From: a virus
Taxonomy: Duplodnaviria > Caudoviricetes
Reading direction: 5' to 3' (one strand)
Virus record (IMG/VR): IMGVR_UViG_3300031669_005479
Coordinates: 138,815 to 202,814 of that record
Length of the DNA stretch: 64,000 nucleotides
Below, one piece after another: positions 1 through 64,000 of this stretch. Both the position numbers and the translations under genes were made by a program. Within the stretch, counting starts at the first letter, position 1; the number at the start of each line of letters is the position of its first letter. The notes under the pieces were generated by a model. The model saw only the letters and a list, made by a program, of their open reading frames with translations, was not told the origin of the DNA and searched no databases.

Positions 1-132
1 AAAAATATGAAGAATTTGAAGAAGCAGAATCCCAGGGAAAATTTTTTCACCAAAAGATAAATAATAATAAACAACATCCCATGCGTAAAGAATTTACACT
101 TTACCCTAACGAAATAAAGGAACTTAAACAAG

Positions 133-450
133 TTGTTGAAAATAATAAGCTTGAGGAAGAAGATGAATAGTATCGAAGAATATCAAAATCTTGTTAGTTT
201 GCTTGAACAGGCATTAAAATTTTATGCAAATAAGCAAAATTATGTTAGTAATACAAGCAGTAATTCGTTAATTGCTTCCGATGATTATGGTTCACAAGCA
301 CGTTTTGCATTGAGAAAAATTGAGGAATTGAATAATATCAATACTCAAATGGAAAACGATTTTATTAAACTATCTGAATCCACTGATGGTGATACAACAA
401 ATAGTGAATTGCTTAGGGCAATTAATGGTATTAATAATATTGGAAAATAA
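133..450 (+). CDS. hypothetical protein
   Basis: Open ORF in tandem with dUTPase; likely start is the Met at about 166; no motif recognised. Confidence 0.6.
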   Translation: MLKIISLRKKMNSIEEYQNLVSLLEQALKFYANKQNYVSNTSSNSLIASDDYGSQARFALRKIEELNNINTQMENDFIKLSESTDGDTTNSELLRAINGINNIGK

Positions 451-460
451 ATTTTAATAT

Positions 461-919
461 ATGAAGATTAAATTTAAAAAATTATCACCTAACGCCACTA
501 CGCCGTTAAAGTTAATTGATATTGATGCAGGATTTGATTTATTTGCTACATCAATGGTAGAAACAAATAGTTTTGTCGAGTATGGAACTGATATTTCGTT
601 TGAAATACCAGAAGGATTTGTTGGATTATTATTTCCACGTAGTTCAATCACAAAATATGATTTAATGTTGAAGAATTCAATTGGATTAATTGATGCATCA
701 TATCGAGGTGAAATTCGTTGTAGATTTTTTGGAACAAATAATACATACTATTCTGTTGGTAGTCAAAAAACAATTATATATAGTAAAAACAGCTATAAAG
801 TTGGTGACAGAATTGCACAAATCGTGTTCATGGAATTACCAAAAATTGAATTAGAAGAATCCGAAGAATTAAGTAATACCGAAAGAGGAACTGGTGGTTT
901 TGGACATACTGGTGAATAA
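461..919 (+). CDS. dut: trimeric dUTPase
   Basis: Motifs AGFDL, PRSS, GLIDASYRGEI, RIAQ, RGTGGFGHTG. Confidence 0.97.
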   Translation: MKIKFKKLSPNATTPLKLIDIDAGFDLFATSMVETNSFVEYGTDISFEIPEGFVGLLFPRSSITKYDLMLKNSIGLIDASYRGEIRCRFFGTNNTYYSVGSQKTIIYSKNSYKVGDRIAQIVFMELPKIELEESEELSNTERGTGGFGHTGE

Positions 920-943
920 ATAATATTAATTAAAATAAATAAT

Positions 944-1138
944 ATGAAAACAGGAGCAATTACTTCAAGAAGAGAAACAGCAAAAAAATTACTTGAAACT
1001 CAACTAAAAAGAGGGACAAAACCAGAAAAAATTGATGGTAAAACCACCAATAAAATGGTACAATTGAGTCCATCAGATATTACTCGAATTACCAAAGAAC
1101 TCGATAGACTAAATAATCCAAAGGGTAGTATAAAATAA
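944..1138 (+). CDS. hypothetical small basic protein
   Basis: 64-aa ORF between dut and thyA on the same strand. Confidence 0.6.
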   Translation: MKTGAITSRRETAKKLLETQLKRGTKPEKIDGKTTNKMVQLSPSDITRITKELDRLNNPKGSIK

Positions 1139-1158
1139 ACTTATTTTAATTATACATT

Positions 1159-2763
1159 ATGAAGCAATATTTAGAATTGTTAGAGAATATTCTTACCAAT
1201 GGTGTTGAAAAGGAAAGTGGTAGAATTAATATGCCAAATACTATTGGTATATCAAACGCCATGATTAAAATGGATTTAACAGAAGGTTTTCCATTACTTA
1301 CCACAAAAAAAATGTATTGGAAAGGTATTGTTCATGAATTGTTGTGGTTTCTGAGAGGTGAAACAAATATCAAATATTTGGTTGATAATAATGTAAATAT
1401 TTGGAATGACGATGCATTTAGATTTTTTCAAGAACGTCTTTGGTTATTGCCTAATATTAAAAATATAACAATGGAAGAATTTCTTAATAGAGTTAAGAAC
1501 GAACAATTCGAAGAAAAATTTCATTATAAATATGGTGATTTGGGTCCAGTTTATGGACATAATTGGAGAAATTATAATGGTAAAGTGAACTACTATCATA
1601 TTAGTAAAAAACCTAAGTTTGAATTGGATGATTCGTATGTGTTTGGTGTTGGGATCATTGAAACTTGGAGAGGCATTAAAAAACGTCCGTTATTTAATAC
1701 TTGGTATAATATGATTAGTAGATGTTATAACTACTATGATCCCAATTTTTCAGTATATGGTGGTAGGGGCGTATATGTTTCAGATGATTGGTTAAATTTT
1801 AAATTATTTGATGAAGAGGTAAAGACAATTTTAAATTATAGCAATAAATTAAACGATCCACATAAATATCAATTAGATAAAGATTATCTGGGTGGTAAAT
1901 GTTATTCAAAAGAAAATTGTATTTGGTTTAGTACTGAAAATAATTCAAGATTAACGACTAAAAATTTTGAATATATCATATCTAATGGTGAAAAAACAAT
2001 AACGACAACTAATATTCAAGGAACTGCAAATGAATTGGGAATCGAACCAACAAATTTGAATAGGGTTTGTAGTGGTGTTAGAAAAAGTGTTGGCGATTGG
2101 TATTTGGTAAGTAAAACAGATTTTAGAATTGGTGAAGACCAAATTGCTAATATTTTAAATCAATTGAAAGAAAATCCATATTCGAGATATCATATCTTGG
2201 ATGGTTGGAATCCAATACAAAGAAAAATAAGTGCACTTGCTCCATGTCATCTACTATATCAATTCATTGTAAGACCTTTGAGTTTTCATGAGAGAGAATC
2301 AATTGCAATGCAAAGAAATATTATTACTAAAGATGAGTATGGACATCTAGTTGGAGTTGATGTTGCAAATGCAGAATATGAAGAAAGAATACTTGGTGAA
2401 AATAATATTCCAAAATTTTATCTTGATTTAAATATGTATCAGAGGAGCGTTGATTCTGCACTTGGATTGGGATTTAATTTAGCTTCTATGTCATTATTGT
2501 TAATGCTATTTGCAAAGGTAAGTAATATGATTGCAGGTGTGGCAACATGGATTGGTGGTGATACACACATTTATGTTAATCATATTGATGGTATTAAAAA
2601 GCAACTGGAAAGAGAGCCATATCAATTACCTCAAATGATAATAGATAAAAAAATAAATTCACTGGATGACATTCTAGCATTAACCATTAATGATTTTGAA
2701 TTAGTTGATTATGTATCACACCCAAAAATTGATTTTGAATTATTTACTGGTTTGAAAAAATAG
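1159..2763 (+). CDS. thyA: thymidylate synthase with an in-frame HNH-like insertion
   Basis: FPLLTTKKMYWKGIVHELLWFLRG, DLGPVYG, LAPCH, YQRSVD, GDTHIYVNH; about 180 extra aa between GPVYGHNWRNYNG and DQI. Confidence 0.95.
   Translation: MKQYLELLENILTNGVEKESGRINMPNTIGISNAMIKMDLTEGFPLLTTKKMYWKGIVHELLWFLRGETNIKYLVDNNVNIWNDDAFRFFQERLWLLPNIKNITMEEFLNRVKNEQFEEKFHYKYGDLGPVYGHNWRNYNGKVNYYHISKKPKFELDDSYVFGVGIIETWRGIKKRPLFNTWYNMISRCYNYYDPNFSVYGGRGVYVSDDWLNFKLFDEEVKTILNYSNKLNDPHKYQLDKDYLGGKCYSKENCIWFSTENNSRLTTKNFEYIISNGEKTITTTNIQGTANELGIEPTNLNRVCSGVRKSVGDWYLVSKTDFRIGEDQIANILNQLKENPYSRYHILDGWNPIQRKISALAPCHLLYQFIVRPLSFHERESIAMQRNIITKDEYGHLVGVDVANAEYEERILGENNIPKFYLDLNMYQRSVDSALGLGFNLASMSLLLMLFAKVSNMIAGVATWIGGDTHIYVNHIDGIKKQLEREPYQLPQMIIDKKINSLDDILALTINDFELVDYVSHPKIDFELFTGLKK
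1582..2130 (+). mobile_element. HNH-type endonuclease plus HTH domain inserted in frame in thyA (boundaries approximate)
   Basis: TWYNMISRCY, YGGRGVYVSDDW, LDKD, YSKENCIW and a C-terminal HTH-like segment (ANELGIEPTNLNRVCSG); no intein terminal residues. Confidence 0.75.
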
Positions 2764-2767
2764 ATGA

Positions 2768-3013
2768 ATGATAATACTATACATATTAATAGTATTATTG
2801 GTGCTAATAATTTTGTTATTAGCACTGGCATTGTTTTATTTTTCGAAGAAAAGTGTATACTTTTCAAATAAAGAAAATGAATTCATTACATTTGTTATTG
2901 ACATATTTGAACAATATGGAGATGATTTAGGTATTCAGTCTAAAGAACAGCATGAAAAATTGACAAATGAACTCGATAAAATTAAAAAAAAACTAAATAA
3001 AAGAGGAGAGTAA
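2768..3013 (+). CDS. small membrane-anchored protein
   Basis: Hydrophobic N-terminal helix followed by a charged tail. Confidence 0.65.
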   Translation: MIILYILIVLLVLIILLLALALFYFSKKSVYFSNKENEFITFVIDIFEQYGDDLGIQSKEQHEKLTNELDKIKKKLNKRGE

Positions 3014-3030
3014 ATTACTCTCCCTTTTTT
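3003..3030. terminator. intrinsic terminator between convergent genes
   Basis: GGAGAG-taaatta-CTCTCC hairpin followed by a T-run. Confidence 0.7.
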
Positions 3031-3051
3031 ATTCATATAATACGTTTTAGT

Positions 3052-3756
3052 CTACAATGTATATATATCGTCTTCATTTGAATCAATATTGTACCAATTA
3101 TTATAATCATAAGGGTTAATTCCCTTTCTTTCCAAATATTTTCCAGTAACAATATTTACTAATTTAGGATTTATTTGCATGTCTCTAATATCATTAAAAA
3201 AGTAATGATTTTTATCTAAACGCAATTCTTCTGGGTCATATCCCTTATACTCCCAACCATTTACAATTTTGCCACCATTTTTTAGTATTGCAAAATGCGT
3301 ATATTTGGGATTAACATTAAACATTCGTCTAGTTTCATCCATAGGTTGTTCGTCATTAATGCCATCATATAAATTACTAACAATTAATTTGAATTCTTCT
3401 TTAGCTGGTTCAATATCGCTTTCATTGGTAATCCAATAGAAATCTTCATTTTGATTACCGTCATAATCCATTTGAATACCATTTTTTTTCAAATCTTGAA
3501 TGATTTCTTGTTTTAGACTATCGTTTCTACCAATCTTAGTGACACCATTTTTACTAAACAATTCATTATACATCGTATCTGTAATTTGTTTAATTTGTGT
3601 TGCTTCTTGTTTGCTCACATAAACTTTATTTGTTGGTTTATTATAATATCCACCATCAGAAGCAACTGCAAGTTCTTCATTAAGTTTTGGTTTAAAATCG
3701 GAATTAACTTTACTCATGACCTCAAAAAGCCTTTGTTTATTACTATTTTTCATCAT
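3052..3756 (-). CDS. hypothetical late protein with KQRLFEVM leader (putative virion-packaged)
   Basis: N-terminus nearly identical to 35239..35631; GTATTTAT motif just upstream. Confidence 0.7.
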   Translation of the reverse strand: MMKNSNKQRLFEVMSKVNSDFKPKLNEELAVASDGGYYNKPTNKVYVSKQEATQIKQITDTMYNELFSKNGVTKIGRNDSLKQEIIQDLKKNGIQMDYDGNQNEDFYWITNESDIEPAKEEFKLIVSNLYDGINDEQPMDETRRMFNVNPKYTHFAILKNGGKIVNGWEYKGYDPEELRLDKNHYFFNDIRDMQINPKLVNIVTGKYLERKGINPYDYNNWYNIDSNEDDIYTL

Positions 3757-3825
3757 ACTTAAATTTACTATAAATACATATTAATTTCTTTTTGTTTCAC
3801 TACCTATTACTATTTTTCATCATAT

Positions 3826-4386
3826 TTAAATATGAGAATCCCCCTTTTCACCATCATCAAAATTAAAAACATCAGATTTTACGGGAACACCAGTAATGCG
3901 TTTCCAGTATGACTTAAATCCACCAATGGTTTTGCTCGTTTCGTCTGTTACGTTGTTGGCACTTTCAACTTCATAATATCTATTTTTCTGACCACTCATG
4001 TTGTATTCAATTATATCACCTCTATCTATTTCTAAGTGTTTATCTTCAAGTTCTTTTAAATACACTCCAAATGATATGTTACCAGTGTCATCACGAGCAA
4101 TTCCACCTGGATTGTCACCATAATTTACTTGTTTACCTTCCTCAATATTAATCATCACACTGATTTTAACTGGCGACATAAATTTTTTATCTTTAGTTTT
4201 TGTTTGTCCATAAAGATTATGTGATTTTGTCTCAATTATATTTATTTTATGAATAATAACTTCTTGTGCATTGTCTGTTTGTAAGAAATTTCTACCATAC
4301 ATGACATCCAATTCAAATGAATTGTTTGTCATGAATAATCCCATTCTTTGACTTTCAATATCAATAATTTGTTTTTTCTTTTTCAT
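3826..4386 (-). CDS. neck / head-closure protein (T4 gp14-like)
   Basis: HNLYGQ motif, position downstream of a gp13-like gene, late motif upstream. Confidence 0.6.
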   Translation of the reverse strand: MKKKKQIIDIESQRMGLFMTNNSFELDVMYGRNFLQTDNAQEVIIHKINIIETKSHNLYGQTKTKDKKFMSPVKISVMINIEEGKQVNYGDNPGGIARDDTGNISFGVYLKELEDKHLEIDRGDIIEYNMSGQKNRYYEVESANNVTDETSKTIGGFKSYWKRITGVPVKSDVFNFDDGEKGDSHI

Positions 4387-4500
4387 TTATAAATAATGAT
4401 TTAATATAAATACTTTTTTTATTGAAATTTTTATTATCTTTACGACGATTTTGGTGAAACAGAATAGGATGTATGGGTATTTATAAAAAATTAAAATATT

Positions 4501-6255
4501 ATGAAGAGTGAAATTATTAATGATTTATCTATAGACAATAAATCTGGTAATAAAACTAGGGAAAATTATATTAAAAATCATTATTTGATTGATTATGAAA
4601 ATATCATAAAAATTAATTTTGTTAATAATTGGAACGAAAAATTGTATTGTTATGTTAATAACGTAAATGAAGTGCCCACATGTAGCAATAAAAATTGTAG
4701 TAATCACGTTAAATTTAAAAAATACTCTGAAGGATACCGTGATTATTGTTCAATTCAATGCAGAAATTCTGATTCAAAATTTAAATTATTTGGTGAAAGT
4801 AATCCAATGAAAATTAGTGAAAATGTTGTAAAAGCGAAACAAACAAAAAAAAATAGATATGATGATGAAAATTTTGTTAATTCAGATAAGGCGAAATTAA
4901 CAAAGAAAAAAAAATATTTGGATGAAAACTATAATAATCGAAATAAATTTAAACGTACTACCTTCGAAAAATATGGTGTCGAAGGATTTACTAATAGAGA
5001 GAAGGCAAAGAATACGTCGCTAATTAAATACAAGAATGAATTTTATAATAATAGAAAAAAACACGTTGAAACAAATTTAACCAAATATGGTGTTAAATAT
5101 TATAATAACAGAGAGAAGGCAAAAAATACGTGCCAAAATAAATATGGTTGTGAATCGTTTGTTTTGAGCAATGAGTATAGGCAGATAATTTTTAATAAAA
5201 CCAAAAAAAAATATGCGGATATTTTAAATATTGATGTTAATAATATTGATTATGATGGTGAAAATTTTACAATTAAAATGTATTGTAAAATACACGAAAT
5301 ATTTAAAATAAATCGATATATATTAAAAAATAGAATTGCATATGGAATTGAAGAGTTGTGCACTGCATGTAATCCAATTTCTGATAATTGTTCAATAAAA
5401 GAATTGGAGGTTAATAATTTTATTTCAAATGAATTAGGCATTGAGACAATAAAACATAAAATATCCAATAAAGAAATTGACATTTTTTTACCAAAATATA
5501 ATTTAGGTATTGAATTTGATGGATTGTATTGGCATTCTAGTTTAATGATTAAACCAAATCAGCATCAAATTAAAACTGATTTATGTGAAAAAAATGGTAT
5601 TCACCTATTACATATTTTTGAAAATGAGTGGATAATGAAAAAAAATATTGTTAAATCAATAATTAAATCTAAACTTGGAATTATTGATAATAAAATCTAT
5701 GCTAGAAAAACCGAAATAATGGAAATTTTTGATAATCAATTAGTCAAAAATTTTCTTAAAACAAATCATATTCAAGGATTTGTTGAAAGTAAAATAAAAA
5801 TTGGTTTATTTTATAATAATGAGTTAGTATCACTAATGACTTTTGGTAAAAAAAGATTATCTCTTGGAAATAGTATCAATAATAACGATGAGTATGAAAT
5901 GTTAAGATTTTGTAATAAACTTAATACAAGTGTTGTTGGGGGTGCAAGTAAAATGTTAAAATATTTTATAAAAAAATATCAACCTAATTCAATAATGACG
6001 TTTGCAGACAGAAGGTATTCACAAGGTAATTTATATAAACAACTTGGATTTCTTTTCATAAAAAATACAATACCAAATTATTGGTATTTTAAACCACACG
6101 AATATATGCTACAACATCGCTTCAAATTTAGAAAAGATGTGCTAATAAAAGAAGGTTTTGATCCTACCAAAACTGAACACCAAATAATGGCCGAAAGAGG
6201 TTATAGTCGAATTTATGATTCTGGCTCCATGAAATTTGAACTTAAATTGCGATAA
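4501..6255 (+). CDS. Hef-like free-standing homing endonuclease
   Basis: Zn-finger-like CSIQC, KYG repeats, EIDIFLPKYNLGIEFDGLYWHS nuclease motif, C-terminal NHIQG...RFCNKLN...VVGGASK...FADRRYSQG domain; lies antisense between the neck genes. Confidence 0.75.
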   Translation: MKSEIINDLSIDNKSGNKTRENYIKNHYLIDYENIIKINFVNNWNEKLYCYVNNVNEVPTCSNKNCSNHVKFKKYSEGYRDYCSIQCRNSDSKFKLFGESNPMKISENVVKAKQTKKNRYDDENFVNSDKAKLTKKKKYLDENYNNRNKFKRTTFEKYGVEGFTNREKAKNTSLIKYKNEFYNNRKKHVETNLTKYGVKYYNNREKAKNTCQNKYGCESFVLSNEYRQIIFNKTKKKYADILNIDVNNIDYDGENFTIKMYCKIHEIFKINRYILKNRIAYGIEELCTACNPISDNCSIKELEVNNFISNELGIETIKHKISNKEIDIFLPKYNLGIEFDGLYWHSSLMIKPNQHQIKTDLCEKNGIHLLHIFENEWIMKKNIVKSIIKSKLGIIDNKIYARKTEIMEIFDNQLVKNFLKTNHIQGFVESKIKIGLFYNNELVSLMTFGKKRLSLGNSINNNDEYEMLRFCNKLNTSVVGGASKMLKYFIKKYQPNSIMTFADRRYSQGNLYKQLGFLFIKNTIPNYWYFKPHEYMLQHRFKFRKDVLIKEGFDPTKTEHQIMAERGYSRIYDSGSMKFELKLR

Positions 6256-7360
6256 TTGGAAACATTGGTGGCTGAAATCCCCTCTCTTTATTAACATTTT
6301 CAGCAATTTTTGCTCGTTCCTCAGTTAGATTAACCTGACTTAATTTAGCAAGCTGTTCTAGTATTAATTTTTCCGTATCTTCTTTTAACTTTGTTCCTTC
6401 ATCAAGTAAATGACGATAATCCATTGTTAATTGTTTTTCAGTTACGCCTAATTCTCCACTATAAAATCCTCTAACTGTTCCCAAAACAATCTTAACTTGT
6501 GCAATTAATAAATTTCTGATTTGCTGCTGTGCTACATCATTCATATTACCCCATTGTAATACTTTTGTTGGTGGGTCTGATGGTAACTTAACAATATCAT
6601 TATTTTCTTCTAAGCATTTGTCTCTACCCGTTTTATTTGTATCATAATACCAATACCATACCTTTCTACCTGCATAGTGTTTGCCCCATGCGGGAGCAAT
6701 TTCATATCTATCGCTTGGTATTGGATATAAATGCAATACTTTTTCGCCACTAGCCAAACCAGTAATTCGATATGTTAATATTGATTGCAAAATTCTTTGT
6801 TTCATTCTTCGGTCCTGTGCAGAAAGTAGCGTTGAAAATGTTGGTTGAACATAAAGTGCGGGACGGCCTAGATATGACATTCCCATCATACCTGCACTCC
6901 AAGCATTCAATGCAAATGGGTCAACCAATCCACCATCAATTTCTGGTGGTGTTTCCCATAACACTTCATTTACTTCACGACCTGCAGGAATGATGTAATG
7001 TTGAGTATATTCTTCCGTTGTAATGAAGTCTCGTTTTAATTCCCAGCCAGTTGCTGCAGGTGCATTTGTTCCCAACCCAACTTGTTTTGAATAGGCGTAT
7101 GTAAATGATTCCATGTAACTATTTGGCTTAGTTGTAAATGCACTAAGAAAATCACTACTTTCTTTATTCAGTCCTTCCAATCCAATCCATTGCTGTTGAA
7201 TCAACCAATTGTTTAATAGCGAAGAATAATCCTCAATAACCATTTCTAAATAAGAATCCATCATTTCATCATTGATTTCAAATGGTCTTAATGGAAATCC
7301 TAGAGTATGCTTAACTTTAAGATATAATTTATTTTTATCTGCAGTTGTTATTAATGCCAT
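6242..7360 (-). CDS. neck protein (T4 gp13-like head-tail adaptor)
   Basis: LYLKVKHTLGFPLRPFEINDEMMDSY resembles the gp13 N-terminus; late motif at 7375-7383. Confidence 0.65.
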   Translation of the reverse strand: MALITTADKNKLYLKVKHTLGFPLRPFEINDEMMDSYLEMVIEDYSSLLNNWLIQQQWIGLEGLNKESSDFLSAFTTKPNSYMESFTYAYSKQVGLGTNAPAATGWELKRDFITTEEYTQHYIIPAGREVNEVLWETPPEIDGGLVDPFALNAWSAGMMGMSYLGRPALYVQPTFSTLLSAQDRRMKQRILQSILTYRITGLASGEKVLHLYPIPSDRYEIAPAWGKHYAGRKVWYWYYDTNKTGRDKCLEENNDIVKLPSDPPTKVLQWGNMNDVAQQQIRNLLIAQVKIVLGTVRGFYSGELGVTEKQLTMDYRHLLDEGTKLKEDTEKLILEQLAKLSQVNLTEERAKIAENVNKERGFQPPMFPIIAI

Positions 7361-7458
7361 AATAGCGTTTTGATATAAATACTAAAAATTTTTTTTAAAA
7401 AAACGATTTATTATCAAATAAATAGTTATATTTGCTGAAATAATGAATAACGATAATT

Positions 7459-7923
7459 ATGTATAACATAGATTACGATATATTATTAAATGAACAGGGT
7501 AGACCATATATACATTTACCTGACGATTATGAACAAAGACCCGAAGATAGGTTTTTTGTTGTTGAACTAACGAGATATATATTACAAAGTGTTTATAATG
7601 CGAAAAGTGTGGAATTCGATAAAAATGCCGCTAAAGTAATTGAATCTGGTATTAGCCTTTTAGGACAAGTTAGTGATGAAATCGCAGAAATTTTATGGAA
7701 TCAAATGAAAGTTATGGGTGATGTTGATCTTTTATTAGCAAAAAGATATCACATTACGCTCAACACTGTAGAGGAGATGAATATGTTGGACGATAAATAT
7801 ATTCATCATAATAATAAAATTTATACAAGACAAGAGGGATTGAGGGTTTTTATTATCGAAAACAATAGCATTTACGAATTAACTGGTGGAATTACCAATG
7901 ATTGTTGGACAAAAATTGAATAA
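7459..7923 (+). CDS. hypothetical protein
   Basis: 154-aa ORF downstream of a TATATTTG promoter element. Confidence 0.7.
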   Translation: MYNIDYDILLNEQGRPYIHLPDDYEQRPEDRFFVVELTRYILQSVYNAKSVEFDKNAAKVIESGISLLGQVSDEIAEILWNQMKVMGDVDLLLAKRYHITLNTVEEMNMLDDKYIHHNNKIYTRQEGLRVFIIENNSIYELTGGITNDCWTKIE

Positions 7924-8027
7924 TTTTTTTAGACATTTATTTCCAGTAGTTTTATTGTTATTACCATTTGGAACATTATTATTATTAATTCTGTTTATAA
8001 AACATCCAAAATTTTTAAAGAATAAAA

Positions 8028-10529
8028 ATGATTAATAAACCAACTTCTGAACAAGACCGAGTATTTCTTTTTACAAAAAAAAGACCCGAAAATATTTTAA
8101 TTAAGGCATTTGCAGGTGCTGGTAAATGTCTAGGTATTAATACACCAATATTGATGTATAATGGTGAAATTAAATCAGTTCAGAATATTAACATTGGTGA
8201 TTTATTAATGGGTGATGATTCTACACCAAGAAAAGTAATTAACGTTAACAATGGGACTGGTGAATTATATAAAATAATTCCAAACAAAGGAGAATCATGG
8301 ATTTGTAATGATGTTCATATGATGACATTATTTCATGAATATAAACATGAAATAATTGACATGCCGTTGAATGAAATCAATTATCCGAAATACAGTGGTG
8401 GTTGTTATAGATATGTTCGATTAATGAGAACTGGTGTTGATTTTGTTGAGAATGATGTAACAATAGACCCTTATTTGCTTGGTCTTTGGCTTGGTGATGG
8501 AAAAAAGGAAAATGGAGCACCCACAATATTTGTAAACAAAACAGAAAAACCAATATTAGAATATTTAAAAAATATTAATTATTCTAACATTACACCTAAA
8601 TTCAATGAATATCAAAAAAATTTAATTAATGTCGATTTAACTACTAAAAATTTTAATGGACGTAAAATTAATAATGTATTAAGGGATGAATTTAAACGAT
8701 GTTTAAATGCTGATGGTAGTTTCTCAATACCAAAAAATTATTTAATTAATTCAAAAGAGAATAGATTAAAATTATTGGCAGGTATTATTGATACTGATGG
8801 ATATTGTTATGATAAATGTTATGAGGTAACTACTAAATATAAATCATTTGCTGATGATTTATTATATTTGGGTAGAAGTTTAGGTTTCGCAACATATATA
8901 ACACCAATAAAAAAAGGTATAAAATCGATTAATTTTATTGGTGATTATTGGAAAATATCTATTTCTGGTTCGTTTGAAGATTTACCATGTTTATTAATCA
9001 GAAAACAATCTACATGTAGACTACAAATCAAATCTGTTCTGAGAACTGGATTTAAGAAAGAGTATCAAGGTATTGGTAATTATTATGGATTTACGTTAGA
9101 TGGTAATGGACGATTCTTACTAGGTGATTTTACTATTACACATAACACATCAACAATTGTTGAAGCAGTTAAACTATTACCCAACGATAAGTCAATCATG
9201 TTTTTGGCATTTAATAAGCATATTCAGGAAGAATTAAAAGCAAAATTACCTGAATATGTTAGATGTTATACTACCTATGGTTTAGGCGTTGCAGCAATTA
9301 AAAGAAAATATGGGGATAAAATTCAATTTGATGAATTTAAAGCAGATAAAATAATTCAAAAAAAGTCAAAATCTTGGGATTTACATGATGAACTAAAAAG
9401 TGAAGAAGAGATTAATTTTTATTTAGGTAATATAAAAAAATTGGTTAATTTATGTAGGTTAACACTTACATTAAAATCAGAATATATTCCATATATTTCT
9501 GAAAGATACGACATTCCATTAGGTAAACCCAAAGATATTAAACGGGTTCTGAAAGTTCTCGATGAAATGACCACAGATAGAAAGACATACGATTATACAG
9601 ATATGATATTTCTACCAGCAATTGATAGTAGTATATGGATGTTTCAGCAGGATTACGTATTTGTTGATGAAATACAAGATTTGAATAAGTGCCAAATAAG
9701 AATTATTGAAAAAATTCTGAAGAGAAACAAATCAACCAATAAATATACAGGTAGACTAATTGGTGTTGGTGATTTTTTTCAGGGAATTTATGGTTTTAAT
9801 GCTGCAGATGAAAAATCATTCGAGTGGTTTGAAAAGTTTCCTAACACTAAAGTATTACCACTTTCAACATCATTTAGATGTTCCAAGGCAGTAATTAGAA
9901 AAGCACAAGAAATTGTTCCAGATATTAAAGCACTTGATGATGCACCAGAGGGCGTTGTACGAGATGGAAGTGTATTAACTGAAGCACAAAGTGGTGATTT
10001 TGTATTGTGTCGAACTACGATGCCACTAGTTAAACTATTTTTTGAATTTCTAACGCAAAATAGAAAAGCAGTAATTAAGGGTTCTGATATTGGCCTACAT
10101 CTTATTGAATTAATTGGTAGTATTAATAATATTGATCTGTTGGTGAGTTTTTGGGATGGCGAATTGTTGAAATTTAGAAAAGATTTAAAATCAGAGGGAA
10201 TATTAAATCCTAGTGAACATAGTGGATATGCAGTACTTGAAGATAAGGTTACGACATTACTGTTTTTAGCAAGACTTTCAGAAAGTATTGTTGATTTAAA
10301 ATATAAAATAAAAACTATATTTACTGATGAGATTCAAGGAATCGTACTAAGCACAGTTCACAAAATAAAAGGATTGGAAGCCAATAGAGTTTTTATTATT
10401 AGACCAGACCTATTGCCCATGCAAAATGTAAAGCCTTGGCAATTTCTTCAAGAAAAAAACTTAGAGTATGTTGCAATAACAAGGGCAAAATTAGAATTAA
10501 TATATGACAGAGAATGGAAAGACGAATAA
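8028..10529 (+). CDS. UvrD/Rep-like superfamily I helicase containing an intein
   Basis: Walker A AFAGAGK/T split by the intein, VFVDEIQD, VGDFFQGIYGF, SFRCS, STVHKIKGLE, YVAITRAK. Confidence 0.92.
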   Translation: MINKPTSEQDRVFLFTKKRPENILIKAFAGAGKCLGINTPILMYNGEIKSVQNINIGDLLMGDDSTPRKVINVNNGTGELYKIIPNKGESWICNDVHMMTLFHEYKHEIIDMPLNEINYPKYSGGCYRYVRLMRTGVDFVENDVTIDPYLLGLWLGDGKKENGAPTIFVNKTEKPILEYLKNINYSNITPKFNEYQKNLINVDLTTKNFNGRKINNVLRDEFKRCLNADGSFSIPKNYLINSKENRLKLLAGIIDTDGYCYDKCYEVTTKYKSFADDLLYLGRSLGFATYITPIKKGIKSINFIGDYWKISISGSFEDLPCLLIRKQSTCRLQIKSVLRTGFKKEYQGIGNYYGFTLDGNGRFLLGDFTITHNTSTIVEAVKLLPNDKSIMFLAFNKHIQEELKAKLPEYVRCYTTYGLGVAAIKRKYGDKIQFDEFKADKIIQKKSKSWDLHDELKSEEEINFYLGNIKKLVNLCRLTLTLKSEYIPYISERYDIPLGKPKDIKRVLKVLDEMTTDRKTYDYTDMIFLPAIDSSIWMFQQDYVFVDEIQDLNKCQIRIIEKILKRNKSTNKYTGRLIGVGDFFQGIYGFNAADEKSFEWFEKFPNTKVLPLSTSFRCSKAVIRKAQEIVPDIKALDDAPEGVVRDGSVLTEAQSGDFVLCRTTMPLVKLFFEFLTQNRKAVIKGSDIGLHLIELIGSINNIDLLVSFWDGELLKFRKDLKSEGILNPSEHSGYAVLEDKVTTLLFLARLSESIVDLKYKIKTIFTDEIQGIVLSTVHKIKGLEANRVFIIRPDLLPMQNVKPWQFLQEKNLEYVAITRAKLELIYDREWKDE
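8127..9146 (+). mobile_element. LAGLIDADG intein (340 aa) in the helicase P-loop
   Basis: Starts CLGINT, ends ITHN followed by Thr; internal LGLWLGDG and LAGIIDTDG motifs. Confidence 0.93.
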
Positions 10530-10579
10530 AATATTGTATATTTGTCTTAAATAAATAACTATATTAAATACATAAATTT

Positions 10580-10861
10580 ATGAATGAAGGTAATACACAA
10601 ACAAGGACATTAATGAGTTCTTTGGAGATTTTAAATGAAAATGTAAGACAACTTGAAAAATTATTAAATTTAAGTGAAAAATTAGTCGATAAATTTGAAA
10701 GAACAGAAAATGATCTCAAAAAGGGATCAGCTGAAATTGATTCTGGTTATGAAAAGCAACAAAATATTGTTGGTTTATTTTATGGGGCAAATGAGCGCAT
10801 TGTTGTGCTGATGAATAAAATTGAAACTAATGTTGAAAAAGTTATTTCAATGATTGACTAA
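10580..10861 (+). CDS. hypothetical coiled-coil protein
   Basis: 93-aa ORF after a TATATTTG element. Confidence 0.65.
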   Translation: MNEGNTQTRTLMSSLEILNENVRQLEKLLNLSEKLVDKFERTENDLKKGSAEIDSGYEKQQNIVGLFYGANERIVVLMNKIETNVEKVISMID

Positions 10862-10949
10862 CATAATTATTTGGATAATGACATATGATGCAAAATAACT
10901 GAAAATTTGGGAGACAGATGAACCAGATATCGATTATTCACAAAGCAAA

Positions 10950-11426
10950 ATGCCATTAATTTTAGATGCATGTTGTGGTGGTCGTCAATTTTGGTTTGAT
11001 AAAGAAAATCCAGATGTATTATTTGCAGATAATCGTGTAATGCAACCTAAAATGGTTGGAAGTGGAAAAGATGGTCGTATTCGAAAATGTTTGCCAGATA
11101 GAGTTATGGATTTTCGAAATATGGACGTAGCAGATCAAACTTTTAAACTTGTTGTATTTGATCCACCACACCTATTTTTAGGTGAAAATAGTTATATGGC
11201 TCAAAGTTATGGCAGTTTAGATAGACAAACATGAAAAGAAGATATCACTAAGGGATTTTCAGAATGTTTTAGAGTAATTAAAGATGATGGCATTTTAATA
11301 TTTAAATGGAACGAATCTGATATTTTATTAAAAGAAATATTAAAATTAACTACATATAAGCCATTATTTGGTCATCCTTCAGGAAAAGCGCAAAAAACGC
11401 ATTGAGTATGTTTTATGAAACATTAG
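10950..11426 (+). pseudogene. SAM-dependent DNA methyltransferase with two in-frame TGA codons (pseudogene or UGA read-through)
   Basis: ILDACCGG motif I and VVFDPPH catalytic motif; the frame continues past TGA at 11232 and TGA at 11403 as KEDITKGFSECFRV...IFKWNE...KTH*VCFMKH to TAG at 11424. Confidence 0.8.
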
Positions 11427-11443
11427 TTTAAATATGTCTGATT

Positions 11444-11722
11444 ATGATATGGATAGTAAAAATAGAAAATAAAATAAATCAAAGAATTAAAGTGGTTTTT
11501 GACCCAATGTCTGAACAATTAACATTTACGGGTCAATTTAAACCACATAATGAAATGTGGACAGATTTTAGTGAAGAAACACATTCAATAAATATTGATT
11601 TAACAACAATCAGTAATTTATTATTTGATGTGCAGCAAAAAATGGAAGAAAGATTATCCACATACAAAAATGTTGAAGAAGTGTTTAGTAAAATAAAAAT
11701 TGTTGAGATTAATGGGAAATAA
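11444..11722 (+). CDS. hypothetical protein
   Basis: 92-aa ORF. Confidence 0.65.
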   Translation: MIWIVKIENKINQRIKVVFDPMSEQLTFTGQFKPHNEMWTDFSEETHSINIDLTTISNLLFDVQQKMEERLSTYKNVEEVFSKIKIVEINGK

Positions 11723-11751
11723 ATAGATTGGAGATAACATATCTCCAATTT

Positions 11752-13254
11752 TTAATACTTCCATCGAAAATTATTTACAATTTTTTCGTTTTTACACCAT
11801 CTTGATATTGTTGATTGATTTACATTTTCGTGTATACTTGCAATTTGTGTTGAATCGTATTCTATTATATTATTTGTTATAGTGTTAATCTTATATACTT
11901 TTTTACATAACACAGTTTTTTGTTTATCCGATAATCCAAGCAGTTTTTTTGTTTTACTTATTTTTTTCTTAGTGTCATCATCACGATTTTTTCCAAGCCA
12001 ATATTTTGGTGAGTTTGCGGATAAATATTCCCTTTCTTCTTCGGTTTTTATTTTACCATATTTTTTAGCTTCATCCGTACCCGATTTAGCAATTCTTCTG
12101 TCAATCCAAACATTAGTTTGTTTTATTCCAATATGTGACCTAGACATTCTCTCAAGTGTTTCTGTATTGGGAATCGCATTTCTACCTCCCAATTCAATAT
12201 TATAGCCGAATTCTTTTTGATTTGATTTATATTGTTGGATGTAATTAATTTCTTTTTCATTTAATTCATTTATATCTTTGGCAGTATCAATAACCTCAAA
12301 TTTAAAATTATAAAATTCATATTTTTTAAATGAATTATATAGATGTTGATTAGAATTGATATTATTATATAATAAAGATTTTTTGTATTCACCAATTCTT
12401 TTACTCAATTCTCTTGTTGTTTGGCCAATATAAACCTTGTTGTTTGTTAGATTAGTAATCTTATAAATAAAACCAAATATGACATGTTGTGTTGAATCAA
12501 GAAATAATTGATATTTATATTTCCCACAGTCCCAAATTCTAACGTATCCAAGTTCTTTAGCCAATTCAGATTCAGTCTTATTTTCATTAAAAATATTTGG
12601 AAATTTTAATTTAATTTGAGATTTACCTAAGTTAAATTTATGTAATAATTTACCGTTTTTATAGTAGAGATAGTCTTGTGGTAGTGTTTTTGTTAATTTA
12701 AAGCCATTTTTTGAATATATATTATCTTTACTTAACGTCCATCTTTTATTTGCAAATGTGGTAATTTTAGTTGGCTTATATTGAACAATAAATTTATTTA
12801 ACATCTTCGGGAAGATGCCAATAACAACATAATTATTGTCAGTTGCAAACCTAGATAATTCATACTCATTATCTATTTTCCCCCCATTAAAAGTTCTTTT
12901 ATCATCAAAAGTTAATACTGCAATTAATTTATTTTCATAATATGCACCATAACATATATTTGACCTATCAGTTCCTTGTATATGATTCAGATTTAAAAAT
13001 TTATTTTTATTTATATTATCTATTTCAGATATAATACATTTTCTGGCAAAGATTTTTTCGGAAATTTCATTATTATGATATTTAATCGATTTTTTTATAA
13101 TTTTCTTTTTTGATAATTCTGCTGAATAATAAACATATGTTTTTTTATTGTTCTCTTGTAAAATTTTAACTGATTTTCTATTGGAGAGAATGTTAATATC
13201 TTTTTCTTCATGAAGAAAAAGAAAAATTGAATCAAAAGTTTCTATCTTTTTCAT
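11752..13254 (-). CDS. Hef-like plus GIY-YIG fusion homing endonuclease
   Basis: N-terminal ARKC...NHIQG...ELSRFA...RIWDCG domain, then GFIYKITN...VYIGQT GIY-YIG and NUMOD-like C-terminal repeats. Confidence 0.85.
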   Translation of the reverse strand: MKKIETFDSIFLFLHEEKDINILSNRKSVKILQENNKKTYVYYSAELSKKKIIKKSIKYHNNEISEKIFARKCIISEIDNINKNKFLNLNHIQGTDRSNICYGAYYENKLIAVLTFDDKRTFNGGKIDNEYELSRFATDNNYVVIGIFPKMLNKFIVQYKPTKITTFANKRWTLSKDNIYSKNGFKLTKTLPQDYLYYKNGKLLHKFNLGKSQIKLKFPNIFNENKTESELAKELGYVRIWDCGKYKYQLFLDSTQHVIFGFIYKITNLTNNKVYIGQTTRELSKRIGEYKKSLLYNNINSNQHLYNSFKKYEFYNFKFEVIDTAKDINELNEKEINYIQQYKSNQKEFGYNIELGGRNAIPNTETLERMSRSHIGIKQTNVWIDRRIAKSGTDEAKKYGKIKTEEEREYLSANSPKYWLGKNRDDDTKKKISKTKKLLGLSDKQKTVLCKKVYKINTITNNIIEYDSTQIASIHENVNQSTISRWCKNEKIVNNFRWKY

Positions 13255-13293
13255 ATGGACATTATTTACTTATGTATAAATACGCACAAACAT

Positions 13294-13325
13294 AAAAAAA
13301 GGTTGCAATATTTGCAACCCTTTTT
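13294..13325 (-). terminator. terminator downstream of the major capsid gene
   Basis: AAAAAAAGGTTGCAA-tat-TTGCAACCCTTTT hairpin. Confidence 0.75.
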
Positions 13326-13349
13326 AAAATTATATTTCGATATTATCGA

Positions 13350-15053
13350 TTATTGTAAATCACCGATTCCGAAAGTCTGAAGACCGTCGCAATATACTCT
13401 ACCGTAATAACGGTTAAGAACCATTTTCTTTGCATACCTTGTCATAATACCACGAATTGGTGTAAAGTCAAAAGGATTGTACATGACTGGTGTTAATTGC
13501 ATTGGAACGTATGGAGCGTATATGTATCCGGTCTCTAAGATGCTAGTTCCCTTATGTCCAATAAGCATTGTGTTTGCTGGAGCATATGGGTCACGATAGA
13601 TTATGTAACGTCCACCAAGAGTACCGATTTTCTCAATACCCATGTTATACTTGTCCTGTTCTGGAGCAGCATTACTTACGTGGAAATATTCTAAGTCATC
13701 AAATACAGCAGAAATTTCAGGAGAAACTACTACCCATGATGCACCACCACGAAGGGTTGATTTATGGATTTGTGCAGAAATTTGGTTGATCTTTGTTAAC
13801 AAAGTCTGATTCCAGTCTTTCTGTACACCATAGTAAGTGTTAGTACCCTTACGTAGTCCATTATAGTCCCATCTTGCGGTCCAAGCTGCACCACGTCTAA
13901 GGTCACGAAGAATTTCACGGTCAATTTCTGCAGCCATTTGCTCAGAAAGTAGGGCAGTTAATTCAGCCTCAGCATCAATGTTATGGAAAGCACTTACGTC
14001 TTGTGCAAGTTCAGGTGTCCACATAGCACGCATTTTACGTGTTTCTACAGATACGGTAACTTGGTCAAGCACGAATGTAACTTCAGCCATTCTTGAATCT
14101 TCTTCAATATCACTGTAACTTCTGTAAGTTGCTGTGAAAGTAGTAGCACCAGTTGCACCACTAAGTGCCTGATAACCGTTAGCACCTGGATACTGTACGT
14201 CAACAACAAGAGTAATTTTACCTGTTGTATCTACAATACCTTGTCCATATTTCTGAACCTTTACGTTGAAAGGAATTACACTACCTGCGGTAATGGTTTC
14301 ACTTGCGTATGGTGCAGGAGCAGTCAAGTCTTTATTTGCGAAAATTTGTAAACCAGCAAGGAATGACTCGGTATCAATTTGAACACCTTGTGGGCCAATC
14401 AATTTACCATCATTAGTTGTGCTGAAACCAGTAAGACTAATTGTTGCAAATTTGTCAGTTCCTAAAGTAAATCCTGCAGCAGTTAAACCAGATACAGAGT
14501 GTGCTGTGATAGAACCTTTTGAACGGTCAAATAATGAAGTACCTTCAGTATTGTATTCAGATGCATAAAATGCGTCATACAATGAACGTGTTTCGAATTG
14601 AGTTTTTACGTTTGCAGCCTTAGTTGCAGCGTTTCCATATGCGCCATCTGGTGATGTTTGCATACCTGTCGAACCATCGGTCCCAACATTAGGATTAGCT
14701 GTATTATCAACAACTCTAACGCTAGTTTTTGGGTTGATAAAATACAATTTACCAATTGGTAAGTTAAGTGCCTGTACTGACACGATATCATTTGCTAAAA
14801 GTTTAGCAAATACTCTACGGATTACAGGGAATGCAACTGTTTCAAACTGTCCACTTGAAGAAGAATCTGACGACTCATTAATCATGTGTGATAGTTGGTT
14901 TTCAAATAACTGCGCACAGTTTTCTCTTACATTACCTTCCAAACCTTCTAGCAGACCAATTTTTTCCCATCTGTTAGTGGTTATTTCTCTTTGCTCACGA
15001 AGTTGTTTTAATCCAATATTACCAACTTCAGCAGATTCCATTAAAAATCCCAT
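13350..15053 (-). CDS. major capsid protein (T4 gp23-like)
   Basis: FPVIRRVF, VQALNLPIG, RKMRAMWTPELAQDVSAFHNIDAEAELT, EIDREI, YAPYVPM, GIMTRY. Confidence 0.97.
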   Translation of the reverse strand: MGFLMESAEVGNIGLKQLREQREITTNRWEKIGLLEGLEGNVRENCAQLFENQLSHMINESSDSSSSGQFETVAFPVIRRVFAKLLANDIVSVQALNLPIGKLYFINPKTSVRVVDNTANPNVGTDGSTGMQTSPDGAYGNAATKAANVKTQFETRSLYDAFYASEYNTEGTSLFDRSKGSITAHSVSGLTAAGFTLGTDKFATISLTGFSTTNDGKLIGPQGVQIDTESFLAGLQIFANKDLTAPAPYASETITAGSVIPFNVKVQKYGQGIVDTTGKITLVVDVQYPGANGYQALSGATGATTFTATYRSYSDIEEDSRMAEVTFVLDQVTVSVETRKMRAMWTPELAQDVSAFHNIDAEAELTALLSEQMAAEIDREILRDLRRGAAWTARWDYNGLRKGTNTYYGVQKDWNQTLLTKINQISAQIHKSTLRGGASWVVVSPEISAVFDDLEYFHVSNAAPEQDKYNMGIEKIGTLGGRYIIYRDPYAPANTMLIGHKGTSILETGYIYAPYVPMQLTPVMYNPFDFTPIRGIMTRYAKKMVLNRYYGRVYCDGLQTFGIGDLQ

Positions 15054-15078
15054 TTTATTGTTTTTATTATTTATTTAA

Positions 15079-16701
15079 TTATTTTTTTTTGCCCCTATTT
15101 TCTACGTAATTAATGACATTTTTCATTCTATTAAGATGTTCATTATTTGCGTATGCCGTTTTTTCAACAACCTCATCAAGTTTTTGCTTTGAGGATGGTT
15201 GTATTGAGGCAGATACTTTATTCTCAATATTTTCAGTTAAAGTTTTTTTACTACCTTTCATTTCTGTAAGGATTGTTTTATACTTTTTCTGTGATTCAGA
15301 AATGCTATCAACTCGTTTAAATTCGTTGATAATCCTAATCTTATCCTCTTGTGTTAAAGCAAGACTTTCATTCACCAATAGGTTATTAACATGTGCCAAA
15401 TTGGTGTTGAATGTGGCCATTTCTTTCAATTGATTGCGATACTTTTCAAGTGCAGATTTGTATTGTTCAATCAATGTGCTTGCTGATTGTTTGTATTTCT
15501 TGGTTTCATTTAATTTTTTTGTTAATTTTTTGTTCTCTTCAATTAAACTACCAATCTTCATGTTTGATTCTCTCATTTCTGGACGTTTCTTATTTACAGC
15601 ACCAGAAGGTTTATATTCATTACCTGGTATTTGTGCCGTTTGGTGTCTCATATTTGAAAGATTACTAGCAATAGTTTCGTCAACTGGTTGCTCACTTCCT
15701 AATACAGAATTAACGTCATCAATAGAAATTTCGTCATCATCTTCTTCATCAATCAGCGGATTTCCCTGATGTAACTTAGCAACTTGGTCATGTGAACCAA
15801 ATCTCTGTTCATCTCCCTTAGCATGCATTTCGTCCATGCCAATTTCATCAATTAATTTATTGTCAATATGTGGTGAACTGTCTGCGTGTTGTCTCGAAAT
15901 TTGACTTTTGGTTCCATATCTTTCACCACCAGCAGCATGCATTTCTTCCATGTTCATGCCATTAAGTATTTCATCTAGTTGATTTTTTAAACCAACAAGT
16001 TGATTAAATGCAATTCCTTTATTATCTTTTTCCATATATGATGGTGAATCTTGGTTAATATCTCTAAGTTCTTCCATTTCTGAAATTTCTTTTTCAATGT
16101 CTTCCATGCCAATTACGTCATCATCGCCATCATCGTCGATAAAAATTTCATCATCGTCCTCAACACCTTCTAATGCCATACCCGCATCATGTACGTTAAG
16201 TTCTGTTATGTCAAATTCTTCGGTCACCTTTTGAAGAGGTTTTTTAGTTTTTTCGTTAAATGGTTTGCCTTCACCTGCAGTTTCTTCTACCTTTTTATTA
16301 CCCTTTGCTTTTTCTGTAAATGGGTCTGGCTTACCAACAGTATCAGTGATTTTTACATCTTCTTCTACTTTTGCAACTTTTTGCGCTGCTTTTTCAAAGG
16401 GTTTGCCCTTTCCTGCAGTTTCTTCAACCTTCTTGGTCTCTTTTTCTTGATTTTTCATAACAGATTCTTCATTATTTAGGTTTGATTCATCTTCCTCAGA
16501 TTCTTCAACATTGTCCAATTTTTTATAGGACTCTTTTGTTTTTTTATTTTTATTTTGTAGTTCTTCCTTTAACAGACTATTAAATTTCTCTGGAAATTCG
16601 TCTGCCAATTTTTTTTTGGCATTTGCATCCGCAGCCTCTTTGATTGCGTTATAATCTGTTAATGCATCTTTTAGTATTGATGGTTTTTTATCGTCTTTCA
16701 T
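15079..16701 (-). CDS. prohead core scaffold protein (gp22-like)
   Basis: Very acidic coiled coil between protease and capsid genes; C-terminal NLAHVNNLLVNESL...FKRV segment. Confidence 0.8.
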   Translation of the reverse strand: MKDDKKPSILKDALTDYNAIKEAADANAKKKLADEFPEKFNSLLKEELQNKNKKTKESYKKLDNVEESEEDESNLNNEESVMKNQEKETKKVEETAGKGKPFEKAAQKVAKVEEDVKITDTVGKPDPFTEKAKGNKKVEETAGEGKPFNEKTKKPLQKVTEEFDITELNVHDAGMALEGVEDDDEIFIDDDGDDDVIGMEDIEKEISEMEELRDINQDSPSYMEKDNKGIAFNQLVGLKNQLDEILNGMNMEEMHAAGGERYGTKSQISRQHADSSPHIDNKLIDEIGMDEMHAKGDEQRFGSHDQVAKLHQGNPLIDEEDDDEISIDDVNSVLGSEQPVDETIASNLSNMRHQTAQIPGNEYKPSGAVNKKRPEMRESNMKIGSLIEENKKLTKKLNETKKYKQSASTLIEQYKSALEKYRNQLKEMATFNTNLAHVNNLLVNESLALTQEDKIRIINEFKRVDSISESQKKYKTILTEMKGSKKTLTENIENKVSASIQPSSKQKLDEVVEKTAYANNEHLNRMKNVINYVENRGKKK

Positions 16702-16822
16702 ATTATTAAATATCGTATCTAATACAATAATTTTTATATAAATACATTCTTATTATAAAAAAGTATTATTTAAACCCAAATTTATTGGTTCTTTGAAAAA
16801 TTATATTTATATTGCAAAACAC

Positions 16823-17536
16823 CTATAGTATGAATTTATCTAAAGCAGTTATTAACTTATTGTTATCTTCCCTAAGATAAATACCGTTTTTATTAACATA
16901 ATTCTCAGAAAAATTTGCATCATTATGCTTATCAAAGAATAAATAAGCACCAGGAGTACTAGGTGTTGCAACTAAGTCAAAACCAATTAATTCAAAATCA
17001 TTTTGAACTAGATTTTCCCCATTTACTTCCTTAAGTGTACCAACACCACGACTTGAAATACCTAACTTGATTTTGTTTTGTAGGTATAATACAATCTTAT
17101 CCCCAATCACTGAAACAATGCCATATTTAATGTAACCTGGACTGACAATTAATTTTAATTGACCATATAAAATATTTTCTTTATTACCCTCACCCCACCA
17201 CATTTTAGTAATCATATGTGAAATGTTTTGTAATGAGATAATGCTTGAATCTGGATGATCAGCTTCTGATACGGCACTATTTGTTTTTACCAATTCCTCG
17301 TATACTTGAACCTGTGGCACTAGAACATCTTTTGGATATATCCGACCATTTTTGTTTTTAACTCCCCATTTTTGCAAAATACAGTTAACTAAAACTGGTT
17401 CATTTGGTTTGAGTTCAAAGTTTTCATTGAGAATATCTCTATTAGTTTCTGAACTAATAAATCCAGCATCATGTTCAATTAAAATCATTTTCTCTCCAAA
17501 TCTATTTTCAGAATAGAAATCAATATATTTTGTCAT
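16823..17536 (-). CDS. prohead protease (T4 gp21-like)
   Basis: NKNGRIYP, SEADHPD, SHMITKMWW, GISSRGVG, FDLVATPSTPGA; start placed at the ATG just after the upstream HEG stop. Confidence 0.93.
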   Translation of the reverse strand: MTKYIDFYSENRFGEKMILIEHDAGFISSETNRDILNENFELKPNEPVLVNCILQKWGVKNKNGRIYPKDVLVPQVQVYEELVKTNSAVSEADHPDSSIISLQNISHMITKMWWGEGNKENILYGQLKLIVSPGYIKYGIVSVIGDKIVLYLQNKIKLGISSRGVGTLKEVNGENLVQNDFELIGFDLVATPSTPGAYLFFDKHNDANFSENYVNKNGIYLREDNNKLITALDKFIL

Positions 17537-17540
17537 AAGT

Positions 17541-18227
17541 TTATTCTTTATATTTCCATTTATATCCACCAGCAGTTTTTTTTCTATTATTACAAACATC
17601 TGTGATGGTACATCTATTAATTTTTAATTCTTTTGAGGCAACAACAATTCCTTTCCAAGTACTTATATAATTATCATATAAGTCATATTGAATTATACAT
17701 CTATAATGTTTAGAACTTTCAGGTCTTTTTTTACCATACATTGGGTTTCCAATACCAGTGCGATGAATTGATAAACTAATTCTACCTTCTAAACTAATTT
17801 TTCGCTGTTTAGCACTCGTTTTCATTTTTTCCTTACTTTCATTGGTGAAGGTTCTATTTTTTAATGCATCTGATATTTTTTTATTTATAATGGGTCCTTG
17901 ATTACCACCACGACCACCATTTGCAATATTGGTTAAATTAAATCCCCACATTTTCATTGTCTCAATCCAATAAGTTTCCCAAAAACCCCAATCATTATTA
18001 TTGACTTCATCAAGTACTTCAATAACTGGTTTTAAATTTTTAGATAATAACGATTTAATCCAATTGTTTTTATGTGTTTTAGCATATTTACATTTTCTTA
18101 TATGTTCACCTAATCTTAATTTTAAATTATCTGATTTACCAACATATCTAATTTCATTAGTAATTGGGTCAGATAGTGTATATATAAATGTTGTTTCAGT
18201 ATCACCTGCTTGTAATATTCTACTCAT
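17541..18227 (-). CDS. GIY-YIG homing endonuclease with NUMOD3/NUMOD1 domains
   Basis: FIYTLSDP...RYVGKS, NLTNIANGG, NPMYGK, KTAGGYKWKY. Confidence 0.9.
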   Translation of the reverse strand: MSRILQAGDTETTFIYTLSDPITNEIRYVGKSDNLKLRLGEHIRKCKYAKTHKNNWIKSLLSKNLKPVIEVLDEVNNNDWGFWETYWIETMKMWGFNLTNIANGGRGGNQGPIINKKISDALKNRTFTNESKEKMKTSAKQRKISLEGRISLSIHRTGIGNPMYGKKRPESSKHYRCIIQYDLYDNYISTWKGIVVASKELKINRCTITDVCNNRKKTAGGYKWKYKE

Positions 18228-18260
18228 TTTAAATATATTTTATATAAATAGTTTTAATTA

Positions 18261-18416
18261 CTATTTTGTCTCAGTAATTGGTTTTGGTTTTTCGTTGTTG
18301 ATAAATTTTTCATTAACGATATAGATATTTTCTATAAATGCCTTTGTTTCCAACTTATTGATTATGTTCACAAGTGTTGTGTTAACTTCTCTGAGTTTAT
18401 CGAGTTTTTTTGACAT
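18261..18416 (-). CDS. small hypothetical protein (51 aa, not in the ORF track)
   Basis: MSKKLDKLREVNTTLVNIINKLETKAFIENIYIVNEKFINNEKPKPITETK, in tandem with its neighbours. Confidence 0.5.
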   Translation of the reverse strand: MSKKLDKLREVNTTLVNIINKLETKAFIENIYIVNEKFINNEKPKPITETK

Positions 18417-18430
18417 AATTATTTTAATAA

Positions 18431-18913
18431 TTATTCGATCTTTGTTATTTTTTCAACCTTTGTTTGGATTTCATCAAGTTTCTTTAATATTTTTTCTGAT
18501 TCGACTCTTCCAATTTTTTCACTTAAATCTAATAGTGTTGAGACACCATTTAATACATGTAGAGTTTCCTTTTCTGATTCAATCCACTGACGGCTTCTTT
18601 CTTCTTCACGCTTTAGCATTTCCACTCTTATTTTTTCAAGTGTGTCTGAATGTTCTTTTCTAATAATATCAATCTTTGCTGAGTGTTGCTGCTGCATTGT
18701 CTTTATGCCATTATTTTTCCTTTTCAATTCTTTCATCATGATTGTTGTAATAATAATAATTACCAGAATAAGTGAGAGAAACAAATAGAAATATTCATTC
18801 TGCCACACAGGGTGCAAACTGTGTTGGATGGCTTGTTGTAGCTGTAATAATATTAGTTGAAATTGCATAATTTTTGGTTTACTAATAAATAGTATTAATA
18901 TGTCGATTATCAT
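18431..18913 (-). CDS. single-TM coiled-coil protein (holin-like possible)
   Basis: YFYLFLSLILVIIIITTI transmembrane segment followed by a charged coiled coil. Confidence 0.6.
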   Translation of the reverse strand: MIIDILILFISKPKIMQFQLILLQLQQAIQHSLHPVWQNEYFYLFLSLILVIIIITTIMMKELKRKNNGIKTMQQQHSAKIDIIRKEHSDTLEKIRVEMLKREEERSRQWIESEKETLHVLNGVSTLLDLSEKIGRVESEKILKKLDEIQTKVEKITKIE

Positions 18914-18966
18914 ATTAATAATTTATATTTTTTGTTATTTAGTATTTATGTGAAAATCAAATAAAA

Positions 18967-21900
18967 ATGTCAAGTCAACCTACGAATAAATATAGTTCAA
19001 CTGTCAGAAATGGTAATGTAATACTTGTTGAACCAAATTCAATAAATATTAATACAACAAATATTGGTAATATTCCATTTGTAAATGGTGTTCCAGAATA
19101 TCAGGATATGTATATATTCGCAGAATTAAGTGCTGAAAGTAGGGGCAGAACGCTTATTATTAATAATAATGGAAGCAGTAGCAATGGAACTAAGGTTAAT
19201 TTAATGGGTGTTAATCAAGACAGTAGTGTTGGAAATCCAGATTTGAATAAATTTACTACAAACTATTACGATGGTAGTATGGGCACTCGTGAAGTGCTTG
19301 AAAGTTTTGGTATTAGTAGTATTAAGGTCACAGTAAATTCATCTTATGTGCCACAAGTAAATATTCAATTTATTGACATTAGAGGTTTGTCATTTTTTAA
19401 TCAAGAAAAATCACCATATAGAATATTATTTGATTTTCCACCCCCAATATTTACACTAACAATTAAAGGTTATTATGGAAGGGCGTTAAGATATCAATTA
19501 CATTTGGTGAAATATACATCTGAATTTCAAGCCCATAGCGGTAATTTTGTGATTGATGCTGATTTTGTTGCAATGACATTTGCACCATTATCAGACATAC
19601 TATTTAGATATATTGTAAATGTGCCGTTAATTATTAGTCATGCTGCAAGTCCAAATCCTGCTTCTCCACCTGTAAACACAAATGATTTAATCATTAAATT
19701 ACGTGGATTGTATTCAAGAATACGTGATAAAATAAATACTCAAACAGAAACAAAATCATATGATGAAATACTCAACCAGCAAAAGACTATTGCAAATGTA
19801 TTGGATATAATCAATGGCTTTGGAAATAATAGTAGGTTAACGCAAGGTGGTGCAGTTCCATATATGATGGTAAAAACTGTTGAAACTAATGCGAATTGGA
19901 TTATAAAAAATTCCCCACCAACTCAACCAGATGAATATGCAGTATTACAGAGAATAAAAACAAGTAGTGATTATGACACAATAATTAAGCAGCAAGAAAC
20001 TGATGGTACGACAACAACTTTTGTAAATAGATTACTTATTGGATATGTTGCAGAAACAAACTTATCGTCGTCTGATACTGGTGATACAAAACCAACATTT
20101 CCTTCATATACTGGAAATACATTACATTTTAGTGATTTATCTGATAATTTAAATTACTACGCTAAACTATTAATGGATAATCAGCCAACTAGTAATAGAT
20201 TAACTGTTAATAGTGCTGATAAAAATATATACAACGGTAAAAATATTAGTAATGATGGTAACAGTAGAACTAGATATGTAGTAATTGATATTACTGATTA
20301 TTATAATGCAATATATAAAATAAGTGATAAGTTAGAGAAACAAAGGATTGAACTTGGTAATCAGATTAACGTAAAAGTTAATGCAATTACTATTGGGGAA
20401 TTAGGTATGTTGCCAACAATTTATAATGTATTTAAAATAATATTGGATGATGTTGATGACTTCTTTTCTCAACTCAGGACAGTATCGTTGAATGCAGAAA
20501 CAGAACATAATAAAAGTACAGCCAAGGCAATAATTTTAGGTGAAGATAAGAGTGTTAACCCCAAGGATAATTATGTATATTCATTTCCATTGATTGTTAG
20601 ACGTTCAGATAATGGCAGCGAAGAAAGAATAGCACCTGTTGAATTAAGTAAAAGAACTGCATTTCCCGAATTAGACTTTGTTCAAAATTTTATAGATACT
20701 TTTCAGCAACAACACGCATTAAATATTCAAAATGATTTAAGAAATCAACAAAACGCTGATGGCTCATTCAAATGGATTCCAATATCACCACTAGATTCAA
20801 CAATTGGTGGTGGAACAGCACAAAGTCCATATATTGGATTAGATACATCAGGTTCTTCCGACGATAAAATCACACAAGTATATAAAATATTGTTGAGAAG
20901 ATATTATATTCTAAGTCAGGCAATAATGCCAGATGAATTTGGTGGAATCGACGATAATGGAAAAAGAAGCGATGCATTTCGTACATTGTATGCAAATGCC
21001 GAGGCAAGTAATTTAGCAGAAGCACTTTCCGCATCACTAAACACAGATTTTTTGAGTAAAATGAAAGATGAATCGTTACAATATAATTCTGCAACTAAAA
21101 TTAGTAAGTTCTATAATAATATTAAAGATATAACCGATATTGATGCCCAAGGAAATACAATCAAATTAACTAATTTCCCAAATAATACAGTAAAAGGTTT
21201 TAAGTTAAATCCAAACGATGATATTATTTCATATGTTGATAAAGGTAATATTGATTTTCATGGTGTTAATTTAAATGTTGGACTTATTGAAATACGTGAT
21301 AAAACAAGTGATCCAAGTGAATCAACAGACCCTGTTGAAAAATTCTTTTCTGATGCTCAAGGTAGTTGGTGGAAAACAATATTTATTGGTGAACCAAATG
21401 TATATTGGTATGATTTTTCACTTCAGAATGTGTTTTATATTAGGGATGGACAAGATGAAGAAAGTAAAAAGGATTCTACTGTGGATGGAATTGTACTTAA
21501 GTCAATATATTTGGCATCACCTAATGTTATGTCAACTGTATATTATTATCAGGACTATTATAAAGCATTGGCTAAAGGTAATAATATATGGGAAAGTGCT
21601 GGTGCAAAAAGTAGTACAAATTTAAATAGTTCAACTGATATTACCAAAGTTTGGAGTTCATTTCTGGGTGATTTTGGTAGTATTGTGTATAGTGACATAA
21701 TTGCTCCTGACAATAGTGATGCATCAAAACTTTTGAGTGCAATGTATATTCTTTCTAATTTTGGTAATACATACGGACCATTCAATGTTGTTGGAAACGA
21801 TTTAAATTATAATGTATTTAGTCAACCCGCTGCAGTTGAAGTTCCAACATTTTTTCCTGCATATATTGGTGCACTCGTTCATGCACTTGAGGGAGATGGT

Positions 21901-23589
21901 GATATTCTACCTTGGGTTGACAATATTGCAATATTTTTTGATAAGTATGTCAACTCAGTGGCAGCGACAAACAGTAACATAAAATTTAATAATGGTAGTT
22001 TAATTGCTGCAGATTTGCATGACATTAAAAATTATATGTCGGTTAATGATAAGGAATTATTCAAAAAAGAGTTTATTAACTTTTATAGCGGTAGTGGTTC
22101 ATTTAACTATGCAAGTATCTTGGTGCAATTACAGGCAATGTGGAGTGATGCAACATCGCTTGCATCAAATACTTCTTTTAGTGGAACCTTAACTGATGCA
22201 ATTAATGCATATATTAATCCTAAAGCAGATTCAATTGAAAATGGCCCATCTACTTCAACATATTATAGTGAATTGATTAAACCATTAATTGAAAGAACTA
22301 ATATTCTGGTTTATAGTCAAATAACATTTAAAATGCCAAGCATTGACAAACCAAAAAATCCTACATATATGTCAGGTGGAACTGGCTGCTATAAATCAAT
22401 TGGGACGGGTAATGCAACAAGTAATGCATTTTTCTCGACATTTTTCTTAAAATTGGGTCAAAATATTACTGATAAAAATAAACAACTTAAGGATGAGCAG
22501 GATGCTCAGGATAAATTAAAGGGTGATATAGATATTTTAACACAAACATACTATTCGTTTAAAAATATTAACGATAAGTGGCTAACTGGTCCAACAACAA
22601 AAACAAATAATACTGGATATCCATTTAATCGTAAGGGTTCAAAATTAATTGATTCGTTTGCTTTTGTTGATAGGGCAATGAACCCTATTGGAGATACAAT
22701 AATTAATGCCGAACTATTATTACAAATATTTGACGATCCTAATATTTCGGTGTTCAGCGCATTATCACAATTGCTATCATCAAACGGATTTGAATTTTTT
22801 CCATTACAAAATTTTATGAATTTTGGACAAAAAACTGATGGGTCTGATGAAAAGGCATGGGAAGAATCATTTAAAATTGATATGAGCGGTCTAGTTAAAA
22901 GCGATACTGCCTTTGTGTGTATGTATATTGGTGGTGCATCAAGTTATCCGTCAGTATCTAGTAATGGATTTCAAAACGATGGTATAATAAATATTGCTGC
23001 TCCAGGAGTTGGTGGTTTTTCTACAAATAGTGATGCCATAGAAACACAAGAAACTAATTTTTCTGAATTTCCTTGGAAAGCAGTACGTGCGTTTAGAGTT
23101 AGATTTGGCGAACAAAATCAGAGCATGTTTACTGACGTTAAGATAGAAAGTAAAGAATATCCAGAAACTAATGAAAGCATTCAAATACTTTCAAGACTTG
23201 CTGGGGATAATAAAATAAATGCGCCGACACCTAAAGGTCAAAATTTATATAATTTATATGAAAATAGATCATACAATGCAACAGTCACTTCATTTGGAAA
23301 TGTAATGATTCAACCAACCCAATATTTTCAATTAGAAAATGTGCCAATGTATAATGGTGCATACATTATTTTAAGTGTTGAGCATAACATTACACCAAAT
23401 AAAATGACAACAACATTTAGTGGAACTAAAATGCTTAAATATCCTTCACCACGAGTATTGAGTCCTGTTGCATTTGTGGGTTTTTCTGATATATCTAACT
23501 TAAGTGCTGGTCAATTTACACAGGCAGCATTAACATCAAACATTGATAAAACAAAATTTAATTCAATGTATACATTTAAAATTGAATAA
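18967..23589 (+). CDS. 1540-aa putative virion structural protein (baseplate or tail associated)
   Basis: Very long ORF with a late motif at 18941, beta-rich ends, upstream of a muralytic enzyme; function inferred from context. Confidence 0.6.
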   Translation: MSSQPTNKYSSTVRNGNVILVEPNSININTTNIGNIPFVNGVPEYQDMYIFAELSAESRGRTLIINNNGSSSNGTKVNLMGVNQDSSVGNPDLNKFTTNYYDGSMGTREVLESFGISSIKVTVNSSYVPQVNIQFIDIRGLSFFNQEKSPYRILFDFPPPIFTLTIKGYYGRALRYQLHLVKYTSEFQAHSGNFVIDADFVAMTFAPLSDILFRYIVNVPLIISHAASPNPASPPVNTNDLIIKLRGLYSRIRDKINTQTETKSYDEILNQQKTIANVLDIINGFGNNSRLTQGGAVPYMMVKTVETNANWIIKNSPPTQPDEYAVLQRIKTSSDYDTIIKQQETDGTTTTFVNRLLIGYVAETNLSSSDTGDTKPTFPSYTGNTLHFSDLSDNLNYYAKLLMDNQPTSNRLTVNSADKNIYNGKNISNDGNSRTRYVVIDITDYYNAIYKISDKLEKQRIELGNQINVKVNAITIGELGMLPTIYNVFKIILDDVDDFFSQLRTVSLNAETEHNKSTAKAIILGEDKSVNPKDNYVYSFPLIVRRSDNGSEERIAPVELSKRTAFPELDFVQNFIDTFQQQHALNIQNDLRNQQNADGSFKWIPISPLDSTIGGGTAQSPYIGLDTSGSSDDKITQVYKILLRRYYILSQAIMPDEFGGIDDNGKRSDAFRTLYANAEASNLAEALSASLNTDFLSKMKDESLQYNSATKISKFYNNIKDITDIDAQGNTIKLTNFPNNTVKGFKLNPNDDIISYVDKGNIDFHGVNLNVGLIEIRDKTSDPSESTDPVEKFFSDAQGSWWKTIFIGEPNVYWYDFSLQNVFYIRDGQDEESKKDSTVDGIVLKSIYLASPNVMSTVYYYQDYYKALAKGNNIWESAGAKSSTNLNSSTDITKVWSSFLGDFGSIVYSDIIAPDNSDASKLLSAMYILSNFGNTYGPFNVVGNDLNYNVFSQPAAVEVPTFFPAYIGALVHALEGDGDILPWVDNIAIFFDKYVNSVAATNSNIKFNNGSLIAADLHDIKNYMSVNDKELFKKEFINFYSGSGSFNYASILVQLQAMWSDATSLASNTSFSGTLTDAINAYINPKADSIENGPSTSTYYSELIKPLIERTNILVYSQITFKMPSIDKPKNPTYMSGGTGCYKSIGTGNATSNAFFSTFFLKLGQNITDKNKQLKDEQDAQDKLKGDIDILTQTYYSFKNINDKWLTGPTTKTNNTGYPFNRKGSKLIDSFAFVDRAMNPIGDTIINAELLLQIFDDPNISVFSALSQLLSSNGFEFFPLQNFMNFGQKTDGSDEKAWEESFKIDMSGLVKSDTAFVCMYIGGASSYPSVSSNGFQNDGIINIAAPGVGGFSTNSDAIETQETNFSEFPWKAVRAFRVRFGEQNQSMFTDVKIESKEYPETNESIQILSRLAGDNKINAPTPKGQNLYNLYENRSYNATVTSFGNVMIQPTQYFQLENVPMYNGAYIILSVEHNITPNKMTTTFSGTKMLKYPSPRVLSPVAFVGFSDISNLSAGQFTQAALTSNIDKTKFNSMYTFKIE

Positions 23590-23590
23590 T

Positions 23591-24526
23591 ATGGCATATA
23601 CTGCAATAACACAAGAAGGCAAAAGTTTTATACTAAACGCTTGTAAAACGCCATCATCACGGGTATCAAAGTTAGGCTATGATGTGTTTCATGGCAAAAG
23701 TCCTGATAGAATAAACGACCCAAAAGATAGTAATTATAATACTGATGGTCATTTACCATATTGTAGTCCACAAATTAGTGGTGATAAAATTTGGTATTCT
23801 AGTCCAAAAGATGATGCAGGAAATTTGATTACAACAACAGATATGTTGGCAGAAAATTTAATTAAATGGTTTGACTTATACGCAAATCAATATCAAATTG
23901 ATGCGAATATTGTTGCAGCACAAGCGTATCAAGAATCTGGATATTTATTATGGAACTATCCATTAACTAGTACTGCATCTGGTATAAATCAATTTACTGC
24001 AGATACAATATTTGGTTTTTTTGGTAATGGTCAGCAATTTAGTTCAGAATTTACCGTAGGTGAAAGAAATTTAATTACTGCAAATTTATCTGGAAATCTC
24101 GGTATTAAAGATACGTTTAGTGTTTCAGCACAACTCGGTAAAGAAAATAGAGCAACATTGCATCAAAATATAATAAATAACCCCAAAGTGATGATTAAAG
24201 CACAATGCATCTACTTAAAATATATTTCAGGTAGATGTGGTGGTTTAGCAAGTAGTACGTTGTTTGGATATAGTAGAGGCCCAGGTCTTGCTAAATCATC
24301 CTACACAAAAAGTATACAGGCAGCCTCAACATCCAAATATGGTGCTAATTATTATTTAGAGGGTGTTAACTATGTGTATGGAATATTTAATTTTCTTGGA
24401 AATCCTAAGTATAGTAAATTAGGATATTTTGGATACGATAAAGAACCACACGATCTTAAACTAAATCAGCCATATGACACATATGCTGCAGAGGTTGAAG
24501 AAGGAAAACACATACTATCAAACTAA
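23591..24526 (+). CDS. SLT-type lytic transglycosylase
   Basis: DANIVAAQAYQESG catalytic Glu, ASGINQF; start moved to the ATG at 23591. Confidence 0.75.
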   Translation: MAYTAITQEGKSFILNACKTPSSRVSKLGYDVFHGKSPDRINDPKDSNYNTDGHLPYCSPQISGDKIWYSSPKDDAGNLITTTDMLAENLIKWFDLYANQYQIDANIVAAQAYQESGYLLWNYPLTSTASGINQFTADTIFGFFGNGQQFSSEFTVGERNLITANLSGNLGIKDTFSVSAQLGKENRATLHQNIINNPKVMIKAQCIYLKYISGRCGGLASSTLFGYSRGPGLAKSSYTKSIQAASTSKYGANYYLEGVNYVYGIFNFLGNPKYSKLGYFGYDKEPHDLKLNQPYDTYAAEVEEGKHILSN

Positions 24527-25305
24527 AGTAATTCCCTTTTTAGTTCATGTAAATTGATAATGTTGTCTTCAACATTATCAATTTTATATGCCATTTCCTT
24601 AATTTTCTGTATTGCAATTGCAACTTTATCTTTTGTATTTTCTTTGTTTATATTCTCTAGTATAGAGATTGTTTCAGATTTATATGATTCAAGTAATGAT
24701 TTTTTTTCTTCGTTGCTTGACTTAATGAGAATTTTTAATAGGTTCTTATCGTCCTCATTTAACATATCATATTTTTCATTAAATTTATCTACAGCAATTT
24801 CTATAACATCTTCATTTATGTCGTTAATATTAATGTCTTCAAGCATTACGCCTCGCTTTGGTTGTTTAATATGATTTAGAACAACTTCAAATGACTCATG
24901 AATACTATCCACATCAATTTCGTCATAATTTGTAAGTGATTCCATAATCAGATCATCGATTGCATTATATAGTTTCACCTTATTCTCATCGAGAGAAATA
25001 TTGTTTTCTGAAATTATTGATGCAACTCTTTTACGTTCTTCAATAATCTCATCTATTGTATATACTTCAAATAGTTTAATGTTATTATCAATATAACGAG
25101 TAGCAGCCAAATCGTTTTCAATATGCTTATTTTCCATATTATTAAACACTTTGAATTCCAATTGAAGTATTGGGGAATTTTTTATAATATCAAAAAAATT
25201 AAATGCTAATTTCTTGGATTCTTCTAGCAGTGCATCATTAAAATATGATTCCTTTAATCTATTGGAAATTATCAAATTAACAATTCCTATATTAGTGTTT
25301 TTCAT
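24523..25305 (-). CDS. hypothetical head-module protein
   Basis: Follows the portal gene; late motif upstream; several LxE/IxE sites. Confidence 0.7.
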   Translation of the reverse strand: MKNTNIGIVNLIISNRLKESYFNDALLEESKKLAFNFFDIIKNSPILQLEFKVFNNMENKHIENDLAATRYIDNNIKLFEVYTIDEIIEERKRVASIISENNISLDENKVKLYNAIDDLIMESLTNYDEIDVDSIHESFEVVLNHIKQPKRGVMLEDININDINEDVIEIAVDKFNEKYDMLNEDDKNLLKILIKSSNEEKKSLLESYKSETISILENINKENTKDKVAIAIQKIKEMAYKIDNVEDNIINLHELKRELL

Positions 25306-25386
25306 ATGGTATGTTTCGATTTAATATAAATACTATAATTAGTTATAAATGTTATCTTAATGTCATATTAATGTGCAATATATTAA

Positions 25387-28300
25387 CTATTCGTTTAACT
25401 CGAAGTTCTCAATATTCTCAATATCAATATCTTCTGACTCATCAATTTTTTGCAACATGTTGATACTTTTGTTGTTTTCTAAAAAACCACTAATTTCATT
25501 AATCATATCAAGTGCTTTATTGTTTAGTGAATCATTAATTTCAGTATTTTCTCGAATTATTTCTTTATGTCGAATTTCATTTTTTACGTCAGATTCGTTA
25601 CTGCTGCCATAAACTAATTGTTCCACATGTTGATTATATTCTTCAGCAGTTAACCTACGATTATTTTCCATCATTGGTTCACCACCAACGCCTCCAATAG
25701 GGGCATTTGTAGTGGTTGGACCACCCATTGGAGTACCTGCTCCACCAGTGGGTGCAGCACCTGCTTCGGGTGGCATTCCAGTTGCTGGAGTACCAGTTGC
25801 AGCACCTGCTTCAGGTGGCATTCCAGTTGCTTCGGTTCCACCACTAGATGGCATGTTGTTTGTAGGTTCACCAAATTTTTTATCGATATCAGCAAATAAT
25901 CCAGATTTTTTTATTGTGACTGGAGCATCTGCAAGTTCTTGCATAACAACCTTTTCCATTTTTTGTTGTTTCAAGTCTTCAACAATTTCCCTATCTGACA
26001 TATTGAATATCATGCGTTTTGCTGAAGTATGTGACATTGCAGCAATACCACCATCATTACGTGTTAATTCGGCATATGTTTGTGCCTTATCTCGCATTAA
26101 TTCTGATTTCAATAATTCTGCTTGTGTACTTGGATTCGTAAGTGTTAGCGTAAAACTATTAAGGTCTTCAGTATTATAGCCTAGCAAAAATAGGTGAACC
26201 ATTGCCATTTTATTTAATTCCTGAATTATTGCCTGTTGAATACGATTAATTTTTTTTGCAAATCTTATGTCGTATTGTGCCATATTTTTACCAGCACCTG
26301 CAGCATCTTGAAAACTTAAAAATGGTTTAGGGATACCTAATCCAATAAATAAATTATCTCTAAGATATTCAATATCTTGAATTGCATCCAAATTTGAATT
26401 ATATGTAAAAATACCATTTGTTAATGCAAACGTGTGATGATTATGTAATTTTTCTTGTCCATCAATAGTAATTGTACCCGTATCTTGTTTTTCTGTTAAA
26501 TGTTCAATAGACACAATCTTATGATTATAACAAGGAACTTTGTGTTTAAAGTCGTTCCAATTAGTATATCCAAAATGTTTTAATAATTTATCAATATTAT
26601 TTCGAGTAATTTCAGTCATTTTATTCAACTGTTTATTATTCGGATTTAATATGTTAAATTCATTTAGCCATTCAGAATTATCAGTATTTATTTTCTTTTC
26701 AAGAATTAAATCAATTCTGCCCAACTCATTATAATAATCAACAATTAAATCAAGTAGTTTTTCAGAATATTTAATTGATTGTTTTTCTTTAATAATGTTT
26801 CCCAAATTAGTATTTTTCCATTGTAATTTAGTGTTATTTGAATATCTTAACTTATTTTCTGGTTTATTTTTTGTTTCAGCAGATTTTAATCTAATATTTT
26901 CAATAATTACGTTTTTATTTGGATTATTACTAAAAGTATTTGCTGATTTAGTTCTTGATTTTAATGAATTATTAATGGCCGTTTTTCTTTTTATTGTAAG
27001 ATTTTCAACTGAAATATTATTCCAATATGTGTTAAGTCCCAGTTTTCTTAAATTTTTATGTAGAATTTTTGTATCATTATCATATAAATCATACATTTCT
27101 TTAGCAGTATTATTATGATAATAAAAATGATCCTTAGAATTCATAAAACATAAATTTTCTGGATTATTATTATGTCTATTATAATCTTTATGATGAATTG
27201 TTTGTAAATTATCTGTATTAATTTTATGTATTAAAATTTCATGTTTATTTTTTTCTTTCATATAATTGGCAACTACTCGATGCGTATATAACCAATCATT
27301 TATTGAATGATCATAAACCATTTCATAAGTATTTCTCACGCCAGAACCACCCTTTATAATATTTTCTTTTTTATTAAACGACCACATGGATTCACCAACT
27401 AACAAATCTTTAGCTTCCTTTTTACCGTTAAATTTTGTTGGGAATTTATGGTCAGGAGTACAAATAATTGATTTTCCACTATCTAATGTAATTTTAATAA
27501 CATCGGTATTTTTTCTTGTAATACCTGCCCACGTAATTTTACCTGGAACAATTGATCCAGTATTTGGATTAATAGAATATGTCCAAAGTTCTTTTCCATT
27601 ATTAAATTCATTAATTATTTCATTTAATTCTAAACTTCTACCATTAAGTAAATCAATCTTAGTATCTAAAGCTAAACATGCACCAGGTAGAGTATCAATT
27701 CCAGTTTGCGTATTTGCATTTCTTACTGGAAGAAAATAGTCTTCATCATTTCCAAGTATATTAAAACGATAGTCAATTTGGCCATCATTTGGATTTATTT
27801 GTGCAGTTTTTTTAAATTTTGTCGCTACCTTATAGATATATTCTTCAATATCGTCTTCATCAATATTTCCTACGTCAATTTTAAATACCTTCTTTTCACC
27901 TGCTCTAATTATACGATAGGTTAACATGGCATCTTCTGCCATTACTAATTGGCGAAATACTCTTCGTACCTTATTTAAAACCGAACTACCGTATGGAAGA
28001 TACTTATCGTCACCAAGTAGTCTAAAATGGGCAATTTCAAATACATTAAATTCGTCACCCGTCATCCTTTCTTTAAATTTAACTACTGGTTTACCGTTTT
28101 GAATTCTTTCATATCTTTCGATTTCATAATTAACCAATTGTTTTACGTGTGTTATACCCTTTTTACGCTCACCGTATAGTAAGACAAAATTATCACCATA
28201 CTTTACAGTATTTCTTACCCAAAATGGTAGATTAACATTAACATTTACAATATCATAAAAAAATTCTTCTAGCAACAACTTTATTCGTTCCTTGTTAGAA

Positions 28301-28689
28301 TAAATATTTAACATTTTGCCATTCAATCCAATTGTTGTTGCCTCTTCCATAAATAAATCCAATGCACTTGAAATGATTGGATAATATTCCATTCCTTCAT
28401 AATCAATATATGCTGGAAGCCTTGCTGCTTCATACTGTAATGCCTTTTGAAATCCCCTATCTGTTGTTCTAAAAAACTTGCTTTCTAGTTCACGTTTCTG
28501 TTCTAACTCTAAACCCTTCCTATGTATTTCTTCTGGACTATTACCCTTAATTATAATCTTTGCTTTTTCTTGTGTTGTTGTTGATTGTGAAACCAATGGT
28601 TGTGCATCCTGAAAACCAAACCCATCAAGATTTAGCATTTTATTTAATTGCTGATATATTGTCCCGTTTTTTTGTTCTTCGTTAGCCAT
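25387..28689 (-). CDS. portal protein (T4 gp20-like) containing an intein
   Basis: ISSALD, VKYGDNF, HFRLLG, YRIIRAGEKKVFKIDVGN, EDYFLPVR, TLPGA/SNL, LGIPK, FAKKINRIQ. Confidence 0.93.
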   Translation of the reverse strand: MANEEQKNGTIYQQLNKMLNLDGFGFQDAQPLVSQSTTTQEKAKIIIKGNSPEEIHRKGLELEQKRELESKFFRTTDRGFQKALQYEAARLPAYIDYEGMEYYPIISSALDLFMEEATTIGLNGKMLNIYSNKERIKLLLEEFFYDIVNVNVNLPFWVRNTVKYGDNFVLLYGERKKGITHVKQLVNYEIERYERIQNGKPVVKFKERMTGDEFNVFEIAHFRLLGDDKYLPYGSSVLNKVRRVFRQLVMAEDAMLTYRIIRAGEKKVFKIDVGNIDEDDIEEYIYKVATKFKKTAQINPNDGQIDYRFNILGNDEDYFLPVRNANTQTGIDTLPGACLALDTKIDLLNGRSLELNEIINEFNNGKELWTYSINPNTGSIVPGKITWAGITRKNTDVIKITLDSGKSIICTPDHKFPTKFNGKKEAKDLLVGESMWSFNKKENIIKGGSGVRNTYEMVYDHSINDWLYTHRVVANYMKEKNKHEILIHKINTDNLQTIHHKDYNRHNNNPENLCFMNSKDHFYYHNNTAKEMYDLYDNDTKILHKNLRKLGLNTYWNNISVENLTIKRKTAINNSLKSRTKSANTFSNNPNKNVIIENIRLKSAETKNKPENKLRYSNNTKLQWKNTNLGNIIKEKQSIKYSEKLLDLIVDYYNELGRIDLILEKKINTDNSEWLNEFNILNPNNKQLNKMTEITRNNIDKLLKHFGYTNWNDFKHKVPCYNHKIVSIEHLTEKQDTGTITIDGQEKLHNHHTFALTNGIFTYNSNLDAIQDIEYLRDNLFIGLGIPKPFLSFQDAAGAGKNMAQYDIRFAKKINRIQQAIIQELNKMAMVHLFLLGYNTEDLNSFTLTLTNPSTQAELLKSELMRDKAQTYAELTRNDGGIAAMSHTSAKRMIFNMSDREIVEDLKQQKMEKVVMQELADAPVTIKKSGLFADIDKKFGEPTNNMPSSGGTEATGMPPEAGAATGTPATGMPPEAGAAPTGGAGTPMGGPTTTNAPIGGVGGEPMMENNRRLTAEEYNQHVEQLVYGSSNESDVKNEIRHKEIIRENTEINDSLNNKALDMINEISGFLENNKSINMLQKIDESEDIDIENIENFELNE
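26398..27678 (-). mobile_element. HNH-containing intein (427 aa) in the portal
   Basis: Starts CLALDTKI, ends GIFTYN followed by Ser; internal THRVVA...IHHKDYNRHNNNPENL; removing it restores TLPGA-SNLDAIQD. Confidence 0.9.
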
Positions 28690-28766
28690 TTTTATAATTT
28701 TTTATATTTTTTTATAAATACTATTAATTTTTTGAAAAGTCTGTTAGATATAAATACAAATCAAAT

Positions 28767-30812
28767 CTACTTTCTTTCTTTTATCCCATTAAACAACCAT
28801 GCATTTACTCCGTATGGATTTAATGGCGATACGCTGTTGGGTGAAATCATTGGTCTATTATTTACATCATGTTTTTTTCCTATTTCACCAATATCATTAT
28901 TTGTTATGATTGCATTAAGCATTTTTTCTGTAATTCCCTTACTTTGCTTATATCTTGCCATATCAAAATTTAATACGTATAGGCCAATTGATAGTCCCAT
29001 AATACTATCATCGTGAAAACTACGTTTATGGTCTGCAACACGATTACCTGCTACAGTTACAAATGTTTTCAATTCATTTAATAACCTTATTGATCTAATA
29101 ATAACATCCTCTAAATGAATTGCTCTTTGCATTTCTAATACAACTGACGGTCGATTGTTGCCAATAAAAAATCCAGGAATTAAGTCTACATTTAATACTG
29201 CGCCATCTGGCATAATTTTTTGTCCTTTTTTTATGTAGCCTTGTAATCTATCACGACTTGGCTTATGAGTAACTTCTGCATAGTGAACATTTTCGTATCC
29301 GACTTCAAGTAATTTTTCAACAGTTTGTACACCATATCCACCTGTGATATCTACAACACCATATGCATTGTTATATCTTTTACCAAATTGATATGCAATT
29401 TCAGCAAGCATTTGGGGAGTTACCTTACCATAATATTCTGCAACTTGTTCAACTTTATGTCTCTTAATTTTAATTTTCTTGGTTTTATCACCCTTTTTTA
29501 TTATTTTTTCCTCAATAATTTCAACGGTTTTTAACATATTAAGTGTTGAATTGTCTTCACCGTGACCAGGGGATGCATCCAATGCCATTATATAGTCTTC
29601 TCCAGCAATAGGGTCTTCCCAAATCCACATGCCATTGTCAGTATATTCTTGACGTATTGGTGTCAATATTTCATTTTCTTCGATACGTTTAAGATATTCT
29701 TCTGCAATAAAATTGTCACCTGAACCTAAAAATGAACATAGTAATTCTTGAGCAATTTTACGCATATCACCATTGGCATTACGAACCTGCTCTTCAAACC
29801 ACGGAGAACTGGCTTCCCAGCCATCATCCATTAATTGAATTCTTTTCTCGCTATCCCAATTTTCATCAACAATTCTTATTTCGTTCTGCTTACCTTTATT
29901 TTTTAACCAAACCAATTCTTTATTATAGCGTGGGTCATTATACCACCATAGTTCAACCGCTTTAAAGTTATTTGTTTGGTTTCTTGCACCTTGGAATGTT
30001 TTATAGAATACTGCATCGAGACCAGATGGTGTACTTACCATAATTGCAGCACCACCTGTTTGTAATGTGGGTTGTGCAGAAGTCCAGAATTTGTCACCTT
30101 TCTCTGCCCATGCAGTTTCATCCCAAAATAGTAGTGTAGGTGTCATACCACGCAAACTCTTTGATGCAAATGCACCTAATTTTGAATCGTTATCATAGTA
30201 TTTTAATTTTTGGGTGTCTTTTAAATTTTTTTCTGTATCTCTACCCGTTTTGGGTTTAAGCCATGTTGGACAGTTTTCAATAAAATCAACAACATCGCTC
30301 ATCAATTCATCACGTGCTGTTTCAAGTTTATCTGCAACAATTGCTACCTGTCTATTTCTATTAAACATAACGTACCAAGCAATGTAGGCACATGTCGTTG
30401 TGGAAATACCTGCTTGACGATACTTGTTTGCAACAACAAATCGATTTCCGAGATATGCCCTAATTAATTCTTTTTGATATTCAAATAGTTTAAATGATAC
30501 AATTAAACCCGATTTACCTTGCGTTTGATCAAAAATTGTTAAATATGTTTCAATAAAATAAATTGGATTTGATGCACAACGTATAATTTCATCTTCTTGC
30601 TCTTCGTAATTTAGTTCACTTGCTCTTTTAACCCCATTCGATTTTGTAATAATAATGGCTTCAACACTACCAGATTTTTTACGTAACTCTTTTGCTAATT
30701 TTCTTTGTTCTTCCTTTTCTCTTTCTTTTTGCACATCAAATGGAACCACAGGAACGTGATCTGGAAATATTTCTTCTTCCTTATCATTTATTTTGTTAAT
30801 ATCTTCGGACAT
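28767..30812 (-). CDS. terminase large subunit (T4 gp17-like)
   Basis: NKYRQAGISTT Walker A, LLFWDETAW Walker B, VSTPSG, MALDASPG nuclease motif, HDDSIM. Confidence 0.95.
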   Translation of the reverse strand: MSEDINKINDKEEEIFPDHVPVVPFDVQKEREKEEQRKLAKELRKKSGSVEAIIITKSNGVKRASELNYEEQEDEIIRCASNPIYFIETYLTIFDQTQGKSGLIVSFKLFEYQKELIRAYLGNRFVVANKYRQAGISTTTCAYIAWYVMFNRNRQVAIVADKLETARDELMSDVVDFIENCPTWLKPKTGRDTEKNLKDTQKLKYYDNDSKLGAFASKSLRGMTPTLLFWDETAWAEKGDKFWTSAQPTLQTGGAAIMVSTPSGLDAVFYKTFQGARNQTNNFKAVELWWYNDPRYNKELVWLKNKGKQNEIRIVDENWDSEKRIQLMDDGWEASSPWFEEQVRNANGDMRKIAQELLCSFLGSGDNFIAEEYLKRIEENEILTPIRQEYTDNGMWIWEDPIAGEDYIMALDASPGHGEDNSTLNMLKTVEIIEEKIIKKGDKTKKIKIKRHKVEQVAEYYGKVTPQMLAEIAYQFGKRYNNAYGVVDITGGYGVQTVEKLLEVGYENVHYAEVTHKPSRDRLQGYIKKGQKIMPDGAVLNVDLIPGFFIGNNRPSVVLEMQRAIHLEDVIIRSIRLLNELKTFVTVAGNRVADHKRSFHDDSIMGLSIGLYVLNFDMARYKQSKGITEKMLNAIITNNDIGEIGKKHDVNNRPMISPNSVSPLNPYGVNAWLFNGIKERK

Positions 30813-30906
30813 TTATAAATATTTATAAATAAATACTATTCCATACAAAAAATAATAATGCACGTATAAAACTATACGTGCATTATTGTATATTGTATTG
30901 GTAGTA

Positions 30907-31392
30907 TTAAAATTTTATTGATGATGTTTCAACAAATTCATTGTTTTTTAGAATAATCTTTCTGGTATTTAACATGTCCATAACCTTTGTTAATGTCATA
31001 CCGTAATGAAACACTAATAATGGAATATCGTCATTTTCACTCTCAAACATTTTTTCATAATCACCAAAACCACCATTTTCATTTGATTGTTTTTCTGTCT
31101 CATATGCCAAGCAATGTATTGTATGATACCCGTGCATATATTCTCTATCAACGGATTCGTGTAAACAAAATAAATCAAATGAACTTGTTTTTAGATTATA
31201 TGTCGCATCAATGTAGTCTTCACTTGGTGGAAGTGCATTATCACAAGCAGGAGAAATGTCCCACATCCAACCTTCAACATCAATATTTGTTGAGTCTAAC
31301 GAAAAAATGAATTCGTATAGTCCATCACCCTTTGCATTATAGCCAATTTTATTAATGTATATTAATTTTAATTTATCTTCATCATTTTTCAT
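30907..31392 (-). CDS. hypothetical late protein
   Basis: 161-aa ORF with late motif upstream. Confidence 0.7.
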   Translation of the reverse strand: MKNDEDKLKLIYINKIGYNAKGDGLYEFIFSLDSTNIDVEGWMWDISPACDNALPPSEDYIDATYNLKTSSFDLFCLHESVDREYMHGYHTIHCLAYETEKQSNENGGFGDYEKMFESENDDIPLLVFHYGMTLTKVMDMLNTRKIILKNNEFVETSSIKF

Positions 31393-31426
31393 ATGAATAT
31401 GATTTTACAATAAATACTGTAAAAAT

Positions 31427-31452
31427 AAAAACCCGAATTTCTTCGGGTTTTT
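31427..31452. terminator. intrinsic terminator
   Basis: AAAAACCCGAA-tttc-TTCGGGTTTTT. Confidence 0.8.
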
Positions 31453-31461
31453 ATTTAATTA

Positions 31462-34089
31462 TTAATTAATTTTTTTTCGAATTACAGTTTCATATAAATT
31501 ATATTGCTTATCAATAATAGCATCAAGTTTTTTTAAATTTTCAGATTTCTTACTTTCAGTAAGAACTGGCTTTCTTAGACCTGCATGTTCTTCAAGCCTA
31601 TTGCGAATATATTTTCTTAGTTTTGCTTCACCTTCGGACATTTCCTTACCTTCATTCCAATGATTTTTTGCTCTTTTTGCAAAATTTAGTTGGTGTTCCT
31701 TTTTCTTTATGTCTTCAGGCACTTTTTCGCCCCTATCTTGAATTGCCTTACTTTTCTTTTCAATTCCGCTGAGTTCTTTATCTATTTGCCCAACACTTTT
31801 TTTTGAGTTTTCTCCAGTTTTATTGATTTTAACATTGCTATCCCATTTTTCTTCTACTTTTGCCTTTGCTTCACCTTTGGACATTTCCTTACCTTCATTC
31901 CAATGATTTTTTGCTCTTTTTGCAAAATTTAGTTGGTGCTCTTTCTTCTTCATATCTTCAGGCACCTTTTCACCCTTATTTTGAATCGCACTGCTTTTCT
32001 TTTCAATTCCGCTAAGTTCTTTATCTATTTGTCCAACAGATTTTTTTGAGTTTTCTCCAGTTTTATTGATTTTAACATTACCATCCCATTTTTCTTCTAC
32101 TTTTGCCTTTGTTGTTAATTTTGTTGAAATTTCATCAAGTGCTTCACGTAGTTTATTAACCACTTCATTTACTGCAATATTAATTGTTTTGTTCTCACCA
32201 TCAACGTTTATGTCAATGCCCGTTGTAGGAGCACCGTTTGGTTTTACAACTCCACCGCCCATAGATTGGCCTTCAGGTGCAAAATTAATTTCATCGTTTT
32301 CTTCTTCGTTACCATCACCTAATTCAACATTTTCATCGTCTTCAAATTCTTCCTCTTCTTTAATTGATTTCACGGGTACATTTGTTCCAAGTTTTTTACC
32401 AGTTTTTGGTTCAGGAATTGTAATTTCTTCGATAGGTTGTGTTTCAACATTTGCTGGGTCCATACTCTCTGCAGTTCGAAACTTATTTAAATTTGCAGCG
32501 TTACCGTTTTTGACTTGATTTGCAATTGTTTGCAATATACTTTGAACGTTAACTGGTTCCTGACCAGCCTTAACTGCATTAGCGTTTACCGCAGCAACTT
32601 GTTTGCCTAAATCAGATGCAAGTGTTTGGAGTTTTTGAATTGCAGCATTTTTTTCACCTGCATAATATCCTTGCTTAATATTCTGTGCTGCTTGACCAAC
32701 TGCATGTTTTACTTGACCAGCCTTTTCTACACCAGAATTGTATGCGTTCTGTGCTGTTCGGCCAAGTGCATTTGCACCATTTTTAATCGCACCACCCACT
32801 GCATTGCTTGCTTTCTTACCCAAATAGTTTAATCCACCGAATAATTCACTGATTTGTGTTTTAACATCTTCTTCAGTAGATTCATCCATTGAATTAACTT
32901 CTGGTTCTAGTTCATCTGCATATTCCTCATGTCCATATTCATTTCTTAAGATATCCAATACTTGTGGCATAAGTTTAATAAATAATGAAACAACTTCTTT
33001 ATCACCATCATTTTGCCCTTCGCTGTGTGCTGTTGCATAACCACCAATCAAATTCCCCATTTCTTCTTCACCACATTCCATTAATGATTCTGGTGTATAT
33101 CCTCTTGATTCAGCATATCTTGCAAAACCACCACATTCTGAGCATTCTTCTTCTAATCCATTATCATTATTTGTGTCTTCTGTTCCTGCAGTATCTTCAA
33201 CATTTTGGCCTAAATCTTGAATTTCTTCTGGTGACACAACATTAAGAATCATATCAGAAATTTCGTGTCTATCATCATCATCGATTTTTGCCATTTTATT
33301 TGCATTAGAATTTTCATCCTCATCTTTATTTGGTAAAAATCCCTTTACAAATGTTTTAAGTAGCCAAGTTAATTCACTGCCATCTAAGTTGGAATTTTTG
33401 ATTTCGCTTGCTAATTTACCAACTTTACTTTGCATGTCAGATAAAACTTCATCATCATCTCCGTTATCACCTTCTGCATCCATTTCATCATCAGCAGCCA
33501 TCTCATCATCACTTGCTGCATCCATTTCATCATCAGCGGCCATCTCATCATCACCTTCTGCACTCATTTCGTCATCAGCAGCAGCCATCTCATCATCACC
33601 CACAGTATTGCCCAAATCACCAGTTGGCATTGCTGGTGTTGCATCTGCAGCATCACTTGCAGCGTCCAAATCATCGAGTTTACTTTCGGCTTTATCTATT
33701 TCATCACTTGCCTTGTCTTCATTTAATTTCTTTTTTTTACTTCCAGTTAGACTTGGTTTAAATGTGTTTGCTTCATTAATTGTATGAAACATCATATTTC
33801 TTTGTTTATCTGCCTCGCCTAATGATTTATATTGAAATTCTGTAATATTTTCTAAACCACCAATATATGCAAAATCAGAAATGTTTGGGTCTTGTTTTAG
33901 TCCACTTTTTTTAATATAGTAGTTATGGTTTTCCTTAATTATACCATATGCAACACCATCTGCTGCTCTTTTATAGTCAATTAAAGTGCCAGCTGTACGA
34001 TTATTAGATTCTCTTATCGAATCCTTATTGGGATTTGCTAATGTTCTCATTCTTTCGTAGTATGCTGCTTCCGATGTACGTTTTTTCAT
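31462..34089 (-). CDS. large acidic low-complexity protein (putative head internal or scaffold-like)
   Basis: DEMAADDEM repeats, an 81-aa tandem duplication, many LxE sites, late motif upstream. Confidence 0.7.
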   Translation of the reverse strand: MKKRTSEAAYYERMRTLANPNKDSIRESNNRTAGTLIDYKRAADGVAYGIIKENHNYYIKKSGLKQDPNISDFAYIGGLENITEFQYKSLGEADKQRNMMFHTINEANTFKPSLTGSKKKKLNEDKASDEIDKAESKLDDLDAASDAADATPAMPTGDLGNTVGDDEMAAADDEMSAEGDDEMAADDEMDAASDDEMAADDEMDAEGDNGDDDEVLSDMQSKVGKLASEIKNSNLDGSELTWLLKTFVKGFLPNKDEDENSNANKMAKIDDDDRHEISDMILNVVSPEEIQDLGQNVEDTAGTEDTNNDNGLEEECSECGGFARYAESRGYTPESLMECGEEEMGNLIGGYATAHSEGQNDGDKEVVSLFIKLMPQVLDILRNEYGHEEYADELEPEVNSMDESTEEDVKTQISELFGGLNYLGKKASNAVGGAIKNGANALGRTAQNAYNSGVEKAGQVKHAVGQAAQNIKQGYYAGEKNAAIQKLQTLASDLGKQVAAVNANAVKAGQEPVNVQSILQTIANQVKNGNAANLNKFRTAESMDPANVETQPIEEITIPEPKTGKKLGTNVPVKSIKEEEEFEDDENVELGDGNEEENDEINFAPEGQSMGGGVVKPNGAPTTGIDINVDGENKTINIAVNEVVNKLREALDEISTKLTTKAKVEEKWDGNVKINKTGENSKKSVGQIDKELSGIEKKSSAIQNKGEKVPEDMKKKEHQLNFAKRAKNHWNEGKEMSKGEAKAKVEEKWDSNVKINKTGENSKKSVGQIDKELSGIEKKSKAIQDRGEKVPEDIKKKEHQLNFAKRAKNHWNEGKEMSEGEAKLRKYIRNRLEEHAGLRKPVLTESKKSENLKKLDAIIDKQYNLYETVIRKKIN
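31622..32107 (-). repeat. 243-bp tandem duplication in the coding sequence
   Basis: Two near-identical copies of KAKVEEKWD...NHWNEGKEMSxGEA. Confidence 0.9.
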
Positions 34090-34168
34090 TTGAATATGTT
34101 TTATATTGTGTATTATTTACGTTATATTTTTTTATAAATACTTAAATGTGAACAAAAAAATGAACATT

Positions 34169-34417
34169 TTAGATTATTTCATTTTTTTCATCAATGACTT
34201 TGTATTTAATAAGCATTTCATTTACTCTTGGTGTTATTAAATTTTTTCTTTTATAGTTATTAATAACAGATTGATTTGCCTTTTTTTGTGAAATCTCCTC
34301 ATTCAAAAATTTCACATTTTTGTGCAAACTCTCCAATATGTCATAAAAAATCTTTTCAGTTTTCTTTGTTTCGACATATTCAACTAACTGCTCTTTTGTT
34401 ACAACAATTCTTTTCAT
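34169..34417 (-). CDS. hypothetical protein
   Basis: 82-aa ORF in the late operon. Confidence 0.65.
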   Translation of the reverse strand: MKRIVVTKEQLVEYVETKKTEKIFYDILESLHKNVKFLNEEISQKKANQSVINNYKRKNLITPRVNEMLIKYKVIDEKNEII

Positions 34418-34420
34418 AAA

Positions 34421-35236
34421 CTATTTAATGAATTCATTTAGACTTAATTCTTTAGTCAAATAATCATTTTTACTTGTAATCATTTTTTCGAGATAACCAG
34501 TATTTCTTAAAATTTTAAATACCAAATTTTCTACAGAAAATTCACCACCAGCACTATCAAGTCCAGATTGTCTATATTTTTTTATTTTGTTCTTTAAGGC
34601 TTCATGTTTTTTTAGAAAATCTGCCTTATTTTTATTACTTTGTAAATCATCGATTGTATTCATAATATCTGCTGCTTTTAATTGTACATCAGCACTATCG
34701 ATATTTACAATTTTCTTTGTTGGTTTTCTAATCCATTCGTTATTTATTAATGAATATGTGCCTGATGAATGATGTGGTTCAGCACTATCTTGAAAATACA
34801 TTTCAACATCATGTCCTTTAACTTGAATAGGCAATTTATCTGCCCATAATTGTTTCTTTAATTTAAAATAGTCACCAACAAATTCTTTATTTTCTGAAAT
34901 TTGATTAAAATCGAGAATTATATGAACATCAAGATCAGAATTTTCATTATAATTATAATTTGCAAGACTACCAGTTAAAATAATGTCGTTAAATTTAAGA
35001 TTTTCAGCATCACAAAACTCGATAAATCTTTTAGCATTAAGTAATAATATTTTTCGAATATCTGGTTTTATTGTTTCCTCGTCTTTCCAAATAAAAGGAT
35101 TTAATGTATCGTGCATTTGTATAGACGATACATCAACACCATCTGGTTCAACAACTTCTTTTAATGTGTCAGAAATGTTATGACCTTTCCAGTATCTGCT
35201 AGACCAAGAACGTGGCGTTTTTTTTTCTTCAATCAT
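34421..35236 (-). CDS. Pol-beta superfamily nucleotidyltransferase
   Basis: ILTGSLANYNY...SDLDVHII (hGS and DxD) and a third carboxylate in DVEMY. Confidence 0.8.
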   Translation of the reverse strand: MIEEKKTPRSWSSRYWKGHNISDTLKEVVEPDGVDVSSIQMHDTLNPFIWKDEETIKPDIRKILLLNAKRFIEFCDAENLKFNDIILTGSLANYNYNENSDLDVHIILDFNQISENKEFVGDYFKLKKQLWADKLPIQVKGHDVEMYFQDSAEPHHSSGTYSLINNEWIRKPTKKIVNIDSADVQLKAADIMNTIDDLQSNKNKADFLKKHEALKNKIKKYRQSGLDSAGGEFSVENLVFKILRNTGYLEKMITSKNDYLTKELSLNEFIK

Positions 35237-35238
35237 GA

Positions 35239-35631
35239 TTATTTACCTACTTTTGCAATGGGTGTAATTCGAATATTATTGCTTTTATTTTCATAAACAT
35301 TTTCTTCAGGTTTATCGTCATCTTCATCATCTTCATCATCGTCGTCATCTTCATCTGTCTCACCTTCCAAATCTTCTTCTTTTTTTTCGAATTCCTCTTC
35401 TTCTTCTTCATTGCCATGAACCATAGCATATAGACTATCAATTTTTGCTGTCAATGCCGCAATTTTTTCATCTGGTGTTAATTCTTTTGGCTGTTCATCA
35501 TTTGTTTCTGTAGGTAGTTCATTGTCAGTTTCTGTCGATATTTCTTCAAAATCTTCATTTAATTTTGGTTTAAATGTTTTATCGAGTCTACCCATAACTT
35601 CGAAAAGTCTTTGCTTGTTGTCTTTTTTCAT
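35239..35631 (-). CDS. acidic protein with KQRLFEVM leader
   Basis: MKKDNKQRLFEVMGRLDKTFKPKLNE; D/E-rich; late motif upstream. Confidence 0.7.
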   Translation of the reverse strand: MKKDNKQRLFEVMGRLDKTFKPKLNEDFEEISTETDNELPTETNDEQPKELTPDEKIAALTAKIDSLYAMVHGNEEEEEEFEKKEEDLEGETDEDDDDDEDDEDDDKPEENVYENKSNNIRITPIAKVGK

Positions 35632-35811
35632 GTTTTTAATTTTTATATAAATACTACTGTTTATTCATTATGATAATAAAACATTATCAAACAAAAAAAT
35701 CACAAAATGTTATTTATGTCGATAATGAAAATTTCTTAATTTTATCATTTTTAATAAATACTTAATTATATTCAAATAGATTTAGTATTTATAATTAAAT
35801 TCCTCAGTAAA

Positions 35812-37881
35812 ATGAATTTAGAATGTTTAAATGATATAATCACTAACAACTTAGCAATTCACATCGATTTGACCGATTTGAAATCATGGAACTTAAACAC
35901 TGGTTTAACTGCATTCAGTTTAACTAAGTGGAATAATGCCATTTCTAATAACATAAATTTAGTTGATTTTGGATTAACTTCTTTTGATAATGGTAGAACA
36001 AATACTATGTGGAGTGGTATTACATTAATGCCAAGTGATACATTATTTTCAATGTATAGGGTTGGTTATAATGATGTATACAATCCAACTACTGGTGAAA
36101 CAAGTGGTATTACTACAATCACTCAATTTTTACCAATGAGTGCAACTTCAGCATCTGGTGGAAGTTTAAATTATTTTGACTTAAGTGGTGGATATTTACA
36201 AGGATTTTTTAAATTAGATGGATATGATTATGAATTATTACCTGCAAGGTATAATGATGGCATCACCATTGAAACACTATTATATTTATATCCAAATTCT
36301 TCAGGAATTTTCTACATGATGGGTGCACGTGCAGAAGATAAGTATAACACATATTTTAGTGGAGAAACAATGATTAATATACCTTCAGGTATAACGTCAA
36401 ATACAACAATTATTACCCCAACTGGTGTAACGAGTAGCCTTAATAATTTTTTAGATTCTATTACAGAAAAATTTATACCCAAAATGGGATTTAAATTACC
36501 TGAAGATATGATGAGAACGTCTTACTCGGAAACACAACCAATAAAAAATATTGAAAATAACGTAATTGCTTTTGAATTAACTCAGGATAGAAGATTAGCA
36601 TATAAATATGTTGATGCTAATGGTATGGTTATTACTAATGCATCACCAACAGTAGTTGCTGCAACTGGATTTACTATGATAGATATGGTATTTACACCAG
36701 ATGCTAAAATTGATGATCCCGATTTAATTGATTGTGCACCACAAAGATTAGGTAAATTAATTTTTTACGTTAATGGTCGTTCAGTTTGGATAATTAAAGA
36801 ATTTCCCGAATATTATTTCAAATCATTTGCAAATGATAAGGAAAAACAATTAGGTGTGCCTTATTCAATAAGTTGGGGTGGTGGTAGTTTTGGATTAGAG
36901 CATTCATATCATTATGATTACCAGACATATGTAATATATCACAATCAAGATAGTAGTTATATTAATTCTAAATTTATTGTTGAAGCAGACCCGATTTCAA
37001 CTGAATGTTATATTGCACCAACAGGTGATACTATTCTAGCAGGTTTTTCATTAAGTGCTAATAGCAATACGTTCAAATATTTGGATAATTGTGATTCAAA
37101 TATTGAGCATGCGTTAACGGTAATGCAGGTTGAATATACTGGTGGTACAGGTAATACGTATTTTTTAAAATTTAACCAACCAATTTCTGTTTTATCAAAT
37201 AGGGATTATGTTGCCAACTTATCGATATATGTTGATAACTTATTTAGTGGTGGAACTAATAATGTAGTTTCAATGTTAATGTATAGCGATATTACTGATG
37301 TTAATATTGTAAGCGATATTGAATATGTTAATCCAATAACTGAAAACTATATACTAAGTCATAGTAAAGGTTTATATCCTTGGGGATTTGGTGAAGAGTA
37401 TGAATATAGTTTAAATGGTGTATTATATTATGGTGTATCTGGATTGCCAGTTACGTTAGAAAATTCAAATGTTGTTGGTTATGATACATATAATCCATAT
37501 GGATTAAATTATGTTGTTACAGGTAATAATATTTGGCTACCAATAACTAGTAAATTCAGAACACCAGATAATAGTGGTCAAAATAACATATATTTAGGAT
37601 TATTGGTTAAAACTGATGGGGCATTTAATGTTGGTGGTAGAATATATGTTAAAAATTTCACATATACTGCTGAGGATATTTTAGTTATTGATGATAGAAA
37701 AAATAACCTAACCATTGAACAAAATTTTAAGCCTTCGTTTGTTGGAGGCATACAAAAACTTAGAATATATGATAGGGCATTTACATCTCCAGAAGTATTG
37801 CACAATGCATTAATTGAATCAATAAATCATCCAGAAATAAATCTTATTGTAAATAAGGGTGGTAGAATAATATATCGTTAA
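35812..37881 (+). CDS. putative structural protein with a LamG/concanavalin-like domain
   Basis: T/G/S-rich; GGIQKLRIYDRAFT resembles a LamG C-terminus; AGTATTTAT at 35784. Confidence 0.6.
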   Translation: MNLECLNDIITNNLAIHIDLTDLKSWNLNTGLTAFSLTKWNNAISNNINLVDFGLTSFDNGRTNTMWSGITLMPSDTLFSMYRVGYNDVYNPTTGETSGITTITQFLPMSATSASGGSLNYFDLSGGYLQGFFKLDGYDYELLPARYNDGITIETLLYLYPNSSGIFYMMGARAEDKYNTYFSGETMINIPSGITSNTTIITPTGVTSSLNNFLDSITEKFIPKMGFKLPEDMMRTSYSETQPIKNIENNVIAFELTQDRRLAYKYVDANGMVITNASPTVVAATGFTMIDMVFTPDAKIDDPDLIDCAPQRLGKLIFYVNGRSVWIIKEFPEYYFKSFANDKEKQLGVPYSISWGGGSFGLEHSYHYDYQTYVIYHNQDSSYINSKFIVEADPISTECYIAPTGDTILAGFSLSANSNTFKYLDNCDSNIEHALTVMQVEYTGGTGNTYFLKFNQPISVLSNRDYVANLSIYVDNLFSGGTNNVVSMLMYSDITDVNIVSDIEYVNPITENYILSHSKGLYPWGFGEEYEYSLNGVLYYGVSGLPVTLENSNVVGYDTYNPYGLNYVVTGNNIWLPITSKFRTPDNSGQNNIYLGLLVKTDGAFNVGGRIYVKNFTYTAEDILVIDDRKNNLTIEQNFKPSFVGGIQKLRIYDRAFTSPEVLHNALIESINHPEINLIVNKGGRIIYR

Positions 37882-37882
37882 T

Positions 37883-38086
37883 ATGAGTAAATTATCTGAA
37901 ATATATGATGGATGGAAAAATCTTACATTTCCAGACCAGAAAATTGAAATAGAGGCAAAACGTAGAATTGAAATCTGTATTAATTGCGATAGGCTGACAA
38001 AAAGAAATACTTGTAAAATATGTGGTTGCTATATGCCAGCAAAGGTAAGAAGTATCAAATCAATTTGCTCATTAAAGAAATGGTGA
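37883..38086 (+). CDS. small Cys-rich Zn-binding protein
   Basis: RIEICINC...CKICGCYM...CSLKKW. Confidence 0.7.
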   Translation: MSKLSEIYDGWKNLTFPDQKIEIEAKRRIEICINCDRLTKRNTCKICGCYMPAKVRSIKSICSLKKW

Positions 38087-38521
38087 ACTCGGTCTATTGT
38101 TTGTTGTAATTATATACGTGTTTTCAAGTGCCCTACCCTCAAAAAAATTTGTATTTAAGCATTTTTTTTGATTGCCAGTTATGACATAAACACTATTTTC
38201 AGTTTTTATTTCAATGCACCCATTTAGGCATAACACACAATTAATGTGTGATCTTTCCTTTAATTTGAAGTATGCTCCTTTAGGTAAATAATAAAATATA
38301 ATTATTTCATTACTATTATCAGTAACAACTTTTTTATATTTAATTTCTATATTATCGTTGCAGTTATCCCATTCAGCAAAAAAACGAATAATAATTCCAT
38401 CATCAACTTCATGAACTATGGGTAGTTGCTTTAATAGTTCTTTTTTTTTCTTTTCGATTAAACCATTAACTTTATCTAATATTTCTTTTTTTTCATTGGT
38501 CATTTTATTGAAATTTAGCAA
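38072..38521 (-). CDS. hypothetical protein (cupin-like beta fold possible)
   Basis: 149-aa ORF coupled to 38515..39138. Confidence 0.55.
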   Translation of the reverse strand: MLNFNKMTNEKKEILDKVNGLIEKKKKELLKQLPIVHEVDDGIIIRFFAEWDNCNDNIEIKYKKVVTDNSNEIIIFYYLPKGAYFKLKERSHINCVLCLNGCIEIKTENSVYVITGNQKKCLNTNFFEGRALENTYIITTNNRPSSPFL

Positions 38522-39138
38522 TATGGTGTATTCGCTACACTATCCCTCATTTCAGTAGTATTGATTTTCAATGTTTCCCCAACAATGAAATTTTCAGTAA
38601 ATGCCCTAATAAATAGTGCTCGTATTTTTTGTGGTGCTTTTTTAAATGCAATAAAATCAATCTCATCACCATTTTCTGTATATAGTGAAACATTAATGTC
38701 GTTCCATTGAAATGCATTAAACCATGTGTCTTCTGTTGGTTCAATATCAGTATCTGGAGTGCCACCAAGTCTTCCATAGTTACGCTTACCATCAACACTA
38801 ATTCCTATATTATCGCTGTCAAAATCAAGACCAAATTCAATTGGGTTTTTTTGCGAGTCGTATAGATATTTTACCTTAAGGTGATATTCGATTGTTAATC
38901 TATCTGCATCATCAAAATTATATTCATCCCAATTACCACCAATTTGTGAATCTAATATTTCAATAATTTTTATTTTGGAATTTATATTCAGTAGTGAATC
39001 ACAAATAAATTGCTTTTGTAAATCTTCGTTATTTAGTAATTCAATGGTTTCCTGTTCTTTGTTATATTCTTCGTTACCCAAAAAATCGAATTCTGAAATT
39101 ACCTCGTTAATGACTTTTATAATATTCTTATTTTTCAT
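38515..39138 (-). CDS. hypothetical late protein
   Basis: Starts MKNKNIIKVINE; late motif upstream. Confidence 0.7.
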   Translation of the reverse strand: MKNKNIIKVINEVISEFDFLGNEEYNKEQETIELLNNEDLQKQFICDSLLNINSKIKIIEILDSQIGGNWDEYNFDDADRLTIEYHLKVKYLYDSQKNPIEFGLDFDSDNIGISVDGKRNYGRLGGTPDTDIEPTEDTWFNAFQWNDINVSLYTENGDEIDFIAFKKAPQKIRALFIRAFTENFIVGETLKINTTEMRDSVANTPYC

Positions 39139-39424
39139 TAGACATATTTTACAATAAATACTAAAAATATTTTAATATTTACTTGCCCTAATCACAATAT
39201 TAACATTTTAAATATTAGTTCATAGTATTTATATTAGAAAAATCATTGCTTAGTATATGAATTAAGTTATGTTAAATTGGCAAAAATGATTTTTAAAATT
39301 TTATCTCCAGATAGTGGTTATGTAAAATTTTAATTGCTAATAAATAAAAAATTGCATCATAAGTTCTAATTACGGTGCAATTTTTTTTATGCTATAATTA
39401 AGTATTTATTTAAAAGATACTGAT

Positions 39425-39730
39425 ATGACAAATAACAAACATAGACTTTTTGAACTTATGGAAAAAGTTAACCCTAACTTCAAAAATGAAGATGTACTAC
39501 AAAAAACAACAGAACCAGTTCCTACAGATGTTGCAAATCTTGAAAAGGCAGTAAAATCTTCAAGTTCTGTTCAATATGCAGATTCTCGTATTGATACACC
39601 AAAGGAATTCGAATTTGCATTTAAGGATTGGTTGAGTGGTACGGGTTTTCATCCACAAAAAAATCCAATATCTATTTCTCAAGCGCAAAGTTTTGTTAAA
39701 AATGCAATGGAAAGTTTAGGATATAAATAA
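39425..39730 (+). CDS. hypothetical protein with KHRLFELM leader
   Basis: MTNNKHRLFELMEKVNPNFKNE; AGTATTTAT at 39401. Confidence 0.7.
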   Translation: MTNNKHRLFELMEKVNPNFKNEDVLQKTTEPVPTDVANLEKAVKSSSSVQYADSRIDTPKEFEFAFKDWLSGTGFHPQKNPISISQAQSFVKNAMESLGYK

Positions 39731-39745
39731 TTTTTTTAAAAAATG

Positions 39746-39776
39746 CTTGTATTTATAATTTTATTATATATCTTTG
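39746..39776 (+). promoter_or_regulatory. Bacteroidota-type primary-sigma promoter of tRNA cluster 1
   Basis: CTTG-N19-TATCTTTG matches the -33 TTTG / -7 TAnnTTTG consensus. Confidence 0.8.
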
Positions 39777-39814
39777 TATCGATTTTGTTTATACATAGTT
39801 TTAAAGTTTTAGTT

Positions 39815-39889
39815 ATGAAAAATTTAACACATACACAACCCCAACCGAAACAACAGCCACAAATTGTTGAATGGGGAAGTTATGCTTGA
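39815..39889 (+). CDS. attenuator leader peptide 1 (Gln/Pro/His-rich)
   Basis: MKNLTHTQPQPKQQPQIVEWGSYA; upstream of the Pro/Pro/His/Gln/Gln/Gln tRNAs; contains GAATGGGG complementary to the terminator 5' arm. Confidence 0.85.
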   Translation: MKNLTHTQPQPKQQPQIVEWGSYA

Positions 39890-39914
39890 ATTTTTCGAAA
39901 GATGATTTTAAGTG

Positions 39915-39950
39915 AAAAAAACCCCATTCTTAATTGAATGGGGTTTTTTT
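39915..39950 (+). terminator. attenuator terminator 1
   Basis: AAAAAAACCCCATTC-ttaatt-GAATGGGGTTTTTTT. Confidence 0.9.
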
Positions 39951-40007
39951 GTAACAAAAAAATTTTTATTTCGTACAATAGTTCATTGACATATTAATAT
40001 TTTATAT

Positions 40008-40082
40008 CTAGGTGTTCCGCAGATGGATATACGGGCGTGCCTTGGAAGCACGTGTTCGCAGGTTCGAATCCTGCTACCTAGA
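40008..40082 (+). tRNA. tRNA-Pro(TGG)
   Basis: CTAGGTG/TACCTAG acceptor, CGTGC-CTTGGAA-GCACG, GTTCGAATC. Confidence 0.93.
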
Positions 40083-40167
40083 GGTAATCAAATTAAACTA
40101 CCTGCACGTGGTGATTACTGCACGGTTGAATAAACCGACCAAATGTTTAATGTATAATATATATGGT

Positions 40168-40677
40168 ATGAGTAATATAAGCGATATACTTAAAGAAGCA
40201 AAAAGTAAAGGATATTATGCCGATGAATATGGTAAAATTTATTCAGCGAAGAAATTAATTTCATTACGAAATAGAGATAATCGGTTAAATTTTACCATAA
40301 GATATTATGGAAAAAGAGTTACAATTGCCGTACATAAGTATGTTGCATATTTAAAATATGGTGATAAAATTTTTGATGATGGTATTGAAGTAAGACATTT
40401 AAATGGAAATTCGCTAGATAATTCATATGAAAATATTTTAATTGGAACTCATAGCGATAATATGCTTGATATTCCAAAAAATGTTAGAATAAAAAAAGCA
40501 ATATCAGCATCAAGTAAAAATAGAAAATTTGGTGATGATATCATTAAGAATATTATGAATGATAAAAATAATGGTATGTCATATAGTAAATTATGTGAAA
40601 AATATAATACAAGTAAATCGACATTAAGTTATTTATTTAATAATGCGTATTATAGTGGTGCTAGAAATATAGAGTAG
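40168..40677 (+). CDS. HNH homing endonuclease between two tRNA-Pro genes
   Basis: VHKYVAY...VRHLNGNSLDNSYENI...GTHSDN and a C-terminal HTH; start could be 40150. Confidence 0.88.
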   Translation: MSNISDILKEAKSKGYYADEYGKIYSAKKLISLRNRDNRLNFTIRYYGKRVTIAVHKYVAYLKYGDKIFDDGIEVRHLNGNSLDNSYENILIGTHSDNMLDIPKNVRIKKAISASSKNRKFGDDIIKNIMNDKNNGMSYSKLCEKYNTSKSTLSYLFNNAYYSGARNIE

Positions 40678-40743
40678 TAGCGCAGTTGGAAGCGTACCGC
40701 ATTTGGGATGCGGGGGTCGTGAGTTCGAGTCTCACTTACTCTA
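40671..40743 (+). tRNA. tRNA-Pro(TGG), second divergent copy
   Basis: AGAGTAG/TTACTCT, CCGCA-TTTGGGA-TGCGG, GTTCGAGTC. Confidence 0.93.
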
Positions 40744-40750
40744 CTAAACA

Positions 40751-40824
40751 TGGTGATTGAAGCATTAAAGTGATGCGTCAGACTGTGAATCTGAAGAAGA
40801 CGGGTCAGTACCGTCCTTTCACCC
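40751..40824 (+). tRNA. tRNA-His(GTG) with an atypical T-loop
   Basis: TCAGA-CTGTGAA-TCTGA; T-arm GACGG-GTCAGTA-CCGTC. Confidence 0.85.
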
Positions 40825-40829
40825 AAATA

Positions 40830-40893
40830 TCGATTCTACAATCGATAAATATATATTATCGGTTGTAGAATCGATAAATATATATTTATCGAT
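40830..40893. repeat. nested inverted repeats / palindrome
   Basis: CGATTCTACAATCGATAA...TTATCGGTTGTAGAATCG overlapping ATCGATAAATATATATTTATCGAT. Confidence 0.8.
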
Positions 40894-41056
40894 GTGATAG
40901 ACGGCAAATGAGTTGGTGTTAAAGAAGACATAACCAAAGATAAGTTAAATAATCTTAGAGTAGATGTAATGCAGAAGATACGAAAAGATATTGTAGATGG
41001 TAAATGTCAATTATTTACATACGAAAGAAAATTTTATTAATTAATTAATATAATAC

Positions 41057-41130
41057 TGTCTCGTGGCGCAATCGGCTAACGCTCCTGACTCTGAATCAGA
41101 TGACTACGGGTTCGAATCCTGTCGAGACAA
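41057..41130 (+). tRNA. tRNA-Gln(CTG)
   Basis: TGTCTCG/CGAGACA, CTGA-CTCTGAA-TCAG, GGTTCGAATCC. Confidence 0.92.
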
Positions 41131-41192
41131 CAATAGTATTTTTTTGCAAAAAGTAGCATTTTTCGATACTTTCCGCAAAATATAACTAATAT

Positions 41193-41277
41193 TGACCTCT
41201 GGTGGAATTGGCTAAACACAACTGTCTTTGAAGCAGTCGTCCGTAAGGATTTGCAAGTTCGAGTCTTGCGAGGTCAA
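41193..41277 (+). tRNA. non-canonical tRNA(TTG), Gln anticodon with a long variable arm
   Basis: TGACCTC/GAGGTCA, ACTGT-CTTTGAA-GCAGT, V-arm TCC-GTAA-GGA, Leu-like D-arm GTGGAATTGGCTAAACAC. Confidence 0.85.
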
Positions 41278-41282
41278 CAAAA

Positions 41283-41405
41283 ATAGGGTAGAATGGTGAG
41301 ACAGCTTCCCCTCGGACTAAAGGCATCAGGATTTGACGATGCCGATGTGAAGCATAGGTCAAGCAATGCATTGACTTAGGTCGAACCAAGAAAATCGAGG
41401 TTATT
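41283..41405 (+). ncRNA. candidate structured non-coding RNA between tRNAs
   Basis: Helices CCTCG/CGAGG, GGCATC/GATGCC and AGGTCAA/TTGACTT; GC-richer than the background. Confidence 0.4.
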
Positions 41406-41408
41406 TAT

Positions 41409-41481
41409 TGCTATGTAGTGTAATGGTTTAGCACAAGTGACTTTGAATCACTTAGTTACAGTTCGAATCTGTACATAGCAA
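41409..41481 (+). tRNA. tRNA-Gln(TTG), canonical
   Basis: TGCTATG/CATAGCA, AGTGA-CTTTGAA-TCACT, GTTCGAATC. Confidence 0.93.
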
Positions 41482-41490
41482 CTATTTTTA

Positions 41491-41572
41491 ATGTGGAAGT
41501 TAAAAAAATTCATTATTTTTACAAAAACATTATGTGGAAGTTAAAAAAATTCATTATTTTTACAAAAACATT
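41491..41572 (+). repeat. perfect 41-bp tandem duplication
   Basis: ATGTGGAAGTTAAAAAAATTCATTATTTTTACAAAAACATT twice. Confidence 0.92.
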
Positions 41573-41575
41573 ATT

Positions 41576-41959
41576 ATGAAGTATAACCTATATCTTGATG
41601 ACTTCCGTGACCCCATAGATTCTGCATATTATCTTAATAATCCTATTTATGAAACACTTCAATGGATTGTTGTTAGAAATTATGATGAATTTATTAAGTG
41701 TGTTATAGAAAATAGTATTCCAGAAGTAATATCCTTCGATCATGACTTGGCAGCAACACATTATGACCATCAATCTAATATAGAATACGATGTATTTACA
41801 GAAAAAACTGGTTATGATTGTGCTAAATGGTTTATTGATTATGTGATTGATAATAAATCGAAACTACCAAAAACAATACTTATTCATTCGATGAATCCTG
41901 CTGGAAGTGCTAATATTAAATCGCTATTTGATAGTTATATTAAATCATTAAATCTGTAA
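41576..41959 (+). CDS. cyclic-phosphate-processing receiver-like domain protein
   Basis: LYLDDFRDP, VVRNYDEF, ISFDHDL, TGYDCAKW, IHSMNPAG. Confidence 0.8.
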   Translation: MKYNLYLDDFRDPIDSAYYLNNPIYETLQWIVVRNYDEFIKCVIENSIPEVISFDHDLAATHYDHQSNIEYDVFTEKTGYDCAKWFIDYVIDNKSKLPKTILIHSMNPAGSANIKSLFDSYIKSLNL

Positions 41960-42011
41960 CAAATTTTAAATGTTTTCGTATAATCAACATATTTATATAT
42001 AAATCGATATT

Positions 42012-42653
42012 ATGAAAAATGGATTAAATGAAAAACAAATACTATTCGAAATGATGGAAAAAATAAATCCAGATTTCAGATATAATACCGATGTCATTGA
42101 AGGTGTTGGAGATAAATTTTTATCTAATAAACATATAGTTCCCGATGAATTTGATGAATTCGATAAAACATATTCTGCAACACAGAATGATAAAAATGGT
42201 GTTGTTTATCAGGAAGGTAATTGGCAGATATTAAAAAATCCCCAATCATTAACGGGTTTTGGTGCATCAGTCAGAGGAATCATTATGGATAATGGTGATT
42301 TATATCTTGAATCTCATGCAAAAAAAATTCATAATGATATACTTAAGATTTTAACAGAAATTGGTGTATTTACACAAATGCCACAAATAAATTGGGGTAT
42401 GAGAATTCCCCAAGAGAGTGGGTTTTTAACCGTTCAGAGATATAAAAATTCTCCATATATTGCTATAGGTGAAAGTAATCGAATTATATATAAAATCGAT
42501 AACTACGATAAACTAAAAAAATATTATGATGAATATATTGATAAGGCAAAAATAAAAATGCCAAACATTGAATTTATCGATAAACTTGTTGGTTCAAAAA
42601 GTGTTGTAAATACAAGTGGTGCTAATATTATGAATGAAACCTATTTAAAATAG
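42012..42653 (+). CDS. hypothetical protein with KQILFEMM leader
   Basis: MKNGLNEKQILFEMMEKINPDF. Confidence 0.7.
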   Translation: MKNGLNEKQILFEMMEKINPDFRYNTDVIEGVGDKFLSNKHIVPDEFDEFDKTYSATQNDKNGVVYQEGNWQILKNPQSLTGFGASVRGIIMDNGDLYLESHAKKIHNDILKILTEIGVFTQMPQINWGMRIPQESGFLTVQRYKNSPYIAIGESNRIIYKIDNYDKLKKYYDEYIDKAKIKMPNIEFIDKLVGSKSVVNTSGANIMNETYLK

Positions 42654-42932
42654 TTATTTCATCATCTAATTTCCTAAGTATTTATCATTAAAGATATAAA
42701 CATATTTACAATATAACAGTTAGGACTGTTATGGTTTCGACCAAATTAGGGATGATAAACGTTCGCTACTATTATCATCCCTTTCTTTATTGTAAAAATT
42801 TATCCAAAATTATGCATTAATTATGTTGCTAATATTATTGGTAGATTGATAATAAGATATTTAAAATATTTTTTCTTGTTTTTATAATAATTAAATATTT
42901 CCTTTGCATTGAAAATTTAAACACACAAAACT

Positions 42933-43835
42933 ATGAAAATTACTATTGATTATCTTAAAAAAATTAGGGCTTGTGATGAAGCAATTGCTAGGTTTAACAA
43001 CACACCTGAACTACATTCAGTTAATATTGAAAAATCAACTGAAATTATTGTTGGTGATGTATCATTATTTAATGATATTAATTGGTTAGTTAATAAGTTA
43101 AAAGGTAAACTGCCTGTTAGAAAGTTAACCTATAAAGGTTCTGATGGTTATTGGTCAGAAATGACTTATGATGATAATGGAAATAAGTTAACATATAAAA
43201 ATTCTGATGGTTATTGGTTAGAATATACCTATGATGAAAATGGAAAATTGTTAACCACTAAAAATTCTGATGGTTATTGGTTAGAATATACCTATGATGA
43301 TAATGGAAAATTGTTAACCACTAAAAATTCTGATGGTTATTGGGAAGAAAACACCTATGATGATAATGGAAATAAGTTAACACATAAGAAATCTAATGGT
43401 AGTTGGGAAGAAAACACCTATGATGATAATGGAAATAAGTTAACATATAAAAATTCTGATGGTTATTGGGAAGAAAACACCTATGATGATAATGGAAATA
43501 AGTTAACATATAAAAATTCTAATGGTTATTGGGAAGAAAACACCTATGATGATAATGGAAATAAGTTAACATATAAGAATTCTGATGGTTATTGGGAAGA
43601 AAACACCTATGATGATAATGGAAATTTGTTAACCACTAAAGATTCTAAAGGTTATTCGTGTGAATATACCTATGATGAAAATGGAAATAAATTAACCTAT
43701 AAGGATTCTAAAGGTTATTCGTGTGAATATACGTATGATGAAAATGGAAATAAATTAACCAATAAGGATTCTAATGACAATATTACTGATTACCCTAAAT
43801 TAAAATATGATTTGACTATTTTTGAAATAAAATAA
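42933..43835 (+). CDS. YD-like 22-aa tandem-repeat protein
   Basis: About 10 copies of GYWEENTYDDNGNKLTYKNSD (66-bp unit). Confidence 0.85.
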   Translation: MKITIDYLKKIRACDEAIARFNNTPELHSVNIEKSTEIIVGDVSLFNDINWLVNKLKGKLPVRKLTYKGSDGYWSEMTYDDNGNKLTYKNSDGYWLEYTYDENGKLLTTKNSDGYWLEYTYDDNGKLLTTKNSDGYWEENTYDDNGNKLTHKKSNGSWEENTYDDNGNKLTYKNSDGYWEENTYDDNGNKLTYKNSNGYWEENTYDDNGNKLTYKNSDGYWEENTYDDNGNLLTTKDSKGYSCEYTYDENGNKLTYKDSKGYSCEYTYDENGNKLTNKDSNDNITDYPKLKYDLTIFEIK

Positions 43836-43896
43836 TTCTAATAACTAATTGAGAATTAAGTATTTGAGAAATATATTGAAAATATTTTAAAAATAG

Positions 43897-43934
43897 TTTG
43901 CAATTATTGTAACATTTTATACCTTTGCATCGTA
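43897..43934 (+). promoter_or_regulatory. overlapping primary-sigma and ECF-like promoters of tRNA cluster 2
   Basis: TTTG-N19-TACCTTTG overlapping TGTAAC-N17-CGTA; near-identical block at 63739-63776. Confidence 0.8.
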
Positions 43935-43975
43935 TTTAGATAGAAAGAAACAAAAACAATTTAAATTATAAAACA

Positions 43976-44065
43976 ATGAAAAATTTACTCGACATATTAA
44001 TGGCAACTTTGGTGGAAGTCCTATTATGGGCAGACGCAGAGGATAAATTACGCACAGTCGGGTAA
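43976..44065 (+). CDS. attenuator leader peptide 2 (Leu/Asp/Glu/Val/Ala/Trp/Met)
   Basis: MKNLLDILMATLVEVLLWADAEDKLRTVG; ends in GTCGGGT complementary to the terminator 5' arm. Confidence 0.85.
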   Translation: MKNLLDILMATLVEVLLWADAEDKLRTVG

Positions 44066-44094
44066 TGTATATTACACACTCCTTTCTTAATAAG

Positions 44095-44129
44095 AAAAAC
44101 CCGACAAACGAAAGTAAGTCGGGTTTTTT
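44095..44129 (+). terminator. attenuator terminator 2
   Basis: AAAAACCCGAC...GTCGGGTTTTTT. Confidence 0.9.
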
Positions 44130-44169
44130 GATTTTTAGGTTGGATGTTCTTTGACATGTTGGAAATTTT

Positions 44170-44246
44170 GGTGATGTAGTTCAGTTGGCTAGAATGGGGC
44201 ACTGTCTATGCTCAGGTCGAGGGTTCGAGTCCCTTCATCACCGCCA
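44170..44246 (+). tRNA. tRNA-Asp(GTC) with encoded CCA
   Basis: GGTGATG/CATCACC-G-CCA, GGGCA-CTGTCTA-TGCTC. Confidence 0.95.
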
Positions 44247-44262
44247 AATTATAATATTAAAT

Positions 44263-44346
44263 GCGGCGTTATACAAGTGGCTAAAGTGGCAAGACCTTCA
44301 ATCTTGTATCGAAAGATTTCGAGGGGTTCGAATCCCCCACGCCGTA
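44263..44346 (+). tRNA. non-canonical tRNA(TTC), Glu anticodon with a long variable arm and C33
   Basis: GCGGCGT/ACGCCGT, CAAGA-CCTTCAA-TCTTG, V-arm ATC-GAAA-GAT, GGTTCGAATCC. Confidence 0.75.
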
Positions 44347-44441
44347 CGAAGTTCAATATGAAATATAGTGGTTTCAGAGGTTTGTTCATATTGAGGTTTA
44401 GTAATTCCAAGGTCGATAATAATGACCAAAAATCTCGCCAT

Positions 44442-44513
44442 GCTCGATTCGTCTAACGATTAGGACAAATGGTTTTCGTCCATTAAATGAGGGTTTGATT
44501 CCCTCATCGAGTA
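44442..44513 (+). tRNA. tRNA-Glu(TTC), canonical size
   Basis: GCTCGAT/ATCGAGT, AATGG-TTTTCGT-CCATT, GAGGG-TTTGATT-CCCTC. Confidence 0.9.
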
Positions 44514-44522
44514 CAATAATTT

Positions 44523-44593
44523 GGGGAATTGATGTAATGGTAGCGTGTTTGGCCTACATCCAAAACGAAATAGTTCGATTCTATTATTCCCTA
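44523..44593 (+). tRNA. tRNA-Val(TAC) with C33
   Basis: GGGGAAT/ATTCCCT, TTTGG-CCTACAT-CCAAA. Confidence 0.87.
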
Positions 44594-44604
44594 CAAAATA
44601 AATT

Positions 44605-44679
44605 GCGAGTGTAGCCGAATGGTTAATAGGCAACTGTTTTAGAAACAGAAATTTGCGGGTTCGACTCCCGCCATTCGCA
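44605..44679 (+). tRNA. tRNA-Leu(TAG) lacking the long variable arm
   Basis: GCGAGTG/CATTCGC, CTGT-TTTAGAA-ACAG, short variable loop. Confidence 0.85.
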
Positions 44680-44702
44680 CAAAGGGTTAAAAACAAAACT
44701 AT

Positions 44703-44789
44703 GGGGATGTGATGAAATTGGCGATACATGCCAGACTTAGAATCTGGTGCTAATAAACTGGCGTGTGGGTTCGAATCCCACCATCCTCA
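44703..44789 (+). tRNA. tRNA-Leu(TAG), canonical class II
   Basis: GGGGATG/CATCCTC, CCAGA-CTTAGAA-TCTGG, long V-arm. Confidence 0.95.
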
Positions 44790-44902
44790 CGTTTAGACCG
44801 TTTAGAATTTTTATTAGTAATGAAAATGCTAGTAAACATAAAAGTTGTTCAATCACATTGGATGAATTATTGACGAGAATTAAAATGTGGAATGTGAAAT
44901 AT

Positions 44903-44977
44903 GGGGCGTTAACTCAGTCTGCCTAGAGTGCTGCACTTGCAATGCAGAGGTCATCGGTTGAAATCCGATACGTTCCA
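44903..44977 (+). tRNA. tRNA-Ala(TGC)
   Basis: GGGGCGT/ACGTTCC with G3:U70, CTGCA-CTTGCAA-TGCAG. Confidence 0.94.
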
Positions 44978-45034
44978 CGAGTAGACCGTTTTAGAATTTT
45001 TTATTGACTAAGAGTAACGTAGAAAAATTCATAT

Positions 45035-45108
45035 GGCTCTGTAGCCGAACTGGAATAGGCAACTGTTTTAAAATCAGAAATTTGTGGGTTCGAGTCCCAC
45101 CAGAGCTA
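45035..45108 (+). tRNA. tRNA-Leu(TAA) lacking the long variable arm
   Basis: GGCTCTG/CAGAGCT, loop TTTAAAA; paralogous to 44605..44679. Confidence 0.83.
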
Positions 45109-45267
45109 CAAATCGTCTGGAGATTCCAGACAAAGTTTTTATAGTAAAATTTATTATTGTTTAATGAATGAAATTGAGTTACATGTTATTGATACTACAG
45201 AACAAAAATGTTTTAAAAAATGTATCTCTGAAAAGTATTTAAATATGATTATTAATATCATTAATAC

Positions 45268-45350
45268 ACGTCCGTAGGCATTGGTAAGCCAAACAGTCTC
45301 CAAAACTGCAACCCGAAAGGGTCTTGCTCGTTCGAATCGAGCTGGACGTG
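45268..45350 (+). tRNA. non-canonical tRNA-Trp(CCA) with a long variable arm and 4-bp anticodon stem
   Basis: ACGTCCG/TGGACGT-G, aCAGT-CTCCAAA-ACTGc, V-arm ACCC-GAAA-GGGT. Confidence 0.87.
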
Positions 45351-45443
45351 CTAATTTTTATAAATTTTGTAACATTTTGAATAGAGTATACGTATCATAA
45401 GAATCATTTAGTATTTTATTAATTTTGTAAAATTTATAAAGTT

Positions 45444-46181
45444 ATGTATATTATTGCAAAGAAAAACGAAAAGGATTATTATGATGGTGTTGTTGGTACC
45501 GTAGGTATTGATAAAACAATTGTGTATGAACGTAATATTATTGATGTCGAAAACAATAAAATTCCACCATTATTTAAAGAAGCAACATTATCCAATTTCG
45601 ATAATATTAAAAATAATTACTTTCATCAACTACATGACTTCAGAATTGATAAAATCCATGAAAATAAATTTCCATACGATTCATACTTTATTGTAGGATT
45701 TTGTGGAAAACTATATGTGGGTTGGAAACTTTATAGTTTTAAAAACATCAATAACGATGTGCTTATTACAATTACGTATGATTTGGATTATATCTTTGAA
45801 CTTTTTGACGAAAAAAATCGATTTGGTAATAGTCTATATGATATTGTTAGTTATATTTTAAACTATGATGCCATCGATTTGTTTAGAGAATTAAATACAC
45901 CAATTTTCATATATGATTATGATAGTAATGTGAAAAATATTAGTGGTTATTGTCGTGAATATCATAATTCAAAATTCATTATAAATCCACTATTAAAAAA
46001 CTATGAATTTTATAAAAAATTTGATAGTTTTCAAACATTTCAAGAAATAAGTATGTTTATTGGTGGAGTGTTAGGTAGTAAAGAAAAGAAAATTATTGAA
46101 GTTGAGGACAAGTATAAAATTGCACAACATGGCTTTAATAAATGGAGTTTTAGAAAAGAACCTAAAGATAAATCGATATAA
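45444..46181 (+). CDS. hypothetical phage protein
   Basis: 245-aa ORF after TGTAAC-N17-CGTA at 45368-45394. Confidence 0.75.
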   Translation: MYIIAKKNEKDYYDGVVGTVGIDKTIVYERNIIDVENNKIPPLFKEATLSNFDNIKNNYFHQLHDFRIDKIHENKFPYDSYFIVGFCGKLYVGWKLYSFKNINNDVLITITYDLDYIFELFDEKNRFGNSLYDIVSYILNYDAIDLFRELNTPIFIYDYDSNVKNISGYCREYHNSKFIINPLLKNYEFYKKFDSFQTFQEISMFIGGVLGSKEKKIIEVEDKYKIAQHGFNKWSFRKEPKDKSI

Positions 46182-46287
46182 TTTCAATATACATGAATAC
46201 TGGTATTGTAAGGAAAAATTGTCGTTACTTTTGAAATGTTAAAATTTTGTTGTTTATTTGTAACCATAAATTAATAAATATTGTGCT

Positions 46288-46725
46288 ATGTTTAATCCAG
46301 AGAGAAAAAGGGAAGAATTTGAAATAGAATTACATAATTTTATTAATTCATCTGAAGGAGATGCTTACTTTGAGAATGAAAGAATCAAAGAAGAGTTAAA
46401 ACAAATTCGTTACAAACATTTTGAAAAATTTCTTGAATCAAACGATTTTGATAAACTCATGTATCGTTTAATTCTTGAACATGATGATGAGTGGAGAGAA
46501 AAATGTTGGCATAATGGATGTGAGCCATATCCAAATAATAAATTAGGATTTGTTATTGATTATGTTACAAATAATTTTGATACCATAGATGTTCCACAAC
46601 TTCAAAATTCTTTTAATACACAAATTTGGTTTTTTAAGGGATATTATTTTAGAATAACGTTTGGACAGGGAGTTGTCTTTGATTTGTATAACGGAGACGA
46701 TTTTAGTCATTTGTTACATGCATAA
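46288..46725 (+). CDS. hypothetical protein
   Basis: 145-aa ORF. Confidence 0.7.
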   Translation: MFNPERKREEFEIELHNFINSSEGDAYFENERIKEELKQIRYKHFEKFLESNDFDKLMYRLILEHDDEWREKCWHNGCEPYPNNKLGFVIDYVTNNFDTIDVPQLQNSFNTQIWFFKGYYFRITFGQGVVFDLYNGDDFSHLLHA

Positions 46726-46825
46726 TTATTTGGCGAAGTGATGAATTGGTGGGAGGTAGAACTTGGTGGAGTTAATAAAGGTGCAGAAAGATTACGTGCT
46801 AAAACAGAAATTAAAAAAGAATTAA

Positions 46826-47017
46826 ATGAGTTTACTTTTTAGAAATTGGCTCGATGAAGGTTATTATAAAGAAGATGGTTATGATGATTTAACTCGAATT
46901 GAAGACCGTGCAGATATTCTTCGTGCGCAAAAGGAAAACACACTATATCAAAATGATGGTATGACTACCACAAAAGTAAATGATGGTGAAAATATTGAAT
47001 TATGGCAAAAGCAATAA
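46826..47017 (+). CDS. hypothetical protein
   Basis: 63-aa ORF overlapping two smaller ORFs in tandem. Confidence 0.5.
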   Translation: MSLLFRNWLDEGYYKEDGYDDLTRIEDRADILRAQKENTLYQNDGMTTTKVNDGENIELWQKQ

Positions 47018-47127
47018 AAAACAATAAATCTATACCCAAAGAGGATGATTGTAAATGTGGTAAATCTGTTAAAATAACACAAAGAAAAAATATTGGATAT
47101 AAAAAAACAATTAAAAAAAGAATATAG

Positions 47128-47202
47128 CCCCTAGTGACGTAACTTGGCAAACGTGTTCGGCTCAAACCCGAAATTTTGTGGGTTCGAATCCCACTTAGGG
47201 GA
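47128..47202 (+). tRNA. tRNA-Leu(CAA) lacking the long variable arm
   Basis: CCCCTAG/TTAGGGG, TTCGG-CTCAAAC-CCGAA, 5-nt variable loop. Confidence 0.85.
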
Positions 47203-47277
47203 CAACTAATTTAAATTTAATGTTATGAAAAAAATGTATGAAGTTTTGTAAATTGCTCTAATGCAATTGCAAAACAA

Positions 47278-47559
47278 ATGAAAAGTAAAAAAATCGTGGA
47301 CACTACCACAAATCGTGGCGAATTCAATCGTGCTTATAAATCGTATCTTGAACATGATGGTAAAATTCGTTGCACTTATTGTTCATATCATCGTGGCGAA
47401 AATAAAACCACTCATATGTATTGGGGTGATGATGAGCATATTAAATACCCTAACTGGAAATTAGTTTCAAAGTATTCTAAACGGTGGATGAAAAAACCGA
47501 TGAGAATGATTGAACGCACCAATCGATGGGGTAATAATTACGTTGAGATTAAATTTTAG
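47278..47559 (+). CDS. hypothetical basic protein (CxxC/H)
   Basis: IRCTYCSYHRGEN. Confidence 0.65.
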   Translation: MKSKKIVDTTTNRGEFNRAYKSYLEHDGKIRCTYCSYHRGENKTTHMYWGDDEHIKYPNWKLVSKYSKRWMKKPMRMIERTNRWGNNYVEIKF

Positions 47560-47568
47560 ATGCTCTTT

Positions 47569-47639
47569 GGCGACATGGTATAAAGGTAGAACACCTCTCT
47601 CATAAGGAGTTGATACGGGTTCGATTCCCGTTGTCGCTA
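47569..47639 (+). tRNA. tRNA(CAT): Met or lysidine-Ile2
   Basis: GGCGACA/TGTCGCT, loop CTCATAA, GGTTCGATTCC. Confidence 0.87.
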
Positions 47640-47680
47640 CAATCCCCTCGAATTCGAGGGGATTATAATTTCCAACATGG

Positions 47681-47932
47681 TTATTTTTTAATAAACCATT
47701 TCCATCCTGCATATGCTATGGATGTAAATATCCAAAGTCCTAAAAGAATGTTGGCGAGTCCAACACCATCTTTATTGTAAACATTATTGTAAGATAAAAC
47801 AATTACAATATAGTTTACAACAATAAACCAATTTTTTTTAAGCCATGATAATGGCTTTGTAATAAACCATGTTTTTATTGCAGTCCATTTAACAAATAGC
47901 CATGCTACAATTTTGTTCCAGAGATTTTTCAT
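47681..47932 (-). CDS. small membrane protein
   Basis: Trp-rich amphipathic N-terminus and two hydrophobic segments. Confidence 0.6.
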   Translation of the reverse strand: MKNLWNKIVAWLFVKWTAIKTWFITKPLSWLKKNWFIVVNYIVIVLSYNNVYNKDGVGLANILLGLWIFTSIAYAGWKWFIKK

Positions 47933-47950
47933 AATTATATTTAGATTATA

Positions 47951-48418
47951 TTATTTGTTGAAATTTAATGTGCAGGTATTTGTGCTAAAATCAAATTCTA
48001 AATCCTTAACAAATAAACCGCTACCATACATAAGTGCAATATCCTCTGGAACCTTAAATTTCCATTGAAAATCACCTATTTGTTTCACACTACCATTTGA
48101 TTCTGGAACAACCGCATCGCTTTGTTTATCACGAAATTCTAGCAAATATTGACCTTCGACACTTTCTCCAACAACAATAAAATTTTCAATACCTGCATTA
48201 TTAATTCTAAATCCTGCTTTCCACGTTATTGTGATTTCAGCATTAATTATGTCGGCATCATAATCGCTAGAAAAATTTTCATAGTTATAGAAAAAAACGT
48301 TTGGGTGTAATATTGTTTGTTTAAATGTGAAATGATTGCTATCATTTGTTGTATTTTGATTTAAAAAATTTTGTACCTCTTCTGTTACAATATTTTTTGT
48401 TTTAAATTTATTTATCAT
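47951..48418 (-). CDS. hypothetical late protein
   Basis: AGTATTTAT upstream on the sense strand. Confidence 0.7.
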   Translation of the reverse strand: MINKFKTKNIVTEEVQNFLNQNTTNDSNHFTFKQTILHPNVFFYNYENFSSDYDADIINAEITITWKAGFRINNAGIENFIVVGESVEGQYLLEFRDKQSDAVVPESNGSVKQIGDFQWKFKVPEDIALMYGSGLFVKDLEFDFSTNTCTLNFNK

Positions 48419-48484
48419 ATTTGTGATTTTTCATAAATACTATATTCTATTCAAATTGTTTTGTATATTTGTAAAAAAAAGTAA

Positions 48485-49021
48485 ATGCATAACATTATTG
48501 AACAGGAATATAGTTCAGCAAAAACATCAATAAAACAAATTCCAGCTGGTGTTAATATTATTGATAAATATTTTGGTTGGAAGCCCAATACAATTAATTT
48601 GGATATTGGTGGTGGAAAATATGAGTTAATGACAGAGAATTTACATGAGAAGCATGTTTTGAATTTAGTTTATGATCCCTATAATAGAAGCATTGCACAC
48701 AATCAAATGGTTTTAACGGCATGTAAATCACTTGTAATAGATACTGTAACCATATTTAATGTGCTGAATGTTATTAAGGAGCGTGAAATTCAAATAGAGG
48801 TGATTAATCTTGCATTAGCGATGCTTAAAATGAACGGTATGTTATTTGTCAGGTCAACATATATGAATAAAAATAAGGTGTCTGGCGTAACAAAATTGGG
48901 CACATTTCAGCATCACATGAAGCAATCAGAGTATCTTAAGATAGTTCAGAATGTTTTTCCAAATGCTGAGTTAAATCATGGAATAATCTTTGCAAAAAAG
49001 TTATCCAACATAGTAACATAA
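48485..49021 (+). CDS. class I SAM-dependent methyltransferase-like protein
   Basis: NLDIGGGKY, VYDPYN, DTVTIFNVLNVI. Confidence 0.7.
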   Translation: MHNIIEQEYSSAKTSIKQIPAGVNIIDKYFGWKPNTINLDIGGGKYELMTENLHEKHVLNLVYDPYNRSIAHNQMVLTACKSLVIDTVTIFNVLNVIKEREIQIEVINLALAMLKMNGMLFVRSTYMNKNKVSGVTKLGTFQHHMKQSEYLKIVQNVFPNAELNHGIIFAKKLSNIVT

Positions 49022-49065
49022 AGTAAAAATATTCGTATAATTAGTAAATTATAATTCTTACTATA

Positions 49066-50151
49066 ATGGAAATGTTAAAAAAGGTTGATTGGAATTTGTT
49101 GAATACTTATATTGATAATAGTCATATTGTAGCAAATAAACACCCACAATATGATATTTGGATATTGAACTATTCACCAAAGGCACAATCTAATAAATTT
49201 TGGGATATATATACCCTATCTTGTCGTGGATTGGTGATTGATGTCGATGGTAATATATTAGCACGTCCATTTCAAAAATTTAAAAATTATGAAGAGCATA
49301 ATCCATCAGAAATCGATATGTCACAAGAATTTGATATTTTCGAAAAAATGGACGGTTCGTTAATCATAGTATTTTACTATGTGCCACGTATGGAATGGAT
49401 TGTCGCTTCAAGAGGTTCATTCATTTCTGAACAGTGTATGGAAGCAAAGAAAATGATTGATGTAAATATTTACAATAAACTTAAAACTGATTGTACATAT
49501 TTATTTGAAGTAATATATCCAGAAAATAGAATTGTTCTTGACTATGGAAATAGAAGAGAATTGGTATTGCTTACAAGGATTAAAACTGAATCTGGTATGG
49601 AAATGTACTATGATGATTTAGTTGCAACATATTCAAAATACTTTACTGTTGTAAAGAAATACATACTAAATGATATTCATGACCTAAATGATTTAAAAGC
49701 AATTGAAGAGGAAAACAAAGAAGGATTTGTTGTTAGATTCTTAAGTGGATTTAGAGTTAAGGTGAAATTTAGCGAATACATTAGATTGCATGGTATTTTA
49801 ACAAATGTTTCTAATCTAACTGTTTGGGAACACTTAAAAAATAATTATGATTTCGATGATTTGTTGGATAGAGTTCCAGATGAATTCTACAGTTGGCTGA
49901 AAAGAACAGTAAGGATATTACAAGGAGAATTCAATGAAATTGAAAGATTGGCGTTGAAGGATTTTGTAAGAATTTACTATACTAATGGAGTCACAGAACG
50001 CAAAGAATTTGCAATGGAAGCAATTAAAACTGAACATCGTTCAATACTGTTTAGATTGTACGATAAAAGAGGTTATGATGAAATTATTTGGAAACTGGTG
50101 AGACCAATATATTCAAAGCCATTTTCTAAAAATTTTGAAAATATTTCATAA
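49066..50151 (+). CDS. RNA ligase (T4 Rnl1/RnlA-like)
   Basis: CRGLV, RPFQKFKNY, EKMDGS (motif I), ASRGSF, YLFEVI, EGFVV, RVKVK. Confidence 0.9.
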   Translation: MEMLKKVDWNLLNTYIDNSHIVANKHPQYDIWILNYSPKAQSNKFWDIYTLSCRGLVIDVDGNILARPFQKFKNYEEHNPSEIDMSQEFDIFEKMDGSLIIVFYYVPRMEWIVASRGSFISEQCMEAKKMIDVNIYNKLKTDCTYLFEVIYPENRIVLDYGNRRELVLLTRIKTESGMEMYYDDLVATYSKYFTVVKKYILNDIHDLNDLKAIEEENKEGFVVRFLSGFRVKVKFSEYIRLHGILTNVSNLTVWEHLKNNYDFDDLLDRVPDEFYSWLKRTVRILQGEFNEIERLALKDFVRIYYTNGVTERKEFAMEAIKTEHRSILFRLYDKRGYDEIIWKLVRPIYSKPFSKNFENIS

Positions 50152-50162
50152 AAAATTAAATT

Positions 50163-50396
50163 ATGGGTGGAATATTAGAAAAGAAAGAAAATGGATGGTA
50201 TGTTAGATGGTCAGACCTACATTCATTTATCAATGGAACGCATTGGATGTGCACACCATTACATCCAACAGAAATTGTTGATGAAACAAAATATAGTGAT
50301 GGTGATGAAGTAGAATTTGAAATGGTTGTTACTACTGGTTACGATGTAGAAAATTTCATTCCATTTAGATATGTTAAACTCTTAAAACAAAAATAA
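50163..50396 (+). CDS. hypothetical protein
   Basis: 77-aa ORF. Confidence 0.6.
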   Translation: MGGILEKKENGWYVRWSDLHSFINGTHWMCTPLHPTEIVDETKYSDGDEVEFEMVVTTGYDVENFIPFRYVKLLKQK

Positions 50397-50440
50397 TATT
50401 TTATTTGTGGTAGTACTAGTATTTTTAATTAAATAATTAT

Positions 50441-50632
50441 ATGATGAAAGAAAGATATATGATTGTGAGAATAGTGAATATTCTTGCAGAAATGAAAGAT
50501 AATGGTTCGATGATAACTGAACCATGTTATCAAATAGTTGATAAAGATTATGAGACACCAGATTCTGCTTATAATGTTAAAGAAAATTATAGAGAACCGA
50601 AACACTATATCGTTGTACAATATTGGTGCTAA
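50441..50632 (+). CDS. cassette 1 hypothetical protein
   Basis: Stop codon TAA lies inside the GCTAAC box. Confidence 0.6.
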   Translation: MMKERYMIVRIVNILAEMKDNGSMITEPCYQIVDKDYETPDSAYNVKENYREPKHYIVVQYWC

Positions 50633-50758
50633 CGTCAAATGTATGGTTAGTGGCGAATTAGAAACCACAAACCTATCAAACTGAACAAAAGTAAGTAGAT
50701 AAAACAAATGTTAAACCACACACAAAACCGCCATTAACTATACATATTGTTAGGCGTA
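50627..50758. repeat. attC-like site 1
   Basis: TGCTAAC...ATGTATGGTTAGTGGCG / CGCCATTAACTATACAT...GTTAGGCGTA. Confidence 0.8.
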
Positions 50759-50780
50759 TGTGCTTTAAAATCATAAAAAT

Positions 50781-51200
50781 ATGAAATACGAATTAAGACA
50801 TCATTCATATAAACCAACTTTAGGAGGTAAAAGTGTTCTGTCGAATAAAACAATAAACGACCTTGGTGAAAGTGCATTATATTACGTAGGAACATTTAGT
50901 GAGTATAATCCATTGTATTTGGGAAACAATTCATTATTATATATAAGAAAAAACTGGACAACAGATGGGAATATACTGCACAAGATTAACTTAAAAGGAT
51001 TAAAATTTAAAGGCGGAATTAATCATTCTGGTTCTGGTATTTGCACTCATGGAGGATTCCAATTAACTAAACAAGATTTATTAAGAATTGCTAATGCTAT
51101 GGATGAAACAGATACCCTTGTTTTATCTGAAATCATACAAAAGACAGAGGAAGGAATTAAAATGTTCAAAGATGGACTAATAGAGGTTGTAGGTTCTTAG
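50781..51200 (+). CDS. cassette 2 hypothetical protein
   Basis: Flanked by GTTAGGCGTA and TACGCCTAAC. Confidence 0.7.
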   Translation: MKYELRHHSYKPTLGGKSVLSNKTINDLGESALYYVGTFSEYNPLYLGNNSLLYIRKNWTTDGNILHKINLKGLKFKGGINHSGSGICTHGGFQLTKQDLLRIANAMDETDTLVLSEIIQKTEEGIKMFKDGLIEVVGS

Positions 51201-51203
51201 CAT

Positions 51204-51301
51204 TACGCCTAACGATTGGGTATATACGAAGTACCCTAACTACAAACTTAAAAATTAGTACAAACCTTAATAGGGTATTTCGTATATACCTTGTTAGCAA
51301 A
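51204..51301. repeat. attC-like site 2
   Basis: GCCTAAC...GGTATATACGAAGTACCCTA / TAGGGTATTTCGTATATACC...GTTAGCAAA. Confidence 0.82.
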
Positions 51302-51312
51302 TCGTAAAAATT

Positions 51313-51453
51313 ATGCCAAGAGAACCACTACCATTAAAAAGAGAACATAAAGGCGATGTAACAATAAACATCGCAGATATATTTAGAAATCCTGAAATGC
51401 AAAAAGAAGCTATAAAAGGTTGCAAAAAACTTAAACCACGTAAACGTAAATAA
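51313..51453 (+). CDS. cassette 3 small protein (46 aa)
   Basis: MPREPLPLKREHKGDVTINIADIF...; flanked by GTTAGCAAA and TTTGCTAAC. Confidence 0.55.
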   Translation: MPREPLPLKREHKGDVTINIADIFRNPEMQKEAIKGCKKLKPRKRK

Positions 51454-51461
51454 TTTATATG

Positions 51462-51592
51462 TTTGCTAACGGTTTTAATATAAAACGTTGCAACATAAAG
51501 GTAAATACATGTAACAAAACTTGAAATTAAACGTATAATATAATAGAAACCACAACAGCAATGTTTTATATTTGTTGTTATAAACAGTTTCA
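51462..51592. repeat. attC-like site 3 (contains an ECF-like promoter)
   Basis: TGCTAAC...ATATAAAACGTTGC / GCAATGTTTTATAT...GTTATAAAC; TGTAAC-N16-CGTA at 51510-51535. Confidence 0.8.
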
Positions 51593-51610
51593 TCATTTAA
51601 TTTTTTTATT

Positions 51611-51775
51611 ATGAAAGAAGATAAAGTAATAAAAGCAATTGAAATATACATAAGAGAAACGGGTAATAAGTATGGTATAAGTTTAATTAAAAAATTAAAT
51701 GATTACATATACCAAATAAATGACCGAGAAATAAATATAAACACAAACTCTATTGGATACACAGATATTGAGTGA
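51611..51775 (+). CDS. cassette 4 small protein (54 aa)
   Basis: MKEDKVIKAIEIY...; flanked by GTTATAAACAGTTTCA and TGAAATTGTTTATAAC. Confidence 0.55.
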   Translation: MKEDKVIKAIEIYIRETGNKYGISLIKKLNDYIYQINDREININTNSIGYTDIE

Positions 51776-51910
51776 AATTGTTTATAACGTTGATTGTATG
51801 GCACGTTGCCACTACTAAGTTTAATTTGAAAAACAAAATATTATGATTACAGAAATAGAAAAATTGAAAAAACTACAGCAATGTGCTATACAATGTGTTA
51901 TGGCACGTAC
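51773..51910. repeat. attC-like site 4 (right arm is translated)
   Basis: TTATAAC...ATTGTATGGCACGTTGC / GCAATGTGCTATACAAT...GTTATGGCAC. Confidence 0.8.
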
Positions 51911-52151
51911 TTCTGATGCTGAATTAGCTACAAGAGCGACACGAGTTGGAGAGCTTCATTGTTTGCACATAGCAGCAACTATGAATATAGAAGAAACTGC
52001 CAAAAGCTTAACACAAATACTTGAATACAAACAAGAACTCGCAAAAGAGATGCTGCGGTGTTCGGACGAAAAAGCAACCGACCAATTAGCGGATGCAATT
52101 ACATATAGTGACGAAATGATTAAAAAGGTGCTTGGTATGTATGTGCCATAA
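51843..52151 (+). CDS. cassette 5 hypothetical protein
   Basis: Start lies inside the loop of site 4; stop in the CCATAAC box. Confidence 0.6.
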   Translation: MITEIEKLKKLQQCAIQCVMARTSDAELATRATRVGELHCLHIAATMNIEETAKSLTQILEYKQELAKEMLRCSDEKATDQLADAITYSDEMIKKVLGMYVP

Positions 52152-52435
52152 CGGCTGGCGGTATGGTGTCGGTTGCCGTTGAATAACCCACCGACTTTGA
52201 TTAAATGAACAAATGTTGAATAACTTAAATAGTGAGCGATTATGAAACAAGCGGAAATAGTAAAACAAAGATTAAATTACCACTTTAGAAAAACAGATGG
52301 TGGATGGTTAATACCAGAAAATATGCCATTTATGAATGAGTTTTTAAACGAGGTAAGTAAATTATGTGAATTAGCGAACGGTGCTGAACAAAGAGAAAGC
52401 AACTGCAATATACCGCTTGTTAGCACACGTTATTT
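52139..52435. repeat. attC-like site 5 with an expanded coding loop
   Basis: GCCATAAC...GCGGTAT...GGTTGC / GCAACT...ATACCGC..GTTAGCACAC; arms more than 200 nt apart. Confidence 0.7.
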
Positions 52436-52580
52436 TGCTAAAATTAAATACTACCCTTGCACGGGTGGAGAACCAATATGGACTGTTGATGAAGTAGATG
52501 CAACAAGTATCGAGCACGCTACCGAATTGTTTAATGATATATGGCACATGAACGCAGAAGTTAAATGCGTGTATAAATAA
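52242..52580 (+). CDS. cassette 6 hypothetical protein
   Basis: Reads through the right arm of site 5 (ESNCNIPLVSTR). Confidence 0.6.
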   Translation: MKQAEIVKQRLNYHFRKTDGGWLIPENMPFMNEFLNEVSKLCELANGAEQRESNCNIPLVSTRYFAKIKYYPCTGGEPIWTVDEVDATSIEHATELFNDIWHMNAEVKCVYK

Positions 52581-52680
52581 TGTGTGCTAACGGTTGGGTG
52601 TATGAGAAGGTTTGCTTAGATGAACTTTCAAATTACTACTAAACTTTATAGCAAACTTTCTTATACACCTTGTTATGCTC
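52575..52680. repeat. attC-like site 6
   Basis: GTGCTAAC...GGTGTATGAGAAGGTTTGCT / AGCAAACTTTCTTATACACC..GTTATGCTC. Confidence 0.82.
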
Positions 52681-52792
52681 TCGTGCCGACTTATTAACCA
52701 CAAATCTTAATTTGAAACACGAAATAAAAACAAAAAGAATTTTAGGGTGGATTTTTTAAAATTGAATATTTATATATATAAAACAAAAACCT

Positions 52793-53260
52793 ATGAGTGA
52801 AGATATACGTAAAATGATTGATAAGGTGAAAAACTTTAAGCAGTTTGTTAATGAGAATGTTGATAATTATTACACATTATATCATGGAACAAGTAGTGGT
52901 AGATTAGATTTTATTAAATCAAAACCAACCAAATTATTTTTAACTGATAGTGAAGATGTTGCAACATATTATGCTGCAAAAGGTGGTGAAGATTATTTTA
53001 TGACTAAAGAAATTGAATTTGAAAAACAATATGGCGAAACACCAGATGATTATTTTAACACACAAGAAAATGGCGAACTACCTATGTTTAAAGCATTATA
53101 TCCTAAAAATGAAACCCCAATTGTTATAAAATTTCAAATACCTAAAAGTTTAATTAAAAACATTAATGATTTTATTGGATATAAAGGTGGTGAATTATTA
53201 GTTGAACCAAATTATATTTCAGAAATTATTAGTATTGATTTTGATGATTTAGATTATTAA
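52793..53260 (+). CDS. cassette 7 protein, putative ADP-ribosyltransferase-fold with late-type leader
   Basis: MSEDIRKMIDKVKNFKQFVNE leader, LYHGTS...LFLTDSEDVATYYA; own TATTTATA motif. Confidence 0.55.
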   Translation: MSEDIRKMIDKVKNFKQFVNENVDNYYTLYHGTSSGRLDFIKSKPTKLFLTDSEDVATYYAAKGGEDYFMTKEIEFEKQYGETPDDYFNTQENGELPMFKALYPKNETPIVIKFQIPKSLIKNINDFIGYKGGELLVEPNYISEIISIDFDDLDY

Positions 53261-53329
53261 AAAGTGCGTAGGGAAATTCTTTTTGTTTTTCATCACGAAA
53301 CTCAAATTGAAACACAGAACTAAGGCATG

Positions 53330-53461
53330 GAGCATAACGGCTGCGTGTATGAAACGTTGCCATCACAGAAGTAAATAGAATGAATAAAATTATAAATTTA
53401 GTATAAACTTAAAAAAGACCACGAAAGGCAATGTTTTATACACGTTGTTATGTGGCGTTAA
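53330..53461. repeat. attC-like site 7
   Basis: GAGCATAAC...CGTGTATGAAACGTTGCC / GGCAATGTTTTATACACG..GTTATGTGGC. Confidence 0.82.
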
Positions 53462-53466
53462 TTATT

Positions 53467-53700
53467 ATGACACCAAAAAAAATTGAAACGTATGTAGATT
53501 TACCTGAATATGGTAAGTATGTACTTGTAAGTGGAATTGACAAACGAATGTATGATACTCGTAGATGGCACGTTTGTGAAATGAATGATTTGGAAGATGG
53601 ATTAGATTATCGTGATAAAGGTCAATTTTTTTGGCTTACCGAGAACGGAACTAAAATTGAAGAAGTAACACATTGGTGCGAGTTACCACCTCTTCTTTAA
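53467..53700 (+). CDS. cassette 8 hypothetical protein (DUF551-like)
   Basis: DLPEYGKYVLV...VTHWCELP; flanked by GTTATGTGGCGTTAA and TTAATGCCACATAAC. Confidence 0.65.
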   Translation: MTPKKIETYVDLPEYGKYVLVSGIDKRMYDTRRWHVCEMNDLEDGLDYRDKGQFFWLTENGTKIEEVTHWCELPPLL

Positions 53701-53771
53701 TGCCACATAACTCGTTTATATATGCACCTATTTACTAAGTAAGTGTCTGATAATCATTAAATAAATTAGTA

Positions 53772-54005
53772 ATGGCTAATGAAATAATTGGTATGTGGAT
53801 ACTTAGATATGATGATTGGTATTTAATCATTACATCTGATAAGAAAGTGTTTGACGTTAAAACAAAAAAACAACTTATTGAGTATTGGAATAATGGAACC
53901 ATTGCGTATAGATTACCATGTTCAACCAAGAAAATAGGAATTAAAACAATCAATAAGTATTGCATAAAAAGTACGGTTGTATTGCAAGAATTTTGCCCAT
54001 TTTAA
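53772..54005 (+). CDS. hypothetical protein
   Basis: 77-aa ORF. Confidence 0.55.
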   Translation: MANEIIGMWILRYDDWYLIITSDKKVFDVKTKKQLIEYWNNGTIAYRLPCSTKKIGIKTINKYCIKSTVVLQEFCPF

Positions 54006-54022
54006 AAATAATTACAAATTTT

Positions 54023-54064
54023 TGTAACATTTTGTTGTTTATTACGTATTTATACTTATATTTG
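54023..54064 (+). promoter_or_regulatory. stacked promoters of tRNA cluster 3
   Basis: TGTAAC-N16-CGTA, GTATTTAT and GTTG-N19-TATATTTG all overlap here. Confidence 0.75.
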
Positions 54065-54101
54065 TAATCTGAAAAACAAACAAAATTAAAACAATAGAAC
54101 A

Positions 54102-54194
54102 ATGAGAACTTTTGGTAAATATTATTTTAGTAAAAAATCATATAAGAAACAACTTATAGGAATCGGGAATAGTATGTCCAAAAGAAAATCATAA
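54102..54194 (+). CDS. attenuator leader peptide 3 (Lys/Tyr-rich)
   Basis: MRTFGKYYFSKKSYKKQLIGIGNSMSKRKS; AATCGGG complementary to the terminator 5' arm. Confidence 0.83.
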   Translation: MRTFGKYYFSKKSYKKQLIGIGNSMSKRKS

Positions 54195-54214
54195 TGATTT
54201 TGGAATTAAACCAT

Positions 54215-54245
54215 AAAAACCCGATTCGAAAGTTTCGGGTTTTTT
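54215..54245 (+). terminator. attenuator terminator 3
   Basis: AAAAACCCGA-ttcgaaagtt-TCGGGTTTTTT. Confidence 0.9.
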
Positions 54246-54263
54246 ATTTTTTAAAAGTGAAAT

Positions 54264-54350
54264 GTACCTATGGCTCAATTGGTAGAGCAACTGGCTTTTA
54301 ACCAGTGGGGTTGCTAACGCACGTTGAGGGTTCGAGTCCCTCTGGGTACA
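54264..54350 (+). tRNA. non-canonical tRNA-Lys(TTT) with a 19-nt variable region
   Basis: GTACCTA/TGGGTAC, ACTGG-CTTTTAA-CCAGT, variable region GGGGTTGCTAACGCACGTT. Confidence 0.88.
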
Positions 54351-54355
54351 CAAAT

Positions 54356-54428
54356 ATCTCAGTAGCTTAGTTGGTAGAGTAGGTGTCTCTTAAACATCGG
54401 GTCATGGGTTCGAATCCCATCTGAGGTA
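54356..54428 (+). tRNA. tRNA-Lys(CTT)
   Basis: ATCTCAG/CTGAGGT, GGTGT-CTCTTAA-ACATC. Confidence 0.92.
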
Positions 54429-54434
54429 CAATTT

Positions 54435-54503
54435 GGGAGTAATTCTTTGGAGAAACCAGCTCTGTAAAAGCTCACATAGTGGGTTCGATGCCCTCTACTC
54501 CCA
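54435..54503 (+). tRNA. minimal tRNA-Tyr(GTA) with no long V-arm and a 4-nt D-loop
   Basis: GGGAGTA/TACTCCC, TTCT-TTGG-AGAA, AGCT-CTGTAAA-AGCT, GGTTCGATGCC. Confidence 0.75.
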
Positions 54504-54797
54504 CTTATTTTAGTATCAATAGTTTCCAACACCTTTAATGGATTCTAGTTTAATCGAATGCACAAAAGGGGCAATTGTTTAAAAACGATTGCCTTTTTTA
54601 TTTTCGAATGTATTTCAATGTAACGTTTTGCCATTTCCATTTCAAATATTCAGTACGATTGAGGTCTTGAATTTCTTCACGAATTATCGAAATCACACTA
54701 CTCATGATTAAATTTTTTTATTCTAAATAACCTTGCACTTTAATTAAAAATGAATTATCTTTGTGCAAAATAACTTTATGCTTAAATAATTTAATAA

Positions 54798-55544
54798 ATG
54801 GCAGAGAAGAAAAAGAAGGTAACCACTACTGTTACCACTACAGTTACCGAAGAAATCATCGGTAATTCAATTAACGAAAAAACACAAATTATTTGTATTC
54901 TTGATAGAAGTGGTTCAATGTCAAGTATTATGAGTGATAGTATTGGTGGATTCAATACGTTTCTAAAACAGCAAAAAGAACTACCTGATGATGCAGCACT
55001 AACAGTTGCGTTGTTTGACGATAAATACGAATTGCTTTATGATAACATTGACATTAAAAAGGTCAAAGAACTAACAAAAAAAGAATGGTTTCCTCGTGGC
55101 ACAACTGCATTGTATGATGCAATTGGTAAAACAATCAATACTGTCAGAACAAATCGTGAGCATTTGGGTGATGAAAAACCAACCAAAGTATTGGTATGTA
55201 TTGTAACAGATGGTCTTGAAAATGCAAGCAAGGAATACAGAATTTCCGAAATTAAGGAACTCATAAAAAATTGTGAAAAAGATGACTGGAATTTTATATA
55301 TCTTGCTGCAAATCAAGATGCATTTGATATTGGTAGTTCATTTGGTATAAGTGGTAGCAATACGTATACATATACTGCTTCGGCAGCGGGTGTGTATAAT
55401 ATGTCAAACACATTAAATGCTTCTGCATCCACATATCGAAGCATGAGCATGTTTGATGCAGATTTTGATAAAAAATCAAAATCTTTGATAAATGATTATA
55501 GTGGAAGCGCAATACCCACTATTCTTACTAAAGATACGAAATAA
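54798..55544 (+). CDS. von Willebrand factor A domain protein
   Basis: ILDRSGSM (DxSxS MIDAS), GTTALYDA, IVTDGLENAS. Confidence 0.9.
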   Translation: MAEKKKKVTTTVTTTVTEEIIGNSINEKTQIICILDRSGSMSSIMSDSIGGFNTFLKQQKELPDDAALTVALFDDKYELLYDNIDIKKVKELTKKEWFPRGTTALYDAIGKTINTVRTNREHLGDEKPTKVLVCIVTDGLENASKEYRISEIKELIKNCEKDDWNFIYLAANQDAFDIGSSFGISGSNTYTYTASAAGVYNMSNTLNASASTYRSMSMFDADFDKKSKSLINDYSGSAIPTILTKDTK

Positions 55545-55745
55545 TTTTCCTTTTTTTTATTATATTTTTTTCTTTATTTATGGGAGCAAATTGCTCCCAT
55601 TTTTTATTAAAAGTTTGTGAATGAATTTGTTGAAAAATTTTCAAAAATATAACATTTTTTCATAATAAAAATCAATAATACCTTGTATTTATGATGGACA
55701 AACAATATATTTGTAAACATAATTTTTATAAAAAATTTTTAATTT

Positions 55746-58700
55746 ATGACAAATAATATTCTTAAAAGTTTTCCCAAACAAGAGGTGGAAAAAGCAGCAT
55801 TACAATACTTTAAAGGTGATGAGTTAGCAGCAGACGTTTGGATTAAAAAATACTGTTTAAAGGATGAAAATAACTTTTATGAATTGACTCCCGATGACAT
55901 GCATCGAAGAATTGCAAAAGAAATTGCAAGAATTGAAGCAAAATATATAAATCCGCTTTCCGAAGACCAGATTTACGAAACACTAAAAAATTTTAAAAGA
56001 ATTGTGCCACAAGGCAGTCCAATGTCAGGAATTGGTAATAATTTTCAGGTAGTTTCGCTAGGAAATTGTTTTGTTGTTGGTAATGATGCTGATTCATATG
56101 GTGGAATTATTCGAATTGATGAGGAGCAAACACAATTAATGAAGCGTAGAGGTGGTGTTGGTCATGATTTGTCGATGATCAGACCAAATATGACACCAGT
56201 AAAAAACAGTGCAATTACTTCTACAGGTATCGTTCCCTTCATGGAAAGATATTCGAATAGCACAAAAGAGGTTGCACAGGATGGACGACGTGGTGCATTA
56301 ATGTTATCCGTGTCAATAAAACATCCTGATGCAGAATCGTTTATTGATGCAAAATTATTACAGGGAAAAATATCTGGTGCAAATATTTCGGTAAGAATTG
56401 ATGATGAGTTCATGAATTCGGCATTAAATGAAAAATCATATAATCAACAATATCCAATTGATGGTATCGCCAAGTATCAAAAAGAAATTGATGCATCAAA
56501 ACTTTGGAAAAAAATTGTTCACAATGCTTGGAAATCTGCCGAACCTGGTATTCTTTTTTGGGATAAAATTCTAAATGAATCAATACCTTCATGCTATGGT
56601 AAAAAATGGGTTGAAAAAAGCACAAATCCATGTGTCAGTGAAGATACATTAATATTGACAGATGATGGATATCTACCGATCAAAGAATTGGTTGGTAAAA
56701 AGGTTAATGTTTGGAACGGTGAAGAGTTTTCCGAAACCATTCCAGCAATAACTGGATATAATCAAAAAATGATTAAAATAAAATTTTCTGATGGTAGTGA
56801 ATTAAAATGTACACCATATCATAAATTCTACACTTGGAAAGGTTTTGAACGTGATGGAAAGGTAATAAAAAAGAACGGAAATGAACTTATTGTTGGTGAT
56901 AAGTTGGAAAAATATAAATTTCCAAAATTAAAACGAGATTTGAGCACTGGCCATCATATTTACATATCGACTGATAATATTGGCAATGGCTACATAACAA
57001 ATAAGGAATTTTATACTGCAGGTTTTTTTGCTGGTGACGGACATATTAAAAGAAATGATGAGTATATGATTTCATTATATGGAGTAAAAAAAGAATTAAT
57101 ACCATATTTGGAAATTATTGGTAATGAATCTGAGGATATTGCTAACGATAAAATTACGGTAAGAATAAATTTACCAGAATATTTTAAATTTAGTCCTCAA
57201 AACATACCAATTAAAAAAATAATACCAATCTATGAAAAGGGGATGCCTGAATTAGATGTGTTGAATTGGTTGGCTGGTTTAATCGATTCTGACGGTTCAC
57301 GTAATTCTGATAAAGGGTCAATATCAATTTCTTCAATAGATAAAAACTTCTTAATGCAAATTAAACTAAATATATTAAATACGTTTGGTATTAATGGAAG
57401 TGTTATTGATGAAAAGAATGGCGGTATTAAGAAAATTAAGGGAATTGAATATGAAACAAATAAATCATATAGACTAATAATTAGCGCACATAATGTTAAA
57501 AAATTATATGATTTAGGTTTAAGAACACATAGAGTTAAAATCGATGATGTTAATCCAAATCGTGATGCATCTCGATTTATAACTGTTGAATCAATTGAAT
57601 CTATCGATGATGCAGACGTTGTATATTGTTTTACTGAAGAAAAACGTGGGAGAGGTTGCTTTAATGGCGTGGTTACTGGACAATGTGGCGAATTGCCGTT
57701 GCCACCATATGATTCATGTAGATTGGTGTGCATGAATTTATATGGTTACGTTGTAAATCCTTTTACAGTAAATGCGTATTTTGATGAGGAAGCATTTAGT
57801 AGAGATGTACAGATTGCTATGAGGTATATGGATGATATTGTAGACCTAGAAGTTGAAAAAATCGATACTATTTTATTGAAAATTCAATCCGACCCAGAAT
57901 CAGACGAAATTAAGTTAGTTGAAAAGAATTTATGGGAAAAAATTCGTGGTATGGCACTTGAAGGTAGGAGAACTGGCTTAGGCGTTACTGCAGAAGGAGA
58001 TATGCTTGCCGCACTTGGCTTACGATATGGTACAGAAGAGGCGACAATATTCAGTGAAAATGTGCATAAGGGACTTAAATTAAACGCATATCGCTCATCA
58101 GTTACAATGGCTAAAGAACGTGGTGCTTTTCCAATTTATAATCATAATTTAGAATCAAGCAATCCGTTTATATTAAGAATTTTAGAAGAAGACCCACAAT
58201 TACATTACGATATGTGGACTTATGGTCGTAGAAATATTGCACTGCTAACTATTGCACCAACTGGTAGTGCAAGCTTAATGACACAAACAACATCAGGCAT
58301 TGAACCAGCATTTTTACCTGTTTATATGCGTAGACGTAAGATTAATCCACAAGAAAAGGATGTTCGTGTGGATTTTATTGATGATGAGGGTATTTCATGG
58401 ATGCAATATCCAGTATTTCATCATAAGTTTGAAATATGGTTAGAAGTTGAGGGATATGATGTTAATGTTGTTAAAACCATGAGCAAAGAACAACTTGACG
58501 AAATTGTGAAGAAATCACCCTATTATAAAGCAACATCAAATGACGTTGATTGGGTGATGAAAGTTATAATGCAAGGTAAAATACAAAAACATATTGACCA
58601 TAGCATTTCTGTTACGGTTAATCTTCCAGAATCGGTGAGTGAAGAAACTGTTGCAAAAGTATATGAAACTGGTTGGAAATCTGGTTGCAAAGGCATTACT

Positions 58701-59354
58701 GTTTATCGTGATGGTAGTAGAAATGGTGTACTTGTTGGTGCAGAAGATAATAAAAAAGAAAATTTTCACGAGAATCACACACCCAAAAGACCAAAAAGAT
58801 TGAAGGGTGAAATTCACAAATTTCAAAATAATTTGGAAAAATGGATTGCCGTTGTTGGCCTACGTGATGGTAGACCATATGAAATTTTCACTGGAAGACT
58901 TGAAAATGGATTAAGTAAATTACCTCCAAACATTAAAGACTGTGAAGTTGTTAAACAAATATTTGAAGTAGAGGAAATGGATGAGGATGGTAAAATGATT
59001 AAAGTTAGAAAAAAAAGATACGATATTGAATATATTGATAGTAATGGCGAAAAACAAATACATACTGGTTTAAACCACGCATTTAATCCTGAATATTGGA
59101 ACTATGCAAAACTTTTTTCAGGTGTACTTCGACATGGTATGCCAATTATTTATGTCTATCAACTAATTAATTCTATGAATCTAAATAGTGATCATTTGAA
59201 TACGTGGAAAAATGGCGTTGCACGTACAATAAAAAAGTACATTAAGGACGGTGAAAAAATTGAAGGTAAATGTCCTGAATGTGGTAGTGAACATTTAGAA
59301 TTTAAAGAGGGATGTTTAATCTGTATGTCCTGTGGTAGTTCAAAATGTAACTAA
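55746..59354 (+). CDS. nrdJ: class II (adenosylcobalamin-dependent) ribonucleotide reductase with intein
   Basis: SLGNCFV, RRGGVG, TNP/CGE active site split by the intein, RRTGLG, TIAPTG, KGITVYRDGS, C-terminal CPECG...CMSCG. Confidence 0.92.
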   Translation: MTNNILKSFPKQEVEKAALQYFKGDELAADVWIKKYCLKDENNFYELTPDDMHRRIAKEIARIEAKYINPLSEDQIYETLKNFKRIVPQGSPMSGIGNNFQVVSLGNCFVVGNDADSYGGIIRIDEEQTQLMKRRGGVGHDLSMIRPNMTPVKNSAITSTGIVPFMERYSNSTKEVAQDGRRGALMLSVSIKHPDAESFIDAKLLQGKISGANISVRIDDEFMNSALNEKSYNQQYPIDGIAKYQKEIDASKLWKKIVHNAWKSAEPGILFWDKILNESIPSCYGKKWVEKSTNPCVSEDTLILTDDGYLPIKELVGKKVNVWNGEEFSETIPAITGYNQKMIKIKFSDGSELKCTPYHKFYTWKGFERDGKVIKKNGNELIVGDKLEKYKFPKLKRDLSTGHHIYISTDNIGNGYITNKEFYTAGFFAGDGHIKRNDEYMISLYGVKKELIPYLEIIGNESEDIANDKITVRINLPEYFKFSPQNIPIKKIIPIYEKGMPELDVLNWLAGLIDSDGSRNSDKGSISISSIDKNFLMQIKLNILNTFGINGSVIDEKNGGIKKIKGIEYETNKSYRLIISAHNVKKLYDLGLRTHRVKIDDVNPNRDASRFITVESIESIDDADVVYCFTEEKRGRGCFNGVVTGQCGELPLPPYDSCRLVCMNLYGYVVNPFTVNAYFDEEAFSRDVQIAMRYMDDIVDLEVEKIDTILLKIQSDPESDEIKLVEKNLWEKIRGMALEGRRTGLGVTAEGDMLAALGLRYGTEEATIFSENVHKGLKLNAYRSSVTMAKERGAFPIYNHNLESSNPFILRILEEDPQLHYDMWTYGRRNIALLTIAPTGSASLMTQTTSGIEPAFLPVYMRRRKINPQEKDVRVDFIDDEGISWMQYPVFHHKFEIWLEVEGYDVNVVKTMSKEQLDEIVKKSPYYKATSNDVDWVMKVIMQGKIQKHIDHSISVTVNLPESVSEETVAKVYETGWKSGCKGITVYRDGSRNGVLVGAEDNKKENFHENHTPKRPKRLKGEIHKFQNNLEKWIAVVGLRDGRPYEIFTGRLENGLSKLPPNIKDCEVVKQIFEVEEMDEDGKMIKVRKKRYDIEYIDSNGEKQIHTGLNHAFNPEYWNYAKLFSGVLRHGMPIIYVYQLINSMNLNSDHLNTWKNGVARTIKKYIKDGEKIEGKCPECGSEHLEFKEGCLICMSCGSSKCN
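56631..57683 (+). mobile_element. Gln-terminal LAGLIDADG intein (351 aa) at the RNR active-site Cys
   Basis: Starts CVSEDT, ends GVVTGQ followed by Cys; motifs AGFFAGDG and LAGLIDSDG. Confidence 0.92.
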
Positions 59355-59560
59355 GATAATCCGCATCTAACACATTTTAAACATCCTCAATATGTATAAC
59401 AATTATTGAGGATGTTTTATTTTATTTTACTGAAATGTGAAATATCACAAGTATTTTTCAAAATACTTGTAAATTAAAAATTTTGTAGTATTTTTGTCAC
59501 GATTTAGTTATTATAAGTTTAATTGAATCGTAAAAATAATTTTATTTAATATACAATAAA

Positions 59561-59731
59561 ATGACTAAAAAAGTAATTATTAATACATTGTACGAAAAAA
59601 GAGGCAAAGCAATTCCTACAATAGAGAATACAAGCATATCAACAATAACAAATAATAATTCCGAAACAAATAATAATTCCGAAACAAATAATAATACTCA
59701 AACTAACGATAATTCAACAAAAGATGAATGA
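59561..59731 (+). CDS. small Asn/Thr-rich protein with an 18-bp tandem repeat
   Basis: 56-aa ORF after a CTTG...TATTTTTG promoter; its TGA stop overlaps the next gene. Confidence 0.45.
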   Translation: MTKKVIINTLYEKRGKAIPTIENTSISTITNNNSETNNNSETNNNTQTNDNSTKDE

Positions 59732-60113
59732 TGATGAAAAAATGGAACGTGCGTTAAATGTATATGATAAACTTAATGAATTTCATGACAATTTAGTTAC
59801 TAAATTTATTTATGGATTATCAATTGTTGCAATTATTGCAGTTCCTTCGTTTATTAATAAAAAATTCCAATTTAATGCTGCTCAAGAAATATTGGTAAGG
59901 TTTTATTTGATATTAACTTCAATCAATATAATACTTTTGATTTTATCTACATTTCTTAGTAATGTTGCATCATTTAAAAATTGTGAAAAAAGGTTAGATG
60001 TCTGTTCCCATAAAGTTTTTAATTGGTTTATTAAATTTTTTAATGGTTTTTATACATTTGGAACTATTGCTGACATAATATTATTATGTTTCATTATATT
60101 AACGTTATTATAA
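59724..60113 (+). CDS. membrane protein (3 predicted TM segments)
   Basis: Three hydrophobic stretches. Confidence 0.65.
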   Translation: MNDDEKMERALNVYDKLNEFHDNLVTKFIYGLSIVAIIAVPSFINKKFQFNAAQEILVRFYLILTSINIILLILSTFLSNVASFKNCEKRLDVCSHKVFNWFIKFFNGFYTFGTIADIILLCFIILTLL

Positions 60114-60212
60114 TATATGAATATTTATATTCACAGAAACGTAACATTTATTATTACCATTCGTATAACTAATATTGAAAATCAAATAACTGTAAAAATA
60201 AATTGAATTGAA

Positions 60213-62480
60213 ATGAAAAAAAGTGTAAAACTTAGTGAAAATTATTATCTTACTACACAGGAAGTTAATAGTAATGCAGCAGTAAGTGTTGCAAAGAGGA
60301 CAAATCATATTTTTGTGGTTGATGTGTCGGGTTCCATGTCATATGAACTCCCTTTAATTAGAACACAGTTGAAGAATAAACTTTCCAATCTAATGAAGGA
60401 TGGAGATACAATTTCAATTGTATGGTTTTCTGGTGGTAGAGATGCTGGAATCCTAAAAGAAGAGGTTGAAGTAAAATCATTAAAAACCCTTAGTGACCTA
60501 AACGATGCTATTGATAAATGGCTACGTCCAGTTGGATTAACTGCGTTTTTAAAGCCACTTCAATTGGTTAAAGAACTGGTTGATAGAATTCAAAAAAATA
60601 GACCAGATTCTGTATTCTCCATGATTTTCTTAACAGATGGTTATAACAATGACTGTCCTTGGAATGAGGTTATTTCTACGCTAAAAACTCTGGAAAATGA
60701 TATCGCTTCTTCAACATTTGTTGAATATGGTTATTATGCGGATTCCAGAAAATTGACTGAAATGGCAAGTGTTCTCGGTGGTGAAAAAATTAGTTGTGAT
60801 GGCTTTGATGAATTCGAACCAATGTTTGATGCTAAGATATCAACAAGTGCACATGGTGGAAAAAAGTCTGTTGTTGAAATCGAAGATAAGTATCTCTATG
60901 ACTTTGCGTTCTCTGCAAGTAATGGTTCAGTATTGCTATATAACATTGTTGATGGCAAAATCCTAGTTGGTGCAGACGTAAATGAAATTCATTTCTTTTC
61001 TTCAAGTGCCATTGGTAGTGATGCAGGAAATGCTGCAACCGATACAAGTCTTTATGCAGCAATTTATGTGCTTTCTGATAAGCTATTAAATGATGATGCC
61101 GAAAAGGTCTTTTATGCGCTAGGTGATCAGCATTATTATCAAATGCTTGTTAATGCATTTGGAAAGCAAAAACTCAATGCATTTAAATCAGCAATTAAGG
61201 AATGTGTTGGTGATGTATCTAAGAGATTCCCTACTGGTGGCCGTAGCCAAATTAAAGCGGTTCCAGATGATGCATATTGCCTTATGAACCTTATTGAAGA
61301 TTTAGGAAATAGTGAGAGTTGTCTGTTTTACCCAAATCATTCAGAATTTGTTTACAATAGAATTGGTAGGAAAAAACTTGCTGCAGCAACAGTTCTCACG
61401 GAAACTGAGAAAAAAAGAATTGCGGAAGCAAAAAATCTTGACGAGATTAATAAAATTACTGCAGAACTTGCAGAAAGTAAAGTTGATGTTAAGTTCGTTA
61501 ATAGTAATCCAGATAGAGGTTATCCACTTACTGATTTAGTATGGAATAAAAGTCGTGCAAATCTTAGCATTCGCATCTATATTGAAGGCGATGCAATTCT
61601 TCCTAAGAATAAATTCAATATCGATAAGGTAAGTTCTTTCAAGTATAATACATTTACCTTAATAAAAGACGGTATTGTTAATGTTAGTAAACTTCCAGTA
61701 TCATATTCATTGGAATTGATTGATTTGTTAAACGCCAAAAATGTAAAGTATAGCATTTATAAAGGCACTACAGATAATGACCCTTTCGATAATACAATTG
61801 TCATAGACCTCGCCAGTTTACCAATCGTAAATAGGAGTATGGTGAAAGCAGTTTCTGCCAATGCTTTAGCAAAACAGGAGCAAGAACTTCTGGTAATACA
61901 AGCCAATAAGAAGGTATATGACTATTATAAAAAACAATTTTATCCTAAAACTAGTAAGTCATTTGTTGATATGCTTGGTCAGGAAGTTGCAGATTGGTTA
62001 AAAGAAATCGGCATCACGGATTTCAATGGTTTCGCACCAAAAGTAATTTCGGAAGAATCGACAGACTTTTATATGTCAGTTAACCTTATGACTAAAATAA
62101 GAGGTTTATCTTCATTACCAAAAGTAGAGGATGTTGTTGCTAAAATAAAAAGTGGGGTGTCGTTAAAATTAAATGAATGGATTATGTCTGATGCAATAAT
62201 TAAATATATTGCACAAACCGAAGGGGAAATGTTTCAATCGCTATCGAAAGACCAACAAGATGCAATGCTTAAAACTTATTTGGAAACAAAATCAAATATT
62301 TTGGATAAACAAAGAAGAAAAATCATGCAAGCAATCGCAGAAATAAAATTCAGTCTCATACTTTCAAAAAGATGGTTTAAAGAATTTAAATCATTTGATG
62401 AAAATAAATTAACTTTAAATATTGATGGACGTGATTTTGAATTTTCGTTTGAACTTAACGAAGAACAGGAATTAGTATAG
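60213..62480 (+). CDS. large vWA domain protein
   Basis: FVVDVSGSM MIDAS, IFLTDGYNN. Confidence 0.85.
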   Translation: MKKSVKLSENYYLTTQEVNSNAAVSVAKRTNHIFVVDVSGSMSYELPLIRTQLKNKLSNLMKDGDTISIVWFSGGRDAGILKEEVEVKSLKTLSDLNDAIDKWLRPVGLTAFLKPLQLVKELVDRIQKNRPDSVFSMIFLTDGYNNDCPWNEVISTLKTLENDIASSTFVEYGYYADSRKLTEMASVLGGEKISCDGFDEFEPMFDAKISTSAHGGKKSVVEIEDKYLYDFAFSASNGSVLLYNIVDGKILVGADVNEIHFFSSSAIGSDAGNAATDTSLYAAIYVLSDKLLNDDAEKVFYALGDQHYYQMLVNAFGKQKLNAFKSAIKECVGDVSKRFPTGGRSQIKAVPDDAYCLMNLIEDLGNSESCLFYPNHSEFVYNRIGRKKLAAATVLTETEKKRIAEAKNLDEINKITAELAESKVDVKFVNSNPDRGYPLTDLVWNKSRANLSIRIYIEGDAILPKNKFNIDKVSSFKYNTFTLIKDGIVNVSKLPVSYSLELIDLLNAKNVKYSIYKGTTDNDPFDNTIVIDLASLPIVNRSMVKAVSANALAKQEQELLVIQANKKVYDYYKKQFYPKTSKSFVDMLGQEVADWLKEIGITDFNGFAPKVISEESTDFYMSVNLMTKIRGLSSLPKVEDVVAKIKSGVSLKLNEWIMSDAIIKYIAQTEGEMFQSLSKDQQDAMLKTYLETKSNILDKQRRKIMQAIAEIKFSLILSKRWFKEFKSFDENKLTLNIDGRDFEFSFELNEEQELV

Positions 62481-62591
62481 TATTCTTATCATCATAAAAA
62501 ATTCTCAGAATTTCTGAGAATTTTTTATGTAAATTTTACACATTTTTAAACTTATTTGGACATTTAACGTATTTATAATAAATGTTTATTT

Positions 62592-62777
62592 ATGGAACTA
62601 ATATCGATTAGTAAAGCAAGTAAAATCTTAGGTGTCACGCAAAAAACATTAAGAGTTTGGGAAAGGGATGGTGATATTATAGCATTTTACACACCTAAAG
62701 GTCATAGAAGATATAACTATGATTACATTATTGATTTAAGTAAAAATGGAAAAAAATCAGCGCAATCATTGGACTAA
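62592..62777 (+). CDS. MerR-type HTH (IS607 TnpA N-terminus-like)
   Basis: ISKASKILGVTQKTLRVWER...TPKGHRRY. Confidence 0.8.
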   Translation: MELISISKASKILGVTQKTLRVWERDGDIIAFYTPKGHRRYNYDYIIDLSKNGKKSAQSLD

Positions 62778-63672
62778 AGAACGCTGTGCTATTGAGGCGT
62801 TGAAATATAGTACCAGAAGTGATTTTTGGAAATATTCTAAATCAGCATATAATGCATCAATTAGAAATAAGTGGTTAAACGAAATTTCTTATCACATGCA
62901 CAGTAAATTAGTTGTATGGGATAGAGAAAATTGTCACCAAGAAGCATTGAAATACAAAACAAGAAGTGAATTTAATAGGTATTCATTAAATGCATATCGT
63001 TATGCATTGAAAGAACATCTTCTTGATGAAATATGTTCTCACATGATAGTTATTGGTAATAAAAAGAAAAGATGTATTTACGTATTTGAATTTGGTGACA
63101 ATTTTGCTTATGTTGGATTGACATACAATACCAATAAGCGAATCGTTGAACATTTAAGTACCAGAAATTCACAAGTATATAAACACGTTCAAACCACTAA
63201 TTTAACACCAGTATTTAAACAATTAACAGATTATCTTGATGTTAGTGATGCGATGATAAAAGAAAATGATTATTTAACACAATATGAGAATAATGGATGG
63301 AAATTATTAAATAAAGCAAAAACTGGAGCATTGGGTGGTAATGAAGTTTATTGGACTATTAAAAAATGTCATGAAGAGGCGTTAAAATACGAAAAAAAAT
63401 ATGAATTTATGAAGGGCACTCCAGCAGCATACAGTGCTGCATATAAAAACGGATGGCTGGTTGAAATTTGTGAACATATGATTGAATCATATAAGCCAGA
63501 TGGATATTGGAATATTGATAAATGTCATGAAGATGCATTAAAATATGATAAAAGAAATATCTATCAACATAAATCAAAATCTTCATACAATACCGCATTA
63601 AGGAACGGTTGGCTCGATGAAATCTGTCAACACATGCCAATACGCAGTAAAAAACATAAAAATGATAAATAA
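62746..63672 (+). CDS. GIY-YIG endonuclease flanked by repeated helical modules
   Basis: CIYVFEF...AYVGLT; repeated WTKERC..EALKY..R..F...Y..A...WL.EIC.HM modules. Confidence 0.83.
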   Translation: MEKNQRNHWTKERCAIEALKYSTRSDFWKYSKSAYNASIRNKWLNEISYHMHSKLVVWDRENCHQEALKYKTRSEFNRYSLNAYRYALKEHLLDEICSHMIVIGNKKKRCIYVFEFGDNFAYVGLTYNTNKRIVEHLSTRNSQVYKHVQTTNLTPVFKQLTDYLDVSDAMIKENDYLTQYENNGWKLLNKAKTGALGGNEVYWTIKKCHEEALKYEKKYEFMKGTPAAYSAAYKNGWLVEICEHMIESYKPDGYWNIDKCHEDALKYDKRNIYQHKSKSSYNTALRNGWLDEICQHMPIRSKKHKNDK

Positions 63673-63738
63673 TTTCAATTTTTTAAATTATTGGTTTTCA
63701 ACCAACTAAAAATTATTTTTATTTTTTTTTAAAAATAG

Positions 63739-63776
63739 TTTGCAATTATTGTAACATTTTATACCTTTGCAACGTA
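63739..63776 (+). promoter_or_regulatory. overlapping primary-sigma and ECF-like promoters of leader 4
   Basis: TTTG-N19-TACCTTTG plus TGTAAC-N17-CGTA; near copy of 43897-43934. Confidence 0.8.
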
Positions 63777-63821
63777 TTTAGATGAAAGTAGATTTGAATT
63801 ATAACTTTTAATTTTAAAAAA

Positions 63822-63944
63822 ATGAAAACACGAACAACAAATATTACCATTAGCACATCGATTATTAGTCGTAATGGAAGTTCTATATTCTGTTCAAATT
63901 TTACAGGCAGAAATATTGATGTTATCGGGTTATGGTTTTCATAA
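63822..63944 (+). CDS. attenuator leader peptide 4 (Thr/Ile/Ser/Arg/Asn/Gly/Phe/Cys)
   Basis: MKTRTTNITISTSIISRNGSSIFCSNFTGRNIDVIGLWFS; ATCGGGTT complementary to the terminator 5' arm. Confidence 0.8.
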   Translation: MKTRTTNITISTSIISRNGSSIFCSNFTGRNIDVIGLWFS

Positions 63945-63968
63945 AAGTAAAAGAAAACTAATAAAGTC

Positions 63969-64000
63969 AAAAACCCGATTCGAAAGATTCGGGTTTTTTT
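63969..64000 (+). terminator. attenuator terminator 4
   Basis: AAAAACCCGA-ttcgaaagat-TCGGGTTTTTTT. Confidence 0.9.

Follow-up and report, generated by a model that had tools for sequence, protein, structure and literature searches.

We have found four units in the genome of an uncultured giant phage (Caudoviricetes), each of which is likely to be a ribosome-mediated attenuator of the trp/ilv type, coupling the transcription of a group of tRNA genes to the speed at which their codons are decoded. The anatomy of the units, the match of their codons with the tRNAs, the alternative folds, the covariation and the set-preserving conservation are shown from the sequence; the translation of the leaders, a read-through dependent on stalling and the nature of the signal are inferred. 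The DNA studied, which we call the window, has 64,000 nt and corresponds to positions 138,815 to 202,814 of the record IMGVR_UViG_3300031669_005479.

Organization of the four units

Each unit is formed by a promoter, a leader ORF of 24–40 codons and an intrinsic terminator. All four are on the plus strand, in positions 39747–39950 (U1), 43897–44129 (U2), 54022–54245 (U3) and 63739–64000 (U4). The first three lead into tRNA clusters within the window; the terminator of U4 coincides with the end of the contig. The leader ORF starts 38–52 nt 3' of a TAnnTTTG box in all four units, and every unit has a segment of 7–9 nt able to pair with the 5' arm of its terminator. In the window the terminators are found 19–57 nt 5' of the first tRNA. 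The original prediction had claimed this common layout, with a pairing segment of 7–8 nt and with the three units whose downstream DNA is available leading directly into tRNA genes. All of it holds, at the positions just given, with up to 9 nt in the pairing segment.

The promoter of U1 (39747–39776, TTG-N19-TATCTTTG) is of the Bacteroidota sigma-A type, and its -33/-7 layout is also present in four relatives (G001, G002, G004 and G005). TAnnTTTG is the -7 consensus of Flavobacterium, where a CGT box at -10 suggests an ECF sigma factor (PMC9723704). The promoter block of U2 (43897–43938) has a sigma-A type promoter (TTTG-N19-TACCTTTG, 43897–43927) overlapping an ECF-type promoter (TTGTAAC-N17-CGTATTTA, 43907–43938). 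The block of U4 (63739–63780) is a near copy, with the same two boxes TTTG-N19-TACCTTTG (TACCTTTG in 63762–63769) and TTGTAAC-N17-CGTATTTA. In U3 (54022–54064) the ECF-type promoter comes first (TTGTAAC-N16-CGTATTTA, 54022–54052) and is followed by TATATTTG in 54057–54064. An ECF-like sigma factor is encoded by this phage.

Close to the first tRNA of U1, U2 and U4, on its 5' side, there is a further conserved motif, with the consensus form GTTCTTTGACAT. In U1 it reads GTTCATTGACAT (39981–39992, 14 nt 5' of tRNA-Pro); in U2 it is GTTCTTTGACAT itself (44146–44157, 12 nt 5' of tRNA-Asp). It also recurs inside the tRNA clusters. It has no conserved -33 partner, it has no use in the rest of the genome and it is absent from U3. 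The U1 motif might act as a second promoter or serve as a signal for processing, and is otherwise unexplained; should the motif be an independent promoter, the attenuator would be just one of two inputs.

ARAGORN called 18 tRNA genes, and Infernal adds a His(GUG) gene in positions 40753–40823 (36.3 bits, above threshold). All the clusters in the window are on the plus strand. Cluster 1 (40007–41482) contains Pro(UGG) twice, His(GUG), Gln(CUG) and Gln(UUG) twice; an ORF for an HNH endonuclease is inserted in it (40168–40677), and its tRNA-Pro lies 57 nt 3' of the U1 terminator. The main part of cluster 2 (44170–45351) starts with tRNA-Asp at 44170 and continues with Glu twice, Val, Leu(UAG) twice, Ala, Leu(UAA) and Trp. 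It has a trailing group in 47128–47640, formed by Leu(CAA) and a tRNA(CAU), which is also found in relatives. Cluster 3 (54264–54503) has Lys(UUU), Lys(CUU) and a degenerate Tyr(GUA)-like gene (54435–54503). The latter has an Infernal score of only 23.2 bits, below threshold, so that a Tyr tRNA is doubtful in the window; Tyr genes are clear in all relatives, alongside Lys. To this extent the claim of a Lys/Tyr leader matched to a Tyr tRNA held only in part. The cluster 3 operon ends with a terminator-like hairpin and T-run (54570–54599, plus strand), read from the sequence only. Cluster 4 is found beyond the U4 terminator and the window end, in positions 379–4134 of another metagenome contig.

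Leader codons and tRNA sets

Each leader is rich in codons for the amino acids of its own cluster. Leader 1 (39815–39889, plus strand as the others) has 24 codons; nine of codons 6–16 are His, Gln or Pro, and its core is QPQPKQQPQ. A longer ORF from 39743 begins 5' of the -7 box. Leader 2 (43976–44065) has 29 codons, many of them for Leu, Asp, Glu, Val, Ala, Trp and Met, the amino acids of cluster 2. In leader 3 (54102–54194, 30 codons) the core YYFSKKSYKK, codons 7–16, holds seven of the ten Lys/Tyr codons. Leader 4 (63822–63944) has 40 codons, and its codons 3–32 are exclusively Thr, Arg, Asn, Ile, Ser, Gly, Phe and Cys. Jointly the four leaders cover all 20 amino acids. Their translation is inferred from sequence alone, with no expression data.

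The codons readable by the tRNAs of the own cluster are 9/23, 20/28, 10/29 and 34/39 for leaders 1–4, a share of 0.39, 0.71, 0.34 and 0.87 respectively. Far fewer are readable by other clusters, with the exception of leader 3: its match is imperfect, since only one third of it is Lys/Tyr, and 17/29 of its codons are also readable by the large cluster 4 set, which is near the background of that set. Among 1038 other small ORFs of the genome the same or a higher share is found in only 5, 0, 5 and 1 cases. The empirical p is 0.001–0.006 per leader, and the Fisher combined p is 1.5e-7. The real pairing of leaders with clusters ranks best of the 24 possible assignments. The original claim that leader composition matches the downstream tRNAs thus holds against this empirical null.

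The composition of leader 4 predicts a set of Thr, Ile, Ser, Asn, Arg, Phe, Gly and Cys tRNAs, which falls outside the window. A metagenome contig (L063) has an exact overlap of 127 nt with the window end, and past it the contig carries Cys, Asn, Ile, Ser, Phe, Gly, Thr and Arg tRNAs. About 15 relatives have the same set. The prediction came true, both in the next contig of this phage and in its relatives. The partition into four clusters with four leaders is conserved in five complete relatives (325–365 kb) and in many fragments; relatives carry 34–65 tRNA genes. In a distant phage (L064) with a different partition, none of the 11 amino acids of the single cluster is missing from the leader. 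There are exceptions: in relative G005 cluster 1 includes a tRNA-Phe and cluster 4 a tRNA-Pro, and the leaders have no codons to match them.

The leader frames are open, with a similar length, in 12–19 distinct relatives per class: 19 for leader 1, 13 each for leaders 2 and 4, and 12 for leader 3, in which the core YYxxKKSYKK is retained. The synonymous share of their changes is no higher than expected at random, so no position-specific peptide is being kept. What is kept is the amino acid set: replacements fall within the cognate set in 71% of cases for leader 2 (40% expected) and in 70% for leader 4 (48% expected), with P about 1e-4 for the two. Some blocks are conserved, including SRNGxxIFCS and LLWA; they coincide with RNA helices.

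Alternative folds of the leader transcripts

The terminator hairpins were found by a dedicated scan and RNAfold; they are GC-rich, with T-runs and energies of -14 to -21 kcal/mol. In U1 (39922–39950) the arms are 39922–39929 and 39936–39943, followed by a T-run in 39944–39950 (-21.4 kcal/mol with the A/U extension included). In U2 (44100–44129) the arms are CCCGAC and GTCGGG and the T-run is 44124–44129 (-17.6 kcal/mol). The terminator of U3 is 54220–54245, with its T-run only 18–19 nt from tRNA-Lys, and that of U4 is 63974–64000. A consensus terminator scanner lists none of the four leader hairpins, possibly because their A-tract is paired to the T-run, so that no T tail is left for scoring. 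In the window and in most relatives the distance from the U3 T-run to the first tRNA is 5–19 nt, with 5–15 nt for most of the relatives, so there is no room for a separate promoter.

When the transcript is cut 5' of the 3' arm of the terminator, RNAfold gives a 2:3 antiterminator between leader and terminator in 4/4 units. The full-length fold is the terminator, accompanied in U1 and U2 by a 1:2 helix over the sensor codons, which is clear in U2 and plausible in U1. In U3 and U4 we find conserved hairpins adjoining segment 2 over the sensor codons, with no full 1:2 helix. Exposure of an antiterminator as the alternative to the terminator had been proposed beforehand: its predictions on folding and covariation held, and the switching itself remains inferred.

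In U1 segment 1 is a CCCCA within Pro/Gln codons (39839–39843); when the full-length transcript is folded, its partner is segment 2. Over 18 sequences 88% of cells are paired, without covariation. Segment 2 (GAATGGGG, 39869–39876), the partner of the terminator 5' arm, ends 10 nt 5' of the stop; it is 95% paired, with two compensatory double changes. In relative G002, for instance, segment 2 is GAACGGGG, paired with the arm CCCCGTTC.

In U2 segment 1 is TTACTCGAC, in Leu-Leu-Asp codons (43985–43993), and its partner is segment 2 (GTCGGGT, 44057–44063), which overlaps the stop codon in 44063–44065. The RNAalifold consensus of the 1:2 helix has 8 bp in all 11 sequences. In relatives the 2–3 bases 5' of segment 2 covary with the terminator arm: ACA/TGT, GGA/TCC, GTA/TAC, TCA/TGA and AA/TT. 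Two positions of class 2 each show three to four types of Watson-Crick pair. A pyrimidine block, CACTCCTTTCTT (44077–44088), is located in the loop that separates segment 2 from segment 3; it resembles the 16S 3' end and is unexplained; CCTCCTTTC is retained in 9/11 of the class 2 sequences.

In U3 a hairpin in Ser-Tyr-Lys codons (54138–54161) abuts segment 2 and may be an analogue of segment 1 or of a pause hairpin; one of its pairs changes from AAG/CTT to AAA/TTT in three sequences. Segment 2 of this unit (GGAATCGGG, 54159–54167) lies 24 nt 5' of the stop, unlike the others. In two relatives (L008 and L017) this word is read in another frame, as ..MESG.. versus ..RIGN..; since it is kept even where the reading frame differs, it is conserved as an RNA word. 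In U4 segment 2 (ATCGGGTT, 63924–63931) ends 10 nt 5' of the stop, and in one relative (L003) it is GTGTCGGG, matched by the arm CCCGACAC. In U1, U2 and U4 the distance from segment 2 to the stop is 0–13 nt in the window and in most relatives.

In every class the pairing of a leader with the terminator arm of its own unit is better than its pairing with homologous arms (permutation p 0.0002–0.0006). Only a few variable sequences underlie the covariation in classes 1 and 3, and related sequences are not independent.

Proposed mechanism, rival readings and significance

In the mechanism we propose, transcription would start at the Bacteroidota-type promoter, overlapped by an ECF-type promoter in U2–U4, and a ribosome would translate the leader. 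When cognate codons are read fast it would run over segment 2, the 3:4 pairing would form and transcription would end before the tRNA genes; in U1, U2 and U4 the ribosome at the stop codon would also cover segment 2. In U3 a terminating ribosome would not cover it, because of the 24 nt distance, and termination must rely on kinetic coupling. When an aminoacyl-tRNA of the cluster is scarce, the ribosome would stall in the sensor stretch and hold segment 1; the 2:3 pairing would block the terminator and the whole cluster would be transcribed. The new tRNAs would relieve the stall, a direct negative feedback, and each leader would act as an OR gate for 2–8 amino acids. The original prediction, that stalling switches on the matching phage tRNAs, is supported by every sequence-level prediction tested; the stall-dependent read-through is inferred. 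It had also named anticodon nucleases as an example of the trigger, which is speculative: the switch would sense only the decoding speed of cognate codons, whatever its cause, and nucleases are just one of several possible causes. The host is unknown, and so is any tRNA nuclease that it may have.

The closest rival keeps the same switch and changes its signal, which would be amino acid supply or tRNA charging, or the rising demand set by the AT-rich codon usage of the phage as host tRNAs decay. The attenuators would then be a timing or dosage device during infection and not reporters of tRNA damage by host nucleases. It is established for the trp and his attenuators that a stalled ribosome cannot distinguish a missing tRNA from an uncharged one; coverage of all 20 amino acids goes beyond the known nuclease targets, and the many tRNA genes of the relatives fit a general codon supply. 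Against it there are RNA-repair genes nearby, a T4 Rnl1-type ligase (49066–50151) and a cREC_REC domain (41534–41959), and Lys and Tyr, targets of PARIS and retron Ec78 (PMC11464382, PMC12819146), form their own channel. No sequence feature separates a supply signal from tRNA loss, and we lean against this rival.

We consider it unlikely that the units serve as constitutive dampers or are small genes in their own right, with the clusters transcribed mainly from their own GTTCTTTGACAT promoter and insulated by the terminators. In favour of this, the distance of the motif to the first tRNA is nearly fixed, at 10–12 nt, in the three units that have it, further copies occur within clusters, and the annotation of phiCbK has terminators directly 5' of its tRNA groups. 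However, this reading leaves unexplained the codon match, the prediction of cluster 4, the covariation between coding segment and arm and the set-preserving replacements; U3 has neither the motif nor space for a promoter, and the motif lacks a -33 partner and any use elsewhere. Even less probable is that the ORFs code for functional micro-proteins, such as a hydrophobic leader 2 peptide, whose composition merely resembles the tRNA sets. Open frames of similar length in all relatives and the well conserved SRNGxxIFCS and LLWA blocks speak for it. On the other side, synonymous changes are at the random level, residues are shuffled within the set instead of kept by position, the blocks coincide with RNA helices, C-terminal residues change with the terminator arm, and leader 2 has Asp and Glu amid its hydrophobic residues, with almost no Ile, Phe, Gly or Ser in the leader.

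The attenuators which we favour resemble those of enterobacteria: the ilvGMEDA leader (Ile/Leu/Val), thrL (Thr/Ile) and the classic trpL and hisL. They share a short leader rich in regulatory codons (its translation being inferred in the phage), mutually exclusive 2:3 and 3:4 pairings with an intrinsic terminator at the end (the 1:2 pairing being clear in U2 and plausible in U1) and, in U1, U2 and U4, a stop codon which lets the terminating ribosome mask segment 2. As in ilvGMEDA and thrL, one leader would sense several amino acids. There is no sequence similarity with the enterobacterial leaders; the Rfam Thr_leader model gives 25 bits against a threshold of 55 bits. The phage units differ in controlling tRNA genes instead of enzymes, in having a product which would itself relieve the stall, in having up to eight amino acids per leader, with all 20 partitioned among four leaders, and in belonging to a phage whose promoters are of the Bacteroidota and ECF types. 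Leader-peptide attenuators are not known to regulate genes other than those of amino acid biosynthesis enzymes or an aminoacyl-tRNA synthetase; here tRNA genes take that place behind the terminators. The second case is pheST of E. coli, in which the Phe-rich pheM leader controls phenylalanyl-tRNA synthetase. There too a decoding component is controlled by the reading speed of its own cognate codons, with the difference that the controlled gene is cellular, codes for an enzyme and concerns one amino acid only, whereas the phage has tRNA arrays for groups of amino acids. In Flavobacterium leader-peptide attenuation is suspected in amino acid operons (PMC9723704).

T-box riboswitches also have a leader RNA in which the choice between terminator and antiterminator responds to tRNA status. 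They bind uncharged tRNA directly, without translation, and possess Stem I, a specifier loop and the T-box sequence, whereas in the phage the signal is spelled in a frame inferred to be translated. No match to T-box covariance models was found at E<=1 in positions 39000–64000.

The phage tRNAs would replace host tRNAs lost in infection, as counter-defence tRNAs do: tRNA-Lys of T5 counters AriB of PARIS (PMC11464382) and tRNA-Tyr counters PtuAB of retron Ec78 (PMC12819146). The targets in these studies, Lys and Tyr, are the sole members of cluster 3 here. The parts of these studies consulted mention no sensor or regulation of phage tRNA genes.

Phage tRNA genes are usually viewed as codon-usage helpers or as decoys for tRNA-cutting defence, and their regulation has hardly been examined. 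We found no published account of leader-peptide attenuation controlling tRNA genes in the literature searched, in agreement with the original statement that none was known for phage tRNA arrays. If the mechanism is true, textbook attenuation would extend to a new class of genes, with a virus that gauges the decoding capacity of the cell for each codon group and answers with exactly the tRNAs in short supply. Metagenomes could then be searched for tRNA regulons by this sequence signature, and synthetic biology and studies of tRNA-targeting immunity would gain compact, portable sensors for the availability of tRNAs.

A bolder reading, which we find as easy to doubt as to accept, is that in several unrelated lineages large phages control their own tRNA supply on demand, through sets of multi-amino-acid attenuators covering the whole code, with four channels in the present phage. 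This would be the first attenuation of tRNA genes and the first virus sensing translation capacity directly. By gauging how fast each group of codons is decoded, the attenuators would turn on just the tRNA block in short supply. The phage would in this way ride out both the decay of host tRNAs and tRNA-cleaving defence, with a dedicated channel for Lys and Tyr. The mechanism, if true, would also explain why the tRNA genes of giant phages are grouped the way they are.

Unit layout and the tRNA set of the fourth cluster

The parent virus contig has 202,814 nt and is 66% complete according to CheckV; the window is its final 64 kb. Between 39.7 kb and the contig end we have found four units built alike, at 39747–39950, 43897–44129, 54022–54245 and 63739–64000, so that the observation in the original prediction is confirmed. 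Their promoters are of the Bacteroidota type, TTG/TTTG-N19-TAnnTTTG, where TAnnTTTG is the −7 box of Flavobacterium (PMC9723704). The leaders are ATG-started ORFs of 24, 29, 30 and 40 codons in units 1–4, and each unit closes with a GC-rich hairpin and a T-run. A consensus terminator scan did not list the four terminators, in our reading because an A-tract pairs with the T-run; our own scan and RNAfold were used instead. Rfam gave only sub-threshold matches on unit 1, to PyrR and Thr_leader. No close relative is present in the GenBank phage collection: DNA matches are confined to tRNA-sized stretches, and no protein is more than 46% identical.

An ECF-type word, TTGTAAC-N16/17-CGTAT(TTA), overlaps the sigma-A-type promoters of units 2–4 (43907–43938, 54022–54052 and 63749–63780) and is also found at 45367–45398, preceding the ORF 45444–46181. 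The phage encodes a sigma factor of about 200 aa with Sigma70_r2 and r4_2 domains, at about 30.7–31.3 kb of its own genome (L066/L067), which could perhaps read this word.

ARAGORN detects 18 tRNA genes in the window, all of them within three clusters directly 3' of units 1–3. Infernal adds a tRNA-His to cluster 1 (36.3 bits). The Tyr-like gene of cluster 3 has a weak Infernal score, 23.2 bits, and appears degenerate. Elsewhere in the phage genome (C1 89036–89122, minus strand) there is a lone tRNA(CAU) with its own promoter, without leader ORF and without terminator. Its 5' and 3' ends look initiator-like, and stalling in elongation could not sense an initiator.

Clusters 1–3 supply 12 amino acids, and leader 4 is made of the remaining eight: Thr, Ile, Ser, Asn, Arg, Phe, Gly and Cys. 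The end of unit 4 coincides exactly with the contig end, tRNAs are absent at the start of the same contig and cluster 4 is not visible in its 66% of the genome. The exact leader-4 word has no match in viral contigs. A 27-nt leader-4 word led to one metagenome contig of 152,794 nt (L063), whose first 127 nt are identical to the last 127 nt of the window. Its tRNAs are then Cys, Asn, Ile, two Ser, two Phe, Gly, Ile, Asn, Thr, four Arg and Gly. The joint length, 203 kb plus 153 kb, agrees with the 325–365 kb of complete relatives. In about 15 related contigs (63–78% protein identity) the cluster 3' of a neighbouring 755-aa gene carries the same eight amino acids, counting the CAU tRNAs in this position as what we take to be Ile2; the cluster 5' of that gene is always Lys and Tyr. 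Five complete relatives have the same four-way split of the 20 amino acids. The tRNA set derived from leader 4 was a prediction that could have failed, and it is borne out by L063 and the relatives.

After cluster 4, at L063 5934–6006, there is a suppressor tRNA with anticodon CUA ("Pyl" according to ARAGORN), also found in relatives (G001–G004). It hints that TAG is read through or recoded in some of the phage genes.

The phage genes around the clusters lean to RNA repair: a T4 Rnl1-type RNA ligase is found in the tRNA neighbourhood, as is the gene of a cREC_REC protein, 3' of the last tRNA-Gln. Mobile elements are also present in and around the region: an HNH endonuclease between two tRNA-Pro genes inside cluster 1 (40168–40677), a ribonucleotide reductase with an intein carrying a LAGLIDADG domain (55746–59354) and a 308-aa protein (62746–63672), whose relatives adjoin GIY-YIG nuclease genes. 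Two repeats are also present. Between the last tRNA-Gln and the cREC_REC gene, about 41 nt are perfectly duplicated in tandem (41493–41575). A repeat with a 63-nt period (43340–43620), within an RHS-repeat ORF (42933–43835), is seen as five identical, evenly spaced promoter-like matches.

Codon content of the leaders

Counted codon by codon, 9/23, 20/28, 10/29 and 34/39 codons of leaders 1–4 can be read by the tRNAs of their own cluster. They are bunched at codons 6–16, 4–25, 6–16 and 3–32, respectively. Codons readable by other clusters are far fewer, with the exception of leader 3: only one-third of it is Lys/Tyr, and the large cluster-4 set can also read 17 of its 29 codons, near the background of that set. 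A binomial P against proteome composition was set aside: it overstates the significance of the match, since off-frame small ORFs of an AT-rich genome are compositionally skewed. As a replacement null we took 1038 other ATG-ORFs of 20–45 codons from the same genome. The own-set share is reached by only 5, 0, 5 and 1 of them for leaders 1–4 (combined p = 1.5e-7). Among the 24 permutations of leaders and clusters, the true assignment stands at about 12 z-units, against 5.8 for the runner-up. The claim that leader composition matches the downstream tRNAs held for clusters 1–3 under this small-ORF null, with the reservation that the Tyr gene is doubtful in the window.

We have also compared each unit with its homologues (classes 1–4, with 12–19 distinct leaders per class). 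Over whole leaders the share of synonymous changes equals the random expectation, which argues that no position-specific peptide is under selection; the test was used solely in this sense. Replacements stay inside the cognate set in 71% of cases in class 2 and 70% in class 4, against 40% and 48% expected from single-base neighbours (P ~1e-4). In classes 1 and 3 the sets are too small for this test to have any power. Leader composition is conserved and order is not, as a codon sensor would require and a folded micro-protein would not. All these comparative tests, including those of the next section, use related sequences, and their p-values are not strict probabilities.

Alternative folds of the leader RNA

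In every unit there is a stretch of 7–9 nt late in the leader (segment 2) which repeats the 3' arm of the terminator (segment 4), and hence is able to pair with its 5' arm (segment 3). The 2:3 duplex has an energy of −8 to −19 kcal/mol; in nearly every one of the 23 units examined it surpasses 95–100% of the duplexes formed by shuffled leaders. When the nascent transcript is cut before the 3' arm, 2:3 pairing is the minimum-energy structure in the four units of the window; in the full-length transcript the terminator folds instead. In the full transcripts of units 1 and 2, segment 2 also pairs with a segment 1 inside the sensor codons, CCCCA within the Pro/Gln run in unit 1 and UUACUCGAC over Leu-Leu-Asp in unit 2. 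RNAalifold recovers the 1:2 helix and the terminator in class 2 (8 bp in 11/11 sequences), and conserved hairpins over the sensor codons in classes 3 and 4. In the class 3 hairpin a Lys change AAG to AAA is matched by CTT to TTT. The well-conserved blocks of the leaders coincide with RNA helices.

Counting pairs in MAFFT alignments was dropped for class 4 because of an out-of-register alignment, and gave no information on class 3, whose sequences hardly vary. We replaced it by an alignment-free test: the pairing of each leader with its own terminator arm was compared with its pairing to the arms of homologous units. The own arm is paired better in all four classes (permutation p 0.0002–0.0006). 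In class 1, 95% of the aligned helix is paired and two double changes occur; in one relative (G002) segment 2 changes from GAATGGGG to GAACGGGG together with a change of the arm from CCCCATTC to CCCCGTTC. In class 2 the bases directly 5' of GTCGGG pair with the arm as C:G, G:C, U:A or A:U depending on the phage, and the encoded residue shifts with them (Thr, Gly, Val, Ser, Lys). The class 3 word GAATCGGG encodes ..R-I-G.. in most phages and ..E-S-G.. in two related contigs (L008 and L017): it is kept as RNA, not as peptide.

Unit 2 only has a pyrimidine block, CACTCCTTTCTT, at 44077–44088 (ACCTCCTTTCTT in most relatives). This block, conserved within the loop that separates segment 2 from the terminator, is identical in sense to the 16S rRNA 3' end.

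Known systems, possible triggers and the proposed attenuator

Among known systems, the units come closest to the multivalent ilv and thr leaders and to the pheST attenuator. Leader-peptide attenuation has been suspected in amino-acid operons of Flavobacterium (PMC9723704). T-box riboswitches have their logic in common with these units but not their parts, and no T-box match was found. Compared with described attenuator families, the sole defining feature unmet is the kind of gene controlled, here tRNA. In the full-text literature searched we came across no account of leader-peptide attenuation acting on tRNA genes, either phage or cellular; to that extent the claim that it is undescribed for phage tRNA arrays held.

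Two further phages were used to probe how general the design is. A distant phage of 345 kb (G006) has a leader and terminator (L064 1040–1186) before a single mixed cluster of Trp, Arg, Ala, Val, Gly, Thr, Glu, Asp, Tyr, Gln and Cys; every one of these 11 amino acids occurs in its 32-codon leader, whereas Lys, Ser, Pro and His are absent from it. In the cultured Caulobacter phage phiCbK (JX100813 47200–52800, L069) annotated rho-independent terminators stand directly before three tRNA groups, each with a small ORF ahead. One of them, gp083 (45 aa), precedes Pro, Lys, Leu and Ser tRNAs, and these four amino acids account for 23/44 of its residues; for a 32-aa ORF that precedes Phe, Val, Ile and Gln tRNAs, the corresponding share is 10/31. 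The layout is similar to that of our units, but the codon match is only partial. PhiCbK might serve as a culturable model. A weak point of the leader–cluster match is seen in the relative G005, where a tRNA-Phe and a tRNA-Pro are found in "wrong" clusters whose leaders have no codons to match.

Host anticodon nucleases had been proposed as the trigger, which would make the units a defence sensor. This is possible but not shown, and the refinement remains unsettled. In its favour are the RNA-repair genes of the neighbourhood and the separate channel formed by Lys and Tyr; PARIS AriB and retron Ec78 target the tRNAs for these two amino acids, with phage tRNAs providing the rescue (PMC11464382, PMC12819146). 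However, all 20 amino acids are covered, which fits a general supply-and-demand control equally well. Judged from sequence alone, the switch would sense decoding speed only.

Another input may exist. A conserved motif, GTTCTTTGACAT, GTTC(T/A)TTGACAT, is found 10–12 nt upstream of the first tRNA in units 1, 2 and 4 and in relatives (window 39981–39992 and 44146–44157; L063 137–148 and 355–366). It is often trailed by gyTGGaAAtt and also precedes some internal tRNAs in relatives. In 534 kb scanned, 40 of its 104 matches lie within 40 nt of a tRNA; it is not used elsewhere in the genome and is no general promoter there. Sigma-70, sigma-54 and sigma-A readings were judged by eye and none fits well. 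Either a processing signal or a second promoter is conceivable; in the latter case the attenuator would be only one of two inputs.

The attenuator remains the likely mechanism and is supported as far as sequence analysis reaches; translation of the leaders and regulated read-through are inferred. The anatomy of the units is that of a four-segment attenuator of the classical kind. If a ribosome stalls on a hungry cognate codon, it would hold segment 1 and free segment 2, the 2:3 helix would form and the polymerase would continue into the tRNA genes. A ribosome reaching the stop codon would mask segment 2, since the stop lies 0–13 nt past it in units 1, 2 and 4; the 3:4 hairpin would then form and transcription would stop. 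In unit 3 the distance is 24 nt, a weak point of this masking. In the window and in most relatives, 5–19 nt separate the end of the unit 3 T-run from the first tRNA, so that cluster-3 tRNAs would hardly be made except via read-through. As each leader mixes 2–8 amino acids, it would work as an OR gate for its cluster, and as the product is the very tRNA in short supply, the result would be a direct negative feedback.

Follow-up and report, generated by a model that had tools for sequence, protein, structure and literature searches.

A likely leader-peptide attenuator gating a tRNA gene cluster in an uncultured huge phage: inference from sequence

The regulation of phage tRNA genes and the near-complete tRNA sets of huge phages are open questions, and a locus that may bear on both lies in the window analysed here, the final 64 kb of a 202,814-bp uncultured virus record (30% G+C). 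At this locus (unit 1) a promoter, a small open reading frame (ORF), an antiterminator strand and an intrinsic terminator follow one another in the sequence before a group of tRNA genes, which raises the question of what decides whether RNA polymerase reaches these genes. We consider it likely that unit 1 is a ribosome-mediated (leader-peptide) transcription attenuator gating a phage tRNA operon; this reading is inferred from sequence and rests on no expression data.

The features of unit 1 are compiled in the table, together with three further units of the same window. Bacteroides promoters have the consensus TTTG/TAnnTTTG, and a promoter of this type precedes the leader ORF; the transcription start is inferred at ~39783. 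The terminator hairpin (-20.2 kcal/mol) consists of an 8-bp G+C-rich stem followed by U7, and an A-run at 39915-21 lengthens the stem. The interval between the U-tract and the first tRNA gene is 56 nt long (39951-40006). The tRNA-His(GUG) gene was not called by ARAGORN and was found with Rfam only. It is atypical, as the acceptor stem has two U.U mismatches, yet G-1 is present. A longer in-frame ORF of 48 aa starting with ATG at 39743 was rejected as the leader; it overlaps the promoter and is missing in most relatives. The coordinates and codons that an earlier note had given for unit 1 were all confirmed in the sequence, and so was its claim that the leader stands ahead of Pro, Pro, His, Gln, Gln and Gln tRNAs, with the reservation about the His gene.

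Features of unit 1, of the sister units in the window and of leaders in two deposited huge phages (positions refer to the window)
Feature	Position	Strand	Details
Bacteroidota-type promoter	39746-39776	+	-33 CTTG 39746-49, 19-nt spacer, -7 box TATCTTTG 39769-76 (sequence)
Leader ORF, 24 codons + TGA	39815-39889	+	ATG 39815-17, TGA 39887-89; peptide MKNLTHTQPQPKQQPQIVEWGSYA
5' half of outer stem GAAAAAUUU	39817-39825	+	overlaps start codon; pairs with 39888-39896 (MFE)
Regulatory codon run, codons 6-16	39830-39862	+	CAT ACA CAA CCC CAA CCG AAA CAA CAG CCA CAA
Region 1, CCCCA within Gln-Pro-Gln codons	39839-39843	+	partner in untranslated RNA is UGGGG of region 2 (MFE folds)
Region 2, antiterminator strand GAATGGGG	39869-39876	+	codons Glu-Trp-Gly; exact complement of 39922-29
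3' half of outer stem GAAUUUUUC	39888-39896	+	overlaps stop codon; MFE and conservation in relatives
Intrinsic terminator	39922-39950	+	5' arm CCCCATTC 39922-29, 6-nt loop 39930-35, 3' arm GAATGGGG 39936-43, U7 39944-50
Conserved motif GTTCATTGACAT between terminator and first tRNA	39981-39992	+	recurs ahead of first tRNA in many units; function unknown
tRNA-Pro(UGG)	40007-40083	+	
HNH homing-endonuclease-like ORF	40168-40677	+	between both tRNA-Pro genes; Pfam HNH_3, E = 2.6e-9
tRNA-Pro(UGG)	40671-40744	+	
tRNA-His(GUG), with G-1	40752-40823	+	Rfam 36.3 bits, cut-off 29
tRNA-Gln(CUG)	41057-41131	+	
tRNA-Gln(UUG)	41193-41278	+	
tRNA-Gln(UUG)	41409-41482	+	
Unit 2	43976-44129	+	leader ORF 43976-44065; antiterminator AGTCGGGT 44056-63; terminator CCCGAC 44100-05 / GTCGGG 44118-23 + U6
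Unit 3	54102-54245	+	leader ORF 54102-54194; antiterminator GAATCGGG 54160-67; terminator CCCGATTC 54220-27 / TTCGGG 54234-39 + U6
Unit 4	63822-64000	+	leader ORF 63822-63944; antiterminator ATCGGGTT 63924-31; terminator AACCCGAT 63972-79 / CGGG 63990-93 + U-tract
LR745206 leader MTTNSTHKNFSKSHKWFSNQSFGTESVLSLN			precedes His, Phe, Trp, Lys, Arg, Ser tRNAs
LR745206 leader MNTITNIASYESYYEEGNLVRRNNYVVM			precedes Glu, Tyr, Ile, Gly, Met tRNAs
LR745206 leader MTTMNLNMTMNLTLNVVNITLCNIRPTEGSDLFREIVM			precedes Asn, Arg, Leu, Val, Ile, Thr, Met tRNAs
LR745206 leader MKTINVNIAPVNPQPQDQDPMRKANYVFMIS			precedes Pro, Asp, Gln tRNAs
LR756500 leader MKTLSTYPLGQAQTLGTPPITG			precedes Ala, Leu, Pro, Tyr, Gln, Gly, Thr tRNAs
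LR756500 leader MINLVNIIDNRRDDNNIIQSSWA			precedes Asn, Asp, Arg, Met tRNAs
LR756500 leader MKAISVHIIHIWEHLLEEVNINIM			precedes His, Glu, Val, Trp, Leu tRNAs

The composition of the leader peptide corresponds to the tRNA genes behind it. Codons 6-16 encode H T Q P Q P K Q Q P Q, that is, 9 of 11 residues are His, Gln or Pro, specified by CAT, CAA (four times), CAG, CCC, CCG and CCA. A codon-anticodon check revealed that all nine of these codons are readable by the downstream tRNAs, CCC by tRNA-Pro(UGG) solely via four-way wobble. Among the 23 residues after Met, nine are H, Q or P, compared with 1.8 expected from the long ORFs of the phage (binomial P = 3e-5), and the same share is reached by just 0.5% of the 1042 small ORFs of the genome.

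The second element of the unit is the copy of a terminator arm inside the leader. Region 2 is identical to the terminator 3' arm and complementary to the 5' arm, and the antiterminator duplex formed by 39869-76 and 39922-29 comprises 8 bp with -14.6 kcal/mol; the 1:2 duplex amounts to -10.2 kcal/mol. The significance of this complement was assessed with 54 terminator-like hairpins from both strands of the 203-kb genome, by comparing the 80 nt upstream of each hairpin with its 5' arm and with 200 shuffles. The unit-1 terminator ranked first of the 54 (-14.6 kcal/mol, z = -5.0, 0/200 shuffles), and the three terminators of the sister units reached z = -4.2 to -4.4, each again with 0/200 shuffles. 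One unrelated hairpin had a comparable raw energy of -12.2 kcal/mol, but only z = -2.1, and most others were near z = 0. Thus, a strong upstream complement of the terminator arm is specific to the four tRNA-leader terminators among these 54 hairpins, and both the H/Q/P enrichment and the strength of the arm complement in unit 1 exceed chance. The proposal of the earlier note that region 2 competes with the identical 3' arm for the 5' arm is in line with this result.

For the fold simulations a ribosome footprint of 27 nt was kept unpaired and the transcript was cut just before the terminator 3' arm emerges. In the MFE fold of the free unit-1 RNA, CCCCA pairs with UGGGG (39872-76) and the two halves of the outer stem pair with each other; region 3 is left unpaired, so that the terminator can form. 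With the ribosomal A site at any of codons 6-15 the full 8-bp antiterminator was formed, and placing the A site anywhere from codon 16 to the stop codon made its formation impossible. This is the outcome which had been predicted for folding with ribosome footprints, and it supports the claim that a ribosome at the stop codon favours termination and a stall at the Q/P run frees the arm; regulation itself remains unshown. The leader peptide attenuator trpL of E. coli served as control, and an identical simulation reproduced its known behaviour: 2:3 pairing was restricted to A-site positions from Trp11 to Thr13 and was absent from the free RNA and with the ribosome at the stop codon.

At equilibrium the terminator prevails. 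The full-length RNA folds with -45.1 kcal/mol in the terminator form versus -33.0 kcal/mol in the antiterminator form, and in the presence of a stalled ribosome the values are about -31 versus -23 to -25.5 kcal/mol. Since the terminator is always favoured at equilibrium, the attenuation model depends on kinetics. The earlier note had stated that the lack of an alternative fold more stable than the terminator would refute the idea. This test is not valid, because attenuators work kinetically and the trpL control likewise adopts the terminator fold at equilibrium; equilibrium folding was dropped as a criterion for that reason.

Three further units with the layout of unit 1 are located in the window, and the four share layout, not sequence. 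The leader peptide of unit 2 (MKNLLDILMATLVEVLLWADAEDKLRTVG) precedes tRNAs for Asp, Glu (two), Val, Leu (two), Ala, Leu and Trp (44170-45351). The one of unit 3 (MRTFGKYYFSKKSYKKQLIGIGNSMSKRKS) precedes tRNA-Lys(UUU), tRNA-Lys(CUU) and a weak tRNA-Tyr(GUA)-like gene at 54435-54503 (23 bits). Behind the leader of unit 4 (MKTRTTNITISTSIISRNGSSIFCSNFTGRNIDVIGLWFS) the contig end cuts the terminator, so the unit-4 tRNAs lie outside the assembly, and as the contig is not terminally redundant no continuation of unit 4 is available in this genome. Instead, we compared the tRNA regions of five large relatives, of which four are rated complete and the fifth at about 63%. All five contain four units in identical order, and the unit-4 homologue is followed by Thr, Cys, Ile, Ser, Phe, Gly, Asn and Arg tRNAs, the set which had been predicted from the leader alone. 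Within the window, the leaders of units 1-4 are enriched for the amino acids of their own tRNA set with P = 3e-5, 5e-5, 3e-3 and 6e-8, respectively, and a four-by-four comparison revealed no leader enriched for the set of another unit. In the simulations the cognate codons of every unit fall at positions at which ribosome stalling leaves the antiterminator able to form. In units 2 and 4 the free RNA already adopts the antiterminator, so the default state of these two differs from that of unit 1.

Two pattern scans of IMG/VR yielded 44 uncultured phage contigs of 10 to 365 kb with a unit-1 leader, and Pro/His/Gln tRNAs are present in every one of these contigs that was read downstream. The promoter element TAnnTTTG was found in 30/30 unique unit-1 relatives and TTTG-N18-21-TAnnTTTG in 24/30. 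Start, stop and length of the leader are kept, and 24 unit-1 leaders of equal length were used for a comparison at codon level. In these 24 leaders position 11 is Pro in 100%, with all four codons CCG, CCC, CCA and CCT; the Gln codons alternate between CAA and CAG; and substitutions at positions 9 and 14 are confined to Pro, His and Gln. The codons GAA-TGG-GGA of the antiterminator show no synonymous change and are invariant in their nucleotides, and residues 17, 18 and 22-24 are free to vary. Synonymous variation of Pro and Gln codons with the amino acid kept points to a constraint on the amino acid or the tRNA, and the lack of synonymous change in GAA-TGG-GGA points to a constraint on the RNA. 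These two types of constraint in one ORF, a demand for certain tRNAs and RNA pairing, are the mix expected of an attenuator.

The arms of the terminator and the antiterminator also change together. RNAalifold over 34 unit-1 sequences returned the terminator as consensus, with two-sided changes in 4 pairs; it returned the terminator only, and alternative pairings had to be tested by name. One relative (L053) combines the antiterminator GAACGGGG with the terminator arm CCCTGTTC, a compensatory change by which Glu-Trp-Gly becomes Glu-Arg-Gly, and in another (L056) the antiterminator element is found in a different reading frame. Among phages, the position two nt upstream of GUCGGG in unit 2 is G:C, U:A, C:G or A:U, and unit 4 occurs as AUCGGG/CCCGAU, GUCGGG/CCCGAC and ACGGG/CCCGU. 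The complement AAATTTTTC past the stop codon is nearly invariant in the relatives, though it was not demanded by any search pattern.

The match between leaders and tRNAs extends to single changes, with some mismatches at fine scale. The sole relative whose unit-1 cluster gained a tRNA-Arg(ACG) at its start (L035) has the Arg codon CGC in its leader run. For unit 1 pooled over the relatives, 208 cognate codons lie inside and 36 outside of the stall-permissive zone, and the corresponding numbers for other residues are 179 and 249; the relatives share descent within a clade, so these counts are not independent. Val or Lys is often present in the unit-1 run, and the unit-2 leader of one relative (G002) contains Ala codons with no tRNA-Ala called there by ARAGORN.

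These data bear on the explanation that the unit has an ordinary, partly leaky terminator behind a small-peptide gene, with the tRNAs transcribed from a second promoter or by constitutive read-through and with no role for the arm copy. In favour of it are the thermodynamic dominance of the terminator and the presence of promoter-like fragments and a conserved motif between U-tract and tRNA in the window and in some relatives. The motif, GTTC(T/A)TTGA(C/A)AT, precedes the first tRNA, in some units together with fragments resembling a promoter core, including the interval 39951-40006 of the window. We rejected it as a canonical second promoter, as it keeps no constant distance to any TTTG and in many cases directly adjoins the U-tract; a second start independent of the attenuator, or a processing signal, between terminator and tRNA remains possible. 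Against the leaky-terminator explanation, the distance from the U-tract to the first tRNA is just 10-26 nt in many relatives, which leaves no room for a promoter there, so that transcription of the tRNAs must cross the terminator in those relatives. Moreover, among the 54 terminators the arm copy is peculiar to the four tRNA leaders, and it changes in step with the terminator arm. Beyond the cognate run and the RNA element the peptide is not constrained, which speaks against a function of the peptide as such. We therefore regard this alternative as very unlikely.

A further explanation, that a protein- or tRNA-binding RNA switch of the PyrR or T-box type controls the terminator and the ORF is incidental, can be all but ruled out. 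It is supported by an Rfam match to a PyrR binding site that spans 39837-39953 with 34.1 bits; this match is under the curated cut-off of 54 and probably driven by the terminator. At gathering score, Rfam detected tRNAs only in the window, without any match to a leader family or a T-box. A permissive scan of 39740-40010 gave Thr_leader as best leader match (25.1 bits, cut-off 55, thus sub-threshold) and no T-box at E <= 10. The sub-threshold matches as a whole (PyrR site, Thr_leader and assorted terminator-bearing sRNAs) were taken as terminator-driven. Also at odds with an RNA switch are the four units, alike in layout and not in sequence, and the conserved start, stop and frame of an ORF under selection at codon level.

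Comparison of region 39300-41600 with deposited phage genomes by blastn gave matches at the tRNA level only. The ribonucleotide reductase of the phage led to Bacteroides phage DAC23, which has four tRNAs without such a unit, and to LR745206.1 (635 kb) and LR756500.1 (462 kb), two distant huge phages whose sequences are deposited. The leaders of the latter two are non-homologous and their tRNA groupings are different. Their units again combine a promoter and a small ORF with an arm copy and a terminator, and every ORF draws on the amino acids that its own tRNA cluster serves. We compared the true pairing of leaders and clusters with all permutations in four genomes, two from one clade and two with non-homologous leaders and different groupings. 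The true pairing ranked first in 4/4 genomes (1 of 24, 24, 24 and 6), and the matching holds across three unrelated phage lineages.

These results bear on a third alternative, in which a translation-coupled switch senses the general status of translation and not specific tRNAs, the codon bias being secondary. Any ribosome finishing the leader would cause termination, and read-through would reflect global slowing, host shut-off or lack of ribosomes. For this explanation speak the untranslated RNAs of units 2 and 4, which form the antiterminator, so that absence of translation alone would lead to read-through, and the position of the antiterminator, which overlaps or adjoins the stop codon in most units. 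It offers no reason why each leader contains the amino acids of its own and not of another cluster, why unrelated leaders with other groupings match as well, or why Pro and Gln identity is retained through synonymous change, and in unit 1 the 1:2 hairpin leads to termination in the absence of translation. Hence, sensing of general status alone appears unlikely, and we favour attenuation that senses specific tRNAs.

The anatomy, conservation, covariation, composition matching and fold geometry of the units are shown by these analyses. How they would work together is inferred. In the attenuator model, host RNA polymerase would start at the TAnnTTTG promoter and transcribe the 24-codon leader, which a ribosome would translate as the polymerase proceeds. 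With an ample supply of charged Gln, Pro and His tRNAs, the ribosome would reach the end of the ORF and cover GAAUGGGG (region 2); with region 2 masked, CCCCAUUC (region 3) would find its partner in the downstream copy of GAAUGGGG (region 4), and the polymerase would stop at the U-tract before the tRNA genes. Slow decoding of the CAA/CAG/CCN/CAU run would stall the ribosome at codons 6-15, break the 1:2 hairpin and set region 2 free. Free region 2 would capture region 3 on its emergence, no terminator would be formed, and the polymerase would enter the genes of tRNA-Pro, -His and -Gln. Untranslated RNA would adopt the 1:2 hairpin and the outer stem over the start codon, with termination as the predicted outcome. 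The net effect would be a negative feedback by which a tRNA set is supplied when ribosomes are short of that set, and the three sister units would act likewise for the other tRNA blocks.

That the leader is translated, that the ribosome stalls and that read-through changes are inferences, and direct evidence is lacking for transcription, for translation and for regulated read-through. Public sequencing runs with the locus are mainly from DNA (soil, wastewater). Two metatranscriptomic runs and two "metagenomic RNA-Seq cDNA" runs, the latter probably DNA, contain few short contigs on 39400-41500. Two contigs from RNA libraries (40594-40744 and 40578-40775) cover the second tRNA-Pro and its flanks, and a 199-nt contig, whose library is probably DNA, extends from 39758 to 39955; starts, ends or levels are provided by none of these contigs.

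A bolder reading is that the four leaders constitute a phage-borne tRNA homeostat, in which each tRNA block would be transcribed on demand upon stalling; the evidence at hand leaves this as easily wrong as right. As part of this reading, huge phages with Bacteroidota-type promoters seem to share the principle generally, given that the same matching is seen for unrelated leaders whose tRNAs are grouped differently. If attenuation is confirmed, this would be the first case known to us of tRNA genes whose control depends on how fast their own codons are decoded, a loop of supply on demand, and classical attenuation would be used by viruses and with Bacteroidota-type promoters, an inference made without expression data. 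If the homeostat exists, a phage could detect and repair depletion of host tRNAs, be it by its own shut-off of the host, by a mismatch in codon usage or by anticodon-nuclease defences of the host. The idea that phage tRNAs offset tRNA loss in infection becomes directly testable with simple reporters, and the units offer compact sensors of decoding capacity for multiple amino acids, with natural variants for many tRNA combinations.

The proposed attenuator can be compared with several known systems. Large clustered tRNA sets are shared with the tRNA arrays of jumbo and huge phages, and the relatives analysed here carry 34-59 tRNA matches; in searchable papers, however, such arrays are treated as gene content, and no leader-peptide switch is reported there. 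T-box riboswitches likewise report the charging of tRNA by a choice between terminator and antiterminator. They bind uncharged tRNA via a specifier codon and the T-box sequence without translation, whereas unit 1 has a conserved ORF. The pheST operon of E. coli is a case of leader-peptide attenuation (pheM) of phenylalanyl-tRNA synthetase. Attenuation of a translation component and feedback on the supply of charged tRNA are common to both, but pheST is cellular and encodes the synthetase for one amino acid and not tRNA genes.

The closest similarity is to the attenuators of amino-acid operons (trpL, hisL, pheL, leuL, thrL, ilvL). They too consist of a short ORF with regulatory codons, of 1:2, 2:3 and 3:4 pairings and of an intrinsic terminator; a ribosome at the stop codon masks region 2, a stalled ribosome frees it, and control is kinetic. 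Sensing of several amino acids by one leader is known from thrL and ilvL. In contrast to these operons, which regulate biosynthetic enzymes, the phage units would regulate tRNA genes, so that the sensed molecule is the product. They are phage-borne and related to the known leaders neither in sequence nor by Rfam model, a single leader covers up to eight or nine amino acids, and the four leaders jointly cover nearly all amino acids. To our knowledge, no leader-peptide attenuator regulates genes other than those for amino-acid biosynthesis or aminoacylation, and the genes downstream of the proposed unit-1 attenuator are tRNAs and a homing endonuclease, which belong to neither class. The full-text literature that we searched contains no description of leader-peptide attenuation of tRNA genes, phage or cellular. 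Taken together, the working principle is the known one of trpL, hisL, thrL and ilvL, and the new part of the proposal is that tRNA genes are the regulated genes.

An ORF with a Pfam match to cREC_REC, the cyclic-phosphate processing receiver domain, lies directly 3' of the tRNA-Gln genes. Domains of this type are associated with RNA-repair systems, and therefore the phage may, in addition to supplying tRNAs, also repair cleaved tRNA; this possibility is inferred from the domain match. Several tRNAs of the window (Gln, Glu, Trp and Lys) comprise 84-88 nt, which is unusually long for these class I tRNAs. Their extra length could be due to insertions or to long variable regions.

Features of the window with their positions
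Feature	Position	Remark	Basis
cREC_REC ORF	41534-41959	cyclic-phosphate processing receiver domain	Pfam, E = 2.5e-21
Long tRNA-Gln	41193-41278		
Long tRNA-Glu	44263-44347		
Long tRNA-Trp	45268-45351		
Long tRNA-Lys	54264-54351		
Motif GTTC(T/A)TTGA(C/A)AT	39981-39992, 44146-44168		
Conserved small ORF with hairpin and T-run	~39286-39400	ORF of 15-19 codons	
HNH ORF	40168-40677	separates the two tRNA-Pro genes	
Ribonucleotide reductase	55746-59354	contains intein with LAGLIDADG domain	
GIY-YIG ORF	62746-63672	upstream of unit 4	
Direct repeat	40830-40900	~30 nt, tRNA-His to tRNA-Gln interval	
RHS/YD-type ORF	42933-43835	300 aa, between tRNA units 1 and 2	Pfam RHS_repeat
Assembly end	63969-64000	within unit-4 terminator	

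Between the U-tract of the terminator and the first tRNA a conserved motif is located in the window and at many related loci; ahead of tRNA-Asp it is lengthened to GGTTCTTTGACATGTTGGAAATTT. It may provide a second promoter or a signal for processing, or alternatively be a post-terminator element. A few hundred nucleotides upstream of unit 1, the putative attenuator of the Pro/His/Gln tRNAs, a conserved small ORF (MIFKILSPDSGYVKF-like) precedes a hairpin (TTGCA...TGCAA), after which comes a T-run. This ORF is common to relatives, including the genomes G002 and G006 and the loci L005, L010 and L022. At this locus there is no strong arm copy, i.e. no upstream complement of the 5' arm of the terminator, and no tRNAs are located directly behind it.

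Mobile endonucleases are common in the window. The interval between tRNA-His and tRNA-Gln contains a direct repeat with the copies TACAATCGATAAATATATAT... and TAGAATCGATAAATATATAT..., and the ORF between units 1 and 2 comprises about 10 tandem RHS/YD-type repeats. The terminator of unit 4 is nearly identical to that of unit 3, and a near copy of the unit-2 promoter block serves as the promoter block of unit 4. Repeats are the likely cause of the assembly break at this unit.

In each of the related genomes G002-G006 (loci L042, L045, L046, L049 and L051) and in the distant huge phage LR756500 (L069), the tRNA region is closed by a tRNA with a CUA anticodon, annotated by ARAGORN as 'Pyl-cta'. 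This tRNA is a possible amber suppressor, which suggests TAG recoding for this phage group.

Follow-up and report, generated by a model that had tools for sequence, protein, structure and literature searches.

Does the split of bacterial tRNAs into two structural classes hold within a single phage genome, and if it does not, what might the phage gain? In the textbook view this split is fixed, tRNAs for Leu, Ser and Tyr carrying a long variable arm and all others a short variable loop. We analyzed a window of 64,000 nucleotides (positions 138,815 to 202,814 of IMG/VR record IMGVR_UViG_3300031669_005479) from a large, T4-like soil phage with 30% GC. A sequence-only reading of this window had reported long variable regions on tRNAs with Gln(UUG), Glu(UUC), Trp and Lys(UUU) anticodons, along with short loops on three tRNAs for Leu and one for Tyr. 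To check the ARAGORN calls, we used the Rfam model RF00005, taking its gathering score (29 bits) as cut-off. ARAGORN bore out all four long variable regions, and RF00005 agreed in every case except Trp. A fifth long-armed tRNA lies elsewhere in the genome.

41193..41278, + strand: tRNA-Gln(UUG), long, 86 nt, variable region 15 nt (ARAGORN; RF00005, 51 bits)
44263..44347, + strand: tRNA-Glu(UUC), long, 85 nt, variable region 14 nt (ARAGORN; RF00005, 36.6 bits)
45268..45351, + strand: tRNA-Trp(CCA), long, 84 nt, variable region 16 nt (ARAGORN only)
54264..54351, + strand: tRNA-Lys(UUU), long, 88 nt, variable region 19 nt (ARAGORN; RF00005, 65.5 bits)
89036-89122 of the whole record, outside the window, - strand: long-armed tRNA with anticodon CAU, 87 nt (ARAGORN)

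The four long tRNAs of the window thus span 84–88 nt, and their variable regions of 14–19 nt form hairpins instead of the 4–5 nt loop of class I. In the RF00005 alignment, the additional nucleotides fall within the variable region as an insert. Each hairpin has a stem of 3–4 bp capped by a GNRA tetraloop or, in Lys, by UAAC: TCC/GGA with loop GTAA in Gln, ATC/GAT with GAAA in Glu, ACCC/GGGT with GAAA in Trp, and TGC/GCA with TAAC in Lys, where a Lys-type body carries ~14 extra nt in the variable loop. The long tRNA-Glu has the anticodon loop CCUUCAA and hence C at position 33. Of the odd tRNAs called by ARAGORN in the window, long or short, the tRNA-Trp was the only one to fall below the RF00005 cut-off; its best match within the clan, by Infernal, was tRNA-Sec, at 37 bits against a cut-off of 47 bits. 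When the entire 203-kb record was shuffled 20 times, ARAGORN called nothing, which excludes chance as the source of the calls.

The converse change, from a long arm to a short loop, was found for the Leu anticodons UAG, UAA and CAA and, less securely, for Tyr.

44605..44680, + strand: tRNA-Leu(UAG), short, 76 nt, variable loop 5 nt (AATTT), A73 (ARAGORN; RF00005, 62 bits)
45035..45109, + strand: tRNA-Leu(UAA), short, 75 nt, variable loop 5 nt (ARAGORN; RF00005, 58 bits)
47128..47203, + strand: tRNA-Leu(CAA), short, 76 nt, variable loop 5 nt (ATTTT), A73, C1:G72 (ARAGORN; RF00005, 56.6 bits)
54435..54503, + strand: tRNA-Tyr(GUA)-like element, 69 nt, variable loop 4–5 nt, reduced D arm (RF00005, 23.2 bits)

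None of the four has the variable stem-loop of at least 10 nt that marks class II. The three tRNA-Leu genes, each 75–76 nt with a 5-nt variable loop, were recovered by both ARAGORN and Rfam. The UAG and UAA forms have a 3-bp D stem and an 11-nt D loop, and the CAA form has a 4-bp D stem. A73, a class II-type D arm and an A15:U48 pair are Leu identity elements in E. coli, and all three short tRNAs have A73 and a terminal U48. The acceptor stem and T arm of the short Leu(UAA) are close to those of the class II Leu(UAA) of a related phage (G002). The body of the short Leu(UAG) recurs with anticodon UAA elsewhere in this phage and with AAG in its closest relative (G008), so that all anticodons found on it (UAG, UAA, AAG) are for Leu. 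The short loop reported for Tyr stands on weaker ground, because the element drew no ARAGORN call and scored below the 29-bit cut-off; support comes from orthology. Its acceptor stem is identical to that of the tRNA-Tyr(GUA) of G008 (84 nt, with a 12-nt variable arm) and its T arm differs by one base, indicating that it is the ortholog of that tRNA minus the variable arm and with a reduced D arm. The element may be functional or decaying.

Orthologs of every odd tRNA were found in other phage contigs of IMG/VR. Their stems show compensatory changes, which in all four long tRNAs reach the extra hairpin. The long tRNA-Gln has 10 distinct orthologs with at least eight different variable stems, all folding as hairpins; in an RNAalifold alignment of nine of the 10, drawn from contigs of 13–675 kb, 17 of the 20 cloverleaf pairs showed compensatory changes. 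Its discriminator is A, G or U among the 10, with U1:A72 and G2:C71 kept, whereas A73 is fixed in tRNA-Leu. The ortholog of the long tRNA-Glu in G008 has the variable stem GCC/GGC with loop GAAA, and its G3:C70 pair is replaced by A3:U70. The variable stem is GAC/GTC in the long tRNA-Trp of L053, as opposed to ACCC/GGGT here, and GAC/GTC with loop GTAA in the long tRNA-Lys of L054–L059, as opposed to TGC/GCA here. Among the short forms, the acceptor stem of Leu(CAA) covaries across three phages (this one, G008 and L046). In the long CAU family, the variable region is conserved as sequence, beyond its structure. The arm is nonetheless labile among close relatives, since G001 and G002 have canonical forms of Trp and Glu and a class II Leu(UAA). 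The D-arm word of the long tRNA-Gln occurred in none of 185,579 species genomes, except in one mis-binned phage-like contig, and the remodeled design appears to be essentially non-cellular. Taken together, these patterns of conservation suggest that the odd tRNAs are very probably real and functional.

We then considered which amino acid these tRNAs would carry. The nearest bodies are of the same isotype: the long Trp resembles the 72-nt Trp of G002, the long Lys a 74-nt Lys, and the short Leu an 88-nt Leu. In each of the four long forms, anticodon and acceptor-end marks agree with a class I isotype, and isotype marks are kept across the set (U1:A72 and G2:C71 in Gln, A1:U72 and G73 in Trp, A73 in Lys, and A73 in Leu and Tyr); the long Glu shares G1.U72 and C2:G71 with its canonical sibling. 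The codons read are the commonest in the phage, with CAA making up 78% of Gln, GAA 85% of Glu, AAA 76% of Lys and TTA 47% of Leu codons. Because bodies, marks and codons all point the same way, cognate charging by host synthetases is the most likely outcome, and we consider it probable. The proposal that such tRNAs need phage synthetases drew no support, as no aminoacyl-tRNA synthetase domain was found in the 70 ORFs of at least 280 aa across the 203 kb of a record that is ~66% complete. Two points temper cognate charging. Absence of nucleotide 47 is part of E. coli GluRS identity, a rule that the 14-nt variable region of the long Glu violates. Charging of the short Leu tRNAs in a low-GC host is not assured either, given that Fan et al. 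report one enzyme, that of Streptomyces, as the sole prokaryotic LeuRS in their tests to charge a type I tRNA-Leu (PMC6614811). The long Gln alone may leave room for cross-charging, including by LeuRS, owing to its Leu-like D and variable arms, its A15/U48 pair and A73.

The surroundings of the odd genes include canonical tRNAs and RNA-repair genes.

41409..41482, + strand: tRNA-Gln(UUG), canonical, sibling of the long Gln, 74 nt (ARAGORN; RF00005, 67.3 bits)
41534..41959, + strand: ORF with a cREC_REC (cyclic-phosphate processing receiver) domain (PF20274, E 2.5e-21)
44442..44514, + strand: tRNA-Glu(UUC), canonical, sibling of the long Glu, 73 nt (ARAGORN; RF00005, 56.4 bits)
44703..44790, + strand: tRNA-Leu(UAG), canonical class II, sibling of the short Leu(UAG), 88 nt (ARAGORN; RF00005, 56.1 bits)
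49066..50151, + strand: T4 Rnl1-type RNA ligase (PF09511, E 2.8e-20)
54356..54429, + strand: tRNA-Lys(CUU), canonical, 74 nt (ARAGORN; RF00005, 62.2 bits)

As the initial reading had it, canonical copies with the same anticodon sit beside the odd Gln, Glu and one Leu (at 41409, 44442 and 44703). Across the data set, a sibling of this kind lies near 25 of the 39 distinct tRNAs with a long arm. The Rnl1-type ligase and the cREC domain sit among the tRNAs, an RNA-repair context. The phage also has a gene for a CCA-adding enzyme, and CCA is encoded in just one of its 19 tRNA genes. Around the tRNA clusters lie inteins and endonucleases of the HNH and GIY-YIG types.

The explanation that best accounts for the whole, to which we give slightly less than even weight, is that these are genuine, maintained tRNAs in which the variable region alone has been remodeled to evade host defense. 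Gln(UUG), Glu(UUC), Trp(CCA), Lys(UUU) and the CAU tRNA would have gained a hairpin, and Leu(UAG), Leu(UAA), Leu(CAA) and Tyr(GUA) would have lost their class II arm, with the remainder of each molecule keeping its own isotype. Host synthetases would load the cognate amino acid, the phage enzyme would add CCA, and the remodeled tRNAs would decode the most frequent, A-ending codons of the phage. The remodeling could alter the surface read by host tRNA-targeting defense enzymes, such that the remodeled phage copy would survive cleavage of the host tRNA or of the canonical copy. Retron-Eco7 and Septu cleave tRNA-Tyr in its variable loop, and the distinct loop of T5 tRNA-Tyr resists retron-Eco7 (PMC13096335); one LeuRS charges a type I tRNA-Leu (PMC6614811). 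With the T5 precedent and RNA-repair genes adjoining the tRNAs, evasion of tRNases is plausible, and we tentatively propose it as the selective reason for the remodeling. Still more tentatively, and with some doubt, large phages may build a shape-shifted tRNA set, putting the arm onto class I and taking it off class II, so that defense enzymes that sort tRNAs by architecture would miss the phage copies while synthetases that read anticodon and acceptor would still charge them. Against evasion, the isotypes that bear the arm are numerous and show no evident connection with the targets of known nucleases. In relatives the arm is also found on Val, Pro, Cys, Thr, Asn, Ile, His and CAU tRNAs, a spread that undercuts an early emphasis on the UUG, UUC and UUU (xm5s2U) trio. 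PrrC and other known anticodon nucleases recognize the anticodon stem-loop rather than the variable region.

The strongest competitor, which we regard as unlikely, is that the remodeling is neutral or nearly neutral turnover, in which hairpin insertions and deletions come and go in rapidly duplicating, recombining clusters. Its premise is that the variable region points away from most synthetases and that EF-Tu and the ribosome tolerate it, and reviews state that E. coli LeuRS tolerates structural variation in the tRNA-Leu arm (PMC9976931), which counts in its favor. So do the variable presence of the arm on the same isotype among close relatives, the number of isotypes affected without pattern, and the HNH and GIY-YIG endonucleases and inteins around the clusters. 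However, the long Gln, Lys and CAU tRNAs are kept in very divergent contigs with their hairpins preserved by compensatory changes, the insertions are always stable, capped hairpins at one fixed site, and the design arises independently in many lineages with essentially none in cellular genomes.

Rather less probable is that the arm, or its absence, is a handle by which a phage or host factor sorts phage from host tRNAs. Such a factor could serve processing, modification, CCA addition, repair by Rnl1 and cREC, or protection; the phage has genes for a CCA-adding enzyme, Rnl1 and cREC, and the sequence-level conservation of the CAU variable region fits a handle. On the other hand, orthologs do not share one variable-stem sequence for Gln, Glu, Lys or Trp, which leaves shape as the only feature that a reader could recognize; no candidate binding protein was identified, and canonical siblings in the same cluster would lack the handle.

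The suggestion of deliberate mischarging, in which class II-like bodies with class I anticodons take Leu or Ser and mistranslate host or phage proteins, we consider very unlikely, since the bodies group by their own isotype, keep its marks and read phage-dominant codons. It has models in nematode nev-tRNAs (PMC3333845) and bacterial allo-tRNAs, and the anticodon is ignored by LeuRS and SerRS (PMC9976931), which counts for it. The long Gln also lends it some support in this phage, with a D arm nearly identical to that of the phage tRNA-Leu, A15/U48, A73 and a Leu-type variable arm (stem GCC/GGT, loop GAAA, followed by TT in the long Gln and GT in tRNA-Leu). But the discriminator of the long Gln varies among orthologs, its U1:A72 and G2:C71 are conserved, and the long Trp, Lys and Glu have own-isotype bodies. 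The variable stems here are too short for typical SerRS recognition, a further point against mischarging, and mistranslation at the commonest codons of the phage would harm the phage itself. Least probable of all is that the set comprises decaying pseudogenes or gene-finder artifacts: the long Trp and the Tyr-like element do fall below Infernal cut-offs and the long Glu scores just 36.6 bits with C33, but for the set as a whole this is contradicted by covarying orthologs, the absence of calls in shuffles, and scores of 65.5 bits for the long Lys and 56–62 bits for the short Leu tRNAs.

One phage thus breaks the class I/II rule both ways in eight or nine tRNAs, and its relatives do so across at least 12 isotypes, with clear structural selection. 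If these tRNAs are cognately charged, host synthetases, EF-Tu and the ribosome would accept a far wider range of tRNA bodies than has been assumed, a tolerance of use to tRNA engineering, and the variable region would become a candidate site of conflict between tRNA-targeting immunity and the tRNAs of phages. A shape-shifted set, if real, would be a general, undescribed counter-defense principle acting on the tRNA body and not the anticodon loop. For annotation, isotype-specific tRNA finders will mislabel or miss such genes.

Our literature search found no paper describing phage tRNAs with swapped extra arms, and several known systems share single features with them. The type I tRNA-Leu(CAA) of Streptomyces coelicolor (Fan et al. 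2019, PMC6614811) is alike in architecture, with a Leu anticodon and a short variable loop, and coexists with class II tRNA-Leu as here; its leucylation has been demonstrated. That case is cellular, in a high-GC actinobacterium, and needs a special LeuRS, whereas here three or four Leu anticodons are involved in a T4-like phage of 30% GC, with no LeuRS gene found in 203 kb. Nematode nev-tRNAs (PMC3333845) and other eukaryotic non-Leu/Ser tRNAs with variable arms likewise combine a long arm with a class I-family anticodon. The nev-tRNAs have Leu identity, with a class II Leu body and invariant A73, and are charged with Leu in vitro; here bodies match the isotype of the anticodon, those of Trp, Lys and Glu being non-Leu, and only Gln is ambiguous, with Leu-like D and variable arms and a variable discriminator. 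Allo-tRNAs (Mukai et al. 2017, PMC5389517), which are bacterial or metagenomic, share the long variable arm and non-Ser anticodons, but their acceptor/T branches are 8/4 or 9/3 and their identity is Ser or Ala; here ARAGORN and Infernal both give the canonical 7-bp acceptor and 5-bp T stems. The tRNA-Tyr of T5 (PMC11555353, PMC13096335), also encoded by a phage, has an altered variable loop with reported resistance to a defense nuclease (retron-Eco7, Septu/PtuAB) that cleaves the host tRNA in that loop. It remains class II and concerns a single isotype, whereas here whole arms are gained or lost over at least eight isotypes. Finally, phage tRNAs that evade anticodon nucleases (van den Berg et al. 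2023, PMC10264068) differ from host copies at the site that the defense reads; in those tRNAs the change lies in the anticodon loop, and here it lies in the variable region.

ARAGORN called 19 tRNAs in the whole record, 18 of them in the window, and none in 20 shuffled versions of the record. A sequence-only reading had proposed that variable (V) regions were swapped across this tRNA set, with long arms gained by Gln, Glu, Lys and Trp and lost by three Leu tRNAs and Tyr. The calls bear out this swap for four long tRNAs and three short tRNA-Leu, with Rfam confirming all but Trp:

Swapped-arm tRNAs in the window (start, or start and end)
41193: Gln-UUG, long, V region of 15 nt; ARAGORN and Rfam
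44263-44347: Glu-UUC, long, V region of 14 nt; ARAGORN and Rfam
44605: Leu-UAG, short, V loop of 5 nt; ARAGORN and Rfam
45035: Leu-UAA, short, V loop of 5 nt; ARAGORN and Rfam
45268: Trp-CCA, long, V region of 16 nt; ARAGORN, no Rfam confirmation
47128: Leu-CAA, short, V loop of 5 nt; ARAGORN and Rfam
54264: Lys-UUU, long, V region of 19 nt; ARAGORN and Rfam

Aligned to the Rfam tRNA model, the extra letters fall in one block, inserted between the anticodon and T stems. Trp-long fell below every gathering score, its top clan match being tRNA-Sec (37 bits against a 47-bit cut-off). Canonical siblings with the same anticodon adjoin Gln-long, Glu-long and Leu-UAG-short, as the sequence-only reading had it. 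The Tyr call is weaker. The candidate at 54435 has no ARAGORN call and scored 23.2 bits against a 29-bit cut-off, but it is arm-less relative to an 84-nt tRNA-Tyr in G008, the closest relative of this phage: the acceptor stems are identical and the T arms differ by one base, and the window copy lacks a 12-nt arm and part of the D arm.

Relatives were gathered through the Rnl1-like ligase and then through exact words from the odd tRNAs, yielding about 25 other IMG/VR contigs (G and L handles) whose tRNAs we re-annotated. Swapped arms occurred in every relative of the clade and were absent from a 345-kb outgroup. In all, we collected 39 distinct tRNAs that combine a long arm with a class I anticodon, spanning Gln, CAU, Glu, Trp, Pro, Lys, Cys, Thr, Ile-GAU, Asn, Val and His, and 14 distinct Leu or Tyr tRNAs with a short arm. 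The Gln and CAU counts are inflated because both were searched by pattern; with these set aside, only 5 of 21 distinct long-armed tRNAs were Glu or Lys, which rejects the idea that the xm5s2U34 trio (UUG, UUC and UUU) sets the rule. The D-arm word of Gln-long was found in only 1 of 185,579 species genomes, on a mis-binned 5.9-kb phage-like contig. The genome-contig matches L044 and L045 were rejected as tRNAs, being chance matches within coding sequence.

We then compared tRNA bodies with the anticodon arm and V region removed. The nearest body to each odd tRNA was always of its own isotype: a 72-nt Trp of the relative G002 for Trp-long, 74-75 nt Lys tRNAs for Lys-long, 75-76 nt Glu tRNAs for Glu-long and 85-89 nt Leu tRNAs for the Leu-short bodies. 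Arm gain and loss thus took place within isotype lineages. Isotype marks were retained in the odd tRNAs, and the Lys V loop, GGGTT in relatives, reads GGGG, 12 nt and GTT in the window copy. One Leu-short body, with a D arm starting GCCGAA, carries UAG and UAA in the window phage and AAG in G008, all Leu anticodons. Gln-long is an exception in that its D and V arms nearly match those of tRNA-Leu in these phages, with a Gln-like acceptor end. Its orthologs have A, G or U as discriminator and the Leu tRNAs always A, which argues against a LeuRS constraint. A tRNA-Glu(UUC) subfamily (Glu-long, and copies in G001, G002, G008 and L043) reads CCUUCAA in the anticodon loop, placing C where U33 is nearly universal; this loop is conserved across several phages in long-armed and normal-sized copies alike.

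Aligning 9 of the 10 distinct Gln-long orthologs revealed compensatory changes in 17 of 20 cloverleaf pairs. This consensus lacks the V hairpin, since V arms of unequal length cannot be brought into register by MAFFT and RNAalifold, and V stems were therefore judged singly with RNAfold. All 10 V regions folded as hairpins, with at least eight different stems (including TCC/GGA, GCC/GGT, AACC/GGTT, GCCAT/ATGGC, GAGC/GCTC and GCC/GGC) and loops of GTAA, GAAA, TTCG, GCAA and others. Where Glu-long has the V stem ATC/GAT and the pair G3:C70, the G008 ortholog has GCC/GGC and A3:U70. For Lys-long compared with L054-L059, TGC/GCA (loop TAAC) becomes GAC/GTC (loop GTAA) between shared flanks, 5' GGGG and 3' GTT, and the acceptor stems covary too. 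Trp-long and its L053 ortholog have identical D and anticodon arms and V stems that change from ACCC/GGGT to GAC/GTC. Leu-CAA-short tRNAs pair three acceptor stems (CCCCTAG/TTAGGGG, CTCCAAG/CTTGGAG and CCCCAGA/TCTGGGG) with otherwise near-identical bodies. Judged by these comparisons, the swapped-arm tRNA genes are real and under selection. What makes the window notable is that arm gains and arm losses stand side by side in it, spread over many isotypes.

Two further tRNAs in the record are unusual:

Whole record 89036-89122, minus strand: long-armed CAU tRNA, 87 nt, a fifth long-armed tRNA, outside the window
Window 40753-40823, plus strand: divergent tRNA-His(GUG), Rfam 36.3 bits, without an ARAGORN call

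The long CAU tRNA has orthologs of 85-88 nt in L047-L052 and G006. Its 17-nt V region is kept as sequence in at least seven phage contigs (AGACATC, A or T, AATGC, two variable bases, GT), and positions 1 and 72 are mismatched in every copy (U.U, A.A or C.A), a feature reminiscent of bacterial initiator tRNA. On several contigs it adjoins a 73-nt CAU tRNA whose D arm is initiator-like; Met, fMet and Ile2 all stand as candidate identities. Several contigs sharing it also carry a CUA-anticodon tRNA, an amber suppressor (L048 2502-2574, L049 5619-5690, L050 6434-6506), which suggests that TAG is a sense codon in these phages. The tRNA-His carries G-1:C73; its acceptor stem contains two U.U mismatches, and its T loop (TCAGTAC) is unusual. 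In relatives, a tmRNA gene lies within the tRNA cluster, with Trp and Leu on either side (L001 3485-3849, L002 7349-7712, L046 6903-7267); ARAGORN found none in the whole record.

The whole record, of which the window forms the final 64 kb, is 202,814 bp at about 30% GC, with an estimated CheckV completeness of about 66%. Pfam matches identify a T4-like myovirus (Gp23 major capsid, Gp20 portal, T4-type terminase, T4 baseplate and tail sheath) and include many inteins and homing endonucleases. This load is unusually heavy (window 55746-59354, 25387-28689 and 8028-10529; whole record 89302-92328 and 116208-118097) and interrupts genes for the RNR large subunit, portal protein, UvrD-like helicase, DnaB-like helicase and PhoH. 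Free-standing GIY-YIG genes are present, as is a free-standing HNH gene (window 40168-40677) flanked by two Pro tRNAs. An RHS-repeat ORF (window 42933-43835, plus strand) sits between both tRNA clusters, and a 1331-aa ORF has an ART-PolyVal ADP-ribosyltransferase domain (whole record 55856-59851, minus strand). Sequencing runs with this DNA were labelled soil metagenome, with small shares from wastewater; none was recorded as RNA, two wastewater runs carrying an RNA-Seq label are probably DNA, and the contigs from these runs were short and fragmentary. Against cultured and deposited phages, megablast with the tRNA region gave no matches. Distant blastn gave none for Gln-long and, for Leu-CAA-short, only one uncultured 636-kb phage; neither search found a cultured model phage for the swapped-arm genes.

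Codons read by the swapped-arm tRNAs are the commonest in the phage (CAA is 78% of Gln, GAA 85% of Glu, AAA 76% of Lys and TTA 47% of Leu codons). Only one of the 19 tRNA genes encodes CCA. Three ORFs form an RNA-repair toolkit, of which the first two are presumably parts of RNA repair systems:

Window 41534-41959, plus strand: cREC_REC (cyclic-phosphate processing) domain ORF, after the Gln tRNAs
Window 49066-50151, plus strand: T4 Rnl1-type RNA ligase, between tRNA clusters
Whole record 54080-55810, minus strand: CCA-adding enzyme with an Acb1/2H-phosphoesterase-like C-terminal domain

No Pnk-like kinase/phosphatase domain was among the Pfam matches of the ORFs scanned.

From sequence, the swapped-arm tRNAs are most likely used for cognate decoding. 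Defence evasion would be the leading candidate reason for the remodelling, and the cREC_REC ORF and the ligase would be the genomic context for such a reading. Among the tRNAs that a bacterial Schlafen cuts are Lys-UUU, Met-CAU and Val-UAC (PMC13056530). The main rival to evasion is neutral turnover. Seryl mischarging is harder to dismiss for some long-armed Pro(UGG), His(GUG) and Lys(UUU) tRNAs of relatives than for the window tRNAs; the D arms of these relatives' tRNAs are Ser-like, and their V arms reach Ser-type lengths (up to 24 nt, with a 7-bp stem):

L043 4423-4517, minus strand
L049 2394-2483, minus strand
L008 17833-17917, plus strand
L053 9242-9330, plus strand

The suggested need for phage synthetases found no support, with no aaRS Pfam domain in 70 ORFs of at least 280 aa from this roughly 66% complete record. 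The reading of the extra arm as a displayed copy of an anticodon loop fails in the window, where the V loops are GTAA, GAAA, GAAA and TAAC; a 7-nt loop (CTGATAA) occurs only in the L053 Trp ortholog.

A full-text literature search found no paper on swapped-arm phage tRNAs, and the passages found in a review of non-canonical tRNAs and in one of tRNA identity do not mention them. Of the prokaryotic LeuRS that Fan et al. tested, only that of Streptomyces is reported to charge type I tRNA-Leu (PMC6614811). Other known systems, the nev-tRNAs (PMC3333845) and allo-tRNAs (PMC5389517), combine long arms with foreign anticodons, but their identity is Leu or Ser or their branches are 8/4 and 9/3.

Follow-up and report, generated by a model that had tools for sequence, protein, structure and literature searches.

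Textbooks restrict the long variable arm of bacterial tRNAs to tRNA-Leu, tRNA-Ser and tRNA-Tyr, together with tRNA-Sec. The long-arm tRNAs treated in reviews are those for Ser, Leu, Tyr and Sec, selC*, and the allo-tRNAs only (PMC7609411, PMC9976931, PMC5389517). A73, A15-U48 and G18G19 are determinants read by E. coli LeuRS, the anticodon being ignored by the enzyme, and A73 is the one Leu determinant that is essential in every system studied (PMC9976931). In tRNA-Pyl, a longer variable arm can sterically block one protein while another still charges the tRNA (PMC7609411). The defence nucleases PtuAB and Septu cut tRNA-Tyr in its variable loop, and the tRNA-Tyr of phage T5 escapes them by having a different variable loop (PMC13096335, PMC11555353); phage tRNAs also vary their anticodon loops, avoiding nucleases (PMC10264068). 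We found no description in the literature of class I phage tRNAs rebuilt with long arms.

In our study, we analyzed a phage tRNA that has the anticodon of glutamine (UUG) and, like a class II tRNA, a long variable arm. With class II tRNA-Leu, tRNA-Tyr and tRNA-Ser it has in common a five-arm cloverleaf, a 3-bp D-stem with a purine-purine 13-22 pair, an arm of Leu/Tyr size and certain D-arm strings, but its anticodon is not that of Leu, Ser or Tyr, and in its acceptor end and the statistics of its discriminator it follows Gln. The allo-tRNAs and selC* differ from it in their 8/4 or 9/3 acceptor/T branches, whereas the long tRNA-Gln has a 7-bp acceptor stem and a 5-bp T stem, both covarying; theirs is mostly a G73 or U73 that points to Ser identity, with missense or nonsense suppression, whereas the acceptor end described here matches its own anticodon (PMC5389517). 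The T5 tRNA-Tyr that faces retron-Eco7 PtuAB and Septu offers a likeness by analogy, being a phage copy of a host tRNA altered in the variable or anticodon loop (PMC13096335, PMC11555353, PMC10264068), and RNA-repair genes lie near the long tRNA-Gln; the T5 case, however, concerns an existing long arm with a different sequence, and the present one a whole arm added to a class I tRNA. What is new here is the long-arm Gln family and the test of its identity by the acceptor signature.

Structure and genomic setting of the long-arm tRNA-Gln(UUG)

The window, that is, the whole stretch of 64,000 nucleotides that we analyzed, makes up the final 64 kb of an IMG/VR phage contig that is 202,814 nt long, has about 30% G+C and is estimated to be 66% complete. 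ARAGORN identified 18 tRNA genes in the window, arranged in several clusters. The features around the long-arm gene are the following:

39815..39889, forward strand: leader ORF of 24 codons ahead of the Pro/His/Gln tRNA block, read from the sequence
41057..41131, forward strand: ordinary tRNA-Gln(CUG) of class I shape, upstream neighbour of the long tRNA-Gln(UUG) (ARAGORN)
41193..41277, forward strand: tRNA-Gln(UUG) with a long variable arm, positions 1-73, 85 nt (ARAGORN, Rfam, covariance model R1, minimum-free-energy fold)
41409..41482, forward strand: ordinary class I-shaped twin, tRNA-Gln(UUG), with the same anticodon (ARAGORN; Rfam, 67 bits)
41576-41959: cyclic-phosphate-processing receiver-domain protein cREC_REC (PF20274, 1.7e-21), the next gene to the long tRNA-Gln locus
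49066-50151: RNA ligase of the T4 Rnl1/gp63 type (PF09511, phrog_562)

The earlier note had described a Leu-like tRNA with a UUG anticodon at 41193-41277, and its coordinates and features proved exact by ARAGORN, Rfam, folding and comparison with 25 homologues. ARAGORN calls a tRNA-Gln(ttg) of 86 nt at 41193-41278, one base beyond the discriminator; the Rfam tRNA model (RF00005) scores 51 bits at 41193-41277 against a gathering score of 29, and a covariance model of the family (R1) scores 93 bits. The five-arm cloverleaf was recovered unaided as the minimum-free-energy fold (RNAfold), and the gene fits RF00005 by its cloverleaf, by its T-loop and G18G19, by an acceptor/T branch of the 7/5 type and by a score above threshold; all its helices covary. 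Its parts are as follows:

41193..41199, forward strand: 5' strand of the acceptor stem, UGACCUC, pairing with GAGGUCA at 41270-41276 (U1-A72, G2-C71, A3-U70)
41202..41219, forward strand: D-arm, GUGG-AAUUGGCUAA-ACAC, with three Watson-Crick pairs plus G13.A22; A15, G18 and G19 present
41221..41237, forward strand: anticodon arm, ACUGU-CUUUGAA-GCAGU, with UUG at 41228-41230, C32, A37 and A38
41238..41252, forward strand: variable region of 15 nt, C44 followed by GUCC-GUAA-GGAU and UU; hairpin at 41239-41250, 4 bp, with a GUAA cap
41253..41269, forward strand: T-arm, GCAAG-UUCGAGU-CUUGC (sequence and covariation)

U8 and G9 join the acceptor stem to the D-arm, whose full string as quoted in the earlier note, GTGGAATTGGCTAAACAC, was located at 41202-41219, and A26 follows it. 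The last U of the variable region (U48) is able to pair with A15. The discriminator, A73, is at 41277; no CCA is encoded 3' of it, and the next bases are CAA. The UUG anticodon falls within the YUG of bacterial tRNA-Gln, and the variable region, 15 nt with a hairpin, departs from the 4-5-nt loop of the class I shape.

The genes for the cREC_REC protein and the Rnl1-type RNA ligase are interleaved with the tRNA clusters, which suggests a capacity for tRNA repair. The leader ORF has five Gln codons (four CAA and one CAG). Several other elements were observed in the window. A tRNA missed by ARAGORN lies at 40753-40823 (Rfam, 36 bits; anticodon loop CUGUGAA) and is probably a tRNA-His(GUG), as the Pro-His-Gln order of relatives would predict. 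The spacer of about 120 nt between the long and short Gln(UUG) genes (41283-41405) has a higher GC content, is rich in helices and gave no Rfam match at E<=1; it is absent from the closest relatives, and the two genes are 6 nt apart in L012. A 43-nt AT-rich unit (aatgtggaagttaaaaaaattcattatttttacaaaaacatta) occurs in two tandem copies at 41483-41575, directly upstream of the cREC_REC gene. A 300-aa ORF with RHS repeats (PF05593) lies between two tRNA clusters at 42933-43835; C-terminal toxin domains are frequent in RHS-repeat proteins. At 55746-59354, an intein that carries a LAGLIDADG homing endonuclease splits a ribonucleotide reductase large subunit (PF02867, PF14890, PF14528). HDV-like theta ribozymes are known to adjoin phage tRNAs (PMC10879173); with Rfam at E<=1 over the 38-56 kb interval, tRNA models alone fitted the long tRNA-Gln locus, and no riboswitch or ribozyme adjoined it. 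A scan of 39.7-42.1 kb for sigma-70 promoters and terminators gave nothing above shuffles, the sigma-70 model being uninformative for a Bacteroidota-type phage. Among the sequencing runs listed for the sequence, none was an RNA run: the DNA runs are soil and wastewater metagenomes, and two runs labelled RNA-Seq, with short contigs only, are probably DNA.

Conservation of the family in related phages

Relatives were first identified through the neighbouring cREC_REC gene (PF20274), which led to 25 related phage loci, five of them with a Gln(UUG) tRNA of 84-86 nt at the same place. An exact 23-nt search of IMG/VR gave no match, and the family, reached by synteny and by three degenerate DNA patterns, was enlarged to 25 distinct sequences on 26 IMG/VR contigs. 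The bait pattern gave 41 matches in 185,579 genomes (one per prokaryote species), only two of which are long tRNA-Gln. Each of the two belongs to a phage-type tRNA array that had been binned into a MAG, and for one of them the contig is the 362,763-nt one also present in IMG/VR. No member was found in the cellular sequence of these species genomes, and the long-arm tRNA-Gln family is thus phage-only. The searches based on the D-arm found no other anticodon on the long-Gln scaffold, neither CUG nor a suppressor; their remaining matches were ordinary Ser, Tyr and Leu tRNAs, long Arg tRNAs and three short Gln tRNAs.

With the covariance model R1, for which 17 members were used, scores of 81-108 bits were obtained across the family. 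In the structural alignment of the 25 members, all five helices are retained, 96% of the cells are paired and 20 of the 25 pairs have double-sided changes, a covariation that none of 500 shuffles matched, and slid controls fall to about 40% paired. Double-sided changes affect six of the seven acceptor pairs and three of the four pairs of the extra-arm helix, and the D-stem pairs 11-24 and 12-23 covary between two D-arm subtypes. The anticodon loop CUUUGAA is invariant in all 25 sequences, including 11 retrieved without the loop as bait, although invariance there and in the D-arm is partly by construction, some members having been fished with patterns that fix one or the other. The extra-arm hairpin is kept in every member (25/25) with one design, an unpaired base, a stem of 3-5 bp, a loop and UU, for an arm of 12-17 nt; its loops are GNRA in ten, UUCG in three and other sequences in 12. 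Because the loops swap between stable tetraloop types, this pattern points to selection on the hairpin as such rather than on its loop sequence. We also considered the loop as a decoy anticodon and rejected it: the GNRA, UUCG and mixed loops hold no copy of the Gln anticodon loop, and the CAA present in seven of the 25 is not conserved. These data establish the tRNA of the window as a real, conserved and structurally constrained tRNA with a Gln-type acceptor end and anticodon.

In related contigs, the usual order is Pro/His repeats followed by Gln(CUG) and then by the two Gln(UUG) genes, the long one before the short one, and the long and short Gln twins stand side by side in about 19 of the 22 contigs in which both were visible; near the long gene of at least two contigs (L011 and L034) there is no short UUG twin, and other relatives (L002-L008) have short Gln tRNAs only. 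This last observation would suit a cognate Gln tRNA whose arm has no function, either a tolerated insertion or a scar of recombination with a class II gene, serving as a second CAA decoder in an AT-rich genome. The D-arm found also in Ser, Tyr and Leu tRNAs would fit such an origin, as a hint that genes of the tRNA array have recombined, and so would a codon usage in which CAA is four times as common as CAG, so that extra UUG copies would be useful. A useless arm should decay, however, and the hairpin has been kept through 25 diverged sequences by compensatory changes and swaps of tetraloop type; the regular pairing of long and short twins argues against it as well, as does the recurrence of the same conversion for many amino acids and its reversal for Leu and Ser (see below). 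We therefore regard a functionless arm as unlikely.

Identity marks of Gln and Leu

The reading of the tRNA as a charging substrate for LeuRS, with Leu inserted at CAA and the mistranslation deliberate or tolerated, or with a dual Gln/Leu identity, has several points in its favour. The window copy has A73, A15-U48, G18G19, the G13.A22 D-stem and a 15-nt extra arm of Leu size; its D-arm string is found, besides ten Gln tRNAs, in one phage tRNA-Leu(UAA); the hairpin core CCGUAAGG is the same as in the Leu(AAG) and Leu(CAA) tRNAs of a related phage; and an enzyme that ignores the anticodon, as E. coli LeuRS does, would not be deterred by UUG, which lies outside the NAG or YAA of tRNA-Leu. With such marks, the window copy may be leucylated to some extent.

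The weight of these marks changes when ordinary tRNA-Gln is taken into account. With the short phage tRNA-Gln as query we found three cellular Bacteroidota tRNA-Gln, which have a UGUC(C/U) acceptor start, U1-A72, G2-C71, A73, U48 and the D-arm UGGUGUAAUUGGCAACAC, and which also carry A15, G18G19, the AAUUGG D-loop and A20a. Since these three genes carry them, A73, A15-U48 and the AAUUGG loop are ordinary tRNA-Gln traits in Bacteroidota, and A73, A15, U48 and G18G19 cannot be enough for LeuRS in that phylum. Of the Leu features listed by the earlier note, the D-arm and the extra arm are indeed class II-like, but A73 is normal for a tRNA-Gln of Bacteroidota. The long tRNA agrees with the Bacteroidota tRNA-Gln(UUG) in its anticodon, U1-A72, G2-C71, A73, A15/U48, the T-arm and most of the acceptor stem, and it stands in the same gene block as ordinary tRNA-Gln; it departs from it in the hairpin of its 15-nt variable region (4-5 nt in Bacteroidota), in G13.A22 (U13-A22) and in C32/A37/A38 (U32/G37/U38).

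For a comparison of identity, the variable region and the anticodon loop were removed from 299 distinct tRNAs. The 26 nearest neighbours of the window tRNA are all tRNA-Gln, with identities of 0.87-0.88 to other long Gln, 0.75-0.79 to short Gln(UUG) and 0.68-0.71 to cellular Gln; the best Leu reaches 0.68. The discriminator (N73) and the ends of the acceptor stem are distributed as follows:

Long Gln, n=25: N73 is A in 17, G in 4 and U in 4; the 1-72 pair is U-A in 16, A-U in 6, wobble or mismatch in 3 and never G-C; G2-C71 in 19; U3-A70 in 19
Short Gln, n=55: N73 is A in 40, G in 10 and U in 5; the 1-72 pair is U-A in 46; G2-C71 in 44
Long Leu, n=23: A73 in 23/23; position 1 is G or C in all 23
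Long Ser, n=27: G73 in 22; G1-C72 in 24
Long Tyr, n=10: A73 in 9; G1-C72 in 8

The U1-A72, G2-C71 and A73 of the window copy are those of a tRNA-Gln, and the family distribution equals that of short Gln. The window copy does have the A73 that LeuRS requires, but eight of the 25 family members have G73 or U73, against A73 in 50 of 51 phage tRNA-Leu overall; since about a third of its members are without the essential A73, LeuRS is not what holds the long-Gln family together. A weak 1-72 pair, which is the condition of Gln, is common to all members, in opposition to the G or C at position 1 of every long Leu.

Charging by SerRS or TyrRS through the long arm can be weighed with the same figures. 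Phage Ser and Tyr tRNAs have exactly the D-arm of the commoner subtype (UGGCAGAAUGGYUAWUGCA), C11-G24 included, and the extra arm itself would be the element recognized. Nevertheless, G73 is present in only four of the 25 members, and the 1-72 pair is never the G-C found in 24/27 Ser and 8/10 Tyr. A tRNA-Ser would be expected to have G73, G1-C72 and a long-stem arm without unpaired 3' bases, where the window copy shows A73, U1-A72 and a stem of 4 bp with UU after it; across the family, the arm of 12-17 nt with a 3-5-bp stem and two unpaired U differs from the Ser arms of 18-20 nt of a complete relative, whose longer stems reach the T-stem. For TyrRS, the anticodon is without the G34 and A36 of Tyr. 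Charging by either enzyme is hardly credible.

Region by region, short Gln is the closest match for the acceptor stem and T-arm, and class II tRNAs are the closest for the D-arm, the D-arm figure being inflated by the use of D-arm strings as bait. On this ground, the long tRNA-Gln reads as a mosaic, with Gln ends and anticodon placed on a class II core.

Meaning of CAA and charging of the tRNA

The 189 ORFs of the contig contain 1483 CAA and 379 CAG codons, CAA making up 2.4% of the phage's own codons. In tblastn comparisons with related phages, CAA positions were aligned with Q (42%), E (13%), K (8%), N (5%) and R (5%), and not with L, I or V, whereas the Leu codons TTA, CTA and TTG were aligned with L, I, F, V and M; 40 of 99 CAG positions were aligned with CAA in relatives. 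CAA is Gln in the phage proteins. A UUG tRNA charged with Leu would strike 2.4% of the phage codons, at polar, Gln-like positions, and would damage the phage proteins. The possibility raised by the earlier note, that the tRNA would misread CAA if it were charged with Leu, is opposed by the Gln-type acceptor stem, the family members without A73 and the behaviour of CAA, and we consider charging by LeuRS, alone or with a dual identity, very improbable. Its other proposal, that the gene serves as a Gln tRNA, is supported by the acceptor and discriminator statistics, the nearest neighbours and the usage of CAA.

The contig and four complete relatives (322-365 kb) yielded no catalytic domain of Glu/GlnRS (PF00749) or Leu/Ile/ValRS (PF00133), and the charging of the long tRNA-Gln must therefore fall to a host enzyme. 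We found glnS in two Bacteroidales genomes but in none of three other MAGs, and of a sample of 81 Bacteroidota genomes 33 have it; with this patchy distribution, the direct and the transamidation routes of charging are both possible. In the complex of GlnRS with its tRNA, the variable loop faces the solvent. Since GlnRS, a class I synthetase, binds the acceptor stem on its minor-groove side (PMC7373986), and given that orientation of the loop, its tolerance of an added arm is plausible. Judged by its identity marks, the long tRNA is likely charged with Gln.

Two shapes for one anticodon in related phages

The long tRNA-Gln is accompanied by other tRNAs whose shape does not correspond to their anticodon:

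44263-44347: long-arm Glu(UUC), 85 nt
45268-45351: long-arm Trp(CCA), 84 nt; its best Rfam match is tRNA-Sec, at 37 bits, below threshold
54264-54351: long-arm Lys(UUU), 88 nt, its variable region 19 nt long
89036-89122 of the genome contig, complement: long CAU tRNA, 87 nt, with a U1.U72 mismatch
44605-44680, 45035-45109 and 47128-47203: class I-shaped tRNAs with the Leu anticodons UAG, UAA and CAA, each with a 5-nt variable loop and A73

The first two of these short Leu tRNAs keep the G13.A22 D-stem; the short Leu tRNAs of the window represent the reverse conversion, in which the long arm was lost. Relatives have a Ser(UGA) of 71 nt, also a short form, and the complete relative of 362,763 nt has 55 tRNAs, with long Pro, Gln, Glu, Val, Trp, Cys, Thr and Met and short Leu (UAG, CAG, UAA) and Ser (UGA). 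Most shape-switched tRNAs have a twin of the usual shape. For Trp, Glu and Pro, the acceptor signature of the short twin recurs in the long tRNA, and the long Trp arms are GAAA-capped with covarying stems. Because long class I and short Leu and Ser forms both occur and acceptor signatures are kept, shape seems to have diversified in both directions with the identity marks unchanged. The long-arm species include six of eight class I and five of nine class II amino acids by synthetase class, a bias too weak to use.

A broader proposal would be that these giant phages keep two architectural editions of their tRNAs, with the class I tRNAs (Gln, Glu, Lys, Trp, Pro, Val, Met, Cys and Thr) armed, those for Leu and Ser stripped and all identities kept, such that the decoder of the other shape survives a host nuclease or modifier or a host-shutoff enzyme of the phage; the long tRNA-Gln would be the Gln member of this system. 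We regard this generalization as doubtful.

Two further tRNAs of the relatives were recorded. Contigs L007, L009, L026, L033 and others (e.g., 4103-4198 of L026) have a tRNA-Pro(UGG) of 95-97 nt with a 25-nt variable arm forming a long helix with CAAAGG-like loops; it heads the Pro/His/Gln block in many relatives and is absent from the window. The complete 362,763-nt relative (G002; L097-L115) has, at 237313-237385, a 73-nt amber-suppressor tRNA with the anticodon CUA, a hint that some members of the phage group recode TAG. This relative is filed in GTDB as a contig of a Candidatus Paceibacterota MAG, probably a binning error.

Possible role of the added arm

Taking the structure, the family and the identity marks together, we consider it reasonably probable that the long tRNA is a cognate Gln tRNA rebuilt in class II shape, one of a phage-only family, whose arm acts as a change of shape. 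It would be a functional elongator that reads CAA and probably CAG too by wobble, and the host would charge it as a Gln tRNA, by GlnRS or by a non-discriminating GluRS followed by GatCAB. In place of the 4-5-nt variable loop it would present a short stable hairpin (3-5 bp, with GNRA, UUCG or other caps), a steric change by which it may escape a protein, of the host or of the phage, that reads or cuts the variable-loop side of class I tRNAs, while the synthetase, EF-Tu and the ribosome would still accept the long form.

Escape from a tRNA-directed protein is a tentative part of this explanation, drawn by analogy. We know of no nuclease that targets tRNA-Gln in Bacteroidota. The steric role is favoured because the arm is unspecific in sequence and a twin of normal shape is retained; because the anticodon loop departs from that of the host and nucleases that cut the variable loop exist; and because the lengthening of an arm can exclude one protein, as in tRNA-Pyl, and the Rnl1 ligase and cREC_REC genes lie among the tRNA clusters.

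A non-translational role has also to be considered, in which the long tRNA would be a decoy or a regulator in tRNA form, for instance by soaking up a host tRNA nuclease or synthetase or by serving as the sensor RNA of a proposed leader-peptide control. The block is preceded by a leader ORF rich in Gln, Pro and His, the twin of normal shape could take care of decoding, and an overexpressed phage tRNA can blunt tRNA-cutting defences (PMC13096335). A decoy, however, would not need the conserved CUUUGAA loop, Gln-type acceptor end, T-loop and G18G19, which are what a charged tRNA needs, and the contigs without a nearby short UUG twin are difficult to reconcile with decoding by the twin. We consider this role improbable, and the cognate Gln tRNA with a changed shape remains our preferred reading.

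Implications for tRNA classes

Our results present the long variable arm as a portable module, which in these phages has been added to Gln and to many other tRNAs, apparently without a change of identity, and removed from Leu and Ser. For genome annotation they carry a warning: in a phage, a long arm combined with an anticodon other than those of Leu, Ser or Tyr is no sign of mistranslation. If charging with Gln is confirmed, a switch of class is tolerated by GlnRS (or by GluRS and GatCAB), by EF-Tu and by the ribosome. The added arm would then be a candidate new escape route from tRNA-targeting immunity, these tRNAs would offer ready-made scaffolds for the engineering of orthogonal or tagged tRNAs, and the family would let one ask, in a natural setting, what purpose the tRNA classes serve.
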